Notes under the pieces: generated by a model
Databases searched by the model: none
What the model was told of the DNA's origin: nothing
What the model saw: only the letters and a program-made list of their open reading frames with translations
NCBI GenBank assembly: GCA_050952625.1
Contig: JBMNLH010000004.1
Coordinates: forward strand, 256,001 to 320,000
Origin: Bacillota bacterium
Lineage (GTDB): Bacteria > Bacillota > Ch66 > Ch109
Length of the DNA stretch: 64,000 nt
Direction of reading: 5' to 3'
Part shown: one piece after another, positions 1 to 64,000 of the stretch
Numbering within the stretch: the stretch's first letter is position 1
How the letters are laid out: every line of letters starts with the position of its first letter
Program-made: the position numbers and the translations under genes

Positions 1-251
1 CGGCGAGCCGGAACGAGAGGACCAGCTTTACGGACGACCTCAGCCTTTCCGACTGGGCAAGGGGCTTCGTGGTGGTGGCCGCAAAGTCGGAATTAATCAA
101 AGGTTACCCGGACCAGAGCTTCAAGCCGCGAGGCGGTGTCACGCGGGCCGAGGCCTGCGTCATCGTTACGAATTTCTTAACAAAAATCGGCGAGAAGTCT
201 CCTTCCTCAACACCGCAGGTGCAGAAAAAGGATGAATCGCCCGTTTTCTAG
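1..251 (+). CDS. C-terminal end of an S-layer homology (SLH) domain protein, 5' part outside window
   Basis: LIKGYPDQSFKPRGGVTRAEA matches the SLH signature (GYxDGxF.P...TRAE). Confidence 0.75.
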   Translation, partial: ASRNERTSFTDDLSLSDWARGFVVVAAKSELIKGYPDQSFKPRGGVTRAEACVIVTNFLTKIGEKSPSSTPQVQKKDESPVF

Positions 252-353
252 TCTTCCATTAACAATTATACTAGTAACAATTAACAATGCCGGTATTCGC
301 CATTGCAAAAATGGAGAAATGGTACTAATCCGGTAGTTGGGGAGGTAAGCTCA

Positions 354-1139
354 GTGCGGTCAAAAATCGGGTATAGCTTAGCCGCGTTGGTGCTCTTATT
401 GGGGTTGATCGGGCCAATCGTCTGCTCCCAGAAGGTTGTTCATCAACCACAACCACCACTACAGAACAGTTCCCTGGCGGAGGCTGACTCCGCCAGTCCG
501 CCCTTTTTCTCACCATCACCAACTGAAGAAAGTATAAGCAACCAACTTGAGGAAAAAGCCGCGGATTTGGCTGTCCCGTCAAAGGAAAGCGAACCCCTGG
601 TGCAGAGAACAGAGTCAGCCAAAACCGATTCCCCAAATCCTTTGGCAGCCGAGCCAAAACCGGCGAACTTGCCGAGGGCGAACTCGCCGAATGCAAACTT
701 ACCGAGGGCAAACTCGCCGGGCCAGAATAATAATGCAACCAACCAGGAAGCATTATCTAACCCGGCTGACCCGGGCTCACCGGAGCAGGGTCTTAGCGTT
801 GAGCTAGCCGTGGTCGGTCGAAACGGACAGCTTCTTTATGGCCCGACGAAGACAGTCCTAAAAGAAGATAACCGGTGGGGATTAAGCGTGCTGGGCGCGT
901 TAGACTCCACTGGCTTAAGCTATCAGTTGAGCCCGAAGTACGGTAATTTTGTTTTGAGTATTGGCGGCGTAACCAATCAAGGCAGCAGCGGTTGGATGTA
1001 TCAAGTGAATGGTCAGGTGCCGCTGGCAGCGGCGGACAAACAGATCGTTAACCCGGGTGACCAGATAATCTGGTGGTTTAGCGAGAGCCTTAAGACCGGG
1101 CCTCCTTCCTGGGAGAATTTGCGGAGTGCTGCACCGTAA
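354..1139 (+). CDS. Membrane-anchored DUF4430 (transcobalamin-like C-terminal) domain protein, probable cobalamin-binding ECF accessory
   Basis: N-terminal hydrophobic helix, Pro/Ser-rich linker, C-terminal FVLSIGG...GWMYQVNG...PGDQIIWW motif; GTG at 354 follows GGAGG (ORF track starts at 303). Confidence 0.7.
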   Translation: MRSKIGYSLAALVLLLGLIGPIVCSQKVVHQPQPPLQNSSLAEADSASPPFFSPSPTEESISNQLEEKAADLAVPSKESEPLVQRTESAKTDSPNPLAAEPKPANLPRANSPNANLPRANSPGQNNNATNQEALSNPADPGSPEQGLSVELAVVGRNGQLLYGPTKTVLKEDNRWGLSVLGALDSTGLSYQLSPKYGNFVLSIGGVTNQGSSGWMYQVNGQVPLAAADKQIVNPGDQIIWWFSESLKTGPPSWENLRSAAP

Positions 1140-1162
1140 ATTGTTGGCCTGGACATACTCAT

Positions 1163-1273
1163 GTGAACTCGTTCCGCTTCGCTGAACATCGAGGCTTCAG
1201 ATGGAGACTCTACTCCACCTGAAGTTTAAACAAGGTAACCTCCACTTATACAAGTGAGAATCTTTTGATTCAG
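1163..1273 (-). repeat. Repeat family R1 copy (non-autonomous, IS200/IS605-end-like hairpin element)
   Basis: Reverse complement matches 25819-25926 and 26602-26710; ends in GAGTTCAC. Confidence 0.75.
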
Positions 1274-1401
1274 ATTAAGTGTGGGTAAAGTGTGAAGTAT
1301 AAACCAAGACGTTAGACGTGAAACGCGACTTGCAGCATTTTATCTTATTAGGTAACGCTAGTGTCCTGGTCTACTAGAGAAGAACCGACATCATTAAGGA
1401 G

Positions 1402-2340
1402 TTGTTGTTTTTGCTGGAACAACTGCAGTTTCAAGATAAAGGGCTGATGCTGCAGCATTTACACCCGTTGGCGGCCTTGGCCTATCTGGGGGTATTGGCC
1501 GGGCTAGCCCTGGTCTTTACCCATCCGCTATACCTGCTGGGCTTGCTAGGACTTATTATCCTGGCGATTCAAGCCGCCGATGGCTTGGCCGGCTGGGGAA
1601 TCTGCTTAAAACTCAGTCTGGGGATGGGCGGTCTGATCTTATTGGTAAATCTCCTGGTGGTTCGGGCCGGGGAGACGGTTATTTGGCGGGGGCCGCAGTT
1701 GCCGATTTTAGGCGAGCTGCGTATTTCGTTAGAGGCGATTTGTTTTGGTGCCGCGATGAGCCTGCGGCTTCTGGTGGTGCTCAGCGTTTTTTATCTGTTA
1801 AATCTGATAATTCACCCGGACCGGCTCCTGCGCCTGTTGTCTCGCTTGGCCGGCCGCTCAGCCTTGGTCCTATCGCTGGTGACCCGGCTGTTTCCTTATG
1901 TTTTCCGGCAAGTGAACAACCTCCAGGAAGTGCTGCGGGTCCGCGGTGTTGATTTTCAGGCCGGAACCTGGCGGGAACGGCAGCAAAAGTATTGGCTGCT
2001 GTTCAACAATCTGTTGATTTCGTCCCTGGAAAATTCATGGGAATTGGCCGAGGCGATGCAGGCGCGGGCCTTTGGCAGCGGCCCGCGCTCTCGTTACTGG
2101 CGTGAAGTCTTTCGGCCGCGGGACGTCCTGTGTCTGCTGGCGAGTATGTTGGCCCTTCTGACAGCCATTTATGGCCAAATCAAGGGAAGCAGTACCTTTC
2201 AGTTCTATCCCCAACTGGATTATTTGCTGAAAGATAAGCTGACCCTGCTGCTGTTAGGCATAATCATCGGGGCGTTATCCCTGCCGGTAATTTTAAGCTG
2301 GGGGTGGCAGCGTTGGCCTTATTTAAATGCCAGGATTTAA
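1402..2340 (+). CDS. ecfT: ECF transporter transmembrane T component
   Basis: Multi-pass hydrophobic protein, LHP N-terminal motif, RVRG and AEAMQARAF conserved Arg motifs. Confidence 0.88.
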   Translation: MLFLLEQLQFQDKGLMLQHLHPLAALAYLGVLAGLALVFTHPLYLLGLLGLIILAIQAADGLAGWGICLKLSLGMGGLILLVNLLVVRAGETVIWRGPQLPILGELRISLEAICFGAAMSLRLLVVLSVFYLLNLIIHPDRLLRLLSRLAGRSALVLSLVTRLFPYVFRQVNNLQEVLRVRGVDFQAGTWRERQQKYWLLFNNLLISSLENSWELAEAMQARAFGSGPRSRYWREVFRPRDVLCLLASMLALLTAIYGQIKGSSTFQFYPQLDYLLKDKLTLLLLGIIIGALSLPVILSWGWQRWPYLNARI

Positions 2341-4126
2341 CGTATACTATTATCCGGACCGCCCGAAACCGGCTTTGGCCGGGATTAATCTGCAGATTGC
2401 CGAAGGGGAGTTTCTCCTCCTCATTGGCGGATCGGGTTCAGGCAAATCTTCCCTGGCCCGCTGCCTGGCCGGCTTGATCCCCAAATTTTACGGCGGTCGG
2501 TTCGGGGGCGGCGTGTATTACCGGGGTCAGGGGCTGGCAGAAATTGACCAACGCTGTCTGGCTCAGGAGGTGGGGATTGTCTTTCAGGACCCGGAAAAAC
2601 AATTGGTGATGACCAGTGTTGAGGCAGAGGTGGCCTTTGGCCTGGAAAACCTGGGCCTGCCCCAGTCGGAAATGCGCCGTCGGGTCGCTGAGGTCATCAG
2701 TTTTTTGGACTTGACTGAAGCCCGGCATGAATTTACGGTTAATCTATCCGGCGGCCAGAAGCAGAAACTGGCCCTAGCGGCGGTTCTGGCGATGCAGCCT
2801 CAGGTCCTGATTTTAGACGAGCCAACCTCCCAGTTAGATCCGGTAGCGGCGGAAGAACTGTTTAACCTGATCAAGCGATTAAATGAAGAATTGGGCCTGA
2901 CCATTATTTTAATTGAACAACGCCTGGAACGCTGTTTGCATTTGGCTGACCGGGTCTTGCTGCTGGCTGACGGGCAAGTGGCCTATGACGGCCGGCCGGA
3001 GCTTTACCCTCATTGGGCTAACTCAAGGGGGACTGCGCTGATCCCGCCGCTGAGCAGTTTCTTTGCCCAAGCCGGGCTGGCCGCGGTCCCCTTAACGATT
3101 AAGGAAGGCCGGCAGCTTCTGCGGGCCAGACTGCAGCGAGAAGAATCGCTTTGTGGAACCAGTCAGCCTACCTCAATGCGCGATAAGGATAAGGCTAACT
3201 GCGACGTGTCGCTGGTTGGCCGCCATTCCAACCGAAAAACAGCCGACCACCCTGCGGGTTTGCCGCAGGCTAAGGGGCCGGCGGCAATGAATCTAACCTT
3301 AAAGGATGAGGTTGCGGTAAGCTTAAAAAAAGTATGGTTCACTTATCCCCGGGGCCAGGAAGCCTTGCAGGATATTAATCTCCAGGTGGGGACCGGTGAA
3401 TTTGTCGCGATCCTGGGGGCCAACAGTGCGGGCAAAACGACCTTATTAAAGGTGGTGGCCGGGTTGTTGTCGCCGGGGAGAGGTCAGGTTGAAGTAAGAG
3501 TAGGCGAAAAAGGGCGCGGCCCCGGCCGGGCCGGCAACCGGGGAGCGAAAAGTCAACGGCATCATCAGCCCCAGCCGAATAACGCCGCAGTGGCTTATTT
3601 GTCCCAGAATCCCAATGATTATCTGTTTCACGACACGGTTGAGCAAGAGCTGCGCTTCACCTTAAATAATTTTCGTCTGCCGGATGAAGGCCTAATCGAC
3701 GAACTGCTCGCCACGTTGCACCTGGAGCACTGCCGCCTAAAAAACCCGCGCGATTTAAGCAGCGGCGAACGGCAACGGGTAGCCTTGGCCTCGGTTTTGG
3801 TTGCCCGGCCGCGGCTGTTGCTGTTAGATGAACCGACCCGAGGGATGGATTACGATCTAAAAAAAGAGCTAGGCCTGATCTTAACCGATTTGGTGGCCCA
3901 GGGGATCAGTGTGTTGCTGGTTACCCATGATGTGGAATTTGCGGCCCTGTACGCTTCAAGAGTGATCATGATGTTTGCCGGCCAGATTATTTGTGACGGG
4001 CCAACTCAGCCATTGCTAGCGCACTCGTTTTTCTATTCCACCCAGATCGGCAAAATGTGTCGGGGACTGGCTGACGGCATCTTGACCTTGCCGCAGGCCT
4101 TGGCCCGGTTTAACCTGTCCGGATAA
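2327..4126 (+). CDS. ecfA: ECF transporter duplicated (A-A') ATPase
   Basis: Two ABC domains: GGSGSGKS/LSGGQKQ/ILDEPT and GANSAGKT/LSSGERQ/LLDEPT; natural start may be TTG 2313 across a small indel. Confidence 0.9.
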   Translation: MPGFNVYYYPDRPKPALAGINLQIAEGEFLLLIGGSGSGKSSLARCLAGLIPKFYGGRFGGGVYYRGQGLAEIDQRCLAQEVGIVFQDPEKQLVMTSVEAEVAFGLENLGLPQSEMRRRVAEVISFLDLTEARHEFTVNLSGGQKQKLALAAVLAMQPQVLILDEPTSQLDPVAAEELFNLIKRLNEELGLTIILIEQRLERCLHLADRVLLLADGQVAYDGRPELYPHWANSRGTALIPPLSSFFAQAGLAAVPLTIKEGRQLLRARLQREESLCGTSQPTSMRDKDKANCDVSLVGRHSNRKTADHPAGLPQAKGPAAMNLTLKDEVAVSLKKVWFTYPRGQEALQDINLQVGTGEFVAILGANSAGKTTLLKVVAGLLSPGRGQVEVRVGEKGRGPGRAGNRGAKSQRHHQPQPNNAAVAYLSQNPNDYLFHDTVEQELRFTLNNFRLPDEGLIDELLATLHLEHCRLKNPRDLSSGERQRVALASVLVARPRLLLLDEPTRGMDYDLKKELGLILTDLVAQGISVLLVTHDVEFAALYASRVIMMFAGQIICDGPTQPLLAHSFFYSTQIGKMCRGLADGILTLPQALARFNLSG

Positions 4127-4396
4127 GAATTACGGTCTTTAGCCACCGCGCCTGCGGAGCTTCGGTGAGTTGGTCGATAGTAATGCAGCTCAAGTGGTAG
4201 TACGTGAAGACAAGCTCGTTATGGGCCTTCAGTGCTTTGGTGAATTGATAAGCCAGCGAGGGGAAGGTGAAGCCAGATAATTTCAGAAAAAATCGGCAAC
4301 AGTAAGGTAATCAAGACAGTTAAGGAAGTTAAGGAAGTAAAGACAGTTAAGGCAGTCAGGGCCGCGGGGAAGAGAATCCTGCTACCCCTGGGTGCA

Positions 4397-5131
4397 TTGC
4401 TCACCCTGGGTTTGCTATTAAGCAACGGTCTAGGCAGTGAATCGCCAATTCGACTCGATTGGGGACTGCTGTTTTTAATGATCATCGCGGTTCTATTAGG
4501 TCTTCTTTATTGGGACTTTGAGCGGTCCGCGATCAGTTCGCGTGAGGTAGCCCTGATGGCCGTGCTAGCGGCCATCGCCGCAGTGGCTCGCGTTCCGTTC
4601 GCCCTATTGCCCAGTATTCAGCCAACCACCTTTATCGTTATTATTTCTGGATTTGTGCTGGGGCCAAGAGCCGGGTTTATGGTCGGGGCCACCGCTGCCT
4701 TAGCCTCCAACTTCTTTCTTGGACAGGGCCCCTGGACCCCCTGGCAAATGATGGGGTGGGGTTTGGCCGGTCTGCTGGCCGGTTGGGGAAAGTTATTCTT
4801 TCCTCGTGCCTTTTTAAAGGGGCTCCCGATTTTTTGCTTTTTTTGGGGATATATTTTTGGCTGGTTGATGAATCTATGGTCCTGGCTGGCTTTTATCTAC
4901 CCCTTGAATTGGCAGTCGTTCCTGGTTACCTGTGCAGCCAGTTTTTGGTTTGATACCCTGCACGCTCTGAGTAATGCAGCTTTTTATCTCTTATTCGGGC
5001 CAACTTTTATCAAAATACTGACCCGCTATGGTCGTCGCCTGAAAGTCGAGGAGATTGTTCCGCCGGCCGCCAGTGGTGCGGTGAATTGTTCATTCGGGGC
5101 AGGAAAAGGTCGGTCGATAAAGAAACAATAA
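4397..5131 (+). CDS. ECF transporter S component (CbrT-like, probably cobalamin)
   Basis: ARVPFALLPSIQPTT...SNFFLGQGPWTPWQM motif, hydrophobic, in ECF operon. Confidence 0.8.
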   Translation: MLTLGLLLSNGLGSESPIRLDWGLLFLMIIAVLLGLLYWDFERSAISSREVALMAVLAAIAAVARVPFALLPSIQPTTFIVIISGFVLGPRAGFMVGATAALASNFFLGQGPWTPWQMMGWGLAGLLAGWGKLFFPRAFLKGLPIFCFFWGYIFGWLMNLWSWLAFIYPLNWQSFLVTCAASFWFDTLHALSNAAFYLLFGPTFIKILTRYGRRLKVEEIVPPAASGAVNCSFGAGKGRSIKKQ

Positions 5132-6445
5132 ATGATAGTTAATAGGTTGCCAAAGGAGTGTTTTGCAGTTTTGGAGATTCACCAACGATTTAGGCAGTCA
5201 GAAGTTGATTCGACCTGGTCATTTGCGGAGTGCACTACTAAACAAACAACCGCCTATACCCATGGCTACCATAAGTACCCCGCCAAATTTATCCCTCCCC
5301 TCGCTGCCCGTTTGATTCAGGAGTATACGAAGCCGGGGGATTTAGTGGGGGATCCTTTTATGGGTTCCGGGACGACTTTGGTAGAGGCGATCCTGCATGA
5401 TCGGCGAGCAGTCGGGACCGATATTAATCCCATCGCCTGGCTGATTGCCAAGGCAAAGACCACCCCAATCGAGCCAGGCCGGCTAGCGGAAAAAACGGCC
5501 GCCCTTTTGGAGGCCCTGCCGGTAAATGAGCAAGGGGTACTGGTTAGTCCGCTGCTCAACCAGGTACCCCGGCTAGAGCACGAGCGAATAGATTATTGGT
5601 TTGCCGAACCGAATCGCCGCGAACTGGAAGTGGTCCTGTCTTTAATTAATCAGGAGTCAGATGAAGATATCCGAGTCTTTTTTCTGTGCGGGTTTTCTAA
5701 TGTTTTAAAAAACTGCAGCCGGTGGCTGATGAAATCGAGTAAACCAACGGTCGATAAGCAGAAAAAGATTCCGCCGCTGGTGCCGACCTTGCGCAAACAG
5801 CTTAACTATATGCTCAAAAGAAATGCTTTATTTGTCGAAGCTCTGCGGGGAATCAGCCCTTCAGTTGTAATCAAGCATGACGATGCCCGGAACCTCCCGG
5901 TTTCCCAGAATACGATTGATTTGCTTGTCACTTCACCACCGTATGTTACTTCTTATGAGTACGCCGACTTGCACCAATTAAGCAATCTGGTCCTGGGTTT
6001 AGCCACCGATTTGAAAGAACTGCGCAAAAGCTTTATTGGTTCAATTCAGAGTGTGGTTAATGATGAGCCATTATTAAGTCCCCTGGCCCTCGAAATAATT
6101 GACAATCTGAAAAAAGCGGATCGGAAAGAGGGGGAAGGGGCGCAGGCCTATTTCCAGGCCATGCAGCAGTGTCTGCGCGAAATGCAGGCTAAGTTGAAGC
6201 CAGGAGGCCGCACCTGTATTGTGATCGGGAATACCGCTTTGCGCAAGGTGCCGATCTTAAATGCGGAAATTTTTGCGGAAATGGGTGTCAAGCTGGGTTT
6301 CAAGTTTGACCACTTAATTAAAAGGAAGATACCTTCGAAAATCCTCCCGCAAACGCGGGACCCCAAAACCGGCAAGTTTACCTCCGCCGATAAGGCCGAA
6401 GCCTTGGCTTATCCAGAGGAGTATATTGTCATTCTGCAAAAGTGA
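5132..6445 (+). CDS. Site-specific DNA methyltransferase, amino-MTase (probably N4-cytosine)
   Basis: HKYPAKF, motif I DPFMGSGT precedes motif IV TSPPY (alpha-type order). Confidence 0.85.
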   Translation: MIVNRLPKECFAVLEIHQRFRQSEVDSTWSFAECTTKQTTAYTHGYHKYPAKFIPPLAARLIQEYTKPGDLVGDPFMGSGTTLVEAILHDRRAVGTDINPIAWLIAKAKTTPIEPGRLAEKTAALLEALPVNEQGVLVSPLLNQVPRLEHERIDYWFAEPNRRELEVVLSLINQESDEDIRVFFLCGFSNVLKNCSRWLMKSSKPTVDKQKKIPPLVPTLRKQLNYMLKRNALFVEALRGISPSVVIKHDDARNLPVSQNTIDLLVTSPPYVTSYEYADLHQLSNLVLGLATDLKELRKSFIGSIQSVVNDEPLLSPLALEIIDNLKKADRKEGEGAQAYFQAMQQCLREMQAKLKPGGRTCIVIGNTALRKVPILNAEIFAEMGVKLGFKFDHLIKRKIPSKILPQTRDPKTGKFTSADKAEALAYPEEYIVILQK

Positions 6446-6455
6446 GGGTTCAGGG

Positions 6456-7052
6456 ATGACGCAGCTGCTTGAGTTAGGGATAATTAAAAAGGATGGTAAA
6501 TCAGCCAAGATCTTTGCGGAGATCTGCCCGGATATCTTTGCCGAGCGCGAATTATCCCCAGCTCAGTTCGTCAATCGGCTCTGGGCCGCCTATACGTCTT
6601 ATTATCCTAGTAATAATTCGGTCAACGGCAATATCTTCGAATTCATCATTGCGGCTGTTTTGCTGCGGGAAGGAATTAAACCCTTTCACCGGCAGGTAAA
6701 ACCGGCCTTTGTGCCGGGGATAGATTTTGATCTGATTTTACTGCCGGATACCTTACACCTGGTTTCGCTCAGCCTCAAGACTAGTTTTCGGGAAAGATAC
6801 AAACAGGCGGACCTGGAAGCAATGGCCTTGAAGAATGTTCACCGTCAGGCCAAATGCTATTTATTAACTCTGGAACCAACTGAAGCCGGCTTTATTAAAA
6901 CAAAAATCAGCACTGGCGAGGTACAGTTCTTGGACGAGGCGATCGCGGCTAAGTCTGAGGAATTCGACTCCTTGATCAGGTCTTTGGCGAACTTGATCTT
7001 TAAGGAGAATCACCAGCAAGCGTGGTTGGCGGGTGGGATTTTAATTAAATGA
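6456..7052 (+). CDS. Putative type II restriction endonuclease (EcoRII-C/PspGI-like PD-(D/E)xK)
   Basis: Directly follows MTase; GNIFE...DFD...SLKTSFRERYKQ motif; ATG 6456 preferred over ORF-track start 6426. Confidence 0.65.
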   Translation: MTQLLELGIIKKDGKSAKIFAEICPDIFAERELSPAQFVNRLWAAYTSYYPSNNSVNGNIFEFIIAAVLLREGIKPFHRQVKPAFVPGIDFDLILLPDTLHLVSLSLKTSFRERYKQADLEAMALKNVHRQAKCYLLTLEPTEAGFIKTKISTGEVQFLDEAIAAKSEEFDSLIRSLANLIFKENHQQAWLAGGILIK

Positions 7053-7768
7053 GATTTTCGTCTCCTGCTTTAATCAGTAATGGTAAGTTTGAACCACAAA
7101 TAATCAAAAAGTATGAAAAGAATGCAAACATAGCGATAATTTGATTTTCTAATTCTTCACCTTTCTATGGTAAAGGGACATCAATGCATCACTTCCCTCG
7201 AAATTTATAAAATGAGACCATAGTCCTACAGACAAAGTAGGACTTTTTGTTTTATTGTCGTATTATCGGGGTATGACTTTACAATAAAATACATGGTTTA
7301 ACAAAGGTGTACGCAGATTTTCGATTATAGGACCAAAGCCTCAGAAGAAATTGGCGACTCTTAGACAATCCAATACTATTCTTTCTATTTAAGCAGGTTA
7401 TCTTTATCGGATAGCCTTTCGCGGCAGCAATTATTAAATGAAATGGGGTAAGGAGCATGAATGGTATTCCTCAATGGTTCGTGCAACCTCCTAGAAAGCT
7501 TCATTATTTAATGATCATCCTATTCGTTTGCTATTTTGTAGCGCAATTCTTTCGTTATCAATGGAACTAAGCATTGATTGGGCTTGGTCGTTATTGATTG
7601 GTTTTAACTTTTAGCTTGTTTGACTACTTAATAGGCTTGCAATTAGCCCGAAATAAAGGTAAAATAATCTGGCGACGATCGCTATTGCAATCAGGCTGAT
7701 TTCCTGATATGATCATAAAGTATTCAATTTATAATTAATGTAGAGCATAAAGCTGGTTAATCCGAAGC

Positions 7769-7863
7769 GGAGAGATGGCTGAGATGGTCGAAGGCGCTCG
7801 CCTGGAAAGCGAGTAGACGGGCTTAAACCTGTCTCGAGGGTTCGAATCCCTCTCTCTCCGCCA
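7769..7863 (+). tRNA. tRNA-Ser (GGA)
   Basis: GGAGAGA/TCTCTCC acceptor stem, anticodon arm CTCGC-CTGGAAA-GCGAG, long variable arm, GGTTCGAATCC T-arm, encoded CCA. Confidence 0.96.
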
Positions 7864-7947
7864 TTAATTATTTGTTTTTTGATTATTGACCTAGTTAGAA
7901 TAATTGACCTAGATAGAATAATCTAGATAGAATAATAATGAAAAGAT

Positions 7948-8217
7948 TAGTCGTGCTAGGCGGGGAGGTAGCGGTGCCCTGTTCCCGCAAACCGCTATAG
8001 CGGGGCTGAATTCCCACCCGAGGGTTTATCTTGTGGGGTCCGGCAGGCGTAAGTGGTGAGGACTTTTGGGTCCCACGCAACTGGAACTCCTGAACCGTGT
8101 CAGGTCCGGAAGGAAGCAGCACTAAGGGAACCCTTCAGTGTGCCGTGGGGCAGCCTGGAAAGAGCTAACTGCGTCTGTAACGCCCGGAAGGTTAATTCGG
8201 AGGTGGGTGCACGACTA
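7948..8217 (+). ncRNA. ffs: Signal recognition particle RNA, large Firmicute type
   Basis: Terminal pairing TAGTCGTGC/GCACGACTA, Alu-like GGGGAGGTAGCGGTGCCCTG, helix 8 TCAGGTCCGGAAGGAAGCAGC, upstream of dnaX. Confidence 0.95.
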
Positions 8218-8233
8218 TTAATTTGGATCCTAG

Positions 8234-8260
8234 TGAGCCGCCAATTAAGGCGGCTCATTT
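8234..8260 (+). terminator. Intrinsic terminator after SRP RNA
   Basis: TGAGCCGCC-N6-GGCGGCTCA then TTT. Confidence 0.65.
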
Positions 8261-8357
8261 CGATATTTGCCTCTCAACTCATGTCCTAAAAACACAACCA
8301 CCGATGAAAATAGCGGATATGTTTTCAGAAACCAGGTAAGGTTGGGGGTGGACAAAT

Positions 8358-10124
8358 GTGAGTTATGTCGCCCTGTATCGGGAGTGGCGGCCCCAAAGTT
8401 TCCAAGAGGTGGTCGGACAAAGCCATATCACTAGGACCCTGCTTAATGCTTTAAAGCAGGAACGAGTTAGTCATGCTTATCTTTTTTGCGGACCGCGCGG
8501 TACCGGAAAGACGAGTGTGGCCAAAATATTGGCCAAAGCAGTTAATTGTTTAGATTCTCAAGCCGGCGAACCCTGCAATCAGTGTCTAAACTGCCAGTCG
8601 ATTACAGCCGGCAGCTCGCTGGATGTCCTGGAGATTGATGCTGCCTCTAACCGCGGGATAGATGAAATTCGAGAACTGCGGGAGCGAGTCCAATTTGTTC
8701 CGTCAGGCGGCCGTTTTCGAGTCTATATCATCGATGAAGTACATATGCTTACCACTGAGGCGTTTAATGCGCTATTAAAGACCCTGGAAGAGCCGCCGGG
8801 ACACGTTGTCTTTGTTTTGGCGACGACTGAAGCGCACAAAGTACCGACGACTATCCTTTCCCGATGCCAGCGTTTTGATTTTCACCGCATTGCTTTGGCT
8901 GATTTAGCCGAACGCTTACGGTTGGTAGCCGAAAAGCAAAACATTTCTATTTCTGAAGAGGCCCTAATGGCCATCGTTCGAACGGCTGAGGGCGGAATGC
9001 GTGATGCTTTAAGTCTCCTGGATCAATGTGCCGGTTTTGCTGATTCGGTGGTTAGTCTAGAGGATGTAAATCAGGTTCTTGGGACCGTCTCGGAGACGTT
9101 GCTCGCCCAAACGGTGGATGCTTTGGCGCAGAACGAACCGGCAACATTGCTCAGGCTGGTAGAAGAGGCGGTCAATCAAGGCAAAGATGTCCGTAAATTT
9201 GTGCGTGATTTAATCGGTTATTTGCGCGATCTGCTGTTAATCAGGCTGGGAGATCGAACAAGTCGGTTGGTAATCGTTTCCGAAACGAATCAAGAACGAT
9301 TGACCCTTCAGGCGAATCAATGGCCGACGGAGCGGCTTATCCAATTAATTCATCATTTCACTCGGGTTGAATCCGAAATGAAATGGGCCATTCAACCACG
9401 GTGGATGCTAGAAGCATCTTTGGTAGAAGCCGGGAGTGACTATGACTCTGATTCAATCGAGACCTTAAAACACCGGGTAGAGTTGTTGGAGAAGCATTTG
9501 GAACAATTGATCGGACCAGGCAAGCAAGTCGGCGATCAGGCGGTCCGGACTAACCCAGTCGTGGAAAAGAACAGAGCAGCGTCTAGCTTAAAGACGATCA
9601 GTGAGGGGGTGCCGGGAACTGCTCCGGAAAAGCCCAAGCAAAGCAAACTGTTAACCCAGCCGGTCCAACAAAGGGAGATTGCAGAACAATTGCCCCCAGA
9701 GCCATCAGATATAAAACCCCTGGCCGAGAAGCAGTCAACTGGTGAACTAAATCTTACTCTTATCCAAGCGCAATGGAAACAGTTCATGGAGGCCCTGCGG
9801 AAGCGCAGTATTTCCCTGCATGCTTTGGTGCTTGAGGCGGAACCAACCGACTGGCTTGAGGGGACTTTGGGACTTTCTTTTCGAAAAGGGTGCAATTTTC
9901 ACCGGCAAAAGGTAGAGGAAACTGCTAATAAAACCACAGTGGAGGAGGTTCTGAGTCAGGTATTTCAGCAGCCCTTGCGCATCCGCTGCAGTATGCAGGA
10001 CTCAGATGAGCCTAATCAAAAGACTGACTCCCAAAACCTGTCCGAACCGGATGATCCCTGGCAGGACCCTCTAGTTCAGGGAGCAGCTGAAATTTTTGGA
10101 GCTGACCGAATCAAAATTAAATAG
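8358..10124 (+). CDS. dnaX: DNA polymerase III subunit gamma/tau
   Basis: ALYREWRPQSF, GPRGTGKT, EIDAASNRG, IDEVHML, SRC motifs. Confidence 0.97.
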   Translation: MSYVALYREWRPQSFQEVVGQSHITRTLLNALKQERVSHAYLFCGPRGTGKTSVAKILAKAVNCLDSQAGEPCNQCLNCQSITAGSSLDVLEIDAASNRGIDEIRELRERVQFVPSGGRFRVYIIDEVHMLTTEAFNALLKTLEEPPGHVVFVLATTEAHKVPTTILSRCQRFDFHRIALADLAERLRLVAEKQNISISEEALMAIVRTAEGGMRDALSLLDQCAGFADSVVSLEDVNQVLGTVSETLLAQTVDALAQNEPATLLRLVEEAVNQGKDVRKFVRDLIGYLRDLLLIRLGDRTSRLVIVSETNQERLTLQANQWPTERLIQLIHHFTRVESEMKWAIQPRWMLEASLVEAGSDYDSDSIETLKHRVELLEKHLEQLIGPGKQVGDQAVRTNPVVEKNRAASSLKTISEGVPGTAPEKPKQSKLLTQPVQQREIAEQLPPEPSDIKPLAEKQSTGELNLTLIQAQWKQFMEALRKRSISLHALVLEAEPTDWLEGTLGLSFRKGCNFHRQKVEETANKTTVEEVLSQVFQQPLRIRCSMQDSDEPNQKTDSQNLSEPDDPWQDPLVQGAAEIFGADRIKIK

Positions 10125-10197
10125 TCAGTCACAGAAGAAATCTAATCAGCCATAAGAGAAGTCGAGCCCTAATCTACTATAAAAAGGAGATGGAATT

Positions 10198-10515
10198 ATG
10201 AAATTTGGCGACATGGGTAAAATGATGAAACAGGTGCAAAAGATGCAGGCGGATATGGCCAAAATGCAAGAAGACCTTAAGGAAATGACAGTTGAAGCGA
10301 CTGCTGGCGGGGGCGTTGTTCGAGTGGTTGCTACAGGGAAGCAGGAGATCAGGGAAATTAAGATTGATCCTGAAGTAGTAAACGCCGAAGATGTTGAAAT
10401 GCTCGAAGACTTAGTCCTGGCCGCGGTTAACGAAGCCCTGCGTAAATCAACCGAACTTCAGGCAGAGGAAATGGCGAAAATTACCGGGGGCATAAAGATC
10501 CCGGGTCTGTTCTAA
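10198..10515 (+). CDS. ybaB: YbaB/EbfC nucleoid-associated protein
   Basis: MMKQVQKMQ...GGGVV...EMLEDLVLAAVNEA; between dnaX and recR. Confidence 0.95.
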   Translation: MKFGDMGKMMKQVQKMQADMAKMQEDLKEMTVEATAGGGVVRVVATGKQEIREIKIDPEVVNAEDVEMLEDLVLAAVNEALRKSTELQAEEMAKITGGIKIPGLF

Positions 10516-10544
10516 CGCGGATAGACTATATTAGGTTGCTGCAC

Positions 10545-10697
10545 AACCACTAATGAGCATAGCGGACCTATGTCATCCTGAACGTTAGCGCAGGATCCTG
10601 CTTTTCAGCGTGGGAAGGATTCTTCGCTTCGCTCAGAATTATCATGCGTTGACCGCACCATGATAAACGAATAAATGGTTATATTCAGAGCAATGAC
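10545..10697 (+). repeat. Repeat family R2 copy (TGTC-type REP-like composite)
   Basis: About 150 bp match to reverse complement of 62401-62550; core GATTCTTCGCTTCGCTCAGAAT shared with 26044-26065. Confidence 0.75.
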
Positions 10698-10775
10698 ACG
10701 ATACTAAAAAATTATCTGTTTAAATTAAACTAACCGGGACAGTTAACCTGTCCCGTGTTCCTTGAGAGGTCAGGT

Positions 10776-11375
10776 ATGTCTTATTTTGCAGGGCCAATCG
10801 CTTATCTGATTAATGAGTTGCACAAACTGCCGGGAATTGGGCCGAAGTCGGCCCAGCGGCTGGCTTTTTATATTTTGCAGCTGCCGGTTGACGAAGCCCG
10901 TCGATTAGCTGAGGCTATTTTGATGGCCCGGGAAAAGGTGAGTTATTGCTCAATCTGCTATAACCTGACTGATCGCGACCCCTGCCTTATCTGTCAGGAT
11001 GAAGCCCGAGATTCTTCGTTGTTGTGTGTCGTGGAACAGCCCCGCGATATCACGGCGATTGAGAAAACGCGGGGGTACCGCGGGCTTTATCATGTGTTGC
11101 AAGGGGCGATTTCTCCGATGGATGGGATCGGCCCCGAGCAATTGCGGATTCGGGAATTGCTCAATCGAATAAATCAGGGGCAGGTCAAGGAGGTTATTTT
11201 AGGAACAAACCTCAACACAGAGGGCGACGTTACCGCCATGTATCTTGCCCGGTTATTGAAACCACTGGGCATACGGGTAACCCGTTTAGCTCACGGACTG
11301 CCAGTCGGCGGTGATTTGGAGTATGCTGATGAATTGACTTTGGGAAAATCCCTCGAAGGTCGTCGGGAAATGTAA
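10776..11375 (+). CDS. recR: Recombination mediator RecR
   Basis: LPGIGPKSAQRLAF, C4 zinc finger, YHVLQG, GLPVGGDLEYADE. Confidence 0.97.
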   Translation: MSYFAGPIAYLINELHKLPGIGPKSAQRLAFYILQLPVDEARRLAEAILMAREKVSYCSICYNLTDRDPCLICQDEARDSSLLCVVEQPRDITAIEKTRGYRGLYHVLQGAISPMDGIGPEQLRIRELLNRINQGQVKEVILGTNLNTEGDVTAMYLARLLKPLGIRVTRLAHGLPVGGDLEYADELTLGKSLEGRREM

Positions 11376-11455
11376 AAAAATACGCTACCGTTCTAATTTC
11401 TCTTTTCCAAACGTATACATTTTATGGAATAGTTTGGGAAAGGGAGGACGACGGG

Positions 11456-11806
11456 GTGAGGCTGAAAGAATATGCCCAAAGGCTTACGAATTTAATAACC
11501 ACCAAGTTTTGTTGCTGGAAAAAGGAAAAACTCAGTCAGGTGTTTAGAAACAGAAAAACTTATGATAGTAATAGTGATCGGGAAGAATATCTCCGGCTTA
11601 TCTGGGAGGCGCATCAGGATTGGGTCCAAGCGTATCATCTGCTTGACTCGGTAGTTGAATCAGAAAGAGTGGAGTACGCGATCCAATTTCTAAACGCAGC
11701 GGAAAACCGCTACCAGTATTTGTTAAAATGGGCGCGGCTTAATCAGGTAACCGCATTTGATCCCAACTTACTCCAGGGGGTGGAAACCGATGCTTCCGTA
11801 TGTTGA
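11456..11806 (+). CDS. yaaL: YaaL/DUF2508 family protein
   Basis: EYAIQFLNAAENRYQYLLK motif; position recR-yaaL-bofA. Confidence 0.75.
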   Translation: MRLKEYAQRLTNLITTKFCCWKKEKLSQVFRNRKTYDSNSDREEYLRLIWEAHQDWVQAYHLLDSVVESERVEYAIQFLNAAENRYQYLLKWARLNQVTAFDPNLLQGVETDASVC

Positions 11807-12056
11807 TATTGCCATCGCGGCAATATTTGCCTTGTTTTTAATCGTTTTGCTAGGTCGGGCGATATTTACCCCGTTGCGGTGGTTTTTTAAACTGCTCATT
11901 AACTCGGCGGTTGGGTTGTTTTTGTTATTATTGGTTAATTTTGTCGGGAGTCCATTTGGATTTGGCTTACCAATAAATCTGGTTAGTGTTTTAGTAGCGG
12001 GTTTTCTCGGCCTTCCTGGAGTTTTATTATTATTAGTTCTCAGCTTCTTGAGGTAA
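11790..12056 (+). CDS. bofA: Pro-sigma-K processing inhibitor BofA
   Basis: Small hydrophobic protein with LLINSAVG...PIN...GFLGLPGV motif. Confidence 0.88.
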   Translation: MLPYVDIAIAAIFALFLIVLLGRAIFTPLRWFFKLLINSAVGLFLLLLVNFVGSPFGFGLPINLVSVLVAGFLGLPGVLLLLVLSFLR

Positions 12057-12205
12057 TTATTTTCTAATGGCTTGTGTCTTTAAGCTCAAAATCTAGATTA
12101 ATATTGTATCAAGAATACTGTACCTGGAATAATGCGCCGTAAAGTGCATATATTTTTAGAACTTTCGAACTTAGGACGGTATTTCGCCCTATATAACCGT
12201 TTTGC

Positions 12206-12982
12206 TTGACGAATCTGGACCGCTTCAGTATACTAGTAGGAAGCGCAGAGAGAGGAAGGTTAGAAAGGATCGGAAGGGTGAATACCATAGATCAAAATAA
12301 AGCAGAAGACTTGCCTGGCAACCGTATTATTGAAGCTTATGTAGGCGAATATGCCAGCGGAAAAAGCGAAAATGCGGTTAATCGAGCGCTTGATCTGGCA
12401 GATAAAGGCAGGAAAGTGACTCTGGTTGATCTGGATACGGTAGAACCTTGCTATACCTTAAGGCCCCTGAAAGGCCCCCTGTCGGAACTGGGGATCGACG
12501 TAATTGCTTGGGAAACTAAACAATTGATCGGCCTTGGTGAAGCGGGGATGGTTTTGCATCCCCATATTCCTTTAGTTTTGCATCGTCAGGGGGACATAAT
12601 TCTTGATGTTGGTTATGGGGTTGGTGGAGCCAGGACCCTCAATTTAGTTGAGGGAGCTCAGACCAGTCAGGACCTGCGAGTACTGGTAGTAATCAACGTC
12701 TCGCGACCAATGACTAGTACGCTTGAGGATATTGTGGAGTATATTCGGGGGATTGGTAGGGTTGATGGTATAATCAACAATTCCCATCTGGGAACAGAAA
12801 CTGATCTGGAGATAATTCAGAGAGGGGTTTATTTGGTTACTGAGGCCGCTCATAAGCTGGGTCTTCCAGTTGAAGCTACGGTGGTCGAAGAAAGATGGCG
12901 AGAAGTGATCGGACCGATTGATTGTCTGGGTAATCCGGTTCGATTTCTTAGAAAACGATTTATGGCCGATAGTTTCTGGTAA
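12206..12982 (+). CDS. P-loop ATP-binding protein associated with 2-oxoacid oxidoreductase clusters
   Basis: GEYASGKSE Walker A-like, VDLD, ILDVG, INNSHLG; true start may be further downstream. Confidence 0.6.
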   Translation: MTNLDRFSILVGSAERGRLERIGRVNTIDQNKAEDLPGNRIIEAYVGEYASGKSENAVNRALDLADKGRKVTLVDLDTVEPCYTLRPLKGPLSELGIDVIAWETKQLIGLGEAGMVLHPHIPLVLHRQGDIILDVGYGVGGARTLNLVEGAQTSQDLRVLVVINVSRPMTSTLEDIVEYIRGIGRVDGIINNSHLGTETDLEIIQRGVYLVTEAAHKLGLPVEATVVEERWREVIGPIDCLGNPVRFLRKRFMADSFW

Positions 12983-13003
12983 ATAGATAGGAGGTGCCAA
13001 TAT

Positions 13004-14089
13004 TTGGCCAGCGTTATTGATGCAGAAAAAAAGGTCTATATAACCGGTAATGAGGCTGCGGCTTGGGCAGCTTTAGCGGCCGGGGCAGATATTATGTTTG
13101 GTTATCCGATTACTCCACAGAATGAGATTATGCATTACTGGACGCGTTTAGCCCCTAAACATAATCGAAAGTTTTTGCAAACCGAAGATGAGATTTCGGC
13201 TGGATTTACCACCTGCGGTGCTCTCCAGGCCGGACGGAAAGCCTTTACCGCCACCGCCGGTCCGGGGAATGTGCTGATGCAAGAACCTTTCGGCATGGCC
13301 GAAGGGATGCGGTTGCCTTTTGTCGCGATCATTCAGCAGCGGGGAGGCCCATCTTCCGGCACTGTCGTCTATTCCCAACAGGAAGTCAACTTGACAACTT
13401 ATGGTGGGAATGGTGAAGGTCACCGGATTGTTTATTCGACCGCTTGTCATCAGGAAATATACGATTATGTGATTAAGGCTTTTAATGTCGCCTGGAAATA
13501 TCGTTTCCCCACTTTTGTGTTAGGTGATGGTTATCAAGCCAAGATGCGCGAACCAATGGTCATGTATGATCCGGCCTCCCGAGGGATAGAAATGGTTCCG
13601 GCCCAAAGCCTGGTGGGACTGCCCGGCGAAATCGGGGTTGACCGGGAAAGTGTGCACCTGTGCAATATTTATAGCCTGGAAGAAGAACTGTATGACGTTC
13701 TGCAAAAGCTAGAAGCTGATTACAATAAAATTATCCCGGAAGTAATCGAATACGATGCCAAATTCTGTGATGATGCTGAAATAATTATCATATCCCATGG
13801 CGTGGTTTCCCGGGCTGCTTGGGATGCGGTGAAGATGTTACGCGATCAAGGCGTTCGGGCTGGTTATTTCCGACCAATTACCTTACGGCCTTTCCCGCAG
13901 GAAGCCTTGAAAAAAGCAGCGGCTTCAGCGCGGAAGATACTAGTGGTTGAATCAGCGGTGAACCAGTTGCAGCGTTTAGTAAAGGAGAATATCTATGGCC
14001 TCACTCTAGGCATCGAATCTCTGGCTAAACCTGGAGTAGGCATTGATGCTGATGAGATCGTCGCCCGGTATAAAGAGATTCAGGGGTAA
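13004..14089 (+). CDS. 2-oxoacid:ferredoxin oxidoreductase alpha subunit
   Basis: TGNEA, GYPITPQNE, QTEDEISA, QRGGPSSG. Confidence 0.9.
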   Translation: MASVIDAEKKVYITGNEAAAWAALAAGADIMFGYPITPQNEIMHYWTRLAPKHNRKFLQTEDEISAGFTTCGALQAGRKAFTATAGPGNVLMQEPFGMAEGMRLPFVAIIQQRGGPSSGTVVYSQQEVNLTTYGGNGEGHRIVYSTACHQEIYDYVIKAFNVAWKYRFPTFVLGDGYQAKMREPMVMYDPASRGIEMVPAQSLVGLPGEIGVDRESVHLCNIYSLEEELYDVLQKLEADYNKIIPEVIEYDAKFCDDAEIIIISHGVVSRAAWDAVKMLRDQGVRAGYFRPITLRPFPQEALKKAAASARKILVVESAVNQLQRLVKENIYGLTLGIESLAKPGVGIDADEIVARYKEIQG

Positions 14090-14341
14090 CCATCCCTGAC
14101 TCCTATTGATAATACCCTAAGCTCCACTTAATGACCTTGGCATTTCCTGTTTTCTGTTCTGAGTATTATTTCCCCTAATCGGATCTAAATATGTCCAAGA
14201 TCTGCGCCTGAAATAATAAAACTAGATACCTGGTGTTGTGTTTTTTATATTGTGTTTTCTTTTATCGTGTTTCTGTATCTTACTTTCTTACTATATCATA
14301 TCAAATAATCTAACCAGTTATTCAGAGAGGAGGGCTGATAA

Positions 14342-15106
14342 GTGTCAGCCACACAACCTATATTACAGCCCAAGATGCCCAAATCTTGGTATAAGGCGAA
14401 TAAGCCGCATCTTTTTTGTCCCGGTTGTGGCCATGGAATGGTTTTGAAAGCTCTAGGTGAAGCGATTGACGAGCTAGGGATTCAGAGCAAGACTGTTTTT
14501 GGCTGCGATATTGGATGCTCCCTGCTGGCTTGGAATTTCTTGGACGTAGATTCGACGCAAACCCACCATGGTCGGACCACACCGGTAATGGTCGGTTTAA
14601 AACGAGCTAACCCGGAGTTAGTCACCGTGGCCTATATGGGTGATGGCGGGGGTTATGCTATTGGTTCCCAACATACCGTCAATGCGGCGATTCGTAATGA
14701 AAAGATTACCGTTATTTTAGTTAATAATACTAACTATGGCATGACCGGCGGTCAAATGGCTCCAACCACTCTGCCTGGTCAGAAGACCGAAACTACTCCC
14801 TTTGGACGAGACCCGGAGGAGACCGGCTATCCCACCCGGGGACCGGAAATGATCGCTGCGATTGCTCCGGAAGGAGCTTACGTCGCCAGAGGTACAGTCG
14901 CCAATTTGCGGCAGCTCAAGGGTTATATTAAGAAAGCCTTAGAGAATCAAATGGCCGGCCGCGGTTTCTCCTTCGTTGAAGCCCTTTCGCTTTGCCCGAC
15001 TAACTGGCGGACTAACGCCAAGGATACCTGGGCATTTTTAGAGGGGAAAATGACCCAGTATTTCCCAGTGGGAGAGCTAAGAGTTCCAAAGCAGAAGGAG
15101 GAATAA
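14342..15106 (+). CDS. 2-oxoacid:ferredoxin oxidoreductase beta (TPP-binding) subunit
   Basis: FCPGCGHG, DIGCS, GDGG...NN..YGMTGGQ, CPTNW. Confidence 0.92.
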   Translation: MSATQPILQPKMPKSWYKANKPHLFCPGCGHGMVLKALGEAIDELGIQSKTVFGCDIGCSLLAWNFLDVDSTQTHHGRTTPVMVGLKRANPELVTVAYMGDGGGYAIGSQHTVNAAIRNEKITVILVNNTNYGMTGGQMAPTTLPGQKTETTPFGRDPEETGYPTRGPEMIAAIAPEGAYVARGTVANLRQLKGYIKKALENQMAGRGFSFVEALSLCPTNWRTNAKDTWAFLEGKMTQYFPVGELRVPKQKEE

Positions 15107-15108
15107 AA

Positions 15109-15672
15109 GTGGGTAAGGTGGTTAGAATTGCCCTGGCCGGGGAAGGTGGCCAAGGGGTTCAATCAATCGCGGAAATATTAACTGAAGCGGCTTTTAGTGA
15201 AGGTAAGGAAACTCTTTACTGTCCTAACTTCGGATTGGAACAAAGAGGCGGAGTTTCCATTGCGTTTGTCCAGATCGGAGAAGAGCGGATTGGCTCGCCA
15301 AAATTCAAAACCGGCGATATCGTTATTGCTCTGAGTGGTCGGGCAATCCGTCGAGCCCAGCAGTATGTTGGCCCGGAGACTATCTTTGTGTATGATACAT
15401 CTATTGAAGGAGCAGAAGAGTGCTTGCCCCAAAATGCCGGCCGAATTATGGCTATTCCCGCCATTCAACGATCACGCGAAGAACTGCACCCCCGGGTTTT
15501 CAATATTGTAATCATGGGCGCAGTCATTGGGGCCACCCATGTGGTCACCATCGAACAGGCCAAAGAAGCATTAGAAGCCAAGCTGGGAGGTAAGTTTAAA
15601 CAAAATCCGGCTTTGCGTGAGATGAATTTTAAGGCTCTGGAGATTGGTGCGGAAATGGTAAAAACAAACTAG
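15109..15672 (+). CDS. 2-oxoacid:ferredoxin oxidoreductase gamma subunit
   Basis: AGEGGQGV, FGLEQRGG, NIVIMGA. Confidence 0.9.
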   Translation: MGKVVRIALAGEGGQGVQSIAEILTEAAFSEGKETLYCPNFGLEQRGGVSIAFVQIGEERIGSPKFKTGDIVIALSGRAIRRAQQYVGPETIFVYDTSIEGAEECLPQNAGRIMAIPAIQRSREELHPRVFNIVIMGAVIGATHVVTIEQAKEALEAKLGGKFKQNPALREMNFKALEIGAEMVKTN

Positions 15673-15747
15673 GCAGTTATCGAGATTTTAAAGCGACCAA
15701 ACCGGATTAAGGAAACATTAGATGAAACCGGAAGGAGAGTTGGCCAG

Positions 15748-16002
15748 GTGACTACGCCGGAAAAAGTATTAACCGTGGATGTGCCGCGTGGGAGGTTTAA
15801 CCTGTTTACCTCCCTGTGTAAAGGATGTGGTCTCTGCAAAGAAAAATGTCCCAAAGAATGCCTGATCTGGGCTGAAGATCTGGGGGCTTACGGTACCCCG
15901 GCGGTAATCCCGGATGATCCGCAAAAATGTATTGCCTGTGGGATTTGCGAGCAGGTTTGTCCTGACTGTGCAATTCTCATTGAAAAGAAAAAGGCGAAGT
16001 AA
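15748..16002 (+). CDS. 2[4Fe-4S] ferredoxin, oxidoreductase delta subunit
   Basis: CKGCGLCKEKCP and CIACGICEQVCPD. Confidence 0.9.
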   Translation: MTTPEKVLTVDVPRGRFNLFTSLCKGCGLCKEKCPKECLIWAEDLGAYGTPAVIPDDPQKCIACGICEQVCPDCAILIEKKKAK

Positions 16003-16080
16003 GCATGGCAGAAAAACAGCAGCAGAGACTCGTCCATCAAGGCCTTTCCGAAAGAGGGAAGGCCTTATTATTGTTGCGCT

Positions 16081-16311
16081 TGTATTTTAACTGAGGTTAG
16101 CAGGCTTGACTGGGAACGAACTTCGTCGGCTTCGGGCCGGCATCAAACTCGCCTTTCGGGCTCAAACAGTGATGCCTGCTGATCCTCAGCCGCCTCTGTT
16201 CCCTGATGTAAATCGCCAATCGCTGACCGCAGTTAAAACACGGCGCGACTGGTTTTTTGTTCTTTGGCACTTGTTTTTAACTCGGTCAGCCAGCTAGACT
16301 GGGAACGAACC
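16081..16311 (+). repeat. Repeat family R3 (MITE-like, about 170 bp) plus start of a second unit
   Basis: Near-identical to reverse complement of 20797-20966; terminal IR TTTTAAC..GGTCAGC / GCTGACC..GTTAAAACA. Confidence 0.8.
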
Positions 16312-16383
16312 TCATGTAAAACTATGACCGAACATAATGGGAGGTCTGTGCTATAATAAGGGCAAGAAGGGAGAGGTCAACGG

Positions 16384-16908
16384 GTGAAGAAGTTCCGAAA
16401 TCGAATTTTGGAAGCCGGCGTGGATTTTCAGGCCTGCTATCAGTGCGGTAAGTGTACGGCTGGCTGCCCGGTGGCCTTCGCGATGGATTATGGCCCGCGG
16501 CAGATTGTTCGATTTCTGCAGCTAGGGATGTGGGAAGAGGCGTTTAGCTCCCATAGTATCTGGTTGTGTACGGCTTGTGACACTTGTTCTACGCGCTGTC
16601 CCCGGGGGGTAAATCCCGCTCAGATGATGGACTGGCTGCGCGTAGAGGCCGGTCGGCAAGGGATGGTGGCTGAGCCAAAGGTAAAAATTTTTAATGATAC
16701 TTTCTTAAAGCTAGTTGAAAAGTACGGTCGGGTACCAGAAGGCGAGTTAGTGATCCGATATAACTTCCGTTCCGGACAAGTCTTTAAAGATGCCCGTCTC
16801 GGGCCGGCGATGCTGCGTCGGGGAAAACTGCATTTAATTCCCCGCCGAATTCGAGGAATCGGCTCTCTGCGTCAGGTGTTTAAACGGGTCAAACCGGTCA
16901 ATCGCTAG
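16384..16908 (+). CDS. hdrC: Heterodisulfide reductase subunit C-like 4Fe-4S protein
   Basis: CYQCGKCTAGCP and CTACDTCSTRCP. Confidence 0.85.
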   Translation: MKKFRNRILEAGVDFQACYQCGKCTAGCPVAFAMDYGPRQIVRFLQLGMWEEAFSSHSIWLCTACDTCSTRCPRGVNPAQMMDWLRVEAGRQGMVAEPKVKIFNDTFLKLVEKYGRVPEGELVIRYNFRSGQVFKDARLGPAMLRRGKLHLIPRRIRGIGSLRQVFKRVKPVNR

Positions 16909-16933
16909 GTTGCGAGGATAGTTGATGCATATG

Positions 16934-17082
16934 GTTTGCTCGGTCAGCAGACTAGGCTAGGAATGAATCTCGTCGGCTTCTGACAGGTCAAAACTGACCC
17001 TGTGGGTCAAACAATGATGCTAATTCTCAGCAACCTCGTTCTCGATCACCGACCATCAATCGCTGGCCTTGAAAACACGGCG
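16934..17082 (+). repeat. Degenerate R3 copy between hdrC and hdrB
   Basis: Shares CTCGGTCAGCA, TCGTCGGCTTC, TCAAACA-TGATGC, AATCGCTG, AAAACACGGCG blocks with 16081-16247. Confidence 0.6.
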
Positions 17083-17160
17083 TATAAGCGTATATTTGTT
17101 ATTATTACCGACGGTGCCGTTTGGCGGTATGAAGGTCAACAGAAGGGATTAGAAAAGTAG

Positions 17161-18027
17161 ATGAAATTTGCCTATTTTCCCGGTTGCTCTCTTAATACTA
17201 CTGGTCTGGAGTACGGCTGGTCAACCCGAGCCGTCGCTACTGCTCTGGACATTACCCTCCAGGAGATACCGGACTGGAACTGTTGTGGGGCGAGTTCGGC
17301 TCATTGTACAGATGACTGGCTTTCTTTAGTCCTTCCAGCCCGAAACCTAGCTTTAGCGGAACAAATGGGTTTAGATGTGGTCGCGCCCTGCGCCGGGTGC
17401 TTTAGCCGGTTGCGCGCGGCAGAATCGGTTATTCGTCAACCGGACCGGCGGGCCGAGCTCCAAGAGGCTTTAGGGATGCCTTTAAACGGGGAAGTTAAGA
17501 CCTGCAGTTTGTTAGATCTCCTGGCCAACCGAGTAGGCATCCCGGCAATTCAGAACAAAGTAGTTAAACCATTAACCGGACTTCGCCTTGTTTGCTATTA
17601 TGGTTGTCTCCTGGTTCGTCCGCCGGGGATAACCGGTTTTGATGACCCGGAAAACCCGCAGTCCATGGATCAACTGATGAAAGCCTTAGGGGCAGCCGTT
17701 TTAGACTGGCCGTGTAAAACGGAGTGCTGCGGGGGAAATCTGGCAACACCGCGAACTGACTTGACCCTTCAGATTTCAGGCAATCTATTGAAAACAGTCT
17801 ATGCAGCCGGAGCTGAGGCAGTGGTAACTGCCTGCCCGTTATGCATGATTAATCTGGATGCCCGGCAAAAGGAAATGACGAAACGATTTGGCCGGTTGTT
17901 TCAGGTGCCTGTTTTTTACTTTACCGAACTCATCGGTTTAAGTATGGGGTTTGCTCCTGAAACCTTGGGCTTAAACCGCCATTTTACAGACACTCTGTCC
18001 TTATTAAGCGGACAGGCTCTAATATAA
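17161..18027 (+). CDS. hdrB: Heterodisulfide reductase subunit B-like (CCG domains)
   Basis: YFPGCSL, WNCCGA, YYGCLL, ECCGG, TACPLC. Confidence 0.88.
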   Translation: MKFAYFPGCSLNTTGLEYGWSTRAVATALDITLQEIPDWNCCGASSAHCTDDWLSLVLPARNLALAEQMGLDVVAPCAGCFSRLRAAESVIRQPDRRAELQEALGMPLNGEVKTCSLLDLLANRVGIPAIQNKVVKPLTGLRLVCYYGCLLVRPPGITGFDDPENPQSMDQLMKALGAAVLDWPCKTECCGGNLATPRTDLTLQISGNLLKTVYAAGAEAVVTACPLCMINLDARQKEMTKRFGRLFQVPVFYFTELIGLSMGFAPETLGLNRHFTDTLSLLSGQALI

Positions 18028-18060
18028 AATAATTATTTCCAGCAAGAATTAAGCCGCAAA

Positions 18061-18090
18061 GTAGAGCCATTTAGATTTTGGGGCATACTA
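18061..18090 (+). promoter_or_regulatory. Sigma-F-like promoter of csfB
   Basis: GTAGA-N15-GGGCATACTA versus consensus GYATA-N15-GGnnAnAHTR. Confidence 0.55.
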
Positions 18091-18130
18091 TAGTAGTAGG
18101 ATACCCGGGTTAATAAGGGATGGTGGTAAT

Positions 18131-18361
18131 ATGGCTAATCTGAGTCAAGATAGCAATCTTCTTCCCCAGTGCCTGATTTGTGGGCAAACCCCTGACCAGG
18201 GGATTATTGGTGGTGTCTTGATCCGGAAACACTTTCTTTGTGATGCCTGTCAGGAGAGAATTCTGGAAACGTCGATTGAGGAACCTTTTTACCAGCAAAT
18301 GAAAGAAGGGCTAAAAGAACTGTGGACTACCCCACTTAGGGTTAAAACGGCGGAAGGGTAG
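18131..18361 (+). CDS. csfB: Anti-sigma-G factor CsfB/Gin
   Basis: CLICG...G...FLCDACQERI...FY; upstream of yaaO. Confidence 0.8.
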   Translation: MANLSQDSNLLPQCLICGQTPDQGIIGGVLIRKHFLCDACQERILETSIEEPFYQQMKEGLKELWTTPLRVKTAEG

Positions 18362-18504
18362 TTTAAGGCTGAGATAATGAGATATATGGATACTATATAA
18401 GGAAGGGCAGCTTGGCTAGCCCTTTTTTGAATTATATGGTACACTGGGAGCAAAAAGTTGGGTAAGCAGCTTTCTTTAACGTTAACCACTAAGGGAGTAC
18501 GGCG

Positions 18505-19971
18505 GTGAAGTTTAAAGATACCCCGCTGATTCAAGCTTTATTGCGTTATCAAGGCGAAAATTATCGGCCTTTGCATATGCCAGGCCATAAACAAGGGAAC
18601 AGTCAACCAGATTGGTTTAAAGAACTACTCGGACCCCAAGTGTTCAAGTTTGATCTTACGGAACTGCCCGGACTGGATGATTTGCATAACCCGGTGGGTG
18701 TGATTAGCGAAGCACAGCAAGCGGCGGCGCGATGTTTCGGGGCAGAAGAAAGTTTTTTCTTGGTTAATGGCTCAACCGTCGGATTACAAGCTATGATAAT
18801 GGCTGCCGCCAGGACAGAGGCGGAGTTGCTGATCCCGCGCCAAGCACACCGGTCGGTTTTGGGGGGATTGATCCTGGCCGGGGTTCGACCGCGCTATTTG
18901 CCAGTCGAAATCGAAAAGGATTTTCAGATTCCGTTAGGAACCCCCAACGGAGCGGTAGAAAAAGTTTTGCGTGAAGTCCAGCAAGTAAATGGCCTGCTGA
19001 TCGTCCATCCTAATTATTACGGAATAACCAGTGACCTGGGTGGTTTAGTAAGGGTGGCCAAGTCCAGCGGGCTGATTTGTCTGGCGGATGAGGCGCACGG
19101 GCCCCACTTTCGGTTTCATGAACAATTGCCGATAACTGCCTTGGAAGCTGGGGTTGATGCCACGACCCAGAGCCTGCATAAAGTGCTGTCATCTTTAACG
19201 CAGACAGCCTTGTTGCATCGGCAGGGCCAGCGATTGCCGGCAGAACGTTTGAAAAAGGCCTTGAACCTCCTTCAATCAACCAGTCCTTCTTATATCTTAA
19301 TGGCTTCTTTGGAGGCGGCCTGTTGGCAAATGGAAAATGAAGGCCGTGAGTTGCTGGAGCGAACCCTGGAACTGGCGGCCGAAGCGCGGCAGCAGATCAA
19401 CCAGATTCAGGGTTTACGCTGCCTTGGCGAGGAAGTTAAAAAGTATCATTCAGTAAGTGAATGGGATCAAACCAAGCTGATTATAAACGTGCATGGGTTA
19501 GGGCTGACCGGTGTCCAGGCCGCGCACATTCTAAGAGAAGATTACGGTATTCAGGTAGAAATGGCTGATTCGGCTAATATCCTGGCCATGGTTACGATTG
19601 GTGACCGGCCGGAGGCGGTCCAGGATTTGGTAAGAGCCTGCCGGGAGCTGGCAGTCCGCTGGTATGGCCAATTAGGCTGGCCTAAACAAACGAAGCCAGC
19701 GTTATATTTAGACACTGACCCGGAAGTGGTGCTAACCCCACGGGAAGCCTTTTTCTGGAGCCAGAGAAGGACCCTTCGTCTCCGCGAAGCAGAGGGAGAG
19801 ATTGCTGGGGAGACAATTTGCCCTTATCCACCGGGTATCCCGTTGCTGGCCCCCGGGGAAAGGATAACTCGGCCAGTAATTGAGACGATCGAGGAATGGC
19901 GGACAATGGGGATAACCTGGCAGGGGCCGACGGACCCGACTCTGACGACTATTCAGGTGTTGGAGGTTTAA
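18505..19971 (+). CDS. yaaO: PLP-dependent Orn/Lys/Arg decarboxylase (YaaO-like)
   Basis: LHMPGHKQG, FLVNGST, DEAHG, QSLHK, STSPSY, PYPPGIP. Confidence 0.9.
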   Translation: MKFKDTPLIQALLRYQGENYRPLHMPGHKQGNSQPDWFKELLGPQVFKFDLTELPGLDDLHNPVGVISEAQQAAARCFGAEESFFLVNGSTVGLQAMIMAAARTEAELLIPRQAHRSVLGGLILAGVRPRYLPVEIEKDFQIPLGTPNGAVEKVLREVQQVNGLLIVHPNYYGITSDLGGLVRVAKSSGLICLADEAHGPHFRFHEQLPITALEAGVDATTQSLHKVLSSLTQTALLHRQGQRLPAERLKKALNLLQSTSPSYILMASLEAACWQMENEGRELLERTLELAAEARQQINQIQGLRCLGEEVKKYHSVSEWDQTKLIINVHGLGLTGVQAAHILREDYGIQVEMADSANILAMVTIGDRPEAVQDLVRACRELAVRWYGQLGWPKQTKPALYLDTDPEVVLTPREAFFWSQRRTLRLREAEGEIAGETICPYPPGIPLLAPGERITRPVIETIEEWRTMGITWQGPTDPTLTTIQVLEV

Positions 19972-20005
19972 ACGGGGTCGATAAACAGAATCGAGGTTAG
20001 TTAAT

Positions 20006-20704
20006 TTGGGATCATTGAACAGACATCAGAAGCAAAGCCAACTTCGAGGGTTGTTGATTAGCATCGAAGGAATTGACGGAGCCGGTAAGTCAACTATTGC
20101 TGGCCAGTTAGAACGTAAGTTTATTGCTGAGGGTTATCCGGTGCAACTGGTAAGAGAACCGGGCGGGACAATTATCTCAGAAAGAATTCGTGAGTTGTTG
20201 CTGGATCCCGGAAATCAGCAGATTGCGGCCAAGACCGAGGCTTTACTGTACGCTGCAGCCCGGGCTCAGCTGGTCGCGGAGGTGATTCAGCCAAACCTTG
20301 AGGCTGGCCAGTTGGTGATCTGTGACCGCTATACAGACTCGACCCTGGCTTATCAGGGAGGGGGCCGAGGAATTGACCTGGAGTGGCTGCGGGATCTAAA
20401 CCGTTTAGCCACCGGGGGTGTGCAGCCGGAAGTAACCCTGTTGTTAGACTTGGATCCTCAAATTGGTCGAAATAGGAGATCGACCCGGCAAGGGTCGGGG
20501 AGACCGGGGGAAGACCGTTTGGAAGCCGAGTCAGAGGCTTTTTACCATAGGGTCCGGGAAACCTATCTTCAGGTGGCGAGGGAAGAGCCGCAACGGCTGC
20601 GGGTAGTGGATGCCAGTAAACCTTTGCCTGAGGTCGTTGAAGAGGCTTGGGAGATACTTGCTCAATCTTTGAATAGAAAAACCAATTGCGCTGTGTTAAC
20701 GTAA
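20006..20704 (+). CDS. tmk: Thymidylate kinase
   Basis: IEGIDGAGKST, REPGG, CDRYTDSTLAYQG. Confidence 0.95.
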   Translation: MGSLNRHQKQSQLRGLLISIEGIDGAGKSTIAGQLERKFIAEGYPVQLVREPGGTIISERIRELLLDPGNQQIAAKTEALLYAAARAQLVAEVIQPNLEAGQLVICDRYTDSTLAYQGGGRGIDLEWLRDLNRLATGGVQPEVTLLLDLDPQIGRNRRSTRQGSGRPGEDRLEAESEAFYHRVRETYLQVAREEPQRLRVVDASKPLPEVVEEAWEILAQSLNRKTNCAVLT

Positions 20705-20966
20705 GTCAGCGATTGGCGGTTTACATTATTTTTTCGTTCCCAGTCTAGCTTGCTGACCGGGTTAAAACACGAGCGTCAAAAACTATAAAAACCAAACGCG
20801 CCGTGTTTTAACGTAGGTCAGCGATTAGCGATTTACATCAGGGAACAGAGGCGGCTGAGGAACAGCAGGCATCACTGTTTGAGCCTGAAGGGCGAGTTTG
20901 ATGCCGGCCCGAAGCCGACGAAGTTCGTTCCCAGTCTAGCTTGCTGACCGAGTTAAAACACGAGCG
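20690..20966 (-). repeat. R3 full copy (20797-20966) plus internally deleted copy (20690-20776)
   Basis: Reverse-complement match to 16081-16247; TTCGTTCCCAGTCTAGCTTGCTGACCG repeated at 20732 and 20924. Confidence 0.8.
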
Positions 20967-21007
20967 TAACTTAACCGGCCGGAAGAACCGTCCCTAAGGA
21001 GGTAGCT

Positions 21008-21988
21008 ATGCCCTGGGCAGATATTATTGGGCAGCCGATCGCTGTTCGTCAGTTGCAGAACGCGCTTAAGCAAAACCGGGTCGGACATGCCTACCTATTT
21101 TTTGGTCCTCCCGGGGTAGGGAAACGAACTGCCGCCCGGGTTTTGGCTCAGGCCCTGAACTGCCAACAAGGAGTTGCTGGAGACGCTTGCGGAGAATGCC
21201 GCTCTTGCCGAAACATCCTGACCGGCAACCATCCTGACGTGTGGGAAGTGCCTCTGACTGGAGCCCACATCCGGATTAGCCAGACCCGCGAGGTAACTCG
21301 ACAAGCCCAGTTTCCGCCAACAGAGGGTTGTTGGAAGGTGTTTTTAATTCATCATGCGGAAACAATGACCCCAGAAGCAGCCAACAACCTCTTAAAAACG
21401 CTGGAAGAGCCGCCGGGACAGACTCTCTTTGTTTTGACGACACCATCCGTCTTCAACTTATTACCGACAATTCAATCACGTTGTCAGCAGGTTAGATTTC
21501 AACCCTTGGCGGTCCGAGATATTGCGGAGTATTTAGTCCGGCAAAATTTGGCCCAACCGGCACAGGCGGGACTGATTGCCAACTTGGCTGAGGGCAGTTT
21601 ATCAACTGCTCAAGAATTGTTAACCATGGAGAGAGGGGCGGTTAGAGAAGAGGTTATTGACTTGCTGACCAAACTCAAAACTGCCGCCGGTCCGCAAGTT
21701 TTATTTCTGACCGAGGGTTGGACAGAAGGACCTCGGCTTAAGATATTATTATCATGGTTAGCCCTTTGGTTTCGCGACTTCCTGGTTTGGCAGAATACTG
21801 GTGATGTCAAATTGTTAATCAACCAGGACCGCCTGGAGCTGATTAAGGAACAGACTCAAATATGGCCGCGGCCGGAGCGGTTTTTACGCATAATTCAGGA
21901 AGCTAAACGTAAAATGGAACGAAATGCGAATAACCAGCTACTCCTGGAGGTACTGTTATTAGAGCTTACTTCAATGAGGGGGACATAG
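21008..21988 (+). CDS. holB: DNA polymerase III subunit delta'
   Basis: HAYLFFGPPGVGK, zinc cysteines, HPD, AANNLLKTLEEPP, TIQSRC. Confidence 0.93.
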   Translation: MPWADIIGQPIAVRQLQNALKQNRVGHAYLFFGPPGVGKRTAARVLAQALNCQQGVAGDACGECRSCRNILTGNHPDVWEVPLTGAHIRISQTREVTRQAQFPPTEGCWKVFLIHHAETMTPEAANNLLKTLEEPPGQTLFVLTTPSVFNLLPTIQSRCQQVRFQPLAVRDIAEYLVRQNLAQPAQAGLIANLAEGSLSTAQELLTMERGAVREEVIDLLTKLKTAAGPQVLFLTEGWTEGPRLKILLSWLALWFRDFLVWQNTGDVKLLINQDRLELIKEQTQIWPRPERFLRIIQEAKRKMERNANNQLLLEVLLLELTSMRGT

Positions 21989-21989
21989 A

Positions 21990-23642
21990 GTGGCAATCGT
22001 AGTAGGGGTCCGTTTTAAACGGGCTGGTAAGATATATTACTTTGACCCGGGAGGATTTGCCTTAAAAGTAGCGGATAGAGTAATTGTGGAAACCGCTCGG
22101 GGGGTAGAATTTGGCGAAGTGGTTATTGCTCCTCGCGATGTCGCAGAGGACGACCTTGTATTACCGTTGAAAACCGTTATACGATTAGGGACCGAGGAGG
22201 ATATTAAACGGGTAGAGGATAATCTGGTTAAACAAAAAGAGGCTTTTGAGATCTGTAGCCAGAAGATTCGGGAACACGGACTGCCGATGAAATTAATTGA
22301 CGTCGAGTATACCTTTGATAACAGTAAGATCATTTTCTATTTTACCGCAGAGGGTCGGGTCGATTTCCGGGAACTGGTCAAGAATTTAGCGGCTATTTTT
22401 CGGACGAGAATCGAACTGCGGCAGATCGGGGTGCGCGATGAAGCGAAAATGGTCGGCGGTATCGGCAGCTGCGGTCGGGTGCTGTGCTGTCATTCCTTTT
22501 TGGGGGATTTTGAACCCGTATCGATTCGCATGGCCAAGGATCAAAATTTATCCCTTAACCCCACGAAGATCTCCGGCATTTGTGGGAGGCTGATGTGCTG
22601 TCTTAAATATGAAACGGATACCTATGAGAATCAAAAAGAAATGCTGGATAGCCAGTCCGAAGCTGATAATCTTTGTGAAGACTGCTGCTGCCAATTAAAT
22701 AATGGTGAAAATATAGTTGTGCTAGCCAATCAGGCTGAAGATAATATCTTAAATTCTGAGGGACACTGGCTGGCTGCCCCTGAGCCAGCGATTAACGACA
22801 ATAACCGGACCAATAGCCAGGCCGAAACGGATAACGATGAAAATCAACCAACAGAACTCGCAAATCAAGCCAATCAACAAGAATCCAGCCGAGAAAAAGA
22901 CCGGGACACAATTAATCAGCCGGATACCCTGAATCAGACCGAGAGGGAAAGTTGCCCCGCAGCAGAGAATAAACCTCAGGAGACGGAAGGAGCATTGACC
23001 GGCCAAAATCGGCGGGATAATCGACCAAGGGGTAATGGCGGCTATGCCAAAGAAGGTTTTTCGCACCGGCTGAGCCTTGGCCGAAACAAAGAAAACGAAG
23101 CAAATCCCAATAAAGGAGTAATTGAGCAGAAGCGTCGGTCTAACGGACGGTCTCAGCTTGAGGCCCAGCACAAGGAGAATGGCTCATCTCCAGCCAATGG
23201 CCAGGCTAAGGGGAATGGTCGGTATCGGGGAAATGGGCAGCCCCACCGGCATGAGCCAGCCCGAAGTAATGGTCAGCGCAAAGCAAATGGCAACCCCAGA
23301 GCAGTTTCAGCCACTGAGGCAGTGACTGTTCTGCCCGGCCCAGCGGCAACAGCCGAGAGCCGGCCTAATATCAAGAAAAATTCGGTCAATAACCGCGGTC
23401 ACCATCAAAATGCCGGCAAACCAACTTTTATCGGCCGGCGGGGAGATTCTCGAAACAGGCCGGGTCAACCCAAAAAGGCTCCGGAGGCTAGTGGTAACGA
23501 CAGCCCGGAACCAGCCAAAGTGGCTCAGGCCGCTTCGAATAAAGCCAGAAACACAAATTCTCAGCCAGCGGGAGGTCGAAGTCTTGCGCATATCCCGGGT
23601 GATCATAGAGATAGAGGACAAGCTGGCCGATCTGAGGGATGA
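21990..23642 (+). CDS. yaaT: YaaT/RicT (PSP1 domain) protein with long low-complexity C-terminal extension
   Basis: [44 protein letters not shown]. Confidence 0.9.
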
Positions 23643-23904
23643 GTTGGAAATGGTGAAGGACCTGGTCCGTTCTCTGGAAGAAGAAAACCAAAAACTGCGG
23701 CGGGAGCTTTATGCAGGTTCTTCTCAGGCATTACCAGAACCCGCAGCCCAGACAATAAGCAGCCCTGGGGGAGTTCATCAGAACCTGCAGCGACTTTACC
23801 AGGAAGGTTTCCACATTTGTCCTTACAGCTTTGGCCGGGGACGGACGGAAAATTGTCTTTTTTGTCTTGGATTCTTGAGGTCTGGCCAAAATGAACCCGA
23901 ATAA
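23584..23904 (+). CDS. yabA: Replication initiation control protein YabA (DUF972)
   Basis: Coiled coil [24 protein letters not shown]...CLFC; TTG 23584 follows GGAGG. Confidence 0.85.
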
Positions 23905-24718
23905 AAAGTTGGGTAATCAGCGACTGGAAATCGGTATTCGATTAAAACCGGAAGAGTACCTGGTCGATTTAATCCGAGGTGGCCTTAAATTGATCGAGAG
24001 CCGGTCCGGATACCACTTCACGATGGACGCGGTTTTGCTGGCTCATTTCGTGACGGTTAAATCGGGCGATAGAGTAGCTGATTTAGGATCTGGCAGTGGG
24101 ATTATCCCTCTCTTGCTCAATACCCGGCTACCCGATTTAAGTATTTGGGGGATCGAAATCCAAGAGAATTTGCTTGACCGGGCCCGACGCAGTGTTGCCA
24201 TCAATGGTTTACAGCAGCAGATCGACCTCCAACACGGCGACTTACGGGAAATACCAGCCAAAATACCTGCTGCGGATTTCGAGGTCGTAGTGAGTAATCC
24301 TCCCTACCGGCCGCTTAGACGAGGCCGATCAAGTCCCTGTCAGGAGGTGGCTTGGGCGCGAGAGGAAGTCAGCAGTACTCTTGGTGAGGTAATCAACTCC
24401 GGCTACTGGCTTTTAAGGACCGGCGGCCGGCTAGCCTTGGTTCACCTCTGGGAACGCCGGCAGGAGGTGGTAGACCTTTTACTAAGGTACGGTATGCGGC
24501 CGGTTCGCTATCGAGAGGTTCGGCATAATCAACAGCTTGCTCCCAGCCGATTTTTGGTGGAGGCCATTAAAATGAGAACTGCTTCGATGGTCGATTTTCC
24601 TGGAGCCGGGGAGTTGGACCCAGAGCGAGCGATCGAGTTGGCGAGGATGGAGCCGCTGGTGATTTACGAGATGACCGGAGAATTTACTTCAGAAGTAAAG
24701 GCGATGTATTATGGCTAG
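23891..24718 (+). CDS. yabB: tRNA1(Val) A37 N6-methyltransferase-like (YabB)
   Basis: [20 protein letters not shown]. Confidence 0.85.
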
Positions 24719-25746
24719 ATACAAATTATCCTGCCGGCGCCGGGTAAATAAAGAGCGGCATGATCACCCAGAATCACCAAACCAATTGAATTGGGATATG
24801 GATATAGCTGAATCTAGGCTGAAAAACGATCAAACTGTTTTAGCCGGGCAGACGGGTACCCTGTATCTCTGCGCCACCCCCATTGGCAACCTGGAGGATA
24901 TTACCCTGCGGGTCTTAAGGGTCTTAAAAGAAGTTGATCTGGTGGCGGCAGAGGATACCCGGCGAACTCAGGGGCCTGTTAAATCATTATGGGATAAACA
25001 AACCCTTGACCAGTTATTATCTACATAATCAAAAACAGAAGGGGCTGTATTTGGTTAATCGTTTGCGAGAGGGAAAGAATGTCGCTTTGATCTCTGATGC
25101 CGGTACCCCGGGCATCTCCGACCCCGGCGAAGAACTTGTTCAGCAAGCTTTAGCCGCCGGCATTCCAGTGGTGGCCCTACCGGGTCCGTCCGTGGTGCTT
25201 ACCGCGCTCAGTATCTCGGGCTTGGCCACCCGACGTTTCTGTTTCGAGGGGTTTTTGCCCCGTTCGCGCCGGCAGCGGCGCCAACGAATTCAGGAACTAG
25301 CTGAGGACTCTCGGACGATTATTCTTTTCGAGGCCCCGCATCGTCTGATTGAGACGCTGACTTGGTTGCTGGAAATCTGGGGACCAAGAAAAGCCGCGGT
25401 GGCCCGGGAGGTTAGCAAGCTTTTCGAGGAGGTTATCCGCGGTACCCTGGCGGAAATCCTTAGCCATTTTAAAAGTAATCCGCCACGGGGAGAGATGACA
25501 TTAGTAATTGAAGGTTATGTTGATCAAACCGCAATGTCGGCGGAGCCTGCTAAACCGTTGCCGGAGAGGATTCCACCGGTTTCTGCACCCCCAACTGAGA
25601 TGATGGCGACTCTAATGCAAGAAATTGGTATCCGTGCCGAGGCCGGGGAAAATCCCAAGGAGGTTATCCGGGAGATCGCCCGTAATAGAAAACTGAATCG
25701 GCGCGACTTATATCAGACCTGGCTAAGTTATCAGCAGTTGGATTAG
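24711..25746 (+). pseudogene. rsmI: 16S rRNA C1402 2'-O-methyltransferase RsmI, frameshifted near 24970 (possibly sequencing error)
   Basis: [15 protein letters not shown]...AAEDTRRT in one frame, GLLNHYGI...SDAGTPGISDPG in the next; one extra base around a G4 run. Confidence 0.85.
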
Positions 25747-25818
25747 AAAGGCTGTAGATTAGAACCGGTATTCGGCATGTCAAAAAACAGGCACTACCTA
25801 TAAGCGGTTTTTCGAGGA

Positions 25819-25926
25819 GAATCAAAAGCCCCCACTTCTATAAGCGGGGGTTACCTTGTTGAAACTTCAGGTGGAGTAGAGTCTCCATCTGAAGCCTCGA
25901 TGTTCAGCGAAGCTGAACGAGTTCAC
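25819..25926 (+). repeat. Repeat family R1 copy
   Basis: GAATCAAAAGCCCCCACTTCTATAAG...CTTCAGGTGGAGTAGAGTCTCCATCTGAAG...GAGTTCAC. Confidence 0.78.
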
Positions 25927-25980
25927 TAACCGTTATACATCAAGAAAGCAATAAGAAAGCAATCATCTATGGGAATTATG

Positions 25981-26138
25981 GAAATAGCGGGATATATGTC
26001 ACCTTGAGCGATAGCGAAGGATCTTACTCCTCAGCGGGGGAAGGATTCTTCGCTTCGCTCAGAATGACACCATATTAAATTAAAACTATTGTCTTATTTA
26101 CCGCCCATGCCCATTAAGCGCAACCACGGATGAAAATA
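25981..26138 (+). repeat. Repeat family R2 copy
   Basis: TGTCACCTTGAGCGATAGCGAAGGATC...GATTCTTCGCTTCGCTCAGAATGACA; CAACCACGGATGAAAA module matches 62338-62378 reverse complement. Confidence 0.72.
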
Positions 26139-26195
26139 ACACAAACGATAAGAAGCGTATTAGTTACTTGATTAGTATTAATGCAGCCCTTTGAC

Positions 26196-26444
26196 CTAAA
26201 CCGCTTGCTGGCTCATTTCCTGGGCGCATTGCCGACAGACGTTTTTTCCCCGAAAATGTCCAACATCATCGGCGTTGCCACAAAAAACGCAGGCCGGTTC
26301 GTATTTTTTAAGGATGATTTTTTCATTATCAACGTAGATCTCTAAAGCGTCTTTTTCTTCAATACCTAAGGTTCGTCTGAGTTCGATCGGAATGACTATT
26401 CTCCCTAGTTCGTCAACCTTCCGCACAATACCGGTAGATTTCAT
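26196..26444 (-). CDS. abrB: Transition-state regulator AbrB
   Basis: MKSTGIVRKVDELGRIVIPIELRRTLGI, C-terminal CxFC/CxxC. Confidence 0.95.
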   Translation of the reverse strand: MKSTGIVRKVDELGRIVIPIELRRTLGIEEKDALEIYVDNEKIILKKYEPACVFCGNADDVGHFRGKNVCRQCAQEMSQQAV

Positions 26445-26601
26445 TCTTCCCGTTTCCTCCTTTTGAATGCTGGCTCAATTTTGTAAATGGCCTAATAAAT
26501 GCCTCTGTGTAAATGGTACCAATGGTTCCAGAAATAGTCAAGATATTTTTCTACAGATTACGACAGAAAACTGGAAGTATTTTTCACAATGTCCTATTTA
26601 G

Positions 26602-26710
26602 CTGAATCAAAAGACTCTCGCTTCTATCAGTGGGAGTTACCTTGTTGATACTTCTAGTGGAGTAGAGTCTCCATCCAAAGCCTCGATGTTCAGGAAACTG
26701 GACAGTTCAC
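26602..26710 (+). repeat. Repeat family R1 copy
   Basis: Aligns with 25819-25926 along its length. Confidence 0.72.
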
Positions 26711-26789
26711 TGAGTTCACTCGATGGGTACTTGCATTTAACGCGAATGATGTGTAAACTATAACAATCAATAGAAAAAATGGATAGTGC

Positions 26790-27078
26790 ATCAGCGATGA
26801 AAGAAAGGTAGGCCAGTTAGTACCGGTCCAGAGAACGGGGGCAGGTGGAAACCCGTCCGGTAGGTGGCTGAATATGGCTCTGGAGCTGCTTGGCTGAAGA
26901 CGTGATCAATCGGATAATTATCTTTGATGCGGGAAGTAGGCCAAGCCGGTGGGCGGACCGTTATTCCGCTGCAGTCAAGGCAGACTGATAGAGGTTTTGA
27001 CCGTGAGGTTAAGACAAAACAGGGTGGTACCGCGAGAGACTTCTCGCCCCTGCCAAGGGGTAAGAGGTCTTTTTATTT
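26790..27078 (+). promoter_or_regulatory. T-box riboswitch (Met) leader of metG
   Basis: AGAGA and GGTGGAA stem I motifs, T-box AGGGTGGTACCGCG at 27021-27034, overlapping terminator with T tract, candidate ATG specifier in GAATATGGC. Confidence 0.88.
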
Positions 27079-27090
27079 TGGATTAGCAAG

Positions 27091-27146
27091 GAGTGAGAGG
27101 TAAGGAGTGAGGTGTGAGGCGTGAAGCGTGAGGCGTAAGACGTGCG
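27091..27146 (+). repeat. Degenerate heptamer tandem repeat (about 8 units, nnGTRAG)
   Basis: GAGTGAG AGGTAAG GAGTGAG GTGTGAG GCGTGAA GCGTGAG GCGTAAG ACGTGCG. Confidence 0.7.
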
Positions 27147-27256
27147 GTGTTTTATGACGTATATACACACCGATTGATAAGACAATAGTAGGGCGATGTT
27201 ATCTCTATGGTGACCCATAAAAAGGAGATAGGCTTTAAATATAAGGAGGACTGATT

Positions 27257-29278
27257 ATGCCGAAAGACAAAGGAACGTTTTACATTACAACTCCGATTTA
27301 CTATCCAAGCGATTCGCTGCATATCGGGCATGCTTATACAACCGTGGCGGCGGATGCGCTGGCCCGGTATAAGCGGATGAAAGGGTATGATGTCTTTTTC
27401 TTGACCGGTTCGGATGAACACGGGCAAAAAATTGAGCGCAAAGCTCAGGCGGCCGGGGTTGATCCTCAAAGCTACGTTGACCAGATTGTCGCTGGCTTCA
27501 AAAATCTTTGGGAGAAAATGAATATTTCACATAACGATTTTATTCGAACTACCGAGCCCAGGCACAAGCAAGTGGTGCAAGAGATATTTCAAAAAATTTA
27601 TGACCAGGGGGATATCTACAAGGCTGAGTATGAAGGGTGGTACTGTACCCCTTGTGAGACCTTCTGGACCGAACGCCAGGCAGAAGGGCAGGTCTGCCCG
27701 GATTGTGGCCGGCCGGTAGAATTGTTAAAAGAAGAAAGCTACTTTTTCCGGATGTCAAAATATCAGGATCAACTGCTGGATTATATTGAAAAACATCCGG
27801 AGTTTATTCAGCCGGTTTCCCGGCGGAATGAGATGGTTAATTTCATCAAGCAGGGATTGGAAGACCTCTGTGTTTCCCGGACTACTTTCCAGTGGGGTAT
27901 CCCAGTCACTTTTGCTCCCGGCCACGTCGTGTATGTCTGGTTTGATGCCTTAACCAATTATTTAACGGCGATTGGCTATAACTCTGATCCGGCGATGTTT
28001 AATAAATACTGGCCGGCTGATGTTCATCTGGTGGGTAAGGATATTGTGCGTTTTCATACGGTTATCTGGCCCATCATTTTAATGGCTGCCGGGCTCCCGT
28101 TGCCGGAAAAAGTCTTCGGGCATGGTTGGCTCCTCCTGGAAGGGGGCAAAATGTCCAAGTCCAAGGGCAACGTCATTGATCCGCTGGTGTTGATTGATAA
28201 ATACGGTTTAGATGCGATTCGTTACTACCTGCTCCGCGAGCTTCCGGCCGGCTTGGACGGTTACTACTCGGAAGAAGCCCTGGTGCTAAGAATTAACACT
28301 GATTTGGCGAATGACTTGGGTAATCTGGTGAGCCGGACCCTGGCCATGATTGAACGGTACTGTGCCGGGCAGATTCCAGAACCGGGTGAACTAATACCCG
28401 TAGATCAGGAAGTAGTTAAACTGGCGGAAACCGTGGTGCAGGAAACGGAGAAATTCTTAGATGAAGTAGAACTGGCCAGTGCTTTAGCAACTATCTGGAA
28501 ACTGGTCGGTCGCTGCAATAAATATATTGATGAAATGGCCCCTTGGGCTTTGGCCCGGGATGCGGCCAATCGAAGCCGGCTGAATACGGTCCTGTACGTG
28601 ATGGCGGAGAGTTTGCGGCAGGTCACGATCCTCTGTACTCCCTTTATGCCTCAGCTGCCAGACCGAGTCTGGGTTCAACTGGGGATCGAAGGTCAAGGAG
28701 AAATCCAGACTTGGGATAGCCTGCACTGGGGCCGGCTCCAACCCGGAACTCAGGTCAAGAGAGGGGCAGCTCTGTTCCCGCGGATTGAGTTTAAGGATGA
28801 GGCCGGGGACGGTTCCGCTTTAGCCGCTGAAAAAGCGGTCAAAAAAGGGAAGAAGGGCGACACCAGTCAAGCCGTTAGAGAGGAGCTGCCGAAAGTGGAC
28901 AATAAGCCGGAAAAACAAGAGCCGGTGGCGTCAACCGAAAAAGAGGAAGCTAAGCCGCGGATAAAGTATGACGACTTTGCTAAACTTGATCTGCGGGTAG
29001 CTCGGGTAATTGAAGCGAAAAAGGTGGAAAAGGCGGATAAACTCCTGCAGCTGAGAGTAGATCTCGGACAGGAGCAGCGGACCATTGTCGCCGGAGTGGC
29101 CCAGCATTACGCGCCTGAGGAATTGCTGGGGAAAAAGGTCGTCTTACTGGCTAACCTCGAACCATCCAAGATCCGGGGCATTGTCTCCGAAGGAATGCTG
29201 CTGGCCGCCTCTGATGAACAGGGTCTGGAAGTGCTGACCCTGACTAAGGAAGTGGGCCTGGGAGCCAAGGTTAAATAA
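27257..29278 (+). CDS. metG: Methionine--tRNA ligase with C-terminal tRNA-binding domain
   Basis: HIGH and KMSKS motifs, YVWFDAL, C-terminal DFAKLDLRV OB domain. Confidence 0.97.
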   Translation: MPKDKGTFYITTPIYYPSDSLHIGHAYTTVAADALARYKRMKGYDVFFLTGSDEHGQKIERKAQAAGVDPQSYVDQIVAGFKNLWEKMNISHNDFIRTTEPRHKQVVQEIFQKIYDQGDIYKAEYEGWYCTPCETFWTERQAEGQVCPDCGRPVELLKEESYFFRMSKYQDQLLDYIEKHPEFIQPVSRRNEMVNFIKQGLEDLCVSRTTFQWGIPVTFAPGHVVYVWFDALTNYLTAIGYNSDPAMFNKYWPADVHLVGKDIVRFHTVIWPIILMAAGLPLPEKVFGHGWLLLEGGKMSKSKGNVIDPLVLIDKYGLDAIRYYLLRELPAGLDGYYSEEALVLRINTDLANDLGNLVSRTLAMIERYCAGQIPEPGELIPVDQEVVKLAETVVQETEKFLDEVELASALATIWKLVGRCNKYIDEMAPWALARDAANRSRLNTVLYVMAESLRQVTILCTPFMPQLPDRVWVQLGIEGQGEIQTWDSLHWGRLQPGTQVKRGAALFPRIEFKDEAGDGSALAAEKAVKKGKKGDTSQAVREELPKVDNKPEKQEPVASTEKEEAKPRIKYDDFAKLDLRVARVIEAKKVEKADKLLQLRVDLGQEQRTIVAGVAQHYAPEELLGKKVVLLANLEPSKIRGIVSEGMLLAASDEQGLEVLTLTKEVGLGAKVK

Positions 29279-29713
29279 GATCTCCCGTGCTTTGGCAGTC
29301 CGGGCAGATGCAGAATGTCTTTTTGGCCGCCCATATCAATGCCTAACAAAATGGTAAAATACGCAACAATGGTTAAGTACGACAACAGTCATAACTACCC
29401 AAGCCGTTACTCGATATTTAATAGGATCAGGAACGAATTGTTATTATTGCCGTGTTGGTCATGACCAGAACGGTATTATCCCGTCCAGGTCATCACAGTC
29501 TGGGTAAATGCTCAGGGCATTGATAATAACTAGAATGGCATTATCAGTAGTGACCAGAATGGTTATTAAAAATAAAAGGCAAATAAAGCCTCGGTTGGTT
29601 AACCGGGGCTATCTTAGTTATAAGTTATAAGTTATAGGAACCACATGTTGTAAAACAAATACTGCTCATATACAATTGAATTAATTTTGAGTCATTTAAA
29701 GGAGTACGATACC

Positions 29714-30487
29714 ATGCTGATTGATAGCCACTGTCATCTTAATGATCCTCAATTTCAGACTGACCAGAAAGAAGTGCTGGAACGAGCTAAGGCGATGGGG
29801 GTGGAGCAGGTTGTGTGTGTAGGCTATGACTTGGCCTCTTCCCTGGGGGCGGAGGCCTTAGCTCGCCAGCATCCCGATATTTATGCCGTGATCGGCGTGC
29901 ATCCGCATGATGCCCGGCTGGTAAAGGAACAGACTTATAGCATCTTAAAGCGTACAGCCCAATCTCCGCGAGTGGTCGCGATAGGCGAGACCGGTCTTGA
30001 TTACTTTCGAAACCATTCGCCCCATGATTTGCAGCAGCAAGCATTTCGGGGCCATATTCGATTGGCCCGGGAAGTGGGACTGCCGGTCGTCATCCATGAC
30101 CGGGATGCTCACGCGGAGGTTTTGCGGATTATGCGGGAAGAAAAGGCCGCCGAGGTCGGGGGAGTCATTCACTGCTTTTCCGGTAGTTGGGAAATGGCTC
30201 AAGAATGTCTGGCGATGGGGTTTTACATTTCCCTGGCTGGTCCAGTTACCTACAACAATGCTCGTCGCCCGCAGGAGATCGCCACCCAGGTTCCTCTAGA
30301 TCGACTTTTAGTGGAAACAGATGCGCCTTACCTGTCCCCTGAGCCTCGACGAGGCCGACGCAATGAGCCCGGTAACGTCCGTTACGTTGCCGAAAAAATT
30401 GCTGAACTGCGCGGGATTACCGTGGAGGAGTTAGGGTCTGCCACTACCTCAAATGCCAGACGAGTGTTCTTCCGAATGCAGAGTTGA
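29714..30487 (+). CDS. tatD: TatD family hydrolase
   Basis: DSHCHL, GVHPH, IGETGLDY, HCFSG, ETDAPYL. Confidence 0.93.
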   Translation: MLIDSHCHLNDPQFQTDQKEVLERAKAMGVEQVVCVGYDLASSLGAEALARQHPDIYAVIGVHPHDARLVKEQTYSILKRTAQSPRVVAIGETGLDYFRNHSPHDLQQQAFRGHIRLAREVGLPVVIHDRDAHAEVLRIMREEKAAEVGGVIHCFSGSWEMAQECLAMGFYISLAGPVTYNNARRPQEIATQVPLDRLLVETDAPYLSPEPRRGRRNEPGNVRYVAEKIAELRGITVEELGSATTSNARRVFFRMQS

Positions 30488-30594
30488 GCAGATCAAGCTG
30501 GCGGTATAAATTGGATCTTGAACCAGCTCTCGGCAGATTTTTTAAGCATGCCGCACTTTATTTACTTATTCGACGAAAATTCCACTTCTCCGAG

Positions 30595-30621
30595 GCAGGA
30601 AATCTTGACCACATGGAGAAT
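30595..30621 (+). promoter_or_regulatory. Sigma-H-like promoter upstream of yabE
   Basis: GCAGGAAAT...GAGAAT with consensus spacing. Confidence 0.5.
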
Positions 30622-30740
30622 TTAATAAATGACAAACTAGAGCAATAGTCCTAGGTTGTCAGTTATAAAAGGTCAAGCTATCCCGTTATCAAAGCCCAAG
30701 GTTGGAAGTGTTGGTTGGGCCCCGAGAGGAGGATGGATGA

Positions 30741-31745
30741 TTGAGGAACTGGTTAAAAAAGCGGTATTCCAGTAGGTTATTCTGGGCAGGAAGGAAACGG
30801 TTTTTGCTTATTGGACTGCTAGCCTTGTGCCTAACAACCAGCGCAGCCGCTGGTCTTTCTTTGGCCACCAAGACAGCAGCGGTGCAGGTAGATGGCCGCA
30901 CCCTGGCAATTAGCACCACTAGTAAAACCGTGGGAGAGGTTTTAGCTGAAGCGAGCATTGAAATAACACCATATGATCAGGTTTACCCCAGTGCGGATTC
31001 TCGACTCAGTTATAATCAGGACATTCAAGTAATCAAGGCTTTTCCAGTAACGGTGGTAGCAGACGGTCAAGAGGTTCAATTAACTACCGTACCAACATCA
31101 GTTCAGGAAATTATTCAGTTAGCGGGAATAGAGCTAGGCAGCCTGGACCGGGTTACTCCAGCTCCAGAGACGAAAGTGGAAGAACCAACGGAGATTAAGA
31201 TAGTTCGCGTGACCCAAAAAACGGTCCATCTGGATCAAGAGATACCCATGCCGATTGAGCGGATAGAAGACACCACGCTAGAGCAGGGAATTCAGCGGAC
31301 GGTTCAGTCGGGAGCAAAAGGATTAGAACGCCAGACCTTATTGGTTTCTTATGAAGATGGTCAGGAAGTTAGCCGACAGGTCATTGGTTCAGAAGTAATC
31401 AAGCCCCCAGTTAAAAAAATAATTGCCGCGGGAGTTTTAACCAGTGTATCCCGGGGTGGGCAACGGCTTGATTTTAAACGAGCAATGATGGTCAAGGCTA
31501 CCGCTTACAGCTATAATGCCGGTTCCCGGACCTCCACGGGGCAGAGGGTGCGAGTTGGCGGAATTGCGGTGGACCCCACTGTAATTAAATACGGTACCCG
31601 GGTATATGTAGAGGGTTACGGTTACGCAGTCGCCAATGATTGTGGCGGGGCAATAAAGGGTAACCGAGTTGATTTATTCTTTGAAACGGAAAAAGAGTGC
31701 CGACGTTGGGGCGTCAGAAATGTAAAACTTTATATATTAGAATAA
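30741..31745 (+). CDS. yabE: YabE-like cell wall protein (ubiquitin-like DUF348 repeats, G5, 3D domains)
   Basis: Signal anchor, TVGEVLAE repeats, VSRGG, ATAY, IAVDP, DCGGAIKGNRVDLF. Confidence 0.88.
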   Translation: MRNWLKKRYSSRLFWAGRKRFLLIGLLALCLTTSAAAGLSLATKTAAVQVDGRTLAISTTSKTVGEVLAEASIEITPYDQVYPSADSRLSYNQDIQVIKAFPVTVVADGQEVQLTTVPTSVQEIIQLAGIELGSLDRVTPAPETKVEEPTEIKIVRVTQKTVHLDQEIPMPIERIEDTTLEQGIQRTVQSGAKGLERQTLLVSYEDGQEVSRQVIGSEVIKPPVKKIIAAGVLTSVSRGGQRLDFKRAMMVKATAYSYNAGSRTSTGQRVRVGGIAVDPTVIKYGTRVYVEGYGYAVANDCGGAIKGNRVDLFFETEKECRRWGVRNVKLYILE

Positions 31746-31776
31746 GTTTAGGATCTTCTTAATTAATCTTTTTATC

Positions 31777-31804
31777 GCAGGGTGGAATGAACCCTGCTTT
31801 TTTT
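31777..31804 (+). terminator. Intrinsic terminator after yabE
   Basis: GCAGGGT...ACCCTGC followed by T7. Confidence 0.7.
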
Positions 31805-31893
31805 ATCAACGCCTGTCGTTATGACTAGATTTTCTAATGGCATTTCTTATTTATATACATCCGTAGTATAATAGAAGGTGGAGGAATTATTCA

Positions 31894-32799
31894 ATGCCAA
31901 AATATATTACTAATACCCAGCAGATGCGAGATCTGATCCGGCGCCATGAATTTCATGTCAAGAAAAAGTTAGGCCAGCATTTTATGGTATCCTCTCAGGT
32001 GCTAGAGAGGATAATTGAACTAGCGGAGGTTAAGACTGAGGACCGGGTCTTAGAAATCGGGCCCGGTCTAGGGGCCTTAACCCAGCATTTAGCGGAAAAA
32101 GCCGGTCAAGTAGTAGCAGTCGAGGTTGATGTCTCGTTGTTTCCTCTATTGCGTGAGACCTTGGCTAGGTTTTCGAATATCCGACTAGTTGCCGGCGATA
32201 TCTTAAAGCTGAACCTGGACGAAATTATGCAGCAAGAGAGACTGGTGAAAGATGGACCAACCTCACCTTTGACCTACAAAGTTGTCGGTAATTTACCCTA
32301 CTATATAACTAGTCCGATTATTATGGGTATCCTTGAAGGAGGTTACCAGATCGAAAGTCTGGTCGTAATGATTCAAAAAGAGGTGGCTGAGCGTCTGGTC
32401 GCTCGGCCGGGCACTAAAGAATACGGGCTCCTGAGTGTTGGGGTTCAGTATTATGCGGAAGTGTTTCCAGGCGGTATTGTTGGTCGAGATGCTTTTTGGC
32501 CGCGACCCGAAGTTGATTCGGCCTTAGTCAAACTGATCCCCCGTCAGGAACCGGCAGTTAAAGTGGATAGTCAGGAGTTTTTCTTTTGGACCGCCAAGGC
32601 CGCTTTTGGTCAAAGGAGAAAAACTCTACTCAATGCTCTTATGGGTGCTCCTGGGACTCAGGGAATAAAACGGGAAATAATCGAAAAGACCCTGGTAAAC
32701 ATCGGGATAGACCCTCGTCGGCGCGGGGAAACCCTAAGCCTGACAGAGTTAGCTGAGATAAGTAATCATCTGTACCCATTAATTCGAACAGGGAGGTAG
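31894..32799 (+). CDS. rsmA: 16S rRNA A1518/A1519 dimethyltransferase
   Basis: KKLGQHF, EIGPGLGALT, NLPYYIT, QKEVAER, FGQRRKTL. Confidence 0.96.
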   Translation: MPKYITNTQQMRDLIRRHEFHVKKKLGQHFMVSSQVLERIIELAEVKTEDRVLEIGPGLGALTQHLAEKAGQVVAVEVDVSLFPLLRETLARFSNIRLVAGDILKLNLDEIMQQERLVKDGPTSPLTYKVVGNLPYYITSPIIMGILEGGYQIESLVVMIQKEVAERLVARPGTKEYGLLSVGVQYYAEVFPGGIVGRDAFWPRPEVDSALVKLIPRQEPAVKVDSQEFFFWTAKAAFGQRRKTLLNALMGAPGTQGIKREIIEKTLVNIGIDPRRRGETLSLTELAEISNHLYPLIRTGR

Positions 32800-32802
32800 T
32801 CG

Positions 32803-33270
32803 ATGTTTATCAGCCCAACCAGAGGTAGAATGACCTGTGAGGAAATGCTGGCCGATATCGTAGATTATATGCTGGCAGCGATTGAGTATCAATACAAGAT
32901 TATTGTGGGGACTGACTCTCAGATGCGGGAGGAGACCTGTCTGGTTACGGCTGTGGTTGTTCATCGGGTAGGTAAAGGGGCTAGATACTATTACCGTAAG
33001 AAAAAACATCGACGGATGCAAAGTCTGCGACAGCGGCTTTTTTATGAGGCAGCTCTTAGCCTGGAGACAGCTAGTCGCCTTACTTCTCTGCTGGCGGAAA
33101 AAGGCTATGCAGATTTAGATCTAGAAATCCATCTTGACGTGGGGCCTAAAGGAGAGACCAAGGAGATGATTCGTGAGCTAGTAGGGATGATCGTGGGCAG
33201 CGGGTTTGATGCCCGGATCAAACCGGACTCCTTTGGAGCTTCAAAAGTAGCTGATAAACACACCAAATAA
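32803..33270 (+). CDS. Ribonuclease H-like YkuK family protein (DUF458)
   Basis: MFISPT, IVGTDSQ, HRVGKG, EIHLDVG, IKPDSFGASKVADKHTK. Confidence 0.8.
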   Translation: MFISPTRGRMTCEEMLADIVDYMLAAIEYQYKIIVGTDSQMREETCLVTAVVVHRVGKGARYYYRKKKHRRMQSLRQRLFYEAALSLETASRLTSLLAEKGYADLDLEIHLDVGPKGETKEMIRELVGMIVGSGFDARIKPDSFGASKVADKHTK

Positions 33271-33394
33271 CTCAGCCACGGGGACGTTCTTCCGGCCGGT
33301 TGTGAGACCGGTGACGCTCATGTTATCACTCGGTTGGTGGGTTTATTATCTCTAATATTCCGGATTTTTGAAGGATCTTGTCAGAAGTTTGAAG

Positions 33395-33464
33395 TTGACT
33401 TGCCTGGCTGGTTTTTGTATAATATTACGTCCAAGTTGACAAAATATGCAGTCTGTATTAGAAT
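33395..33464 (+). promoter_or_regulatory. Tandem sigma-A promoters of veg
   Basis: TTGACT-N17-TATAAT (33395-33423) and TTGACA-N17-TAGAAT (33436-33464). Confidence 0.75.
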
Positions 33465-33485
33465 AGGAGGAGACCACGAAAGAAG

Positions 33486-33767
33486 GTGATGTTTTTGGCT
33501 CCCAAAAAAGTCCTGGCGGAGATTAAACAAGACTTAGACTCCTTTGTCGGTAACAAGATTCGCTTAAAAGCCAATCGGGGCCGGAATAAAGTGGTGGAGC
33601 GAGTGGGAGTTTTGGAGAGGACCTACCCTAACATCTTTGTGGTAAGATTGGATGAAAAAAGGTCTGAACGACGGGTTTCCTACAGTTACTCCGATGTTTT
33701 AACTGAAACGGTGGAACTGGTAGTGTGTCACCAAGATGGCGACATCCGGATTGTAGGAGCTCGTTAA
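33486..33767 (+). CDS. veg: Veg protein
   Basis: GR...GVLERTYPNIFVV...VSYSYSDVLTETVEL. Confidence 0.93.
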   Translation: MMFLAPKKVLAEIKQDLDSFVGNKIRLKANRGRNKVVERVGVLERTYPNIFVVRLDEKRSERRVSYSYSDVLTETVELVVCHQDGDIRIVGAR

Positions 33768-33954
33768 AACTTAGACGTTACTAATTTACAACAACTTTTT
33801 GCCAAAAACTTTATCACCAGGATGTCATGCTTCACGGTATCTTAAAGGCAACGGAATTAATTCCGTTGCCTTATTTAATGGTGCTACATATGATATTGAG
33901 AACGATACAAACGATAATATAGAAATATCTTGAGCGGATAGGCTGGGTGTGTGA

Positions 33955-34902
33955 TTGGGGCAGGTGAGTTTGGTGCAACCAGTAGTGCTTAAATTCGGCG
34001 GTCCGGCTTTGGGTCTGGTCTTAAGTGGGGGAGGCCTTAAAGGAGTTGCGCATATTGGAGTTCTGAAGGTTTTAGAGGAAAACGGGCTATATCCCCAAAT
34101 GATTGCCGGCACCAGTGCCGGGTCGATTATCGCTGCCTTGTATGCGGCCGGGGTACGACCACAAGAAATGGAGGAGGCAGCATATCAGTTAAAAAACAGC
34201 GACATCCTGGACTGGAGTTTTGGGATTAGTACCGCCGTCAGCTTGGCGGTCCAGAGTCTTTGCAGTTGGGTGCCTTTTCTGCATAATAAGGCACCGGAGG
34301 GTTTAATCCGGGGAAAAAAGATTGAATCCTTGGTTGGCCGTTTAACTGACCGAAAAAGAACCGACCATGTTTCCTTACCATTAGCAATTGTCGCCACGGA
34401 TATTGATACCGGCGAAAGAATCGTTTTTACTAATTGGCGGCATGCTCCGACAGTTCCGGTCAATGGGACCTGTTTTGTCCAACAGGTACCTTTGGCGATG
34501 GCAGTGCGCGCTAGTATTGCCATTCCCGGCGTTTTTGAACCGGTTTATTTTGCCGGGCGAACCCTGGTCGATGGGGGATTGGTAGATAATGTTCCGGTAG
34601 ATATCATGCATTGGATGGGAGCAGATCCAATAATCGCCGTTAATTTGGGTTTTCATCAACCCGGTTATAAAACAAAGAACGTTCTTAATATTTTGATGCG
34701 TTCCTTAGATATTTTGATCAGTGAAACATCAGATGTCGAATTAAAAAACTTAGCCAGTCTGGTAATAACTCCGCCAATAACTGGGGTTGGCCTGGGCGAT
34801 GTTGACAAGATTCCGGAATGTATCGAAATAGGGGCTCAAAGTACCCGTAAGGCTGTCCCGATGATTAAGCGGATGCTACAGGTCAGGAAAGTAGCCCAAT
34901 AG
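33955..34902 (+). CDS. Patatin-like phospholipase
   Basis: LSGGGLKG, GTSAG nucleophile, DGG. Confidence 0.9.
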   Translation: MGQVSLVQPVVLKFGGPALGLVLSGGGLKGVAHIGVLKVLEENGLYPQMIAGTSAGSIIAALYAAGVRPQEMEEAAYQLKNSDILDWSFGISTAVSLAVQSLCSWVPFLHNKAPEGLIRGKKIESLVGRLTDRKRTDHVSLPLAIVATDIDTGERIVFTNWRHAPTVPVNGTCFVQQVPLAMAVRASIAIPGVFEPVYFAGRTLVDGGLVDNVPVDIMHWMGADPIIAVNLGFHQPGYKTKNVLNILMRSLDILISETSDVELKNLASLVITPPITGVGLGDVDKIPECIEIGAQSTRKAVPMIKRMLQVRKVAQ

Positions 34903-34903
34903 G

Positions 34904-34931
34904 AACCATTTGGCTGTGACAAACATACTAT
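34904..34931 (+). promoter_or_regulatory. Candidate sigma-K/sigma-E mother-cell promoter of the split RHH gene
   Basis: AACC-N16-CATACTAT versus sigma-K consensus mACm-N16-CATAnnnT. Confidence 0.4.
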
Positions 34932-35043
34932 GTAGAAAAAATACGTTGGTTGACAGGAGAATCCACCACCGGTTTACCTTGACTGGAGGGAAAGTATTAA
35001 CAATCTAACAACCTGGCCTGACGCATCGGAGAGGGGGGGGACC

Positions 35044-35086
35044 GTGGCTACTGAAAAATTTGAACATGTTACTTTTTACCTGACCA
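35044..35086 (+). pseudogene. 5' part of split ribbon-helix-helix (CopG-like) gene, MATEKFEHVTFYLT
   Basis: GTG after GGAGAGGGGGGG; runs into left core; stops at 35091 in the integrated state. Confidence 0.8.
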
Positions 35087-36620
35087 GATAACAATTATTG
35101 CGCAAAATACCGGTGTTGATTCTATAGGTTACCTTAACCACAGGTACCTTGGGGTTTTCCCGACTGGGAAAGACCTCGATTTGATCGACCAACATCTTAA
35201 ATAGATCGTGTTTTACTTCATCCTCAGCCGCATTGATTATCTCTCCGATTTCATCAGCGATATCTTGCAGTTCCATACCCAGGTTAACAGTTTCTTGTTT
35301 TTCCTGTTGCTGTTTTAGCAACTGCTTTTCTCTGTTTTCAAGAGTTTTTAAATCGCGATTCCTTTCTTCGATATTGGAAAGGATATCGCTCTCAGAAACT
35401 ACGCCCTTGGCGAATAGGTCCAATAGTTTCTTTTTCTCCTGGGCCAGGGTTTTTTGGGCCTCTCTAATCTGGTGCAGTTCTTCATCCAGATTTACCGGGT
35501 TCACTGTTTCTTGTTCCAGATATTCAGCTACTTCTTTAGCTAATCTTCGCGGGTTGGCAAAGAAGTTTTTAATTTCATCCCAGATAATATTTTCTATGAT
35601 TTCTGCCGGCAGCCCGGGAGAATTACAAGTTGCATTACCAGGTAGTTTTTTTCGATGGTTGCAGCGATAATAGAAAAATTTGCCCTTATTACACGAGGTT
35701 CCGTTATAAGAACTCCCGCAGATGCCGCATTTTATTAATCCGCGCAGGAGATATTTTTTATAACTACCGGCCGGCTGAGACATAATTTTTCGCTCCTTTG
35801 CGATTTGTTGGGCCTTTTCAAATTCCTGCATTTCTATTATGACCGGAATAGGGATGTTGATCCGTTCTTGCCCGGGTGGTTTATAGGGGTACAGGCCGTT
35901 AGCATAAAATTTTGACTTAAGAATTTTTAGAACCGAATAAGAGCACCAACCGTGTTTCGAGCGAGGCAGATACCAGTCACCCTTAAAAGTAGCTGGAGAT
36001 GGTTTTCTATTGGCGTTCAAATAATCGACAATGGCCTGAAGACCCATTTCATCTTCGTTATAAAGCTTGAAGATTAAGCGAATGATTTCGGCTTGTTCTG
36101 GTGATATTTCAAGCTTTTTATTGTTTATGTAGTAACCAAATGGAATGTTTCCCTGGGGGAAAAAACCGTTACGCGCGTGACGCACCTTGCCTTCTGTAAA
36201 CCGCTGTTTAATTACCGCGCGGTCATAGGCGGCAAAGGTGGAAAACATACTGGCCATCAGCTGACCAGAAGGCTCAAAGTAGTTAAAAGGTTCATTGATT
36301 GAAATGAGGGATACGCCGGCTTTTTTAAAAAGCTGATATATCTCCTGGGCGACAAATTCATCTCTGGCCAGCCGGTCCACTCTTAGGATCAAGACTTGTG
36401 TTATTTTGCCCTCTAAGATGTCCAGGAGCATGCGTGAGCCTTCCGGACGGTCGCGCAAGGGTATAGTACCACTAATGCCGTCATCCTTGAACCAGTTATC
36501 TTCCAGGATCACAATATTCTGACGATCACAGTATTCTTTTATATTTTGGATTTGGGCCTGGATGTTGTCTCCCTTGGCTTGCTCTTCCGTGGAGACCCGG
36601 CAGTAAGCAGCATAGGACAT
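35076..36620 (-). CDS. Large serine recombinase (resolvase + recombinase + zinc ribbon + coiled coil)
   Basis: YCRVSTEEQ catalytic Ser, DDGISGT, DRLAR, PFGY, LLRGLIKCGICG, YYRC; last codons overlap left att core. Confidence 0.95.
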   Translation of the reverse strand: MSYAAYCRVSTEEQAKGDNIQAQIQNIKEYCDRQNIVILEDNWFKDDGISGTIPLRDRPEGSRMLLDILEGKITQVLILRVDRLARDEFVAQEIYQLFKKAGVSLISINEPFNYFEPSGQLMASMFSTFAAYDRAVIKQRFTEGKVRHARNGFFPQGNIPFGYYINNKKLEISPEQAEIIRLIFKLYNEDEMGLQAIVDYLNANRKPSPATFKGDWYLPRSKHGWCSYSVLKILKSKFYANGLYPYKPPGQERINIPIPVIIEMQEFEKAQQIAKERKIMSQPAGSYKKYLLRGLIKCGICGSSYNGTSCNKGKFFYYRCNHRKKLPGNATCNSPGLPAEIIENIIWDEIKNFFANPRRLAKEVAEYLEQETVNPVNLDEELHQIREAQKTLAQEKKKLLDLFAKGVVSESDILSNIEERNRDLKTLENREKQLLKQQQEKQETVNLGMELQDIADEIGEIINAAEDEVKHDLFKMLVDQIEVFPSRENPKVPVVKVTYRINTGILRNNCYLVR

Positions 36621-36868
36621 AGCAGAACCATTCCTTTATTTTTTATCATTTTAACATATTAAAAAACAGTGTCTATTATCTTAGCTGGCTTATTTTAACA
36701 TCCAGCGGAATCCAGTTATTGTAAACAAAGTAAAGCTGATGTAAAATTAAATAAAATTTTAGTAACATATCGATTATTGCATTTGAGAAAAAACCTCAAA
36801 TAGAGTTGTGAGCTATTCCCTTTTGGGGCATAATAGAGTTGTATAGGTAGGTAATAGGGGGTTCTGAA

Positions 36869-38188
36869 ATGCTAATTAATTATTCGTTTTCAAATTTTAG
36901 ATCCTTTAAAAACAGGACATCTCTTTCTATGTTAGCAGGAACACAAACAACTATGAATGAAAATCTAATTAGACAGGATGGTTATCGCATTATTCCATCT
37001 GTTGTTATTTATGGGGCTAATGCAAGTGGTAAGTCAAACATTATTATGTCTCTTGCGGTAATGAAGGAGATTATCTTAGCAGGATCTTTAGAATCCAATG
37101 TTCCGAACCTAAATAATCTTGAGATGTGCCCTTTTGCCCATAGTGATGATAAGAAGGCTATGTCTTTTGAGATAGAGTTCACCAACAAAGGATATCATCT
37201 TATTTATGGTTTTGAGGTTTTGTGCTCATTGTTTAAAAAAGATGTCAGAAGGATTCTTTCCGAAAATTTATCTATTGTAGACAACAAGTCCAAAAAGTCC
37301 AATCAAGTTAAGTTGTTTGCGCGAAATTCCGATGGCGTAATAATAATGAAAGATAAAGAAGCTCTAAATATTATCGAGTTTGATGAGAAACTTCTGGGGG
37401 AATTTGAAAAGAAAATTAATTCTAATCTTGATGATACCGAGCTTTTTCTATCAAGGGCCTTTAAGAGTACCATTAACAATGAACTTGCAGAGGCAGTAAT
37501 TGATTTCTTTAAAGACGAATTGGTTGTAGTTAGCGATTTTACCCTAAAGAAAGCAAATCTAACGTTTTCCCTTGAAGATTTGCCTAATAAAGATTTTTTT
37601 GCTTGGAACAAGATATTAGAAGGATTTGTGAAGATTGCAGACTTTGGGCCACAGAGCATTGCATTTAAATCGAATAAGTCGGACAATGAAAAATCTGCCG
37701 ACATGGAACTAGTCTCCATCTATCGGTATAAGGATAAAAATGCAGTAGTGATTCCAGCAGAATTAATGGAATCAAGAGGGACGCTGAAATTACTCGATTT
37801 TGCTATCCCTTTTGAATCGCTCTTTTCTTCCGGAGGTGTTTTTGTTCTTGATGAATTCGATGCAGCCATTCACCCCGAACTTATTAAAGGCATCATTGCA
37901 TTATTTAATGACCAGACTATCAATAAAAATGGAGCACAGCTAATATTCACCACCCATAACCCGATCTATTTAAACAATAAAATCTTCCGGAGAGACCAGA
38001 TAAGGTTTGTAGAAAAAGACCAGGATACTTTCGAGAGTGTGATATATTCCTTGGCCGACTTTGGTTCAAAGGAAATTCGAAATGACCATAATTACTTGAT
38101 TAATTATTTTAAAGGCAATTATGGAGCATTACCCTTCATCGATTTTTCCAAATTGCTGAGCAAAAGTGCTAGCGAGGAGGAAGAATAA
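36869..38188 (+). CDS. AAA_21-type ATPase, RloA/AbiLi-like
   Basis: NFRSFK, GANASGKSN, ESRGT, LDEFDAAIHP, QLIFTTHN, YFKGNYGA. Confidence 0.82.
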   Translation: MLINYSFSNFRSFKNRTSLSMLAGTQTTMNENLIRQDGYRIIPSVVIYGANASGKSNIIMSLAVMKEIILAGSLESNVPNLNNLEMCPFAHSDDKKAMSFEIEFTNKGYHLIYGFEVLCSLFKKDVRRILSENLSIVDNKSKKSNQVKLFARNSDGVIIMKDKEALNIIEFDEKLLGEFEKKINSNLDDTELFLSRAFKSTINNELAEAVIDFFKDELVVVSDFTLKKANLTFSLEDLPNKDFFAWNKILEGFVKIADFGPQSIAFKSNKSDNEKSADMELVSIYRYKDKNAVVIPAELMESRGTLKLLDFAIPFESLFSSGGVFVLDEFDAAIHPELIKGIIALFNDQTINKNGAQLIFTTHNPIYLNNKIFRRDQIRFVEKDQDTFESVIYSLADFGSKEIRNDHNYLINYFKGNYGALPFIDFSKLLSKSASEEEE

Positions 38189-38794
38189 ATGGCGTTCTAT
38201 CGAAAAAATTATTTTTGTATTTGTGATGGTCAGCAAGAAGAAATGTACCTGGACCATGTGGCTACACTCATAAAAGTTTTTCCAAAGAGGGTTGTAAAAT
38301 TTAATACAACAGTTGGCAATATTGATCTATTAAAGAGGACATATGTGGATTATGATAGAGCAGCGTTTTTTGATCATGATTTTAATGATAATGAATTCCA
38401 AAGAAATATAATACTTTGTAACCAGTTTAATCGACAGAGAGGGAGATCCACATACCATGCGTTTAGCAATGTAAACTTTGATCTATGGCTGATACTTCAT
38501 AAAGAAGAGTTTAATCGACCAGTTTTTAGCAATGATGCTTACCTGCCAGATGTTAGGAGAATTTATGGATTAGGGGCTACGGAAAATATAAAAAATAAAA
38601 GAACAATTAAGAAGATTCTTGATCAGATCACGTTAGAAGACGTTAAGAATGCTATTAGCCGAGCCAACCGGATTCGGGCTGAAAAGATCGATACAGACAA
38701 AAGAATGATCGGACCAACCATTTGTTATCCTAATCCTGATTTTTCGATCCATGAATTCTTAAAGGTAGTTTTAACTGATTGTGGAGAACTATGA
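38189..38794 (+). CDS. RloB/AbiLii-like protein
   Basis: ICDG..EEMY, FDHD, SNVNFDLWLILH, NP; abuts the ATPase stop. Confidence 0.72.
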   Translation: MAFYRKNYFCICDGQQEEMYLDHVATLIKVFPKRVVKFNTTVGNIDLLKRTYVDYDRAAFFDHDFNDNEFQRNIILCNQFNRQRGRSTYHAFSNVNFDLWLILHKEEFNRPVFSNDAYLPDVRRIYGLGATENIKNKRTIKKILDQITLEDVKNAISRANRIRAEKIDTDKRMIGPTICYPNPDFSIHEFLKVVLTDCGEL

Positions 38795-38921
38795 TCTGGA
38801 GAGGTAGTAGATGAACCCGTTCCCTGGAAGGTTACGAACAAGGGAAAAATTCGGTAGGATTATTGGCTTTGATTAGAATAAGGACAGTCAGGTTGGGTTC
38901 TGGGTGAGGGGGGATTTTATA

Positions 38922-39263
38922 ATGATATGGGAAGAAGTGAAAAAAGCATATTCTAATCAGTGGATAATCATCGAGGCTATTGAGGCTCATACAGAAGGGG
39001 ACAAAAGGGTTATTGCTCAAATGACCGTGGTTGATAATTTTCAAGACAATAATAAGGCTTTACTGCACTATTTGCAGTTGCACCGGAAGCATAGGGAGCG
39101 GGAACTCTATGTTGTTCATACTTCCCGTCCAGAATTAGATATAATTGAGCAGAAATCGATTGGAGTCAGGGCTGACATAGCGATTCCTCTTCGGGATCCG
39201 CATGAGTTCTATGACGACTGGGATGATCCGGCGGTGGATGCTAAATATGCTGAAACCTGGTGA
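38922..39263 (+). CDS. Hypothetical protein, possibly chimeric with an antitoxin-like acidic tail
   Basis: RBS GAGGGGG; tail FYDDWDDPAVDAKYAETW overlaps a PemK-like start. Confidence 0.5.
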   Translation: MIWEEVKKAYSNQWIIIEAIEAHTEGDKRVIAQMTVVDNFQDNNKALLHYLQLHRKHRERELYVVHTSRPELDIIEQKSIGVRADIAIPLRDPHEFYDDWDDPAVDAKYAETW

Positions 39264-39300
39264 TGTAGTTGCAAATTACTCAGTTTTAACAACAACATAA
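39247..39300 (+). pseudogene. Possible PemK/MazF toxin 5' remnant (MLKPGDVV...)
   Basis: ATG overlapping upstream gene end; KPGDVV resembles a PemK N-terminus; stops after 17 codons. Confidence 0.35.
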
Positions 39301-39314
39301 TACTCCAAAGGGAG

Positions 39315-39641
39315 TTGATTAAGTTGTCCAAGGAAGAACTTTATCGCTTAGTCGCCCGGCTTCCAGAGCAAAACATAGCGCGAGCAAAAAAGTGTCTAGA
39401 AAGACTAGTAGAAAGGATGCCCCCTGAAAGCGCAGCTGTGCCAAGACTAGGCAATATTCCTTTCTATATCGACCCGCTTTGTCCGGAATGTGGTGCGGCT
39501 TTAGTGTTAGCAGATCCACTTAATAACCCAGATGTAAATGAAAATGAAATCTGGCACGACGAATTTATTTGTCCATCCTGCCGTGACGGTATTTACATGG
39601 ATTGGCCAGAAAGCGAAATTAAATCCATTATTGAGGAATAA
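39315..39641 (+). CDS. Hypothetical zinc-ribbon protein
   Basis: CPECG and CPSC motifs. Confidence 0.55.
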   Translation: MIKLSKEELYRLVARLPEQNIARAKKCLERLVERMPPESAAVPRLGNIPFYIDPLCPECGAALVLADPLNNPDVNENEIWHDEFICPSCRDGIYMDWPESEIKSIIEE

Positions 39642-39815
39642 AACAAGGAAAAGTATTTGACTAAACCCGGTAAAGAGTGTTGATTACCGGGTTTTTATTT
39701 TTATTCGGGTTTCCAATCGGTTGTTTAGTCAAAATACATACTTTAAGAGTTTAAACTCGGCGTTTAACGTCGGGTTTTCTTTATTTATAAGCAACACAAA
39801 AAGGAGGGCAACACA

Positions 39816-40997
39816 TTGTTATTGTTTAATAAAACACCGTTAACCGTAAACTGCGAATTGGCTATGTTGATTGGACTCAATGAGTCTATAGTTGTTCAGC
39901 AGATTCATTATTGGATTAGAAAAAATCAAGAAAATAACATTAATTATTACGATGGGTACTATTGGACATACAATACATACGCTGACTGGCAAAAGCAATT
40001 TCCTTTTTGGTGCGAGAGAACGATCAAAAGGATTTTTCTATCTTTAGAGAGGAAAAACATTTTAATTTCAGATAATTTTAATCAGATGAAAAGAGACCGT
40101 ACAAAATGGTACCGAATCAATTATGAAGCATTGAATCAATTATATTTACAGGCAACGGAAAAACCGCATAACAGCGAATCGGGCCAAAATGGATCGACGG
40201 GTTGGAAACCCCGAAAACTGCGTGGCCACGCATCTGAACAAATTGGTACCATGCATCAGATCAATTTTACCCCATCCATCGGGACAAATTGTCACTATGG
40301 AACGGGACAAGTTGACCCGATGGGTGGGGACAAGTTGTCCCCACCATTACCAGAGACTAACACAGAGATTACTACAGAGACTAACAACAACAACATAACC
40401 GGGACCCGGTACCGGGTCCCGGAAGAGAAAACTAAAAATCCGATCGATGATGATGTTGTTGAACCAAGGGGTAACTCTACTTTAGACAATGTAATAAATT
40501 CCCAATCTGTAAAAACAGCAGCTGCAAAAGAGCAGCATCCTCAGCATTCGTTAACTGATTATCCAAAACTGCATTGTAAAAAAATATCTCCTTTTTCCGA
40601 TCGAGCTATGCAAAGCCGAGAGGATGAACAATCGGAAGAAATAAGGGAATTCTGGCCACAACTAGCTCAAGAAATAAACAGGGTCAGGAGTTTTTTGCGT
40701 GATAATGGGATCCGGCTTGAAGTGAATCGCAAGGCGGATAATGCCTGTTATGAACTCGCGAAATATTCTAACGAGCAGCTTGCTGTACTGGCTCAGGAGC
40801 TTCTGGCCAGAGAGGCGAAAGGCGAGATATTAAATGCTTCTGGATTATTGGTTTCTGCGCCTGGCGTTATAGCGTATATCCTAAAAGGGCCGTTCAATAA
40901 CAGTTTTAACCACGCAAGAAGTTTTTTTGATGGCAGAGGAAGGGAGGCTCAGATCAAAGCAAAAGAGGATAAATATCGCGATATTTATGTTACGTAA
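39816..40997 (+). CDS. Phage/ICE-type replication initiator
   Basis: IGLNESIVVQQIHYW...WTYNT...QFPFW...TKWYRINYE winged-helix N-terminus; central iteron region. Confidence 0.8.
   Translation: MLLFNKTPLTVNCELAMLIGLNESIVVQQIHYWIRKNQENNINYYDGYYWTYNTYADWQKQFPFWCERTIKRIFLSLERKNILISDNFNQMKRDRTKWYRINYEALNQLYLQATEKPHNSESGQNGSTGWKPRKLRGHASEQIGTMHQINFTPSIGTNCHYGTGQVDPMGGDKLSPPLPETNTEITTETNNNNITGTRYRVPEEKTKNPIDDDVVEPRGNSTLDNVINSQSVKTAAAKEQHPQHSLTDYPKLHCKKISPFSDRAMQSREDEQSEEIREFWPQLAQEINRVRSFLRDNGIRLEVNRKADNACYELAKYSNEQLAVLAQELLAREAKGEILNASGLLVSAPGVIAYILKGPFNNSFNHARSFFDGRGREAQIKAKEDKYRDIYVT
40231..40422. repeat. Putative replication origin inside rep: five 23-bp-period iterons and a perfect 24-bp palindrome
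   Basis: GGGACAARTTG-like units at 40235, 40258, 40281, 40304, 40327; CCGGGACCCGGTACCGGGTCCCGG at 40399-40422. Confidence 0.65.
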
Positions 40998-41119
40998 GAC
41001 TTTTTTATGTTTAAGGAAAACCAAATCTTGTAAATTGAGTAGAATTAGTATACACTAAAAGCAAGATAACCGAATAGGGCCATAACAGAGCGAAACAAAA
41101 AGATAGGAGTGGTAATTTA

Positions 41120-41512
41120 ATGCCTGGGCCGGCTGAAGAGTGGTTAACTCAATCAGCTTATGATTTAGACACTGCCAAAGCGATGCTCAAAACTGAGCGT
41201 TATATATACGTTGTATTCATGTGTCACTTAGCACTCGAAAAAGCGTTGAAAGGTTTATTTACTGTGGTCACCAACGGGCCACCTCCAAGGACACATAACT
41301 TGGTCCAACTTGCCAAAGTAACGCAACCTCGGCTTAATAAAGAACAGAATGCTTTTCTAGTAACGATTAATACTTTAAGTGTGACTACCCGCTACCCTGA
41401 TGATTTAAGTAAAGCGTTGAAAGAATTTAACCGGGAACAGGTGGAAAACTTCGTTGGCATGGCAGAAGAGGTGATTAGATGCATCCGGAAAGATCCCAGA
41501 TTGAGCAAATAA
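41120..41512 (+). CDS. HEPN domain protein (HEPN/MNT toxin-antitoxin)
   Basis: DLDTAK, FMCHLALEKALKG, PPRTHNL, TRYP. Confidence 0.85.
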   Translation: MPGPAEEWLTQSAYDLDTAKAMLKTERYIYVVFMCHLALEKALKGLFTVVTNGPPPRTHNLVQLAKVTQPRLNKEQNAFLVTINTLSVTTRYPDDLSKALKEFNREQVENFVGMAEEVIRCIRKDPRLSK

Positions 41513-41814
41513 TACAACGGTTTGGAGAAGTCTTAAAAAGCAAGGGTATTATTCCAGAGAATATTATACTCTTTGGCTCTTATGCAAAGGGAACCGCATC
41601 AGAATACAGCGATATTGATTTAGTGATAGTTTCTCAGGATTTTGCGGGTCTTTCCCTAATCGAAAGATGTACTATTATGGGCCAAGCTATTGCTGAAATT
41701 ATGGAACCAATTGAGCCCCTTGCTTATACGCCAGAAGAGTTTGTTAGACTTTCCCCACATAGTGTTATAGGCTCCGTGATGAATGACCCGATGGAGCATC
41801 TGAAAATATATTAA
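41479..41814 (+). CDS. Minimal nucleotidyltransferase (MNT)
   Basis: ILFGSYAKG...SDIDL, YTPEEF. Confidence 0.85.
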   Translation: MHPERSQIEQIIQRFGEVLKSKGIIPENIILFGSYAKGTASEYSDIDLVIVSQDFAGLSLIERCTIMGQAIAEIMEPIEPLAYTPEEFVRLSPHSVIGSVMNDPMEHLKIY

Positions 41815-42029
41815 ATACTCGTGAAAAATTTAATACCTTGCGGACTCAGGGACCCGGTAGAGTATTACAATTCTATTGGGTTTTTTATTGTTTTAAGGTT
41901 GTAGTTTGTAACAATCATGCATTTATTTAAGAGAAAGGAGGAATGATTAGTGCCTAAGAAAAGTTTCGCCCTAACCCGCTTTTCTCCTGAAAATTCCATC
42001 GGATTTAGGATTTTGCTTTTTAAGGCAGG

Positions 42030-42112
42030 ATAAGGGGCGCATACACACACCTGGCAAAGCCAGGTGGGGTGCGGGTTTGAGCGGGATGCACTTGTCTTGA
42101 ACGGGATGCACA
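42030..42112. other. Candidate origin of transfer
   Basis: Hairpin CACCTGGC-AAA-GCCAGGTG next to minus-strand GTATGCGCCCCTT (MOBQ nic-like); CGGGATGCAC twice; upstream of RHH gene. Confidence 0.45.
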
Positions 42113-42170
42113 AATGATGCTCCTATTTTATGGTAGTTTTTTATGAAGGGAGGGAGTTATTTCAGGTAAT

Positions 42171-42575
42171 ATGAGCAATAAATTCAAAAAAATGACCATT
42201 CATATTGACAATGAATCTTATCAACTATTGGTTACTTTGGCGGATAAACGAGGTGAATCTATATCAAAAATTGTTCGTCGGATTCTATATGAAAATCTAG
42301 AATCGCAAGTGGCACTAGAAGCCCAAGACGCACTTTTGTCTATCACGCGAAAAGCAGTTGCGCGGGAGCTGCGTATCGTGGAAGATCGTCTGGCCTCCCT
42401 TTCTGCAAAAGCGGCAATTACTTCTGCCTCGACAGAAAACTTAGTTTCTTATGTTCTTAAATTGCTCCATGAGCCAAACATTCCTGGGGTCAGGGACGCT
42501 TGCAGAAAAAGAGGGGTGGCATATGTACGAGAACCACTTAATCAGATAATGCAAGCTTACTCCTCCGAAGAATGA
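42171..42575 (+). CDS. Ribbon-helix-helix protein, probable relaxosome accessory factor
   Basis: MTIHID...LADKRGESISKIVRRIL N-terminal RHH plus helical C-terminus. Confidence 0.6.
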   Translation: MSNKFKKMTIHIDNESYQLLVTLADKRGESISKIVRRILYENLESQVALEAQDALLSITRKAVARELRIVEDRLASLSAKAAITSASTENLVSYVLKLLHEPNIPGVRDACRKRGVAYVREPLNQIMQAYSSEE

Positions 42576-42785
42576 TCGATCGATATCTCTATGGCTTGGC
42601 CCGTTGAAGAGATTATGCCGGAAGAAGCAGCGGGAAATAGACGGGGCACGAGGCGAAAACCTGGAATTTAAACTAATCCCATTAAAAGCTTATTGGCGAG
42701 TTAAGTCCGGTTGGGTTTTAAAAAACTTAGTCGGGCTTTATTTTTTGTAGTCTGATTATCTCAATTATTGCAAAGGAAGTGAAAC

Positions 42786-43007
42786 ATGATGCAAGGGATG
42801 TTTTTGGAAAATGTAGTTGCAGAAAGACTAGGAGAACAAAAATATGTTTTATCGTTAAAAGCATTCGGCCCTAAAGACAGCGTTGAAATTGTTGCAAAAG
42901 ATGAAAAAAGCGGAAATGAGTTGTTTGTTATGACTGATCAAGAACCAGAGGAAACTAGAAAGAAATTAATTCAATGGATTAACGAAATCGAGATTATTCA
43001 ATATTGA
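42786..43007 (+). CDS. Hypothetical protein
   Basis: 73-aa ORF with AAGGAAG RBS. Confidence 0.5.
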   Translation: MMQGMFLENVVAERLGEQKYVLSLKAFGPKDSVEIVAKDEKSGNELFVMTDQEPEETRKKLIQWINEIEIIQY

Positions 43008-43167
43008 GTAAGCAAGCAGCTGGTCGGAAGAACTTGCTACAAGTGAGGCGAATGGCCTCTTAAACTGGGACAACTGATAAGGCTGGGAATTGTTGTCCAG
43101 TACTCGGCATCAGCACCTAGCACTGGAGACCGGCAGAATGTAGTATTACTGTTTCGAAGTTCGATTA

Positions 43168-44016
43168 TTATTTATTATTCTTTTTTGCCCGGTGGATTAT
43201 TTCTAAAACAGGCATTAGTTCTTGGGGCGATATATTAAATCGATTTGCTTTTTCAATTAATTTCACCCAGTCACCGAGTTTGTCTCCCGTTAAGTCCTCA
43301 ATCAATGACAGATTTAATCGTTTTTGCATAGCTTCCGGACGTAAATGAGGGTATTCTTCAAAAAAAATGGTCTCAAAAATATCGCTCAAATCATCAATGG
43401 TATTAATGCCTAGTTGTTTTAAACCTGATTTTTCAATAAAGACATTCTTATTAATGTAAGGATTATTGCTGAATATCAAATAGGGTGTATCGAGTAAAAC
43501 CAATGATTCTAATTTGCTAATAAGTTGCTGACGTTGTGAACTGTTTAGTAAATGATTATTAAATAAACGGTCAATAACTTCACGCAAAGTGATGGGCAGA
43601 TGATAATAACCATCGCTTTTTTTTTCAGCTTCGAGATATGTCCTGACAAGTTCTCGGACAGGGGCTAGTTCTTCTTCGGTCACTGCTTCGCTGCCAAAAT
43701 AAACTTGGCTTTGGAGGAGTTCATCGATCTCTTTGGGAGTTAGTTCATAATCTTTCTGATCAAATATACTAGGCCTTAACTTAAGATGTCCAGCGGCACC
43801 CATAAGGTCTTCATAAGTAATCCCGTTGTAAGCATTTTCGGCTAACTTTCTTATGGTTGCGGGTAAGGGAGCCGAATCAACTAATCCTCTAAGTAATCTA
43901 GATATATAACCAGGATCAACGTTACTTTGTAAACCATATTTATTAATTGATCGTGAGTGCCCCTTGGCTAATTTTAATAATCGCGCGAATTCAGCTTTAT
44001 TGAAATTTGGCATCAA
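43168..44016 (-). CDS. XRE-like HTH repressor
   Basis: RSINKYG...VDPGYISRLLRG...TIRKLA...YEDLMGAAG N-terminal HTH. Confidence 0.7.
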   Translation of the reverse strand: MMPNFNKAEFARLLKLAKGHSRSINKYGLQSNVDPGYISRLLRGLVDSAPLPATIRKLAENAYNGITYEDLMGAAGHLKLRPSIFDQKDYELTPKEIDELLQSQVYFGSEAVTEEELAPVRELVRTYLEAEKKSDGYYHLPITLREVIDRLFNNHLLNSSQRQQLISKLESLVLLDTPYLIFSNNPYINKNVFIEKSGLKQLGINTIDDLSDIFETIFFEEYPHLRPEAMQKRLNLSLIEDLTGDKLGDWVKLIEKANRFNISPQELMPVLEIIHRAKKNNK

Positions 44017-44069
44017 ACATATCCCCTAATAAATTAATCTTCTTGGCCATCTCTTATTGTACCCTCCTT

Positions 44070-44175
44070 ATTGCCAATAGACAATAAGAATAAAATTACA
44101 ATATTGTCAACAAACAAAGCTGGGACTTGACTTATTGTTAATAAACAACATATACTAGTATTGTTAATAAACAAT
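44070..44175. promoter_or_regulatory. Four palindromic operator-like sites between divergent HTH genes
   Basis: ATTGYYAAYARACAA at 44070, 44103, 44134, 44160. Confidence 0.7.
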
Positions 44176-44177
44176 GG

Positions 44178-44384
44178 TTGTGTGAGGTGAATATTTTGAA
44201 GATGAAAATTAACGTTGATACATTGCGTGAATTAATTAGAACAGAATTTAATAACTCAGCACCTCTAGCAGCAAAGACTCTCGGGATTGATTATTCACAT
44301 CTCTATAGAATTCTAAAAGGTGAAAAAGATGGGGGGGCTAAAATCTTGGGAGGTTTGTTTTTTTATTGCAAAAAAAAAATTTAA
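44178..44384 (+). CDS. Small Cro-like HTH protein (3' end possibly frameshifted in an A10 run)
   Basis: AAKTLGIDYSHLYRILKGEK; divergent from repressor. Confidence 0.65.
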   Translation: MCEVNILKMKINVDTLRELIRTEFNNSAPLAAKTLGIDYSHLYRILKGEKDGGAKILGGLFFYCKKKI

Positions 44385-44641
44385 ACTTTAATGATTATAT
44401 TTATTAATATTTTTAAAGTATCAGTATTTTTAAAGGTGGTAATTATGAGATATAAACTACGTGCATTGCGGCTTATCTTAAAAGAAAACTGACGTTAAAT
44501 CAAGTCGCTAACATTTACAGCCCCGTTTTGCTTTCAGAGCGGAGAGAATATTCTTCGCCCGAAATTGCCAAATGTTTGCTCTGCCAAGGATTAACACCCA
44601 TTCAAATAGCAAAGATCTTTAACAAAAAGGAAATTAGAAAA

Positions 44642-44722
44642 CAAGTTAAAAGGATAAAACAGAAGAGGGAAAGTCTGACAAAACACCTACAAAAATGGGT
44701 TATGGCGAAGTACACCCAAAAT
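44642..44722 (+). repeat. 81-bp imperfect direct repeat, copy 1 (copy 2 at 48658-48738)
   Basis: CAAGTTAAAAGGATAAAACAGAAGAG-GAAAGTCTGACAAAACACC...CCCAAAAT in both. Confidence 0.85.
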
Positions 44723-44730
44723 TGACAGTT

Positions 44731-45240
44731 TTATTTCATTTTTCGCTTATTTGACTTAGTTTTATCAAGCACCTGAATTTGGATGTCGTGTGTTTCTATC
44801 TTGGATTCGATCCGTTCAAGCGCAGCTAAAACACGTTCATTAACATCAGTCTGAATTGCCTGTAAGTCAAACAAAGCCTGAACTTTATCGATTACTTCAT
44901 TTTCCATTCGCAATTCAAGTCTATCAACTCTGGATTCTAATTTATCCATACGGGAATTGAGGGTTAGTGAGTTTTCGGCTAAGAAATCCACCTGGGCCTG
45001 AAGTGCCTTTTGGCCTTGTTCAAGCGACCGTTGACCCTGCTCAAGGGAACCGACCTGGGCCTGGAGTTCGTTTTGACCTTGCTCAAGCGACTGTTGGCCC
45101 TGCTCAAGGGAAGCAACTTGAGTCTGAAGTGCCTTTTGGCCCTGCTCAAGCGAACCAACCTGAGTTTGAAGCGACTTTTGGCCTTCAGCCAGTGCTTGGA
45201 GTTGTTGCAGCACAAGCTCCTGGAATTTGCCGTTATCCAT
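44731..45240 (-). CDS. Coiled-coil protein with 7-aa repeats
   Basis: Repeated SLEQGQK/ALQTQV heptads. Confidence 0.7.
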   Translation of the reverse strand: MDNGKFQELVLQQLQALAEGQKSLQTQVGSLEQGQKALQTQVASLEQGQQSLEQGQNELQAQVGSLEQGQRSLEQGQKALQAQVDFLAENSLTLNSRMDKLESRVDRLELRMENEVIDKVQALFDLQAIQTDVNERVLAALERIESKIETHDIQIQVLDKTKSNKRKMK

Positions 45241-45293
45241 GGATTAATCCCCCTTTTTGACCAGGATAGGTCCGTGCTTTTTCACAGTTAAAG

Positions 45294-45608
45294 TTAACTA
45301 TTATCATCAAACTTCATCGTATCTAAAAGGTGCTGTAATGCCTCTCTTTGCTTCGGTGACAATTCTTTAGCCGTATCCAGTAAACGCCGTAAGTCGGGAG
45401 GAATATCAGGTTTATCTGTAGCAAAGAATTCAGCTAAGGTAATACCAAGAGCCTGGCAGATACGCCGGAGGGTATCCAGCGAAGGCTCTTTAACGTTACG
45501 CTCTAATTCGCTTAGGTAAATCCTTGATATTCCAACTATTTTTGCAAAATTAGTTATTGTGTATCCCAGGGCTTCTCTTAACTCCCTAATACGAGTGCCG
45601 ATTTTCAT
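45294..45608 (-). CDS. XRE family repressor (ImmR/cI-like)
   Basis: IGTRIRELRE...VGISRIYLSELERNVKEPSLDTL...LGITLAEFF. Confidence 0.88.
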   Translation of the reverse strand: MKIGTRIRELREALGYTITNFAKIVGISRIYLSELERNVKEPSLDTLRRICQALGITLAEFFATDKPDIPPDLRRLLDTAKELSPKQREALQHLLDTMKFDDNS

Positions 45609-45894
45609 TGCAATCCCTCTTTAAATGTAAACTGGTAGTTTACCTTAGATAATATTTCAAATTTAATGATTGGTCAAGGTAGTAGAAGATATTAAAGGAT
45701 ATTGCCCAATCATAAACAATTATGAAAGCTGACAGCATATGACAATTATTGATATTCAAATGCTAATAGCTTACAATGTAGCAGGGGGTTATTTAATGTT
45801 TAGAATAAAAAAATTAAGAATAGATGCAAGTCTTACTCAGGAAAAGTTAGCTAGAAAGGTTGGTATTTCAAGAATTTATTTATCAGAATTAGAA

Positions 45895-47764
45895 CCCGCA
45901 TTCGGCATGTCAAAACTTTACAGAAAAAATATTTAAAAAATGTCCAGTATCTGGCAGGGACCGGTAAATTTATGTCGAATATAACTCTCTAAGATATTTC
46001 TTTGGGAGTTGATTCGATTGTCAATATTTGCTGGGATTAAGACCCTTAAACCAATGGCTGTTCCGGTAGTCACCAAGCTCTGTCGTCTAGCTAAGATTCG
46101 GGAACTGGTTAACGAGATAGTATTATGGAGAGAAGATAATTCTAAAATCTCTCCGGGTCTCCTGATCGAAACCCTCATTATTAGTATCTTCTGCGGCCGG
46201 ATGCCTTTATGGAAAGTGCATCAATTTTGGGCTGAGCAGGATTTATCTAACCTGTTTCCCGATGTGGAATTATCAATTGATCAGCTTAACGAACATGCCT
46301 ACGGCCGGGCCTTAGATAAACTAGCTGAAGTTGATTTGAACAAACTGATCAGTTTGGTATCCTTGGTGATGCTTGATATTCACAATTTAGATATCTCCAC
46401 GGTTCATCTAGATACTACTTCCATATCGGTCGAAGGAATCTATGATGTAGAGCCATACAACGATTTTACGATTAATAGAGGCCACAGTAAGGATCTGCGC
46501 CCGGACCTTAAACAATTCAAAATTGGGGCTGCAGTGCAACAAAACGGCCAAGTAGTCATGGGTGAAATGCTCTCTGGGAACAAATCTGATAACAAATGGA
46601 ACCCGGAAGCAGCCTTGAAAATGAAAGAGTTCTTTGATACCCAAGGTTATCGGGATGTCGTTTTTGTTGGTGACTGTGCCCTGATCTCTAACGAATCTTT
46701 AGCCAATCTGACCAAGCAGCACGTTCAGTTTATCTCTCGACTGCCGGAAACCTATAACCTGGCGAAAGAACTAAAAACACTGGCCTGGGCCGAAAACTCC
46801 TGGCATGACATTGGGATAGTCAGTGAAACCAACTCGAAAAAGGCTTCTCACTACCGAACCTATTTGGTCCATCATGAACTGGAAGGACACACTTATGATT
46901 TTGTGGTAGTTCACTCCTCTTCCCTGGAAGCCCAGAAAGAAAAGACCTTACAAAAACGGATCGGGAAGCAAAAAGAGGAGTTAATTAAACAGAGTAAAGG
47001 CTTAAAAACTAAGGCTTTTGCCTGTGAACCTGATGCCCAGGCTGCTTTAGATGTCTTCCTTCAAGAATGCCAGCGAAAAGGCTTTGAGGTTCAAGGAACG
47101 GTTCAGATCTGCGTCAAAAAGTCTTACGGTCACCGAGGAAAACCCCGCAATGGAGAAGAACCGACGATTACCACGACATATCACGCTGAAGTCAGTGTTG
47201 GCGATATAAAACCAGAGGTTTACCAGTACCTGCTCCAAATGGAATCTACCTTCGTGCTGATCGCCAATGTGAAAGATCGTCAAAAATACGATGATCAAGG
47301 GATTTTATTAGAGTATAAACGGCAGATCTCAATTGAAACCAAGTTTCGATTCCTCAAAAACCGCGTATATTTAGGCCCAGTATACTTGGAAAACCCGAAG
47401 CGAATTTATGCGCTAGGCTACGTGTTTATCCTGGTCTTACTGCTGGCTTCCTACCTGGAGTACCGAGTTCGCAAGGCCCTAAAGGAACGAGGAGAAGCAG
47501 TGAAATTACCGGGAAACAAAAGTACAGACAGACCTTCAGTGCAAACTATACTGGAAGTATTGGGTACTATTCAAACAGTAAGTATTCAGGGTCAGAGATA
47601 TTTTCCGGATAATGTTAACCGTCAAGCTTTAAATATGGTCCGTTGGGCCGGGTTTAACCCGGAAGAAATCTATCTCAAACCGATATCACTAAACGCATAA
47701 TTTGTGGAAATAGTTTCCTTTTGTTATAAATCAAAAAGGTTTAGGGCGACATGATGAACATGGG
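45895..47764 (+). mobile_element. IS1634-family insertion sequence
   Basis: 6-bp target duplication TTAGAA (45889-45894, 47765-47770); imperfect IR CCCGCATTCGGCATGTC / GACATGATGAACATGGG. Confidence 0.88.
46009..47700 (+). CDS. IS1634-family DDE transposase
   Basis: HLDTTS, GHSKDLRPDLKQ, GNKSD, VGD, IETKFRFLK. Confidence 0.88.
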   Translation: MIRLSIFAGIKTLKPMAVPVVTKLCRLAKIRELVNEIVLWREDNSKISPGLLIETLIISIFCGRMPLWKVHQFWAEQDLSNLFPDVELSIDQLNEHAYGRALDKLAEVDLNKLISLVSLVMLDIHNLDISTVHLDTTSISVEGIYDVEPYNDFTINRGHSKDLRPDLKQFKIGAAVQQNGQVVMGEMLSGNKSDNKWNPEAALKMKEFFDTQGYRDVVFVGDCALISNESLANLTKQHVQFISRLPETYNLAKELKTLAWAENSWHDIGIVSETNSKKASHYRTYLVHHELEGHTYDFVVVHSSSLEAQKEKTLQKRIGKQKEELIKQSKGLKTKAFACEPDAQAALDVFLQECQRKGFEVQGTVQICVKKSYGHRGKPRNGEEPTITTTYHAEVSVGDIKPEVYQYLLQMESTFVLIANVKDRQKYDDQGILLEYKRQISIETKFRFLKNRVYLGPVYLENPKRIYALGYVFILVLLLASYLEYRVRKALKERGEAVKLPGNKSTDRPSVQTILEVLGTIQTVSIQGQRYFPDNVNRQALNMVRWAGFNPEEIYLKPISLNA

Positions 47765-48286
47765 TTAGAAAATGGACGCAAAAATAATCCTTCAACAAAG
47801 ACTTTGCAAAAAATAGCCAAAGCCCTAGGGGTTTCAGTAACTGAATTGTTCAATGAACTTAATACAGGGGCTACTGGTGCGGATACATAATAGTTTCTAC
47901 TTTATTATAAAGCAGGCAACCAAACTTTACCAGCAATTCCAAGCGAATATGTAATCCTCGGGATCGACATCAGAGAACAGCAGCATGGCCACCCGACCAC
48001 ATTGATGCTGTTGACTAAAGTGCGATCTTTTTTTACTTTGAGCTGGGGTTAAGCAGTTAAACAAAAGCTAGCTCTAAAAAGCTGTTGGTTTATCTGATTG
48101 ATACCGGCAGCACCTGAACGTTGAAAACTTAATAAAGGGTTTGAATAGGACTGACACTCCACGGTTATCCTCGAAAACCGGCCGCTCGTTAGGGCTTAAG
48201 AGAAATTCAGCCTGGGGTTTTGGACCCCAATAACGCGCGTTACAATTTTATTTTATCTTCCCGAAAGATTATAAAGGGGGTATTTT

Positions 48287-48595
48287 GTGGCGGTTATTAT
48301 TTGCACAAAACCCCAAACGGGAAAATACTACAAATACCAGGATAAGGAAGATTTGACTGTTAGTGATATTAAGAACTTGGCTTTTGTATACGCTAGTAGT
48401 TGCTTAAGCGATAAAGAAGCCATTGTCGAGTTGGTATACACGAAAACAAGATTAATGGGAATAAGTTTGCTGGCTGAATATCTTATACTATTTAATGTCA
48501 CTTTCGATTTCTTTTTTTGGGAAAGCAAACTACAAAAGCTTTTTGAAGAAAAAAAGAAGATCAGTAAAAGGCGGCGATCCCAACCCGCTAAATAA
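48287..48595 (+). CDS. Hypothetical protein
   Basis: 102-aa ORF with AAAGGGGG RBS. Confidence 0.5.
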   Translation: MAVIICTKPQTGKYYKYQDKEDLTVSDIKNLAFVYASSCLSDKEAIVELVYTKTRLMGISLLAEYLILFNVTFDFFFWESKLQKLFEEKKKISKRRRSQPAK

Positions 48596-48657
48596 CGATG
48601 GAAATAAAAATACAGGAAGCTCATTTAACGATATTCGTTAATTGGCCTTATGGAATG

Positions 48658-48738
48658 CAAGTTAAAAGGATAAAACAGAAGAGAGAAAGTCTGACAAAAC
48701 ACCCGGAAAAATGGGGCATGGCGAAGCACGCCCAAAAT
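48658..48738 (+). repeat. 81-bp imperfect direct repeat, copy 2
   Basis: Matches 44642-44722. Confidence 0.85.
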
Positions 48739-48971
48739 CGCAACAGAATTTGAACCTTGAGAACTTAATAGAGGGTTAGCCTGGTTTCCTCGAAAACCTG
48801 AGCCGCCTGCTGTGGCGTACTGGGCCTCATTAAGCCCCTGCTTGTTTATAATTGAACATTAAAGCAGAAGAGAATACTCCGCCTGGGGTTTTAACCCTAA
48901 ACAGTATGCGTTACAATCTTGGTGTATTATTATGGTCCTCAGTTTTAGCTGAGGGCTTTTTTATTTAGTAA

Positions 48972-50510
48972 CTCAACTTTCGCAGTTGATTGATTAATAT
49001 ACTTCTGGTAATTTGAAATTTTGGAACAAAATAAAACAAAGCACCATATTTTCCTGGCATAATGAAGGTAACCACACCCAAAATTATGAGAGGATGGTGC
49101 TTTGCTTGACCTCCATTTTACCAGATCTTTACGAAAAAATCCAAGTTCAATCCAGAATAGCTCAGTTCATAAAAAGGTTTAATGTTCTTAGATTAATGAA
49201 AGAATCCGGATTTAAAAAGGCAAAAGGGGTTTCCTTAGTTAGCATTATCAAATTTCTAGTATCTTTGGTCTTTACCCATAAGAATTTGTTCCGAACTATG
49301 CAGCCTGGCAATGATCCAATGCCTTTTGCCAAAGATACTACATATCGGTTCCTAAACGATCCTCGTTCGGATTGGCGTCTACTGCAATTAAAATTGGGTG
49401 CAGGAATAATTAAACAGGATCTAAATTCATTAACTTCGGAAAAACGCGTCCGTGCTTTAGTTATCGACGATAGTTCCTATTATCGAGATAGAAGCAAGAA
49501 GGTAGAATTGCTTGCCCGAGTTAAGGACCACGTCACTGGTCGATACTTTAAGGGTTTTCGTAAACTAACTGCAGGATGGACTGACGGTGCCACTTTTATC
49601 CCTTTGGCCTTTTCTCTACTGAGTTCAACAAAAGCAGAAAATCGTCTTTATGAGCAGGGACCCCGGGTTCCTAAAGGTTCTCCAGGGGAACTACGACGTA
49701 AGGAAGCCGTGCAGTCAGGAACCTCATTATTATTGGATTTATTGGACCAGATTTTAGAACACGTTCAGGAGTTTCAATATGTTCTTTTTGACAGTTGGTT
49801 TAGCTGGCCGGATGTAATTAAAGGAGTAAAAGAACGTCAACGTGATGTGATTTGCATGCTTAAGGACATGCCGAAAATTAGTTATACCTATCAGGGCCAA
49901 ACCTTCCGTTTATCGGAATTATACAAAGTGGCTGCTAAACAATGTCAGAAGAAATCGTACATTGCGTCTGTGGTTGTTGATTACTACGAAGTTCCAGTAC
50001 GGATTGTCTTCGTACGTAATCGTAACAGCAGCCATAAACGTGAATGGCTGGCTTTATTGTCAACCAATTTAGAGGTAACTGAAGAAGAAATTATTCGGAT
50101 CTACGGCCTTCGTTGGGACATTGAAGTTTACTTCAAGATGTGTAAATCGTTTTTACGCTTAGCAAAAGAATTTCAGTCCCGTACCTATGATACTATGTTT
50201 GCTCACACTGCCATTGTTTCTATCCGCTACATGATATTAGCCATTGAGAACCGTGAAGGCAAAGATAGCCGAGCTAACGGAGAACTTTTTTACCTGTTTT
50301 GCGATGAGGTGGCAGATCTTGATTTTACTCAGGCTTTTTTGTATATTCTAGATTTGTTTACAAAGACACTCCGAGAAAATCTTTTTCTGTCTGACGCTAT
50401 GGTTAATCAGATCTTATCTTCATTTATGGATAAGCTGCCCAGTTTTATTAAAAATCGGTTGCGGCTTAATGCTACTTAAAAGAGTGGATTTGTCAACTGC
50501 GAAAGTTGAG
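48972..50510 (+). mobile_element. Insertion sequence, IS4/IS701-like DDE
   Basis: Perfect 18-bp IR CTCAACTTTCGCAGTTGA; 7-bp target duplication TTAGTAA (48965-48971, 50511-50517). Confidence 0.9.
49013..50479 (+). CDS. DDE transposase (IS4-like YREK signature)
   Basis: VIDDS, LFDSWF, YGLRWDIEVYFK; start probably further downstream. Confidence 0.85.
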   Translation: MKFWNKIKQSTIFSWHNEGNHTQNYERMVLCLTSILPDLYEKIQVQSRIAQFIKRFNVLRLMKESGFKKAKGVSLVSIIKFLVSLVFTHKNLFRTMQPGNDPMPFAKDTTYRFLNDPRSDWRLLQLKLGAGIIKQDLNSLTSEKRVRALVIDDSSYYRDRSKKVELLARVKDHVTGRYFKGFRKLTAGWTDGATFIPLAFSLLSSTKAENRLYEQGPRVPKGSPGELRRKEAVQSGTSLLLDLLDQILEHVQEFQYVLFDSWFSWPDVIKGVKERQRDVICMLKDMPKISYTYQGQTFRLSELYKVAAKQCQKKSYIASVVVDYYEVPVRIVFVRNRNSSHKREWLALLSTNLEVTEEEIIRIYGLRWDIEVYFKMCKSFLRLAKEFQSRTYDTMFAHTAIVSIRYMILAIENREGKDSRANGELFYLFCDEVADLDFTQAFLYILDLFTKTLRENLFLSDAMVNQILSSFMDKLPSFIKNRLRLNAT

Positions 50511-50666
50511 TTAGTAAATTTAAAAATTATTAATAAACATTGTCAGGAATCAATAGCTGGGAGGACATCTTTTTAATTATGTATAAACAGGTTACAAAGG
50601 GGTGATTCCGGAATAGAAACATAGTTTAGTAGTTTAGATTTAAAATGGATTCGAGGAGGAAAAAAC

Positions 50667-51590
50667 ATGCGAAAATTAATTGTTCTACTACTCACTTTAA
50701 TATTTATGATGGTTTCCGTACCAGCCTTTGCCGCTGATATTGCTGATGTTAAGGTAACCGTCAATGGGGTAGAGGTTTATTTCCCGGATCAGAAACCGTA
50801 CATAGACAAAAACCTTGACAGAACCTATGTCCCTTTACGATTTGTCACTGATTACCTGGGCGGAACCTCCGAATGGGATGGAGCCAACAGTACCGCGAAG
50901 ATTAAACGGAATGGGATTCGGATTGAAATGCCCACCTGGTCGATCAGCCCGGTAGTCAACGGAGAACAGAAAACGATGGATGCCCCGGCTGTTTTGGTTA
51001 ATGACCGCACCTGCGTTCCGCTGCGGTTTGTTTCGGAATTCATGGGGGCCAATGTTGAGTGGATTCCGGCGAACTGGGAAGCTCGGATCACTGATGCGAA
51101 GGCCCCAAAAGCGAAAGACCCGGACGTTAAGCGAATGGAGACTCTTTTTGGGGTTGAGTTGAAAGAGAGGGAGAACGATAAGGGCTATTATGAATACCAT
51201 GAATGCGTAGCCCTGAAAAGCAAGGATTACTATCGGAGTTATCTTTCGGTTGCGGTGAATACCCGTGAGGACTATAGATATATTGAAGTTGGGGCAGCCT
51301 GGCCACACAACGGGGTTGTTGGATTGGGTTACGTTCATCCCAGCAAAGTTAACATTGACCTCAGCCCCCTGGAAAAAGTGGTGGAAGAATTGATCCCCGA
51401 TTACCGGAAAAAGGATCAGATTTTGGCCCACGCTTACAAGGTAGTGGAAAAAAGCCAACAGCTTGTGGAAGAGGGTCAAGAAAAAGAGAAAATTCTTAAG
51501 AGAATATTTGAAGATGTACCAGGATATAGCGTCGTAGTCGTCGGACAGGAAGCTTTCAGCTACGCCATGATCAGATTCGTTAAAAATTAG
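50667..51590 (+). CDS. Secreted protein with copper amine oxidase N-terminal (stalk) domain
   Basis: Signal peptide AFA-A, FPDQKPYI, RTYVPLRFV and RTCVPLRFVSE. Confidence 0.8.
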   Translation: MRKLIVLLLTLIFMMVSVPAFAADIADVKVTVNGVEVYFPDQKPYIDKNLDRTYVPLRFVTDYLGGTSEWDGANSTAKIKRNGIRIEMPTWSISPVVNGEQKTMDAPAVLVNDRTCVPLRFVSEFMGANVEWIPANWEARITDAKAPKAKDPDVKRMETLFGVELKERENDKGYYEYHECVALKSKDYYRSYLSVAVNTREDYRYIEVGAAWPHNGVVGLGYVHPSKVNIDLSPLEKVVEELIPDYRKKDQILAHAYKVVEKSQQLVEEGQEKEKILKRIFEDVPGYSVVVVGQEAFSYAMIRFVKN

Positions 51591-51597
51591 AGAAAGG

Positions 51598-52203
51598 ATG
51601 GCTGATTTGAAAAACAAAAAAATTTTAACTGGCTTAATTGCCCTGACTTTACTATCAGGGCTTCTCTTTATCCTTTATCATCAGGTTTTTCAGAGAGATT
51701 ATCTAGAGGCACCTTCCCAAGTCGTTAAACCAGCAGATGTTCAGACGATAGAGAATACCCTGGGAATAACAATGACTGGAGAGGGTGATTCTTGGCGGTA
51801 TAGTCTTCAAAAGGAGGAAGTGTTAAATTCACCCTGGCAAAGTTATTTGGAGATTTACCAAAGCGATGGAGTTGTTAAATTGATGCTGAATTATCCTTAT
51901 AACAGCCCAGGTTTAAAGGAAGTAGCGGTAGAACTAAACCCAATGAATAAAATTCTGAATAGTTACTTCCCTGAAGACGCAGAGCTAACCGCTTCTATTA
52001 TGGATTCCATCCAGCAGTCGATAGCAAAAATGCAGGAAAGCAACGGCTTTGATAAACCAGAGAGCACTCATTTTACTGCCAATTCCAAAGGTATTGTTGT
52101 TCAAACCTTAAAAGATTATCCGAATTTAGTAACTCTAGTTATCTACGAGAGAGAGGAGGGGGTCGAATGGGTCGATGCTTTAAATCAACGGGAGCTGTCT
52201 TGA
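51598..52203 (+). CDS. Membrane-anchored hypothetical protein
   Basis: Single N-terminal TM helix; operonic overlap with neighbours. Confidence 0.6.
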   Translation: MADLKNKKILTGLIALTLLSGLLFILYHQVFQRDYLEAPSQVVKPADVQTIENTLGITMTGEGDSWRYSLQKEEVLNSPWQSYLEIYQSDGVVKLMLNYPYNSPGLKEVAVELNPMNKILNSYFPEDAELTASIMDSIQQSIAKMQESNGFDKPESTHFTANSKGIVVQTLKDYPNLVTLVIYEREEGVEWVDALNQRELS

Positions 52204-54101
52204 TGATTGTGGTTATGCTTTTAACCTCATCGACTTTCAGCCTGGCCAACAACGACAGTAAAATTGATCTGCTTTTAAGGACCGTTTATGGGACAGAGGA
52301 ATGTCCTCATCGTGGTTATCTTGAACACCCTGACAACGGAAAACTTCTATACGCTCGGCTAGACAGCAACGAAAACCTTGTTTTCGGCACCCCTTATGAT
52401 GTGCCGGGCAACAACTGGAGGCCCACCACCGACCCGGTTCACCCTGGCGGTTGGGCAGAACGTAATCCAGACGTGGCTAGGCAATCTGATTGGGGAAAAG
52501 AACCCGCTTTTTTAGGTCACTCTTCTACTTTTGAAAAATTCTCTAACGACTGGTATCCGCCGAGTAGAGAACATAGGAATCTGGGCACCTTAAATTTAAT
52601 TAAGGAGCCTTGGAATAAATCAGGCATTGATTGTCAAGGAAATAACACCAATTTAAACCTTGCTGAACTAGAAAAAAAAGCCATCGTTGACGCAATTAAA
52701 AACTACGGAGCCGCCCTTTCATTGCAGTATAACGGCAAAGACAAGGGCTCTTTTGAGAATAACCCCCTGCTTACAAACGGCAATTTTGAAGATAACGTTT
52801 TCGACTACTTCTTGGTTTTATCCAAACCCTACCCAGGCGTTTCTGGTACGGTTCGTTACTGGCATAAATACAATGGCATTACCTATTATGACACTATCAC
52901 CGTCCACTGGAGCCAGGGACCGGACTTCTACCTTGAAAACCTCAACCCTAACGTATACGACAATGGAGGGCAACCTCTTTACCCGGGCAAGACTTACCAA
53001 GGTAAAGTTATAGCCAAAGTTCAACGCGAAACAGGTAGTTACATGGATCCGATTACCCAAAAGTTTCTTGATGTTTCCAAGCTTGAAGATAAACGGCCAA
53101 CCTTCAACAAAATCCCGATCTACGTCACTATTGACGGTGCTTATTTAAATCCTACTAACATTCGATCTACCCAAACCGGCTTAGGCATTAACGGTGGGGT
53201 GGCCTACCTGGACCCGATGGAGATAGATCGGGAGTACCCGATAGATTTTTTCTTCACTGTGCCCAGCGACTACAATAAAACAGCTATTGAAATCAAGGTG
53301 GTCATTAATACCTTTGAAGCTGATGGTTTTATACCCCCAGGCATAGCACCTAACGGAGCTGAACAATTTAATTTGGCTAACAACATGATCACAGTCAGCG
53401 TTCCCGTAGGTGATGAAAGCAAAGGCCCTGAAGACGAGGTTAAATTACCCACAGAGGATCTTTCGGTCAAAAGTATGACGGTCTTGGATGCTGCAAGCGA
53501 TCAACAAGTAACGAGCGTTAAAGCTAATCAACCCCTAAAGATACAAGCTGTCTTTAATTCAACTTTTCCCGAGGCAGGATGGGTTAAACTGCGGCTTTAT
53601 AAACACCAGGTTGAATACAACAAATTAGATAAAGTAGGCGACACAGTTATTGCTCATATGGATGCTAACGGCACCCTAAACCAAGAATGGCCTGGCATAA
53701 CTATTGGTACAGGTGAATATGCCTTTGTTGTTTCAATCAACGCCATTAATAAGGGCAACGATCCAAATACTAATTGGGAAATAGAAAAATACACTACGGA
53801 TACAGGGGAGGAATTCAAAGAGGCTGACCATGACACTCCCAACGAAAGTAACAACAAATTAGCCTACTCATTAACGGGGAGTGATGCGCCACCCAAAGAA
53901 CCTCAGCCGGTGGTACAAACTCAATCAGTTTGGTTTCCACCCAAGACATGGAAGCTTGTTGAGGATTACAGAACAGAGACAATAGATATATATGGCTGGC
54001 GAGAGGTTGAATTTATCAAAGATCCTAGCAAAGCTAGAATTATTACGAGAATGGTTCCAAATGTTGAAAAGGAGAAATCAGAAGAACCGGAAGAGTGGTA
54101 A
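52167..54101 (+). CDS. Large secreted protein with beta-rich (Ig/CARDB-like) C-terminal domains
   Basis: Signal peptide, DFYLENL/DLSVKSM...NN motifs; function unknown. Confidence 0.6.
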   Translation: MGRCFKSTGAVLMIVVMLLTSSTFSLANNDSKIDLLLRTVYGTEECPHRGYLEHPDNGKLLYARLDSNENLVFGTPYDVPGNNWRPTTDPVHPGGWAERNPDVARQSDWGKEPAFLGHSSTFEKFSNDWYPPSREHRNLGTLNLIKEPWNKSGIDCQGNNTNLNLAELEKKAIVDAIKNYGAALSLQYNGKDKGSFENNPLLTNGNFEDNVFDYFLVLSKPYPGVSGTVRYWHKYNGITYYDTITVHWSQGPDFYLENLNPNVYDNGGQPLYPGKTYQGKVIAKVQRETGSYMDPITQKFLDVSKLEDKRPTFNKIPIYVTIDGAYLNPTNIRSTQTGLGINGGVAYLDPMEIDREYPIDFFFTVPSDYNKTAIEIKVVINTFEADGFIPPGIAPNGAEQFNLANNMITVSVPVGDESKGPEDEVKLPTEDLSVKSMTVLDAASDQQVTSVKANQPLKIQAVFNSTFPEAGWVKLRLYKHQVEYNKLDKVGDTVIAHMDANGTLNQEWPGITIGTGEYAFVVSINAINKGNDPNTNWEIEKYTTDTGEEFKEADHDTPNESNNKLAYSLTGSDAPPKEPQPVVQTQSVWFPPKTWKLVEDYRTETIDIYGWREVEFIKDPSKARIITRMVPNVEKEKSEEPEEW

Positions 54102-54407
54102 AAAAACAAGTGCCTGGCAGTGTTTTTCATAAAGCAAATCAATAAGAGTTAGATTTATTTCTCGAACAAGGATAAGGCGTTATTAACCGAGCCCGGTAGA
54201 GCATCACAGCTCTATCGGGTTATTAATTTGAATAGCACCACAATAATTAATCCCGAACAATATGTGATATATCATCCGGCTTATGCTCTTTTCCCCACGG
54301 CGAATCAAGGATAAAGGCGATGAAGGTTCAATGATTCTAAAATTAGGGGGGTGATTGAACGCTTGTTAAAGCATATAAATTACAAAAGACATCAGGGGGA
54401 ATTCCCT

Positions 54408-54584
54408 ATGAAAATAAAAAAGCCTATCAGAATGTATTATCAAGAGCCTGAGCCTGGGCCAAAAGATGAGGAGGTATTAAACGAACTAGCTAGATATATT
54501 GCAGAAATAATTAAACGAAAACATAGAGTAATTTCGCCTGTTGGTGTAGCTCTTCAAGCTGATCAACCCGGTCAAGAAAGCTGA
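54408..54584 (+). CDS. Small protein, candidate recombination directionality factor
   Basis: 58 aa, AGGGGG RBS, near right att; role is inference only. Confidence 0.4.
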   Translation: MKIKKPIRMYYQEPEPGPKDEEVLNELARYIAEIIKRKHRVISPVGVALQADQPGQES

Positions 54585-54660
54585 TCGACAACCAAATGTT
54601 GTAAAAAAATAAAGTCTATTATACAATTAAATAAAAAGAAATCTTTTATTAGTAGCCTGG

Positions 54661-54729
54661 ATGATTACCGCTTATTATCCTGATCCAGAAGAATGGCAGG
54701 AAGATTTAAAAACAAGGAGAGGTAATTAA
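54661..54729 (+). pseudogene. 3' remnant of a DUF4258-type toxin gene
   Basis: ITAYYPDPEEWQEDLKTRR resembles the DUF4258 C-terminus; directly precedes YgiT-type finger. Confidence 0.55.
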
Positions 54730-54730
54730 T

Positions 54731-54961
54731 ATGAATTGTGTTGCTTGTAAAGCGAATTTAAGTCAGGGAATGATTAATCATATCGTTGATGTAGAGGGGC
54801 AGATCATTATTATTAAAAACGTACCAGCCCAGGTATGCTCTCAGTGTGGAGAATATTATCTTGAACATCAGGTGGCTATTAATTTAGAACACATGATTGA
54901 AGACTCAAAAAAGACCCGAGCTGAAGTGAGTATAATTAACTACTTCGACCGGGTAGCCTAA
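54731..54961 (+). CDS. YgiT-type zinc finger / MqsA-like antitoxin
   Basis: MNCVACK...IIIKNVPAQVCSQCGEYY. Confidence 0.8.
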   Translation: MNCVACKANLSQGMINHIVDVEGQIIIIKNVPAQVCSQCGEYYLEHQVAINLEHMIEDSKKTRAEVSIINYFDRVA

Positions 54962-55000
54962 ATAGCCATGCAGGGAAGGAAGAGCCACCGGCAATATGAC

Positions 55001-55177
55001 TCAAGACATCCTATTCGTCACAATATAGATTCTCTTCCCGACATAACCCCCTTTATACTTACCCTGGCCAAAAGAAGAACGTATCATATCCGGGGATTGT
55101 CCAATTGCTTTTCCCAGAGAAACCGTGCTGTGCAAGAAGTAGGAACGGTCTATTTGAAATTTGCGCAGAGATTGATG
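55001..55177 (-). other. Detached 58-codon C-terminal extension of the recombinase (in frame only on the excised circle)
   Basis: Reading frame continues from ...YLVR across attP into HQSLRKF...VTNRMS-stop. Confidence 0.7.
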
Positions 55178-55178
55178 T

Positions 55179-55304
55179 CTGACCAAAAAGCAGGTAGAAA
55201 AAATAAAGGTCCTGGCGGAAGAGCAGCAGATATCAAGGAGTGCCCTGGTGCGAATAATAATCACCGACTACCTATCGAGAAATACCAAGCCTAAATTACG
55301 GTAG
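55179..55304 (+). pseudogene. 3' part of split RHH gene, LTKKQVEKIKVLAEEQQISRSALVRIIITDYL...
   Basis: In frame with 35044 half via shared core; in-frame TGA at 55173 means no alternative start. Confidence 0.82.
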
Positions 55305-55504
55305 AATCGCAGATTAATGGGGTACATTTTAAGTTATATAGACAAAAAGTCCCCAAGAAATTTGTTTTATTTGGATCAAACTAAGGAGGCGAATAACCCT
55401 GGGAGTATAGCTGCTTGACTGAACTCAATTTAGGGTTATTGCTGGCAGATGAATTTATTGGAAAAAATTACGAAGGAGGAGACCAGAAATGGTTTCCTTT
55501 TTTT

Positions 55505-55534
55505 GTATATATTTGCCCCGGAGTGGTCAAAATG
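55505..55534 (+). promoter_or_regulatory. Sigma-F promoter of spoIIR
   Basis: GTATA-N15-GGTCAAAATG. Confidence 0.7.
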
Positions 55535-55547
55535 AAGATAAACATTA

Positions 55548-56336
55548 TTGGAAAAGCCAGGGGTGGGTAAGATGCAAATGGTCAGGTATATTCGTCGTTT
55601 TAGCTGGATACTAGGTTTCTTATTAATCGGTTTTTGGATAGCCTTAAGTTTGATAATTCCCAGTAGATTACAGTTGCCGTTTTCTGCCGGGGAGATAATA
55701 CAAGGGCAGGTTGCTTCGGGAGATACCCAGGCTTCGGCCGGTCTAATTCGCTTGCATGTTATTGCCAACAGCGATTCCTTAGAAGATCAAGCTCTTAAGT
55801 ATCAGGTAAGAGATACAATCGTCGCTGAATTATCACCAAAATTAAAACATTCTCAAGGAATAGAGGAATCCCGGCAAATAGTTCAGGCAAATCTGACCAG
55901 ACTAGAAGAGCTTGCTCAGGCGACTATAGCCAATGAGGGATATGCCTATCAAGTTAAGGCTGAAGTTGGCAATTTTGATTTTCCAACCCGGTCATATGGA
56001 GAAATAATCTTGCCGGCCGGTCGTTACGAAGCAGTTCGCGTCGTGATCGGGAGCGGTGAGGGAGCTAACTGGTGGTGCGTGTTATTTCCGCCTCTATGTT
56101 TCATAAATGTGTCGACCGGTTTAGCAGCCGCTCCAGAGGGGGAAACAGCAATTGCTGCCGAAATCGAGGTTGGCCAAGATGCTCCAGGGGTAGAGGCTTT
56201 GGCGAGCAGTACAACCAGTTCCGTGGAATCAAATCGCCTGAATATGTCGCCGGATATGGATACGGAAAATGTGGAGTGCCCCAAAATTCGTTGTAAGGTA
56301 TTAGATTGGTGGAATAGTATCTGGAAGAGGCTTTAG
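55548..56336 (+). CDS. spoIIR: Stage II sporulation protein R
   Basis: LIRLHVIANSDS.EDQ.LK..VRD, FPTRSYG, GANWWCVLFPPLCF. Confidence 0.95.
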   Translation: MEKPGVGKMQMVRYIRRFSWILGFLLIGFWIALSLIIPSRLQLPFSAGEIIQGQVASGDTQASAGLIRLHVIANSDSLEDQALKYQVRDTIVAELSPKLKHSQGIEESRQIVQANLTRLEELAQATIANEGYAYQVKAEVGNFDFPTRSYGEIILPAGRYEAVRVVIGSGEGANWWCVLFPPLCFINVSTGLAAAPEGETAIAAEIEVGQDAPGVEALASSTTSSVESNRLNMSPDMDTENVECPKIRCKVLDWWNSIWKRL

Positions 56337-56536
56337 TGAATGGCTATGCTCCTGTTTTAATTCCGAAAATAATATCTTATATGACTTCATCTACGTTAAT
56401 TGTATATATGAGCAGAGTGCTGCGGAGCTAAAGTTCAACTTCTATTACCAACCGGTTTTTCCTGTAGACTTAGATACGATGCTCCTGTTTATGCTATAAT
56501 AGAATTAAAAGGAAATGGGTTAGTGAGTGAGGGATT

Positions 56537-57412
56537 TTGGAGCAATTATCTATTCAGTGCCCGGCCAAGATTAATCTTACTTTAGGGATTCTAGGTCGGC
56601 GGCCGGATGGTTACCATGAATTGGAAACAATTATGCAGAGTATTAGTCTGGTGGACACCCTGCACTTTTTACCGGGCACTACGGGTCTGGAGTTGACCTC
56701 CGATGATCCCAACTTACCAAGTGGTGAAGACAACCTGGTTTATCGAGCAGCTGCTTTACTGATGAAATATGTGGGTCGGTCCAAGCCAGGGGTATGTCTC
56801 CAACTTGAGAAACGTATTCCAGTAGCAGCTGGATTGGCTGGAGGCAGTACAGATGCCGCCGGTGCGCTCAAGGGTCTAAATCGTTTCTGGAACCTTGGCT
56901 TAACTTTCAGGGAGTTAGAAAAATTGGGGGCCCAATTAGGTTCCGATGTTCCATTTTGCATTCGGGGGGGCACTGCCTTAGCTCGGGGAAGAGGAGAACA
57001 GTTAACTCCCCTGTCGGTTCAAACAGGCTGGTGGCTGGTTTTGGTGAAACCGCCGATTGAGGTATCTACGGCTCAGGTATATAGTGACTTTCGCCTACAA
57101 CAGGTAGAAAAACAACCGGATACTCGAGCTATGGTAGATTCCTTGAAAAAGGGGAATCTTAAAAGCATCGGGAAAAATCTAGTCAATGTTCTGGAAACTG
57201 TAACAATCAAACGCCATCCGATAATTGGCGAAATTAAGGCAGAGATGATAAAAAGAGGGGCTGTGGGGGCTTTAATGTCCGGCAGTGGCCCGACGGTACT
57301 TGGAGTGGTGGAGGGACAGCAGGCAGCAGTTGATTTAGCCAATTCTTTTCGCGATCAGTTTACCGCAGTTTATACAGCCCGGACTCTTTCCCCATTAGAA
57401 TCTAACCCGTAG
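56537..57412 (+). CDS. ispE: 4-diphosphocytidyl-2-C-methyl-D-erythritol kinase
   Basis: PAKINLTL, DGYHEL, PVAAGLAGGSTDAA, MSGSGPT. Confidence 0.96.
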   Translation: MEQLSIQCPAKINLTLGILGRRPDGYHELETIMQSISLVDTLHFLPGTTGLELTSDDPNLPSGEDNLVYRAAALLMKYVGRSKPGVCLQLEKRIPVAAGLAGGSTDAAGALKGLNRFWNLGLTFRELEKLGAQLGSDVPFCIRGGTALARGRGEQLTPLSVQTGWWLVLVKPPIEVSTAQVYSDFRLQQVEKQPDTRAMVDSLKKGNLKSIGKNLVNVLETVTIKRHPIIGEIKAEMIKRGAVGALMSGSGPTVLGVVEGQQAAVDLANSFRDQFTAVYTARTLSPLESNP

Positions 57413-57498
57413 TACGAATACCTCAGGACGAAGGATTCTTGCGACAGCAACGTTTCTGCAGTCATCTATTTTAGAAATAAGGCAGGGGAGGGAATGTA

Positions 57499-58191
57499 GT
57501 GACAGATCGACGTTTAATTCCCGTAAAGCTAGATAATTATAAACCATTAAGAGAAATCGTTTTTGAATCTCTTCGGGAAGCGATTATTAACGGGGTGCTG
57601 AAACCGGGTGAAAGGCTGATGGAAGTTCAACTGGCTGAGGAGATGGGGGTAAGCCGGACCCCAGTCAGAGAGGCCATTCGAAAACTGGAACTCGAAGGCT
57701 TTGTGATTATGGTAGCCCGTAAAGGAGCTTATGTGGCGGGAATCTCAATGAAAGATGTCGTTGACGTTTTTGAAATTCGGGCAGCTTTGGAAGGGCTGGC
57801 AGCATCTTTAGCGGCGGAAAGGATTACCGACGAAGAGAAAGAAGAGATGGAAAGGCTTTTAGTTAGAAAGGCTGCCTGTGTAGAGGCTGGTGACTATGAT
57901 TCTTTAACAGAGATAGACACCGAGTTTCACGAACTGCTTTATAAGGCGAGCCGCAATGAACGCCTGATGCAGATTATCAGCAACTTAAGAGAACAGATCA
58001 ATCGATTTCGCATGGTATCTCTTGCTTTTCCCGGACGAGGCCGCGAAGCCCTGGAAGAGCATAAAAAAATGGCTGAAGCCATCGCCGAACGTGACGCGGC
58101 TTTGGCTCAAGCGTTGGCTCAGGAGCATATTGAAAATGCGGAGAATGCGCTGCTTGAGGCAATGCAGAAGACCGGTATTTTAACGGATTAA
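57499..58191 (+). CDS. GntR family regulator (FCD domain)
   Basis: LKPGERL...GVSRTPVREA, EIRAALE, FH, EH. Confidence 0.92.
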   Translation: MTDRRLIPVKLDNYKPLREIVFESLREAIINGVLKPGERLMEVQLAEEMGVSRTPVREAIRKLELEGFVIMVARKGAYVAGISMKDVVDVFEIRAALEGLAASLAAERITDEEKEEMERLLVRKAACVEAGDYDSLTEIDTEFHELLYKASRNERLMQIISNLREQINRFRMVSLAFPGRGREALEEHKKMAEAIAERDAALAQALAQEHIENAENALLEAMQKTGILTD

Positions 58192-58214
58192 TAATTTCCA
58201 ATGACAGAAGGGAA

Positions 58215-59003
58215 GTGTCGTTGGTGCAAGTTGATGCGGTGATTCTAGCTGGAGGGTTAAACCCGAAACCATTAAAAGTGAGTAGCGGTTGTGATAGTGA
58301 GGCACTCATCACCATCGGGAATAGGCCGATGGTAGAATATGTGGTTAATGCCTTAAAGCACACCCCTGAAATCGGTAGAATAGTCATAGCCGGTCACCGT
58401 AACAACCTCACAACAGTTTTTGGCGACAATTCTGAACTAATCTTGGTTGAGGGCGGTGAGAGTGCCGTATCTACCCTGCAAAGAGGCCTTCAGGCACTAA
58501 TCGTTCAAGACTCTGGCTTTCTTCCGAGGATGGTGCTGGTAACTGCCGGGGATATCCCCATGATCACTCCAGAGGCTATTTCTGATTTTATCCGTCAGGC
58601 TCAAAAAAGAGAGGGCGACTTGTATTACCCGGTTGTAACCCGGGAAGCCAGCGAACGCAAATATCCCGGGGTAGCTAGGACCTATGTCCATCTCCGGGAA
58701 GGCGAATTTACCGGCGGCAATCTTATTTTGGTTAATCCTGAGATAGTGCCGCGTTGTGCCGTTCTGGCTGATAAGATGGTTGAGAGACGGAAAAATCCTC
58801 TGGCTTTAAGCCGTTTACTTGGTTGGCGATTTGTGCTTAAGTTACTCTTTCGTTCTTTGAGCCTGCCGGAAGTAGAGGCCAAGGTTTCAGAAATGTTGGG
58901 AATTAAGGGAGTAGCGGTGATCTCCGACTATCCAGAGGTTGGAGTCGATATAGATAAGCCAGGTGACCTCCAATTAGCCCGGCAAATCTTAGAAGCGATA
59001 TAG
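58215..59003 (+). CDS. MobA-like NTP transferase
   Basis: DAVILAGG, GDIP, FTGGN, DIDKPGD. Confidence 0.8.
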   Translation: MSLVQVDAVILAGGLNPKPLKVSSGCDSEALITIGNRPMVEYVVNALKHTPEIGRIVIAGHRNNLTTVFGDNSELILVEGGESAVSTLQRGLQALIVQDSGFLPRMVLVTAGDIPMITPEAISDFIRQAQKREGDLYYPVVTREASERKYPGVARTYVHLREGEFTGGNLILVNPEIVPRCAVLADKMVERRKNPLALSRLLGWRFVLKLLFRSLSLPEVEAKVSEMLGIKGVAVISDYPEVGVDIDKPGDLQLARQILEAI

Positions 59004-59032
59004 GTTTTCCAGTGAAGCTGCTTGATAAAAAA

Positions 59033-59130
59033 GTGAACTCATTACGAGTAAACTTGTTCCGCTACGCCGAAACATCGAGGGCTTCAGAGGAAGACTTCTG
59101 TTACGCCGTCTGATGTTTAAACAAGGTACC
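59033..59130 (-). repeat. Degenerate R1 copy
   Basis: GTGAACTC...GTTCCGCT..AACATCGAGG-CTTCAGA...GTTTAAACAAGGTA shared with 1163-1273. Confidence 0.6.
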
Positions 59131-59194
59131 CTACCTACAAAAAATATACGACGTAGTTGTGTAGCCAAAAGGTTACACCCTTTTTTATTCTGGG

Positions 59195-59221
59195 GCAGGA
59201 ATTTTGTGGCTGGCGTAGAAT
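59195..59221 (+). promoter_or_regulatory. Sigma-H promoter of spoVG
   Basis: GCAGGAATT...TAGAAT; spoVG is a classical sigma-H target. Confidence 0.65.
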
Positions 59222-59284
59222 TACTATTAATAAATTATAAGGGTTTTGGGCCAGCTTGACAGAAAAATGTAGGAGGGAGAAAGA

Positions 59285-59557
59285 ATGCAAATAACCGATG
59301 TGCGGATAAGGAGAATTAGCCGAGAGGGTAAAATGAAAGCAGTCGTTTCGGTTACTTTTGATGATGAGTTTGTGGTCCATGATGTTAAAGTCGTCGAAGG
59401 GGTTAATGGTTTATTTGTCGCAATGCCTAGCCGTAAGACACCCGAAGGCGAATTCCGGGATATTGCCCATCCGATTTCATCAGCAGCTCGAGAGGTGATT
59501 CAAAAGGTAGTGCTCCAAGCCTATACAGAAGCGGCGGCAGCTGCGGCAGTAGGTTAG
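59285..59557 (+). CDS. spoVG: Septation regulator SpoVG
   Basis: [33 protein letters not shown]. Confidence 0.96.
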
Positions 59558-59624
59558 GAACTGGTTGGCAGAATAATATGTGACTGAGGTTATAGGAAAC
59601 AGATGAATTTTTTGCCGTGATCAG

Positions 59625-59652
59625 AAGAGCCGGTTTCGGCTCTTGTTTTTTT
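59625..59652 (+). terminator. Intrinsic terminator after spoVG
   Basis: AAGAGCCG-GTTT-CGGCTCTT then T tract. Confidence 0.72.
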
Positions 59653-59946
59653 GCATAATTAGAAAGTATAAGGGAACTTTCTGATTATAAGTAAGGCAAC
59701 TAGGGCTTTCGCCCGCGCCAAAGGCTTGGCGTCTTGGGCGTAATCCAAGTTTTCTTAACGAAAAAAGATTAACTGGAAAAGAAATACTTCGGCATAAAGC
59801 TACAGGAAAAACAAGATTTTTGTAGAAAAAATAATAAGCGGCATTTTGAGAACTAGAATTTTGGCTAAGTCCATTGTTTTTATGCTATTATTTAAACGTT
59901 ATAGCGAACAGTTTATGCGAGATTAGGCGAGGGGGCAGAACCAGGA

Positions 59947-61314
59947 ATGCAGGATGTGGTAGCGGTTATCTTAGCGGCTGGGAAGGGAACCCGGATGAAA
60001 TCCAACCTTCCTAAAGTGATGCACAAAGTAGGGGGAAAATACTTGGTGCAGCACGTGTTGGACGCTGTCAGTTCGGCCGGGGTCTCCAAGATGGTAATAG
60101 TCATCGGACACGGGGCAGAATTAGTCAGAGAGAGTTTAAATAATGGTTATCGGTATGTGCTGCAGAAGGAGCAGCTAGGGACCGGACACGCTGTTTTGCA
60201 GGCGGAAGCGGTTATCGAACAAGCAGAACAGACAGTGATGGTTGTTTGCGGGGACATGCCGCTGCTATCCAGCGATTCATTAAGCCGGCTGATCGAACGA
60301 CATCGCCAGACTCGGGCCGGAGCCACGGTATTAACTGCCTATCTGGGTAACCCGACTGGCTATGGTCGAATTGTTCGGGATGAGCAAGGTCGGTTACTGC
60401 GCATTGTCGAAGAAAAAGATGCCTCCCCGGAGGAAAAAAAGATCAATGAAATTAATACGGGAACCTATTGTTTTGACCGGGAGCTGCTGTTTTCCGCTTT
60501 AAAAGATCTGCGGCCTAATAATGCCCAAGGTGAATACTATCTAACCGATGTCCTAACCATTCTACTCAATAAAAATATTGAAGTTGAGGTTATGGATGAA
60601 GCCGAAGAGCTAGAAGCCCTGGGAATAAACAGCCGACAGCAACTGGCAGTAGCGGAGCAACTGCTGCGGCAGCGTACCCTGGATCGCTTGATGACCGAAG
60701 GGGTGACCATTATCGATCCCCGGTCAACTTTTATTGATGATACGGTCCAGATCGCCTCAGATACCGTTATCTATCCCTTTACCTTTATTGAGGGCCAAAC
60801 AAAAATCGGCCATGAGTGTCAGCTAGGGCCAATGAGCAGAATTGTTGATTCTGTTTTAGGAAATTCAGTTCGAGTCCAAAATTCAGTAATTTTAGAGAGC
60901 CGGGTGGGGGATGATTGTAACATCGGTCCTTTTGCTTACCTGAGACCGGAGACTTGTCTGGAGCGGGGAGTCAAGGTGGGTGATTTTGTCGAATTAAAGA
61001 AATCATGGGTTGGCGAGGGCAGTAAGATTCCTCATCTTTCTTATGTGGGGGATGCGACCGTTGGCTCAGGTGTTAATATTGGTTGCGGAACGATTACCTG
61101 TAATTATGATGGGGTACATAAGCATCCGACTGTCATTGAAGATGGGGCCTTCATCGGCAGCAACTCTAACCTCGTGGCACCGGTAAAAATTGGTGCTTAC
61201 GCAACTACTGGTGCTGGTTCAACCATAACCAAGGACGTGCCGGAATACTCCCTGGCCGTTGAACGCAGCCAGCAGAAGATAATACCTAATTGGAATCGTA
61301 AAAGGAGTAAATAA
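59947..61314 (+). CDS. glmU: Bifunctional GlmU
   Basis: LAAGKGTRMKS, QLGTGHA, GYGRI, EYYLTD, hexapeptide repeats, NYDG. Confidence 0.97.
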   Translation: MQDVVAVILAAGKGTRMKSNLPKVMHKVGGKYLVQHVLDAVSSAGVSKMVIVIGHGAELVRESLNNGYRYVLQKEQLGTGHAVLQAEAVIEQAEQTVMVVCGDMPLLSSDSLSRLIERHRQTRAGATVLTAYLGNPTGYGRIVRDEQGRLLRIVEEKDASPEEKKINEINTGTYCFDRELLFSALKDLRPNNAQGEYYLTDVLTILLNKNIEVEVMDEAEELEALGINSRQQLAVAEQLLRQRTLDRLMTEGVTIIDPRSTFIDDTVQIASDTVIYPFTFIEGQTKIGHECQLGPMSRIVDSVLGNSVRVQNSVILESRVGDDCNIGPFAYLRPETCLERGVKVGDFVELKKSWVGEGSKIPHLSYVGDATVGSGVNIGCGTITCNYDGVHKHPTVIEDGAFIGSNSNLVAPVKIGAYATTGAGSTITKDVPEYSLAVERSQQKIIPNWNRKRSK

Positions 61315-61353
61315 TAAAAAATGTTGAATCTGGCCAACAGGAGGAACAAAGGG

Positions 61354-62304
61354 ATGTCTGTATTTAACAAACGATTAAAGTTGTTTTCGGGAAACGCCAA
61401 TATTGAATTAGCTGAGGAGATTGCCGATTATCTGGGGCTGCATCTGGGAGCGTCCAAGGTGAGTCGGTTTTCAGATGGTGAAATCTGTGTGGCGATCGAT
61501 GAAAGCGTCCGGGGTGTCGATGTTTTCATTATTCAGCCGACCTGTCCCCCAGTTAATGAGCACATTATGGAACTGTTGATTATGATGGATGCGGTTAGTC
61601 GGGCTTCTTCGGCCCGAATAAATGCAGTTATTCCTTACTATGGTTATAGCCGGCAGGATCGCAAGACTAAGGCGCGTGACCCGATTACCGCTAAAATGGT
61701 AGCCAATCTGATAACCGTAACCGGCGCAGCCCGGGTGGTGACGATGGATATGCATGCCGGCCAGATTCAGGGATTTTACGATATTCCGGTGGATCATCTT
61801 CCTGGTGTGCCTATTTTGGCCGAGTATTTTCGGCATAAGGGGCTAGAAGATGTTGTGGTCGTTTCGCCGGATGTGGGGGGAGTTACCCGAGCCCGGGACT
61901 TTGCCGAAAGGATTGGTGCCTCAATCGCGATTATCGATAAACGGCGGCCGGAACCGAATGTTGCCGAGGTTATGCACGTGATTGGCAATGTTAAGAATAA
62001 GAACGTCATTATGATTGATGACATTATTGATACAGCTGGGACCATTACCCTGGGGGCAAAAGTCATGGTGGAACATGGGGCTAAAGAGGTCTACGCCTGT
62101 GCCACGCACGGCCTGCTTTCCGGTCCGGCCGTTAAACGCTTGGAGGAAGCTCCGATCAAGGAAGTGGTTATCACCAACACCATTCCGCTTCCACCAGAAA
62201 AGAAACTCGATAAAATCCGGGTTTTATCCGTCGCTCCTTTACTGGGAGAAGCAATTATTCGAATTCATGAGGATCTTTCGGTTAGTAAGCTGTTTGACGC
62301 TTAA
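61354..62304 (+). CDS. prs: Ribose-phosphate pyrophosphokinase
   Basis: [28 protein letters not shown]. Confidence 0.97.
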
Positions 62305-62337
62305 CAGAGAATAACACGTTCCTCATAGTTTGTGTTG

Positions 62338-62580
62338 TTTTCATCCGTGGTTGTGCCTAGCGGGCCTGGGCGGTTAATGCAAAAGATATCAGCTTCGGCT
62401 ATCATTGCTATGAATATAACCTTTTATTCGTTTATCGTGGTGCGGGCAACGCCTGACTAATTCTGAGCAGAGCGAAGAATCTTTCCCACGCTGAGAAGCA
62501 AGATCCTTCGCTCACGCGCAGGATGACCTACGACCGCTATTGTCATAGGTGTTTGTCCTTGGGGCCCGGGCGGTTAATAA
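62338..62580 (-). repeat. Repeat family R2 copy (longest)
   Basis: Reverse-complement match to 10545-10697 and 26095-26138. Confidence 0.75.
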
Positions 62581-62691
62581 GAAAAAACTACGCCAGCTAG
62601 CCTATTGGGCGAAATGGTTTGAGATCTCCTCTTCAGGGAATACTGGAAAGAGAATACCCTGACCAGATAAAGGAAGAGGAGGAAGGAACCG

Positions 62692-63345
62692 ATGGAGGCT
62701 AAGAGTATATCTGTTGAGCATCGAGAAACTGGTTCCAAAGGACGAGTGCATCGAGTTCGGAAAGCCGGTCTGACCCCCGGGGTGGTTTACGGTGGGGACA
62801 AGTCGGCGAATCCGATTAAATTTAATCATAAGGATTTAGACCGGATTTTGAACCGCTCCAGCAAGGGCATGAATACCCTGATCGAAATGCAATATCCAGA
62901 TCAGACAGCGGAAACAGTTATTGTTCGAGAACTACAACGGGAACCGATGACCGGTGCCTTGCTGCACGTTGATTTTTATCGTGTATCTCTTTCAGAACGG
63001 ATTAGTGCCGAAGTTCCTCTGACTTGGGTTGGTGAAGCGGAAGGAGTTAAAAAGGGCGGCTTACTGCAGCCCGGACTTAGAACAGTCCTGGTCGAGTGCC
63101 TGCCGGACCAGATTCCTGACCGCTTAGAAGTGCCGGTTGCCCAACTGGAGGTCGGTGATAAATTAACCGTGGCTGACCTGAATCCTCCGCCCGGTGTCGA
63201 GATTCAAAACGAACCTGACGAAGTAGTCGTATCCATCCTCGGTGCCCGAGTCGAAGAAGAGCCAGCCACCCCAACCCCCGCAGAAGAAAAACCCGAAGCA
63301 ACCGAACCCCCAACCAACGAAGGAGACAGACTGGCGGCGAGGTAG
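62692..63345 (+). CDS. rplY: 50S ribosomal protein L25/Ctc
   Basis: PGVVYG, LLHVDFY, GVKKGG, CLPDQIP; follows prs. Confidence 0.93.
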   Translation: MEAKSISVEHRETGSKGRVHRVRKAGLTPGVVYGGDKSANPIKFNHKDLDRILNRSSKGMNTLIEMQYPDQTAETVIVRELQREPMTGALLHVDFYRVSLSERISAEVPLTWVGEAEGVKKGGLLQPGLRTVLVECLPDQIPDRLEVPVAQLEVGDKLTVADLNPPPGVEIQNEPDEVVVSILGARVEEEPATPTPAEEKPEATEPPTNEGDRLAAR

Positions 63346-64000
63346 AGTTGTCGCTTCCATAGATTTGAACCAGTGCACGAGTTAATTCTATTTATATATG
63401 AACACGACTGGCAAAGGCTAAATACACAAGTTCAATAAAGCGACAACTCTTGCGAAGCAGTAACATGTCATGGATAAAACACGGCATTGCTTCCATAAAA
63501 GATCAACTGGAAGCTTAGCTAGATACTTTAATGGTTCGATCACGACTGGAAAGACTGAATAAGCAAGATTAAATAAGCAATGCCGCTTGTAAAGCAGTAA
63601 CATGTTATAAACTAGGCCCTAGTTGTCGCTTCCATAGATTTGAACCAGTGCACGAGTTAATTCTATTTATATATGAACACGACTGGCAAAGGCTAAATAC
63701 ACAAGTTCAATAAAGCGACAACTCTTGCGAAGCAGTAACATGTCATGGATAAAACACGGCATTGCTTCCATAAAAGATCAACTGGAAGCTTAGCTAGATA
63801 CTTTAATGGTTCGATCACGACTGGAAAGACTGAATAAGCAAGATTAAATAAGCAATGCCGCTTGTAAAGCAGTAACATGTTATAAACTAGGCCCTAGTTG
63901 TCGCTTCCATAGATTTGAACCAGTGCACGAGTTAATTCTATTTATATATGAACACGACTGGCAAAGGCTAAATACACAAGTTAAATAAAGCGACAACTCT
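63346..64000. repeat. 275-bp tandem array (at least 2.4 copies) of alternating 136-nt and 139-nt homologous hairpin units
   Basis: Units start at 63346, 63621, 63896; one substitution at 63983; truncated by window end. Confidence 0.92.

What the first reader, a model, noticed from the sequence alone, without database searches (positions are those of the whole stretch)
34904..55304. skin-like element splits an unannotated ribbon-helix-helix regulator gene next to spoIIR
Seen: GTG 35044 reads MATEKFEHVTFYLT into core CTGACCA. The same core 20,099 bp later continues KKQVEKIKVLAEEQQISRSALVRIIITDYLSRNTKPKLR-stop. Joined, this is a 53-aa protein with an RHH pattern (alternating VTFYL strand, ISRSALVR helix). 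Neither half is viable alone (TAA at 35089-35091; TGA at 55173). A sigma-K/E-like promoter lies upstream. Known: serine-recombinase elements in sigK, spsM, spoVFB and gerE are excised during sporulation to rebuild the gene. Inference: programmed rearrangement of a target gene I do not recognise among those cases.
Basis: partly seen in the sequence, partly recalled or inferred. Interest (0 to 1): 0.9.

Follow-up and report, generated by a model that had tools for sequence, protein, structure and literature searches.

The report
Mobile island splits sporulation-linked regulator gene
A 20-kb mobile DNA island, inserted by its own recombinase, sits inside a tiny conserved regulator gene that looks as if it is switched on in the spore mother cell; the gene can be rebuilt only if the island cuts itself out, and whether that happens on schedule during sporulation is untested.

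Summary
A 53-codon ribbon-helix-helix (CopG-type) gene is cut after codon 13/14 by a 20,092-bp insert (35087-55178) bounded by the 7-bp core CTGACCA. Intact orthologs exist in relatives in the same patatin-RHH-spoIIR setting.

The insert is not prophage-like. It is a decayed integrative conjugative element. It keeps a large serine recombinase (LSR), both att sites and one 134-aa RHH protein, and it has gained defence genes and IS copies. A relative in another genus carries a full conjugative version at the same codon. A third, distant version (LSR 41% identical) sits at the same codon in a metagenome contig.

The target gene has a mother-cell-type promoter (AC-N17-CATAnnnT) in 17 of 17 orthologs. 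In this genome its -10 region is almost identical to that of sigK.

The LSR reading frame crosses the attachment site, so the integrated and circular forms would encode different C-termini.

Sporulation-timed excision is plausible (about 0.45) but not shown. No excised junction was seen in contig data, no directionality factor was identified, and the LSR has housekeeping-type promoters.

In the same genome, outside the window, sigK is also split, by a second LSR element, in an inverted arrangement.

The parts
33955..34902 (+). patatin-like phospholipase gene, conserved upstream neighbour of the RHH gene
   Evidence: Pfam Patatin E=6.1e-40. It lies directly upstream of the RHH gene in 13 of 15 intact ortholog loci.
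34905..34932 (+). mother-cell-type promoter-like site of the RHH gene: AC, 17 nt, then CATACTATG
   Evidence: AC-N17-CATAnnnT is present in 17 of 17 ortholog upstream regions, and the strict form ending in TA in 12 of 17. The sigK promoters of 5 genomes have the same layout. The 13-mer CATA[CT]TATGTAGA occurs only twice in the 2.9-Mb genome, at sigK and here. No sigma-70-like site was found on this strand between 34900 and 35044. The consensus itself is recalled.
35044..35091 (+). 5' fragment of the RHH gene (14 native codons, then R and a stop from element DNA)
35080..35086 (.). attL common core CTGACCA; the likely crossover dinucleotide is AC at 35083-35084
   Evidence: G004 shares only TGAC at its two junctions. 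The dyad symmetry of the inferred attP is centred on AC.
35087..55178 (.). the inserted element, 20,092 bp: a decayed integrative conjugative element or mobilizable island
35076..36620 (-). large serine recombinase, 514 aa in the integrated state; its last codons (L V R and the stop) run across the core into host DNA
   Evidence: Pfam Resolvase 5.8e-30, Recombinase 5.4e-11, Zn_ribbon_recom 2e-15. The YCRVSTEEQ motif with the catalytic serine is present. It is 76% identical to the G004 enzyme. The same C-terminal ending, NNCYLV followed by R or K and the stop, is seen in 3 of 3 elements.
36648..36745 (-). two sigma-70-like promoter matches upstream of the recombinase gene
   Evidence: 10 of 12 matches each, one with a TG extension. 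No AC-N16-18-CATA motif was found here.
36869..38794 (+). AbiL-type defence pair (AbiLi ATPase, AbiLii/RloB)
   Evidence: PADLOC AbiLi 1.4e-77 and AbiLii 4.4e-11; Pfam AAA_21 and RloB
38904..39263 (+). candidate defence protein (PDC-M08A-like)
   Evidence: PADLOC 2.5e-33
39816..40997 (+). DnaD-like replication initiator
   Evidence: PHROGs phrog_6493, 4e-38
41120..41814 (+). HEPN / nucleotidyltransferase pair
   Evidence: Pfam HEPN 5.5e-22 and NTP_transf_2 5.7e-11
41922..42170 (+). non-coding stretch conserved with the G004 element (82% DNA identity), with a hairpin and two CGGGATGCAC repeats; oriT-like by inference
42171..42575 (+). 134-aa protein with an N-terminal RHH and long helices; apart from the recombinase, the only element gene shared with G004
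   Evidence: 86% identical to the G004 protein, which sits directly upstream of the MobL relaxase gene. One family member carries a NikA-like Pfam domain. Model pLDDT is 78.5.
43168..45936 (.). regulatory module: a 282-aa regulator (minus strand), a 68-aa Cro-like HTH (44178-44384), an HTH_3 repressor (45294-45608, minus strand) and a 65-aa HTH
45893..47764 (+). IS copy (transposase 46009-47700) with identical copies elsewhere in the genome
   Evidence: 100% identical copies on C7 and C8, and 99.9% on C4
49013..50479 (+). second DDE transposase
   Evidence: Pfam DDE_5 1.5e-15
50667..54101 (+). three cargo genes of unknown role (a Cu_amine_oxidN1-domain protein, a 201-aa protein and a 644-aa protein)
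55004..55180 (-). 59 codons, in phase with the recombinase frame across the junction, that would form its C-terminal tail in the circular form
   Evidence: This is the only frame open in both G000 and G004. 38 of 59 residues are identical and the stop falls at the same place. The DNA is 78% identical to G004.
55179..55185 (.). attR common core CTGACCA
55179..55304 (+). 3' fragment of the RHH gene (41 codons and the stop)
55548..56336 (+). spoIIR, downstream neighbour
   Evidence: TIGR02837, 187.4 bits, cut-off 151.9

Best explanation
SHOWN. A mobile island, descended from an integrative conjugative element, was inserted by its own large serine recombinase (LSR) into codon 13/14 of a conserved 53-aa CopG/RHH gene. 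That gene lies between a patatin-like gene and spoIIR. The two junctions share CTGACCA. Re-joining the element ends gives a roughly 50-bp imperfect inverted repeat centred on the dinucleotide AC, as expected for an LSR attP. Recombination there would restore the gene exactly. While the island is integrated, only a 15-residue peptide can be made from the gene's promoter.

INFERRED. The RHH gene is transcribed in the mother cell by sigma-E/sigma-K RNA polymerase. The split is tolerated because the LSR, with a directionality factor not yet identified, removes the island in the terminally differentiated mother cell and rebuilds the gene there. The germ line keeps the island. This is the strategy known for skin, SPbeta and gin.

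The LSR gene runs through attP, so the integrated element makes a 514-aa enzyme and the circle a roughly 572-aa one. That may be part of how direction or expression is set.

My odds: integration and reversibility 0.95; mother-cell expression of the target 0.65; developmentally timed excision 0.45. The confidence given is for the whole chain.
For: - **Split and intact orthologs:**
- **LSR domains and catalytic motif:**
- **attP symmetry:** 18 of 25 arm positions are complementary in G000 and 19 of 25 in G004. Random centres give 6.3 +/- 2.2, and 17 or more occurs in 5e-5 of 20,000 trials.
- **Same codon hit by three diverged relatives of the element:** G000; G004 (LSR 76% identical); and the metagenome contigs L084 and L117 (LSR 41% identical over 207 aa, with the element-side arm conserved).
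- **Promoter:** AC-N17-CATAnnnT is found in 17 of 17 ortholog upstream regions. The same layout is found at sigK in 5 of 5 genomes examined and upstream of dpaA. The RHH and sigK -10 regions of this genome are identical at 12 of 13 positions, and that 13-mer is found nowhere else in 2.9 Mb. No sigma-70-like site lies upstream of the RHH start.
- **Both gene halves, the ribosome-binding site and the promoter are undamaged.** Over 48 codons the split copy differs from the intact L065 by 21 synonymous and 1 non-synonymous codons, and from the split G004 copy by 18 and 3. That is no worse than intact-versus-intact pairs (17 and 6).
- **What the element has kept:** it has lost all conjugation genes and picked up IS copies. 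It keeps an intact LSR, both att sites, the LSR tail codons and the one shared RHH-134 gene.
- **Persistence:** the left junction is held by 16 runs (half or more of the sampled words) from 14 studies, 7 of which may be the source sample.
- **Precedent in these genomes:** G000, G003 and G004 also have sigK split by small LSR elements.
- **Precedent in print:** a recombinase expressed constitutively with a mother-cell-controlled directionality factor is described for skin of C. difficile (abstract of PMC5025042).
Against: - No excised junction was seen. Contigs of 3 DNA runs bridge attL and show no loose end at 35086/35087. These are low-depth contigs, which drop rare forms, and no raw reads were on offer.
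- No sigma-E/K-like motif lies upstream of the LSR or of the shared RHH-134 gene in G000 or G004. The LSR has two sigma-70-like promoters.
- No directionality factor was identified.
- The G004 element is a complete conjugative element. Site specificity plus horizontal transfer therefore explains the shared site without any developmental role.
- The LSR (76%) and RHH-134 (86%) are more alike between G000 and G004 than host GlmU (73%), KsgA (68%) and IspE (63%). That points to transfer, not long co-descent.
- Most copies are uninterrupted: 57 of 59 informative metagenome loci and 15 of 17 ortholog-bearing genomes.
- The promoter reading rests on a recalled consensus. In the Syntrophomonadaceae-type orthologs the -10 also contains TATAAT.
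- Sporulation has not been shown for this organism; only the genes are present.
Confidence: 0.45

Rival explanations
1. Plain parasitic insertion. A family of conjugative or mobilizable elements uses this short conserved gene merely as its attachment site. The RHH gene is simply knocked out in carriers. Excision happens only for transfer, under the element's own control, and has nothing to do with sporulation.
For: - G004 carries a complete conjugation module behind the same LSR.
- Element genes are more alike between the two genera than host genes are.
- The LSR has housekeeping-type promoters and no sporulation-type motif.
- The element has a phage- or ICE-like repressor/Cro module with a sigma-70 promoter and operators.
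- Only a minority of copies are interrupted: 2 of 59 metagenome loci and 2 of 17 genomes.
Against: - The target is strongly conserved (10 of 11 genomes of one family and 4 of 5 of another), and the insertion destroys it at codon 14 without supplying a working replacement in G000 (stops at 55140 and 55173).
- In G000 the element has lost every transfer gene, and the genome holds no helper. Yet the recombination module is intact, and the split gene shows no decay.
- The association of this LSR lineage with this codon is old (41% identity).
Confidence: 0.38
2. Fixed remnant. The island can no longer excise, for example because the directionality factor was lost with the conjugation genes, and the RHH gene is a young pseudogene in this species.
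For: - All conjugation genes are gone.
- There are IS insertions.
- No excised form was seen.
- No candidate directionality factor has support.
Against: - The LSR frame is intact with its catalytic motif.
- Both cores and the attP arms are intact.
- The tail codons are still open.
- The gene halves, ribosome-binding site and promoter are undamaged.
Confidence: 0.12
3. Assembly artefact or chimeric contig.
For: The genome is an assembly in 9 contigs from a metagenome-type source.
Against: - Contigs from three other runs in three studies cross attL with no differences.
- The same architecture is seen in G004 and in L084/L117.
Confidence: 0.01

Closest known systems
skin element in sigK (Bacillus subtilis; Clostridioides difficile skinCd with recombinase CD1231 and directionality factor CD1234)
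   Same: An LSR-bearing insert splits a mother-cell gene, and precise excision rebuilds it. In C. difficile the recombinase is constitutive and a small factor controlled by sigma-E and SpoIIID sets the timing (abstract of PMC5025042). That would fit the housekeeping-type LSR promoters here.
   Different: The target is a 53-aa RHH regulator, not a sigma factor. The element derives from a conjugative element, not a prophage. No directionality factor is known here, and excision has not been shown.
gin element in gerE of Bacillus cereus ATCC 10987 (GirC and GirX)
   Same: A non-prophage insert with a serine recombinase sits inside a very small gene for a late mother-cell DNA-binding regulator (abstract and passages of PMC5595907).
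   Different: gin is a minimal element whose excision was shown experimentally. Here the island is 20 kb with defence cargo and has a conjugative sister, and nothing has been shown experimentally.
SPbeta prophage in spsM (SprA and SprB)
   Same: A fully mobile element doubles as a sporulation intervening element (abstracts of PMC4191935 and PMC5499854). This is a precedent for the idea that the complete conjugative element in G004 could play both roles.
   Different: SPbeta is a phage, not a conjugative element. SprB has a known sporulation promoter, and none was found here.
Conjugative and mobilizable elements that integrate with large serine recombinases (recalled examples: Tn5397/TndX; SCCmec Ccr, which was the best NCBIfam neighbour)
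   Same: An LSR at one end, site-specific insertion into a gene, and a circular intermediate. In G004 there is also a relaxase, a coupling protein and a VirB4-type ATPase.
   Different: In G000 no transfer gene is left. The target carries a sporulation-type promoter. The LSR frame crosses attP.
fdxN element and XisF in heterocyst-forming cyanobacteria
   Same: An LSR-mediated developmental excision that rebuilds a gene in a terminally differentiated cell. The XisF model matches at E=4.4e-32.
   Different: The score of 111.6 bits is far below the family cut-off of 375. The phylum and the developmental programme are different.
Integration-dependent immunity of some mycobacteriophages (attP inside a gene, so that integration shortens its product; recalled, not looked up)
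   Same: The attachment site lies inside a coding frame, so the integrated and free forms encode different C-termini.
   Different: There the affected gene is the repressor and the integrases are tyrosine enzymes. Here it is the serine recombinase gene itself. The function of the tail is unknown.

Membership tests
Sporulation gene-intervening elements (skin type) | The element interrupts a coding frame, both halves are intact, and precise joining restores the gene | tested here: met
Sporulation gene-intervening elements (skin type) | The element encodes its own site-specific recombinase next to an att site | tested here: met
Sporulation gene-intervening elements (skin type) | The target gene is expressed in the mother cell | tested here: inconclusive
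   The promoter motif is found in 17 of 17 orthologs and matches the sigK promoters. There are no expression data, and the consensus is recalled.
Sporulation gene-intervening elements (skin type) | Excision occurs during sporulation, confined to the mother cell | not testable with these tools
   Only contigs were on offer, and none showed an empty site. The two junctions lie 20,099 bp apart, beyond the 20,000-base limit for laying reads.
Sporulation gene-intervening elements (skin type) | The recombinase or its directionality factor is under sigma-E/sigma-K control | tested here: inconclusive
   No such motif lies upstream of the LSR or RHH-134. The LSRs that split sigK in G000 and G003 lack an obvious one too, so the scan has little power.
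Large serine recombinases (integrases) | Resolvase catalytic domain with the serine motif, a Recombinase domain and a zinc-ribbon domain | tested here: met
Large serine recombinases (integrases) | Short attP with dyad symmetry around a central dinucleotide, and little identity with attB beyond a short core | tested here: met
   18 of 25 and 19 of 25 arm positions are complementary for attP, against 11 and 14 of 25 for attB. The core is 7 bp in G000 and 4 bp in G004.
Integrative conjugative element | Relaxase, coupling protein and type IV secretion genes | tested here: not met
   G000 has none in the element or anywhere in the genome. The sister element in G004 has them. The window's element is therefore a derivative, not a member.
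Integrative mobilizable element | Integration module plus its own oriT and accessory protein, transferred by a helper | tested here: inconclusive
   A conserved hairpin-and-repeat region and RHH-134 are retained. oriT function and a helper have not been shown.
CopG/RHH_1 (PF01402) | Score above Pfam's gathering cut-off | tested here: met
   The intact ortholog P0001 scores 32.3 bits against 20.5. Two further orthologs score 26.1 and 32.0.

The most novel reading that the evidence does not exclude
A lineage of conjugative elements has specialised on a mother-cell RHH regulator of syntrophic spore-formers and behaves as a developmental intervening element. This would be the first of conjugative rather than phage origin, and it has a new target. 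Its recombinase gene is wired through attP, so the integrated copy makes a short enzyme and the excised circle a long one, a built-in state sensor that helps set direction. In the same genome sigK is rebuilt not by deletion but by inversion of a 4.4-kb segment carrying a second recombinase. Two mother-cell genes would then be gated by two different DNA rearrangements.
Probability: 0.2. Interest if true: 0.85.

Novelty: new variant of a known kind. Interest (0 to 1): 0.6.

Why it matters
Published sporulation gene rearrangements involve a handful of targets and, apart from gin, prophage-derived inserts, nearly all in Bacilli and Clostridia kept in culture.

This case would add three things:
- a new target, an unstudied small DNA-binding protein with a sigK-like promoter that is conserved next to spoIIR in Syntrophomonadaceae and their relatives;
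- a new kind of carrier, a conjugative element and its decayed descendant;
- a new host group, uncultured syntrophs of anaerobic digesters.

It also singles out the RHH protein as a candidate late mother-cell regulator worth testing in its own right. It offers a natural LSR/att pair in which the enzyme's C-terminus depends on integration state, which bears on how directionality is controlled in serine integrases. If excision proves unrelated to sporulation, the finding reduces to an ordinary site-specific island in a small gene.

Tried and rejected
- **Looking for the empty site or the circle.** The run search found 16 holders, all kept as contigs. Contigs of X13, X15 and X16 cross attL, with no joint and no loose end at the junction. 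This says nothing about rare excised forms.
- **RNA run X17.** It gave a veg contig (33481-33801, depth 72) and a low-depth contig at 35100-35357. Strand and origin cannot be told.
- **The only exact AC-N17-CATAnnnTA hit in the window** (44130-44157, upstream of the 68-aa HTH gene) was considered as a sporulation promoter of a directionality factor. I rejected it: the site is a TTGACT-18-TATACT sigma-70-type promoter with two repeated operators.
- **Scan for sigma-E/K-like motifs** upstream of the LSR, of RHH-134 and across the G004 element found nothing. The sigK-splitting LSRs also show none, so absence is weak evidence.
- **Vertical co-descent of the G000 and G004 insertions** is not favoured. 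The element proteins are more alike than the host proteins, and the equidistant genus g2 is uninterrupted.
- **G001 (same genus, 78% complete)** has neither RHH half, no close LSR and no ispE match. The region is missing from that assembly and is uninformative.
- **Close relatives of the LSR** in species-representative genomes by word patterns: only G004.
- **Proteins that carry the 59-residue tail fused to a long LSR:** none (weak evidence, as the tool says).
- **RHH-134 as a directionality factor.** The complex prediction with LSR residues 170-514 was never accepted because the queue was full. There is no result either way. Its fold search returned only Arc/CopG/ParG-type N-terminal matches at E of 0.3 or more, and the PDB profile search likewise.
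- **G004's 71-aa zinc-ribbon ORF** next to the LSR has no counterpart in G000.
- **Rfam** on 33000-57000: no match.
- **Earlier notes of this scan** on this genome or this LSR: none.
- **yabG family:** not found in G000.

Full report
**1. The observation**

- From GTG 35044 the frame gives fourteen residues of an RHH protein, then one residue and a stop from foreign DNA.
- From 55179 the same frame continues for 41 codons to a stop at 55302-55304.
- CTGACCA stands at both junctions (35080-35086 and 55179-55185).
- Between them lie 20,092 bp of lower G+C: 0.34-0.45, against mostly 0.44-0.53 outside.
- A 514-aa large serine recombinase (LSR) is encoded at the left end on the minus strand. It has Resolvase, Recombinase and zinc-ribbon domains and the YCRVSTEEQ catalytic motif.

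**2. The split gene is real and conserved**

A search with the 3' piece found matches in 6 of 41 related genomes. A search with an intact ortholog (P0001, from G003) found matches in 5 of the 7 genomes of the class and in 24 of 401 genomes sampled from the phylum. Seventeen genomes have a clear ortholog (E of 1e-15 or better). That includes 4 of 5 in the window's own family and 10 of 11 in a second family. Sources label that second family's proteins as Syntrophomonas, Thermosyntropha or Syntrophomonadaceae (116 proteins at E of 1e-5 or better, all named only 'CopG family' or the like).

- P0001 passes Pfam RHH_1 at 32.3 bits, above the cut-off of 20.5.
- Among the 15 intact ortholog loci, the patatin-like gene lies directly upstream in 13. 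spoIIR lies within the roughly 1.5 kb fetched downstream in 9.
- An intact metagenome locus (L065) aligns to the window in two blocks that end at 35086 and 55182.

The element therefore sits inside a core chromosomal gene, in the conserved order veg, patatin, RHH, spoIIR, ispE.

**3. What the element is**

It is not prophage-like. PHROGs recognises only the integrase, HTH regulators and a DnaD-like replication initiator. The cargo is:
- an AbiL defence pair, a PDC-M08A-like protein and a HEPN/nucleotidyltransferase pair;
- two transposases, one in an IS with 100% identical copies on two other contigs;
- several proteins of unknown function.

The key comparison is with G004, a genome of another genus in the same family. 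Its record is titled as a Syntrophomonadaceae MAG. There the same gene is split at the same codon by an element whose LSR is 76% identical. That element is a complete integrative conjugative element, with a MobL relaxase, a coupling protein, a pilin, TrbL, PrgI, a VirB4-type ATPase and an M23 hydrolase.

At the DNA level the two elements share only three blocks:
- attL plus the LSR gene (35017-36656);
- 41922-42572;
- the 157 bp next to attR (55022-55178).

The second block holds a hairpin-and-repeat region and a 134-aa protein that is 86% identical to the G004 protein. In G004 this protein sits immediately upstream of the relaxase gene. One family member carries a NikA-like domain. Its model is an RHH followed by long helices.

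Neither the window nor the rest of G000 has any homolog of the relaxase, the coupling protein or the secretion ATPase. The window's element is therefore a decayed descendant of such a conjugative element. It keeps the recombination module and a possible oriT with its accessory protein.

**4. The attachment sites**

Taking AC (35083-35084 and 55182-55183) as the centre, the element ends form an imperfect inverted repeat. In G000, 18 of 25 arm positions are complementary, and in G004 19 of 25. Random centres in the window give 6.3 +/- 2.2, and 17 or more occurs in 5e-5 of 20,000 trials. The outer boxes are TTTGCGCA at 55160-55167 and TGCGCAAA at 35099-35106, each 14 nt from the centre. The host-side arms are much less symmetric (11 and 14 of 25). 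G004 shares only TGAC between its junctions. This is the anatomy of an LSR attP and attB, with crossover at AC.

**5. A third, distant instance**

I scanned the metagenome contigs with a degenerate pattern for the N-terminus and got 61 loci.
- 57 are intact.
- 2 run off their contig.
- 2 (L084 and L117, identical in sequence) stop after the same codon.

Behind the break lies the 3' end of an LSR only 41% identical to the window's over 207 residues. The element-side arm of the site is recognisably the same. The host gene there is of the Syntrophomonadaceae type. This LSR lineage has therefore kept the same target through deep divergence and across host families.

**6. The recombinase frame crosses the site**

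In all three elements the LSR ends with NNCYLV, then R or K, then a stop. The L-V-R codons are the core itself and the stop lies in host DNA. In the circular form the frame would run on for 59 codons into 55004-55180 on the minus strand.
- This is the only one of six frames that is open in both G000 and G004.
- 38 of 59 residues are identical, and the stop is at the same place.
- This explains why the attR-proximal block is conserved.

Integration thus shortens the enzyme from about 572 to 514 residues. I found no database protein with the tail fused to an LSR (weak evidence). I recall a similar logic from integration-dependent immunity in mycobacteriophages. My one paper search on the point listed nothing about an LSR gene spanning attP.

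**7. Is the target a sporulation gene?**

Upstream of every one of the 17 orthologs (within 180 nt) there is AC-N17-CATAnnnT. Twelve have the strict ending TA, while the surrounding sequence is not conserved. The form AC-N17-CATAnnnTA is the sigma-K consensus as I recall it. It is expected 1.27 times by chance in the whole window on both strands.

The calibration comes from the genomes themselves:
- The sigK promoters of G000, G003, G004, G005 and G182 have the same layout.
- In G000 the -10 regions of sigK and of the RHH gene agree at 12 of 13 positions.
- The pattern CATA[CT]TATGTAGA occurs only at these two places in 2.9 Mb. I derived the pattern from the two sites, so this is a statement of likeness, not a test.
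- dpaA has the motif as well.
- spoIVA looks different, with an ATA-type -35.
- The simple sigma-70 scan finds nothing upstream of the RHH start.

I read this as mother-cell transcription (odds about 0.65). The caveat is that in the Syntrophomonadaceae-type orthologs the -10 also contains TATAAT. The genome has spoIIR, spoIVA, dpaA and sporulation sigma genes. Sporulation itself is not documented.

**8. Is excision programmed?**

*For.*
- The target type fits the published class, where tested elements excise in the mother cell. I saw the abstracts of PMC4191935, PMC5499854, PMC5595907, PMC5025042 and PMC10747680, and passages of the first and third.
- The insertion destroys a well-conserved gene, yet the halves, ribosome-binding site and promoter are undamaged. 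Synonymous changes far outnumber non-synonymous ones in the split copies: 21 to 1 against L065 and 18 to 3 between the two split copies. Intact pairs show 17 to 6.
- In G000 everything needed for transfer has gone, while the LSR, its tail codons, both sites and the one shared small gene remain.
- The junction is held by 16 runs from 14 studies, 7 of which may be the source, and is crossed without a difference by contigs of three of them.
- Three genomes of this family also have sigK split by LSR elements.

*Against.*
- No excised form was seen, but only low-depth contigs were available.
- The LSR has housekeeping-type promoters, and no sporulation-type motif was found at any element gene. The sigK-splitting LSRs show none either, and in C. 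difficile it is the directionality factor, not the recombinase, that is controlled.
- No directionality factor was identified.
- The element proteins are more similar between G000 and G004 (76% and 86%) than three host proteins are (63-73%). The shared site therefore reflects transfer plus site specificity, not common descent.
- Most copies in nature are uninterrupted.

I put programmed excision at about 0.45, plain parasitic insertion at about 0.38 and a locked remnant at about 0.12.

**9. Comparison with the known, and novelty**

It works like an LSR integrative element. That much is established here feature by feature. It may work like skin, SPbeta or gin. It is not a member of the prophage-like group, and in G000 it is no longer a conjugative element.

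The target is absent from the cases I found in print: sigK, spoVFB, spoVR, spsM, gerE, yabG, and spoVK as a phage site. Those searches listed no natural conjugative element acting as a sporulation intervening element. PMC6957869 concerns engineered swaps, judging from its abstract.

I rate it a new variant of a known kind.

**10. Seen outside the window**

In G000 sigK is split as well. Residues 1-151 lie on the plus strand and residues 141-235 lie 4 kb away on the minus strand, with a second LSR (523 aa) between them. The same-genus genome G001 has an intact sigK and no insert. Its contig matches the G000 region in three blocks, which show that the sigK promoter and 5' half are inverted in place in G000 and flanked by 3.7 kb and 0.42 kb of extra DNA. 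Inverting about 4.4 kb would restore the gene. G003 and G004 have sigK split at another position by small LSR elements in direct orientation. My search listed no report of sigK restored by inversion. I could not check reads, so an assembly error is not excluded.

Noticed in passing
L051 (G000:C1:963000-972000), outside the window: sigK of this genome is split, with its halves on opposite strands (5' half at L051 6218-6670 on the plus strand, 3' half at 2212-1928 on the minus strand) around a second large serine recombinase (3028-4599, minus strand). The same-genus genome G001 has an intact sigK and no insert. Inversion of L051 2208-6648, not deletion, would restore the gene. An assembly error is not excluded.
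   Followed up: partly
G003:C52:88975-91472 (L059, L062); G004:C74 and C183 (L060, L061): sigK is split near residue 112-116 by small recombinase elements in direct orientation. In G003 the insert is only about 1.8 kb and holds essentially just the recombinase gene. sigK is intact in G005 and G182.
   Followed up: partly
L063 (G182:C1:589174-589503) versus L052 (G182:C1:613868-614524): A complete genome of the second family has an intact sigK plus an extra copy of the sigK promoter and first ~110 codons about 24 kb upstream, nearly identical in the promoter. This may be a trace of a past insertion or a duplication.
   Followed up: no
L005 715-948 (G004:C78); protein P0043: At the right junction of G004 an element-derived frame runs in phase into the RHH 3' part. 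It gives a 68-77-aa hybrid whose new N-terminus (…CTVWYLT) mimics the lost beta-strand. NCBI names it a CopG family protein, and it was seen on 7 contigs. In G000 the same frame has stops.
   Followed up: partly
window 45893-47764: An IS copy inside the element has 100% identical copies on contigs C7 and C8, a 99.9% copy on C4 and roughly 95-96% copies on C1, C3 and C4. An active IS family of the host has entered the island.
   Followed up: yes
window 44070-44180: A divergent regulatory region with a TTGACT-18-TATACT promoter and two copies of ATTGTTAATAAACAA. It lies between a 282-aa regulator gene and a 68-aa Cro-like gene and looks like the element's own switch.
   Followed up: partly
G000:C1:478266-478297 and C1:629769-629799: These are the only two other sites in the genome with AC-N17/18-CATAnnAT[AG]TAG. 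One is 27 nt upstream of a 62-aa coiled-coil-like ORF and the other 212 nt upstream of a RelA/SpoT-like gene. They may be further members of the same regulon.
   Followed up: no
window 33481-33801: A metatranscriptome run (X17) holds a contig covering veg at depth 72, and a low-depth contig at 35100-35357 inside the recombinase gene's 3' end. Strand and DNA carry-over cannot be judged.
   Followed up: no
window 7001-8000: There is a 1-kb dip in G+C to 0.379 in an otherwise roughly 0.5 region. I did not examine it.
   Followed up: no

What the first reader, a model, noticed from the sequence alone, without database searches (positions are those of the whole stretch)
35076..55185. Recombinase rewrites its own C-terminus: circle form gains an excisionase-like HTH domain
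Seen: the crossover lies in the last codons of the recombinase. Integrated, it ends ...NCYLVR-stop (514 aa) using host antisense sequence. On the circle the frame runs on through 55177-55001, adding 58 aa (572 aa total). The added STVSLGKAIGQSPDMIRSSFGQGKYKGGYVGKRIYI aligns by eye without gaps to the HTH_17/Xis pattern (LGxS...I..G.....IGRRxxI). Known: att sites within int or repressor genes act as switches in SSV1 and some mycobacteriophages, and serine integrases normally need a separate directionality factor. Inference: a built-in state switch in which two isoforms differ in directionality, stability or autoregulation.
Basis: partly seen in the sequence, partly recalled or inferred. Interest (0 to 1): 0.92.

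Follow-up and report, generated by a model that had tools for sequence, protein, structure and literature searches.

The report
Serine integrase truncated by its own integration
A 20-kb mobile island carries its insertion site inside the last codons of its own integrase gene, so the enzyme should be 58 amino acids longer when the island is a free circle than when it is inserted; this layout is real and conserved here but has been described before for other integrases.

Summary
Observation confirmed. A 20.1-kb low-GC island (35080-55185) sits in a small ribbon-helix-helix (RHH) gene. Four relatives carry that gene intact. The crossover lies in the last codons of a 514-aa large serine recombinase. 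Its final residue and stop codon are host DNA. On the circle the frame runs on for 58 codons (55177-55004; stop 55003-55001).

New here: this holds across the clade. All 14 members seen end in LV[K/R]. All 5 loci I could read sit at the same point of the same gene, and host Phe-Tyr codons read antisense give the stop. The frame is open past the crossover in 4 of 4 elements whose far end I found (58, 59, 40, 35 aa). Against a relative with 75% identity, tail dN/dS is 0.157 (integrase 0.09; the other five frames 0.42-2.3). The tail is therefore coding.

The "excisionase-like HTH" reading is unproven. There is no Pfam hit, the fold confidence is low, and the profile match is weak. No circle junction was seen in public contigs.

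The layout is in print for SPbeta-like phage Goe14 (serine integrase) and for Mx8. This scan also noted it before on other DNA. New member of a known kind.

The parts
35076..36620 (-). Large serine recombinase gene, integrated form (514 aa). Codons up to Val513 belong to the island. The last base of Val513, codon 514 (AGG) and the stop (TAA 35078-35076) are host DNA.
   Evidence: Resolvase, Recombinase, Zn_ribbon_recom; sequence
35080..35086 (.). attL core CTGACCA. The crossover is inferred at the central AC (35083-35084).
   Evidence: In relative G001 the two cores share only TGAC. The arms are symmetric around AC.
35044..35085 (+). 5' fragment of the host RHH gene (VATEKFEHVTFYLT). Its Phe-Tyr codons (TTT TAC), read antisense, give the integrase's stop codon.
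   Evidence: intact gene in 4 relatives
35087..35110 (.). attP half-site on the integrase side (P' arm). It also encodes integrase residues about 504-512.
   Evidence: 19 of 26 positions symmetric with the other arm
55155..55178 (.). attP half-site on the tail side (P arm). It also encodes the first 8 or so tail residues.
55179..55185 (.). attR core CTGACCA
55001..55177 (-). Tail: 58 codons plus stop, in frame with the integrase across attP. It would be translated as an integrase extension only from the excised circle. It is basic (10 K+R, 2 D+E, pI 10.5).
55001..55264 (-). 87-aa ORF that spans attR in the integrated state: 29 codons antisense to the host RHH gene (GTG start), then the tail. 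No convincing ribosome-binding site.
   Evidence: The equivalent 88-aa ORF exists in G001. The frame is closed 5 and 2 codons upstream in G002 and G003.
55179..55304 (+). 3' fragment of the host RHH gene (LTKKQVEKIK...), left without a start codon by the insertion.
   Evidence: RHH_1 E 4.9e-6
36648..36745 (-). Two promoter-like sites upstream of the integrase start, inside the island. These are consensus matches only.
36869..38794 (+). Cargo: AbiLi/AbiLii-like defence pair (AAA_21 ATPase plus RloB).
   Evidence: AbiLi E 1.4e-77, AbiLii E 4.4e-11
39816..40997 (+). Replication-initiator-like gene (DnaD-like helicase loader / replication initiation PHROGs). The excised circle may therefore replicate.
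   Evidence: phrog_6493 E 4e-38

Best explanation
This is an integrative island whose attP site lies inside the 3' end of its own large-serine-recombinase gene.

Shown from sequence:
- The island's integrase ORF has no stop codon of its own at the 514-aa position.
- Inserted in the host RHH gene, it is closed one codon after the crossover by a stop that the host's conserved Phe-Tyr codons (TTY TAY) create on the opposite strand.
- In the circle the same ORF continues across attP for 58 more codons that lie at the far end of the integrated island.
- That tail evolves under purifying selection as strong as that on the integrase's own C-terminal region. It has no conserved start codon or ribosome-binding site of its own.

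Inferred: the tail is made as part of a 572-aa integrase, and only from the excised (or newly arrived) circle. Integration switches synthesis to the 514-aa form.

Most likely role, inferred and unproven: the small, very basic tail is an extra nucleic-acid-binding or regulatory module, possibly winged-helix-like. It would tune the circle-made enzyme for integration or for control of its own expression. The truncated resident form would be the one that answers to an excision signal. This is the same logic as Mx8 IntP/IntX and as proposed for phage Goe14.
For: Boundaries and the empty site.

Clade-wide rule:
- 13 of 13 aligned integrases, plus L086, end in LV[K/R] at the same column.
- 5 of 5 loci read (window, L001, L002, L003, L086) have the antisense RHH start directly after the stop.
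- 9 of 9 RHH genes examined (5 occupied, 4 empty) give a stop right after the K/R codon.

Open frame:
- Past the crossover the integrase frame is open for 58, 59, 40 and 35 aa in 4 of 4 elements.
- The other two frames of that strand close after 0-41 codons.
- Shuffles of each region reach the observed length with P 0.032, 0.015, 0.087 and 0.114.

Selection, window against G001:
- 165 ungapped bases are 74.5% identical, and differences by codon position are 13/8/21.
- dN/dS is 0.157, or 0.125 without the first 9 codons that double as the attP arm. The other five frames give 0.42-2.3.
- Fisher p is 8e-7. The integrase as a whole gives 0.09 and its last 100 codons 0.20.
- Similarity between the two islands falls away within about 12 bases of the tail's stop codon.

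No separate gene:
- The only start-type codon shared by both tails is an internal ATG at residue 31, with no purine-rich site before it (read).
- In G002 and G003 the host antisense frame is closed 5 and 2 codons upstream.
- No terminator-like site lies on the minus strand between the crossover and the tail's end.

attP arms are symmetric at 19/26, 19/26, 19/26 and 14/26 positions.

Plausibility of a C-terminal DNA-binding add-on: 3 of 3 long relatives checked (P0029, P0050, P0056) carry HTH_3 domains after the zinc-ribbon/coiled-coil part. All four tails are basic, pI 10.3-10.9.

Precedents: Goe14 (passages of the preprint) and Mx8 (passage of a review).
Against: - No circle junction, long protein or junction peptide was observed. 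The 12 close homologues in the protein collection are all 505-513 aa. No phage, plasmid or viral-contig record holds a close relative in the free form.
- Selection was measured on one pair of elements only.
- The tails of G002 and G003 are shorter and align only loosely (26% and 31% identity). Their open frames alone are not significant (P 0.087 and 0.114).
- In G001 and G002 the two island ends lie on different contigs of metagenome-assembled genomes. In G003 they are 122.5 kb apart. Pairing rests on there being one integrase and one RHH 3' fragment per genome, and on arm symmetry.
- The tail has no detectable relative anywhere and no confident fold, so its role is a guess.
- In one RNA library the only contigs on the island lie at 54721-54920 and 55000-55147, and none on the integrase. 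Whatever RNA covers the tail there need not come from integrase read-through, and its strand is unknown.
Confidence: 0.6

Rival explanations
1. One reading: the tail is a true HTH_17/Xis-type excisionase domain. The circle form would then be an integrase fused to its own directionality factor, and the two isoforms would differ in direction of recombination.
For: Its score is 17.6, the shuffle mean is 9.0 (sd 2.2), and 2 of 200 shuffles reach it. The low-confidence AlphaFold2 model puts a helix at tail residues 29-37 and a beta-hairpin at 42-53, where HTH_17 has its recognition helix and wing. The tail is basic.
Against: - The hhalign probability is only 15.6%.
- Pfam gives no hit at E <= 10, and PF12728 searched over the genome does not ring at the tail at E <= 0.001.
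- Model pLDDT is 49.5, and the first helix of the motif is not predicted.
- G002 and G003 tails, as aligned, end before most of this segment.
- Engineered integrase-RDF fusions block attP x attB and drive attL x attR (passages of PMC12286644). A circle-made fusion of that kind would hinder the circle's own integration.
- Serine-integrase RDFs are not, as a rule, Xis-type DNA benders (recalled).
Confidence: 0.2
2. The tail is used in the integrated state, as the C-terminal two-thirds of the 87-aa ORF that spans attR (55264-55001). That ORF starts at a GTG antisense to the host RHH gene. It would be a small protein made only by the resident island, for example its directionality factor.
For: The frame is open 28 codons into host DNA with a GTG start in both the window and G001. 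An RNA-library contig covers 55000-55147 while no contig of that run lies on the integrase (strand unknown). In Goe14 the detached piece is likewise annotated as a new 97-aa ORF.
Against: - The upstream 28 codons are simply the antisense of a conserved host gene, so their openness needs no selection.
- No clear ribosome-binding site precedes the GTG (read).
- In G002 and G003 the frame is closed 5 and 2 codons upstream with no start codon.
- No gene caller's product resembling it exists among 1.84 billion representatives.
- A promoter would have to sit in host DNA, firing against the host gene.
Confidence: 0.1
3. The extension is a tolerated by-product. The working enzyme is the 514-aa form in both states, and the tail is either untranslated or irrelevant. 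Its conservation would come from attP or from something else encoded there.
For: The 514-aa protein contains every domain of a complete large serine recombinase. All database relatives have that length. The first 8 or so tail codons are attP arm DNA. The tail has no relatives or confident fold.
Against: dN/dS is 0.125 for the 46 codons beyond the attP arm, with a third-position excess. None of the other five frames shows this. The ungapped homology block ends about 12 bases before the tail's stop codon, and nothing beyond the stop aligns convincingly. The database lengths carry no weight here, because all those proteins come from integrated copies whose stop is host DNA.
Confidence: 0.1

Closest known systems
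Serine integrase of SPbeta-like Bacillus phage vB_BsuS-Goe14 (Kohm et al., bioRxiv 10.1101/2021.11.22.469490; I read passages; its supplements 7 and 8 were not seen)
   Same: It is a large serine recombinase whose attP lies in its own C-terminal coding region. Integration into a host gene (spoVK) truncates it and leaves the detached piece as an ORF at the other prophage end. The authors speculate that the long form integrates and the short form excises.
   Different: Goe14 loses 131 aa of a long extension with no known fold, and the core is 3 bases (AAG). Here 58 aa are lost, the host supplies the stop through conserved Phe-Tyr codons, the element is a 20-kb defence island rather than a 130-kb phage, and the target is an RHH gene. 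The window integrase's best match in the phage collection is 31% identical. The tail has no match in phages. Purifying selection on the detached tail was measured here.
Myxophage Mx8 integrase IntP/IntX (Tojo et al. 1996 and Magrini et al. 1999, known to me only through a passage and the reference list of the review PMC6070905)
   Same: attP lies within the integrase coding sequence. Integration creates a gene with a new 3' end, and the altered prophage enzyme is still active but with changed properties.
   Different: Mx8 Int is a tyrosine recombinase (recalled). There the C-terminus is exchanged rather than simply cut one codon after the crossover.
Integration-dependent immunity of mycobacteriophages and relatives (Broussard et al. 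2013, as described in PMC9934374, PMC6109161 and the CyranoPS preprint; passages read)
   Same: The attP core sits in the 3' part of a phage gene. Host DNA supplies a stop, so the prophage form is shorter. The remnant sits at attR, and the truncation is a state switch.
   Different: There the truncated gene is the repressor, the lost piece is a short ssrA-like degradation tag, and the integrase is a tyrosine recombinase. Here the truncated gene is the serine integrase itself, and the tail does not end in such a tag (it ends NRMS; in G001, QLVK).
Large serine recombinases with a permanent C-terminal HTH_3 domain (P0029, P0050, P0056; domains mapped)
   Same: They have the same core architecture, about 30% identity to this integrase, and an extra small DNA-binding-type domain after the zinc-ribbon/coiled-coil part.
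   Different: In those proteins the extra domains are a recognised family (HTH_3, twice) and are part of the ORF as called on the contig. I did not examine whether their att sites cut them off.

Membership tests
Large serine recombinase / serine integrase | N-terminal resolvase-type catalytic domain followed by the Recombinase domain and a zinc-ribbon domain with a long insertion | tested here: met
   Resolvase residues 4-152 (E 5.8e-30), Recombinase 174-277 (5.4e-11), Zn_ribbon_recom 291-351 (2e-15), then about 160 more residues. R8, S10 and four zinc-ribbon cysteines (C298, C301, C320, C332) are invariant in 13 sequences.
Large serine recombinase / serine integrase | attP of about 50 bp with imperfect dyad symmetry around a central dinucleotide; only a few bases shared with attB | tested here: met
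   arms agree at 19 of 26 positions around AC. The shared core is 7 bases in the window and 4 in G001.
Large serine recombinase / serine integrase | Catalyses attP x attB integration; needs a directionality factor for excision | not testable with these tools
   No assay. The empty site in 4 relatives shows past integration only.
Integrases whose attP lies inside their own coding region (Mx8 IntP/IntX; Goe14) | The crossover point falls within the integrase ORF, so the integrated and free forms encode different C-termini | tested here: met
   the crossover is in codon 513, a host-supplied codon 514 and stop follow, and the frame is open for 58 aa on the far end.
Integrases whose attP lies inside their own coding region (Mx8 IntP/IntX; Goe14) | The free-form C-terminus is a functional part of the protein | tested here: met
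   By selection only: dN/dS is 0.157 against 0.09 for the integrase, Fisher p 8e-7, on one pair of elements. The protein itself was not observed.
Integrases whose attP lies inside their own coding region (Mx8 IntP/IntX; Goe14) | The two forms differ in activity | not testable with these tools
   Needs recombination assays.
HTH_17 / Xis-type excisionase domain (PF12728) | Sequence match to the family profile at or above its cut-off (27 bits) | tested here: not met
   No Pfam family at E <= 10. The PF12728 six-frame search of the genome gave one hit elsewhere (21.8 bits) and none at the tail.
HTH_17 / Xis-type excisionase domain (PF12728) | Winged helix-turn-helix fold | tested here: inconclusive
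   AlphaFold2 pLDDT is 49.5, with one helix and a hairpin. Foldseek gave 0 matches at E <= 0.001. hhalign probability is 15.6%, and 2 of 200 shuffles score as well.
Integration-dependent immunity (Broussard et al. 2013 type) | attP inside the repressor gene; the lost piece is an ssrA-like degradation tag; tyrosine integrase | tested here: not met
   The gene cut is the serine integrase. The tail is 58 aa and ends NRMS. The form of an ssrA-like tag is recalled, not tested.
Recombination directionality factor of a serine integrase | Small protein that binds the integrase's second DNA-binding domain / coiled-coil hinge and switches it to attL x attR | not testable with these tools
   No family profile exists for these diverse proteins and no assay was possible. 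See Tried and rejected for the one structure job.

The most novel reading that the evidence does not exclude
The tail is a built-in directionality lock. The 572-aa enzyme made by the circle can only integrate, because its tail occupies or masks the site where a directionality factor acts or adds a DNA contact that attP needs. The 514-aa enzyme made by the resident island is the only form able to excise. One gene plus the position of its own att site would then give a serine integrase its direction control without ordinary gene regulation. Integrase catalogues built from integrated copies would hold the wrong (truncated) protein for whole clades.
Probability: 0.15. Interest if true: 0.75.

Novelty: new member of a known kind. 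Interest (0 to 1): 0.45.

Why it matters
Serine integrases are prized genome-engineering tools, and how they choose direction is an active question. Here selection shows that the form encoded by the free element is longer than the form annotated in genomes. Every database entry for this clade is the integration product, with a host-encoded last residue and stop.

If this holds for other clades, as earlier notes of this scan and the Goe14 report suggest, catalogues mined from integrated copies may be testing truncated enzymes.

The system is small (a 514/572-aa enzyme with roughly 50-bp sites), so the proposed difference between isoforms can be tested directly in E. coli or in vitro. The principle itself is already in print for one serine integrase (as speculation) and for Mx8. 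The value here is a clean, conserved, testable example, not a new concept.

Tried and rejected
1. Relatives of the tail.
- The search for homologous proteins among longer proteins found none.
- The exhaustive search of 1.84 billion representatives gave one hit, E 4.6e-4, to a 1136-aa Ig-like repeat protein. I take it as spurious: five repeat stretches, 27% identity.
- ESM Atlas gave no usable hit.
- PHROGs and NCBIfam gave none.
- tblastn against phages and plasmids at E <= 1 gave none.

2. Free-form copies of the integrase. IMG/VR held no relative. The best match was 31% identical in phages and 29% in plasmids. The metagenome scan gave one close locus, also integrated.

The contexts of 9 of the 12 close homologues could therefore not be read. 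I used the search for related loci and the genome search instead.

4. Circle junction in public data. All 24 runs offered are kept as contigs. I laid 4 of them (X1, X7, X8, X15) on 35186-55185, because the 20,000-base limit cannot hold both att sites. No joint links the island's two ends. Contigs drop rare forms, so this says nothing about whether circles exist. The RNA contigs at 54721-54920 and 55000-55147 have no strand and may belong to the plus-strand gene 54731-54961 reading outward.

5. Complex prediction of integrase residues 280-514 with the tail returned no verdict (score 0.02; the mark is 0.32). This is neither for nor against binding.

6. Foldseek of the low-confidence tail model against the PDB gave 0 of 83 listed matches at E <= 0.001. 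The list is peppered with winged-helix proteins, and mycobacteriophage Pukovnik Xis stands at rank 50 (E 8.3). A model of pLDDT 49.5 makes this meaningless.

7. Far ends within 10 kb of the integrase in L001-L003: none. They were found elsewhere in the same genomes.

8. I considered that the island might restore the cut RHH gene. It does not: TGA stands in frame at 55173-55175, just upstream of the 3' fragment.

9. Literature searches for a serine integrase with attP in its own gene did not surface the Goe14 passage by themselves. I found no paper on this Syntrophomonadaceae clade or on an RHH-gene target. Those five searches, are all that this statement rests on.

Full report
WHAT IS THERE

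The window holds a 20.1-kb island. Its GC is 0.34-0.45 between 35001 and 56000, against 0.44-0.56 elsewhere. Its left end carries a minus-strand ORF, 35076-36620, of 514 aa. That ORF has the three domains of a large serine recombinase: Resolvase, Recombinase and Zn_ribbon_recom.

The same heptamer, CTGACCA, stands at 35080-35086 and at 55179-55185. Just left of the first copy a plus-strand reading frame starts at GTG 35044 (VATEKFEHVTFYLT). Just right of the second copy it continues (LTKKQVEKIKVLAEEQQISRSALVR...; RHH_1 E 4.9e-6).

Of 41 related genomes searched with the 3' fragment, 6 had a match. Two hold the split gene: the window's own genome and G007. G007 has the same contig and coordinates as G001, so I take the two handles as one genome. 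Four (G005, G006, G008, G022) carry the gene whole, with FY followed directly by LTKK or LTLR. The island's ends and its target are therefore fixed. The target is a 55-57-aa ribbon-helix-helix gene lying between a patatin-like gene and spoIIR.

Read on the minus strand, the integrase ends TGT TAT CTG GTC AGG TAA. The core covers CTG GTC AG. The last base of Val513, codon 514 and the stop lie in host DNA. At the far end the same frame enters at 55177 and stays open to 55004, with the stop at 55003-55001: 58 codons. So the circle would encode 572 aa.

The two ends, read outward from the central AC, agree at 19 of 26 positions. This is the imperfect dyad expected of a serine-integrase attP. In relative G001 the two cores share only TGAC, which places the crossover there.

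IT IS A RULE OF THE CLADE

The protein search gave 12 full-length close homologues (43-75% identity), all 505-513 aa. Aligned with the query, all 13 end in LV[K/R] at the same column.

At first sight this suggests that 514 aa is the natural length. It is not. In all 5 loci I could read (window, L001, L002, L003, L086), the bases after the stop are the antisense of the RHH gene's first codons. Every known member is thus an integrated copy in the same gene at the same point.

The stop arises because the host's Phe-Tyr codons (TTY TAY), read on the other strand in the integrase frame, always give TAA or TAG. The host's Leu codon (CTG or TTG) decides whether the last residue is R or K. The four empty sites give the same antisense stop. 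That makes 9 of 9 RHH genes examined.

IS THE TAIL CODING?

I found the far ends of three relatives by searching their genomes with the RHH 3' fragment. The integrase frame is open past the crossover in 4 of 4 elements, for 58, 59, 40 and 35 aa. The two other frames of that strand close after 0-41 codons. Shuffles of each region reach the observed length with P 0.032, 0.015, 0.087 and 0.114. On its own this is suggestive only.

The stronger evidence is the pair window/G001, whose integrases are 75% identical.
- The tails align without a gap over 165 bases at 74.5% identity, and the two islands lose similarity within about 12 bases of the tail's stop codon.
- Differences fall 13/8/21 on codon positions 1/2/3.
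- dN/dS is 0.157 in the integrase frame. It is 0.125 without the first 9 codons that double as the attP arm. The other five frames give 0.42-2.3.
- Fisher's test of synonymous against non-synonymous change gives p = 8e-7. The integrase gives 0.09 overall and 0.20 for its last 100 codons.

The tail is thus constrained like the enzyme it would be fused to.

It has no start of its own. The only start-type codon shared by both tails is an internal ATG at residue 31, without a ribosome-binding site. In the integrated state the frame does run 28 codons into host DNA to a GTG in the window and in G001. That stretch is just the antisense of a conserved host gene, and in G002 and G003 it is closed after 5 and 2 codons.

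CAVEATS

- Selection rests on one pair of elements.
- The shorter tails of G002 and G003 align only loosely with the others.
- In G001 and G002 the two ends lie on different contigs of metagenome-assembled genomes. In G003 they are 122.5 kb apart.
- The arm symmetry specific to G002 (19 of 26) supports its pairing. G003's is weaker (14 of 26).

WHAT IS THE TAIL?

It has no detectable relative. It is very basic: 10 K+R against 2 D+E, pI 10.5. All four tails have pI 10.3-10.9.

- Pfam gave nothing at E <= 10.
- PF12728 run over the whole genome in six frames did not ring at the tail.
- AlphaFold2 on the two-row alignment gave pLDDT 49.5, with a helix at residues 29-37 and a hairpin at 42-53.
Its probability is 15.6%, and 2 of 200 column shuffles score as well.

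This is a hint, not a finding. A C-terminal DNA-binding add-on is plausible in itself: 3 of 3 long relatives checked carry HTH_3 domains after the core.

IS THE CIRCLE SEEN?

No. All runs on offer are contigs. In the four I laid, no joint links the two ends, which proves nothing for a rare form.

One RNA library has contigs only at 54721-54920 and 55000-55147. Their strand is unknown.

HOW IT LIKELY WORKS

Shown: the position of attP makes the integrase ORF state-dependent, and the long form's extra part is under selection.

Inferred: the 572-aa enzyme is made only from the circle, the integrase's promoter-like sites lying inside the island, and integration switches production to the 514-aa enzyme.

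What the tail does is open. I favour an extra DNA-contacting or regulatory module that suits the circle-made enzyme to integration or self-control.

A plain fusion to a directionality factor fits poorly. Engineered integrase-RDF fusions block attP x attB, which is the reaction the circle needs. The same paper notes that C-terminal extensions might block the RDF site. That would fit a lock on the integrating form.

COMPARISON WITH WHAT IS KNOWN

The layout is not new.
- Kohm et al. describe SPbeta-like phage Goe14. Its serine integrase has attP in its own C-terminal coding region and loses 131 aa on integration into spoVK. They speculate that the long form integrates and the short form excises (passages only, supplements not seen).
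- Mx8's integrase gene likewise contains attP and acquires a new 3' end on integration (a review passage).
- Integration-dependent immunity does the same to repressors.
- Earlier notes of this scan report the layout in several other genomes. Two notes on this same genome state the same observation and the same att sites.

What this case adds:
- a clade in which every known copy shows the layout;
- a host-encoded stop guaranteed by conserved codons;
- a measured selective constraint on the detached tail.

THE ISLAND ITSELF

The island is not a prophage by its content. It carries the following:
- an AbiLi/AbiLii-like pair;
- a HEPN/nucleotidyltransferase pair;
- a replication-initiator-like gene;
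- Xre-type regulators and two transposase genes.

VERDICT

The two-isoform reading is supported. The HTH/excisionase identity and any difference in directionality are unproven. This is a new member of a known kind.

Noticed in passing
window 45858-47858: The transposase-bearing stretch (ORF 46009-47700, DUF4277 + DDE_Tnp_1) has 4-10 times the contig depth of the rest of the island in three DNA runs. One contig of run X8 joins 45888 to 47765, so a form of the island without this insertion sequence exists.
   Followed up: partly
window 44637-44722 and 48653-48738: An 86-base direct repeat (88% identical) stands 4 kb apart inside the island. Each copy follows a regulator-type module.
   Followed up: no
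window 44985-45173: Three tandem 63-base units (86% and 67% identical to the first) lie inside the minus-strand ORF 44731-45240, which gives only weak coiled-coil-type Pfam matches.
   Followed up: no
window 54721-54920 and 55000-55147: In metatranscriptome run X15 the only contigs on the whole island lie over the YgiT-type zinc-finger ORF (54731-54961) and over the tail. Their strand is unknown. They carry two differences inside the tail (55077, 55085), both non-synonymous in the tail frame by my reading.
   Followed up: partly
window 54351-54584; L083 524-643; L084 about 1215-1399; L085 about 1700-1865 (minus strand): A small plus-strand ORF with the motif ...L.EL(A).(Y)(F)A..I... sits next to the tail in the three relatives. 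It has a homologue in the window (P0125), where an extra zinc-finger ORF (P0124) is inserted between it and the tail. In G002 and G003 the tail's last codons overlap this gene's 3' end.
   Followed up: no
P0029, P0050, P0056: Large serine recombinases of 688-698 aa with two HTH_3-type stretches after the zinc-ribbon/coiled-coil part. This is a permanent C-terminal DNA-binding add-on in a clade about 30% identical to this one.
   Followed up: partly
G003:C1:540520-663057; G002 contigs C22 and C24; G001 contigs C78 and C188: The related element in G003 would be about 122.5 kb long if its two ends belong together. In G001 and G002 the ends lie on different contigs.
   Followed up: no
L002 and L086: Two different integrases of the clade have C-termini MTTRIGSDLVR and MNARNNCYLVR. 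They sit next to nearly identical host flanks, so different elements use the same site in closely related hosts.
   Followed up: no
G000:C1:966084-967502: A second large serine recombinase in the same genome, 29% identical to this one, in an open frame of 525 aa.
   Followed up: no
window 33955-34902, 55548-56336, 56537-57412: Host neighbours of the target gene are a patatin-like phospholipase, SpoIIR and a GHMP kinase. The interrupted RHH gene thus lies next to a sporulation gene, as do the targets of several Bacillus intervening elements (the comparison is recalled and partly).
   Followed up: no
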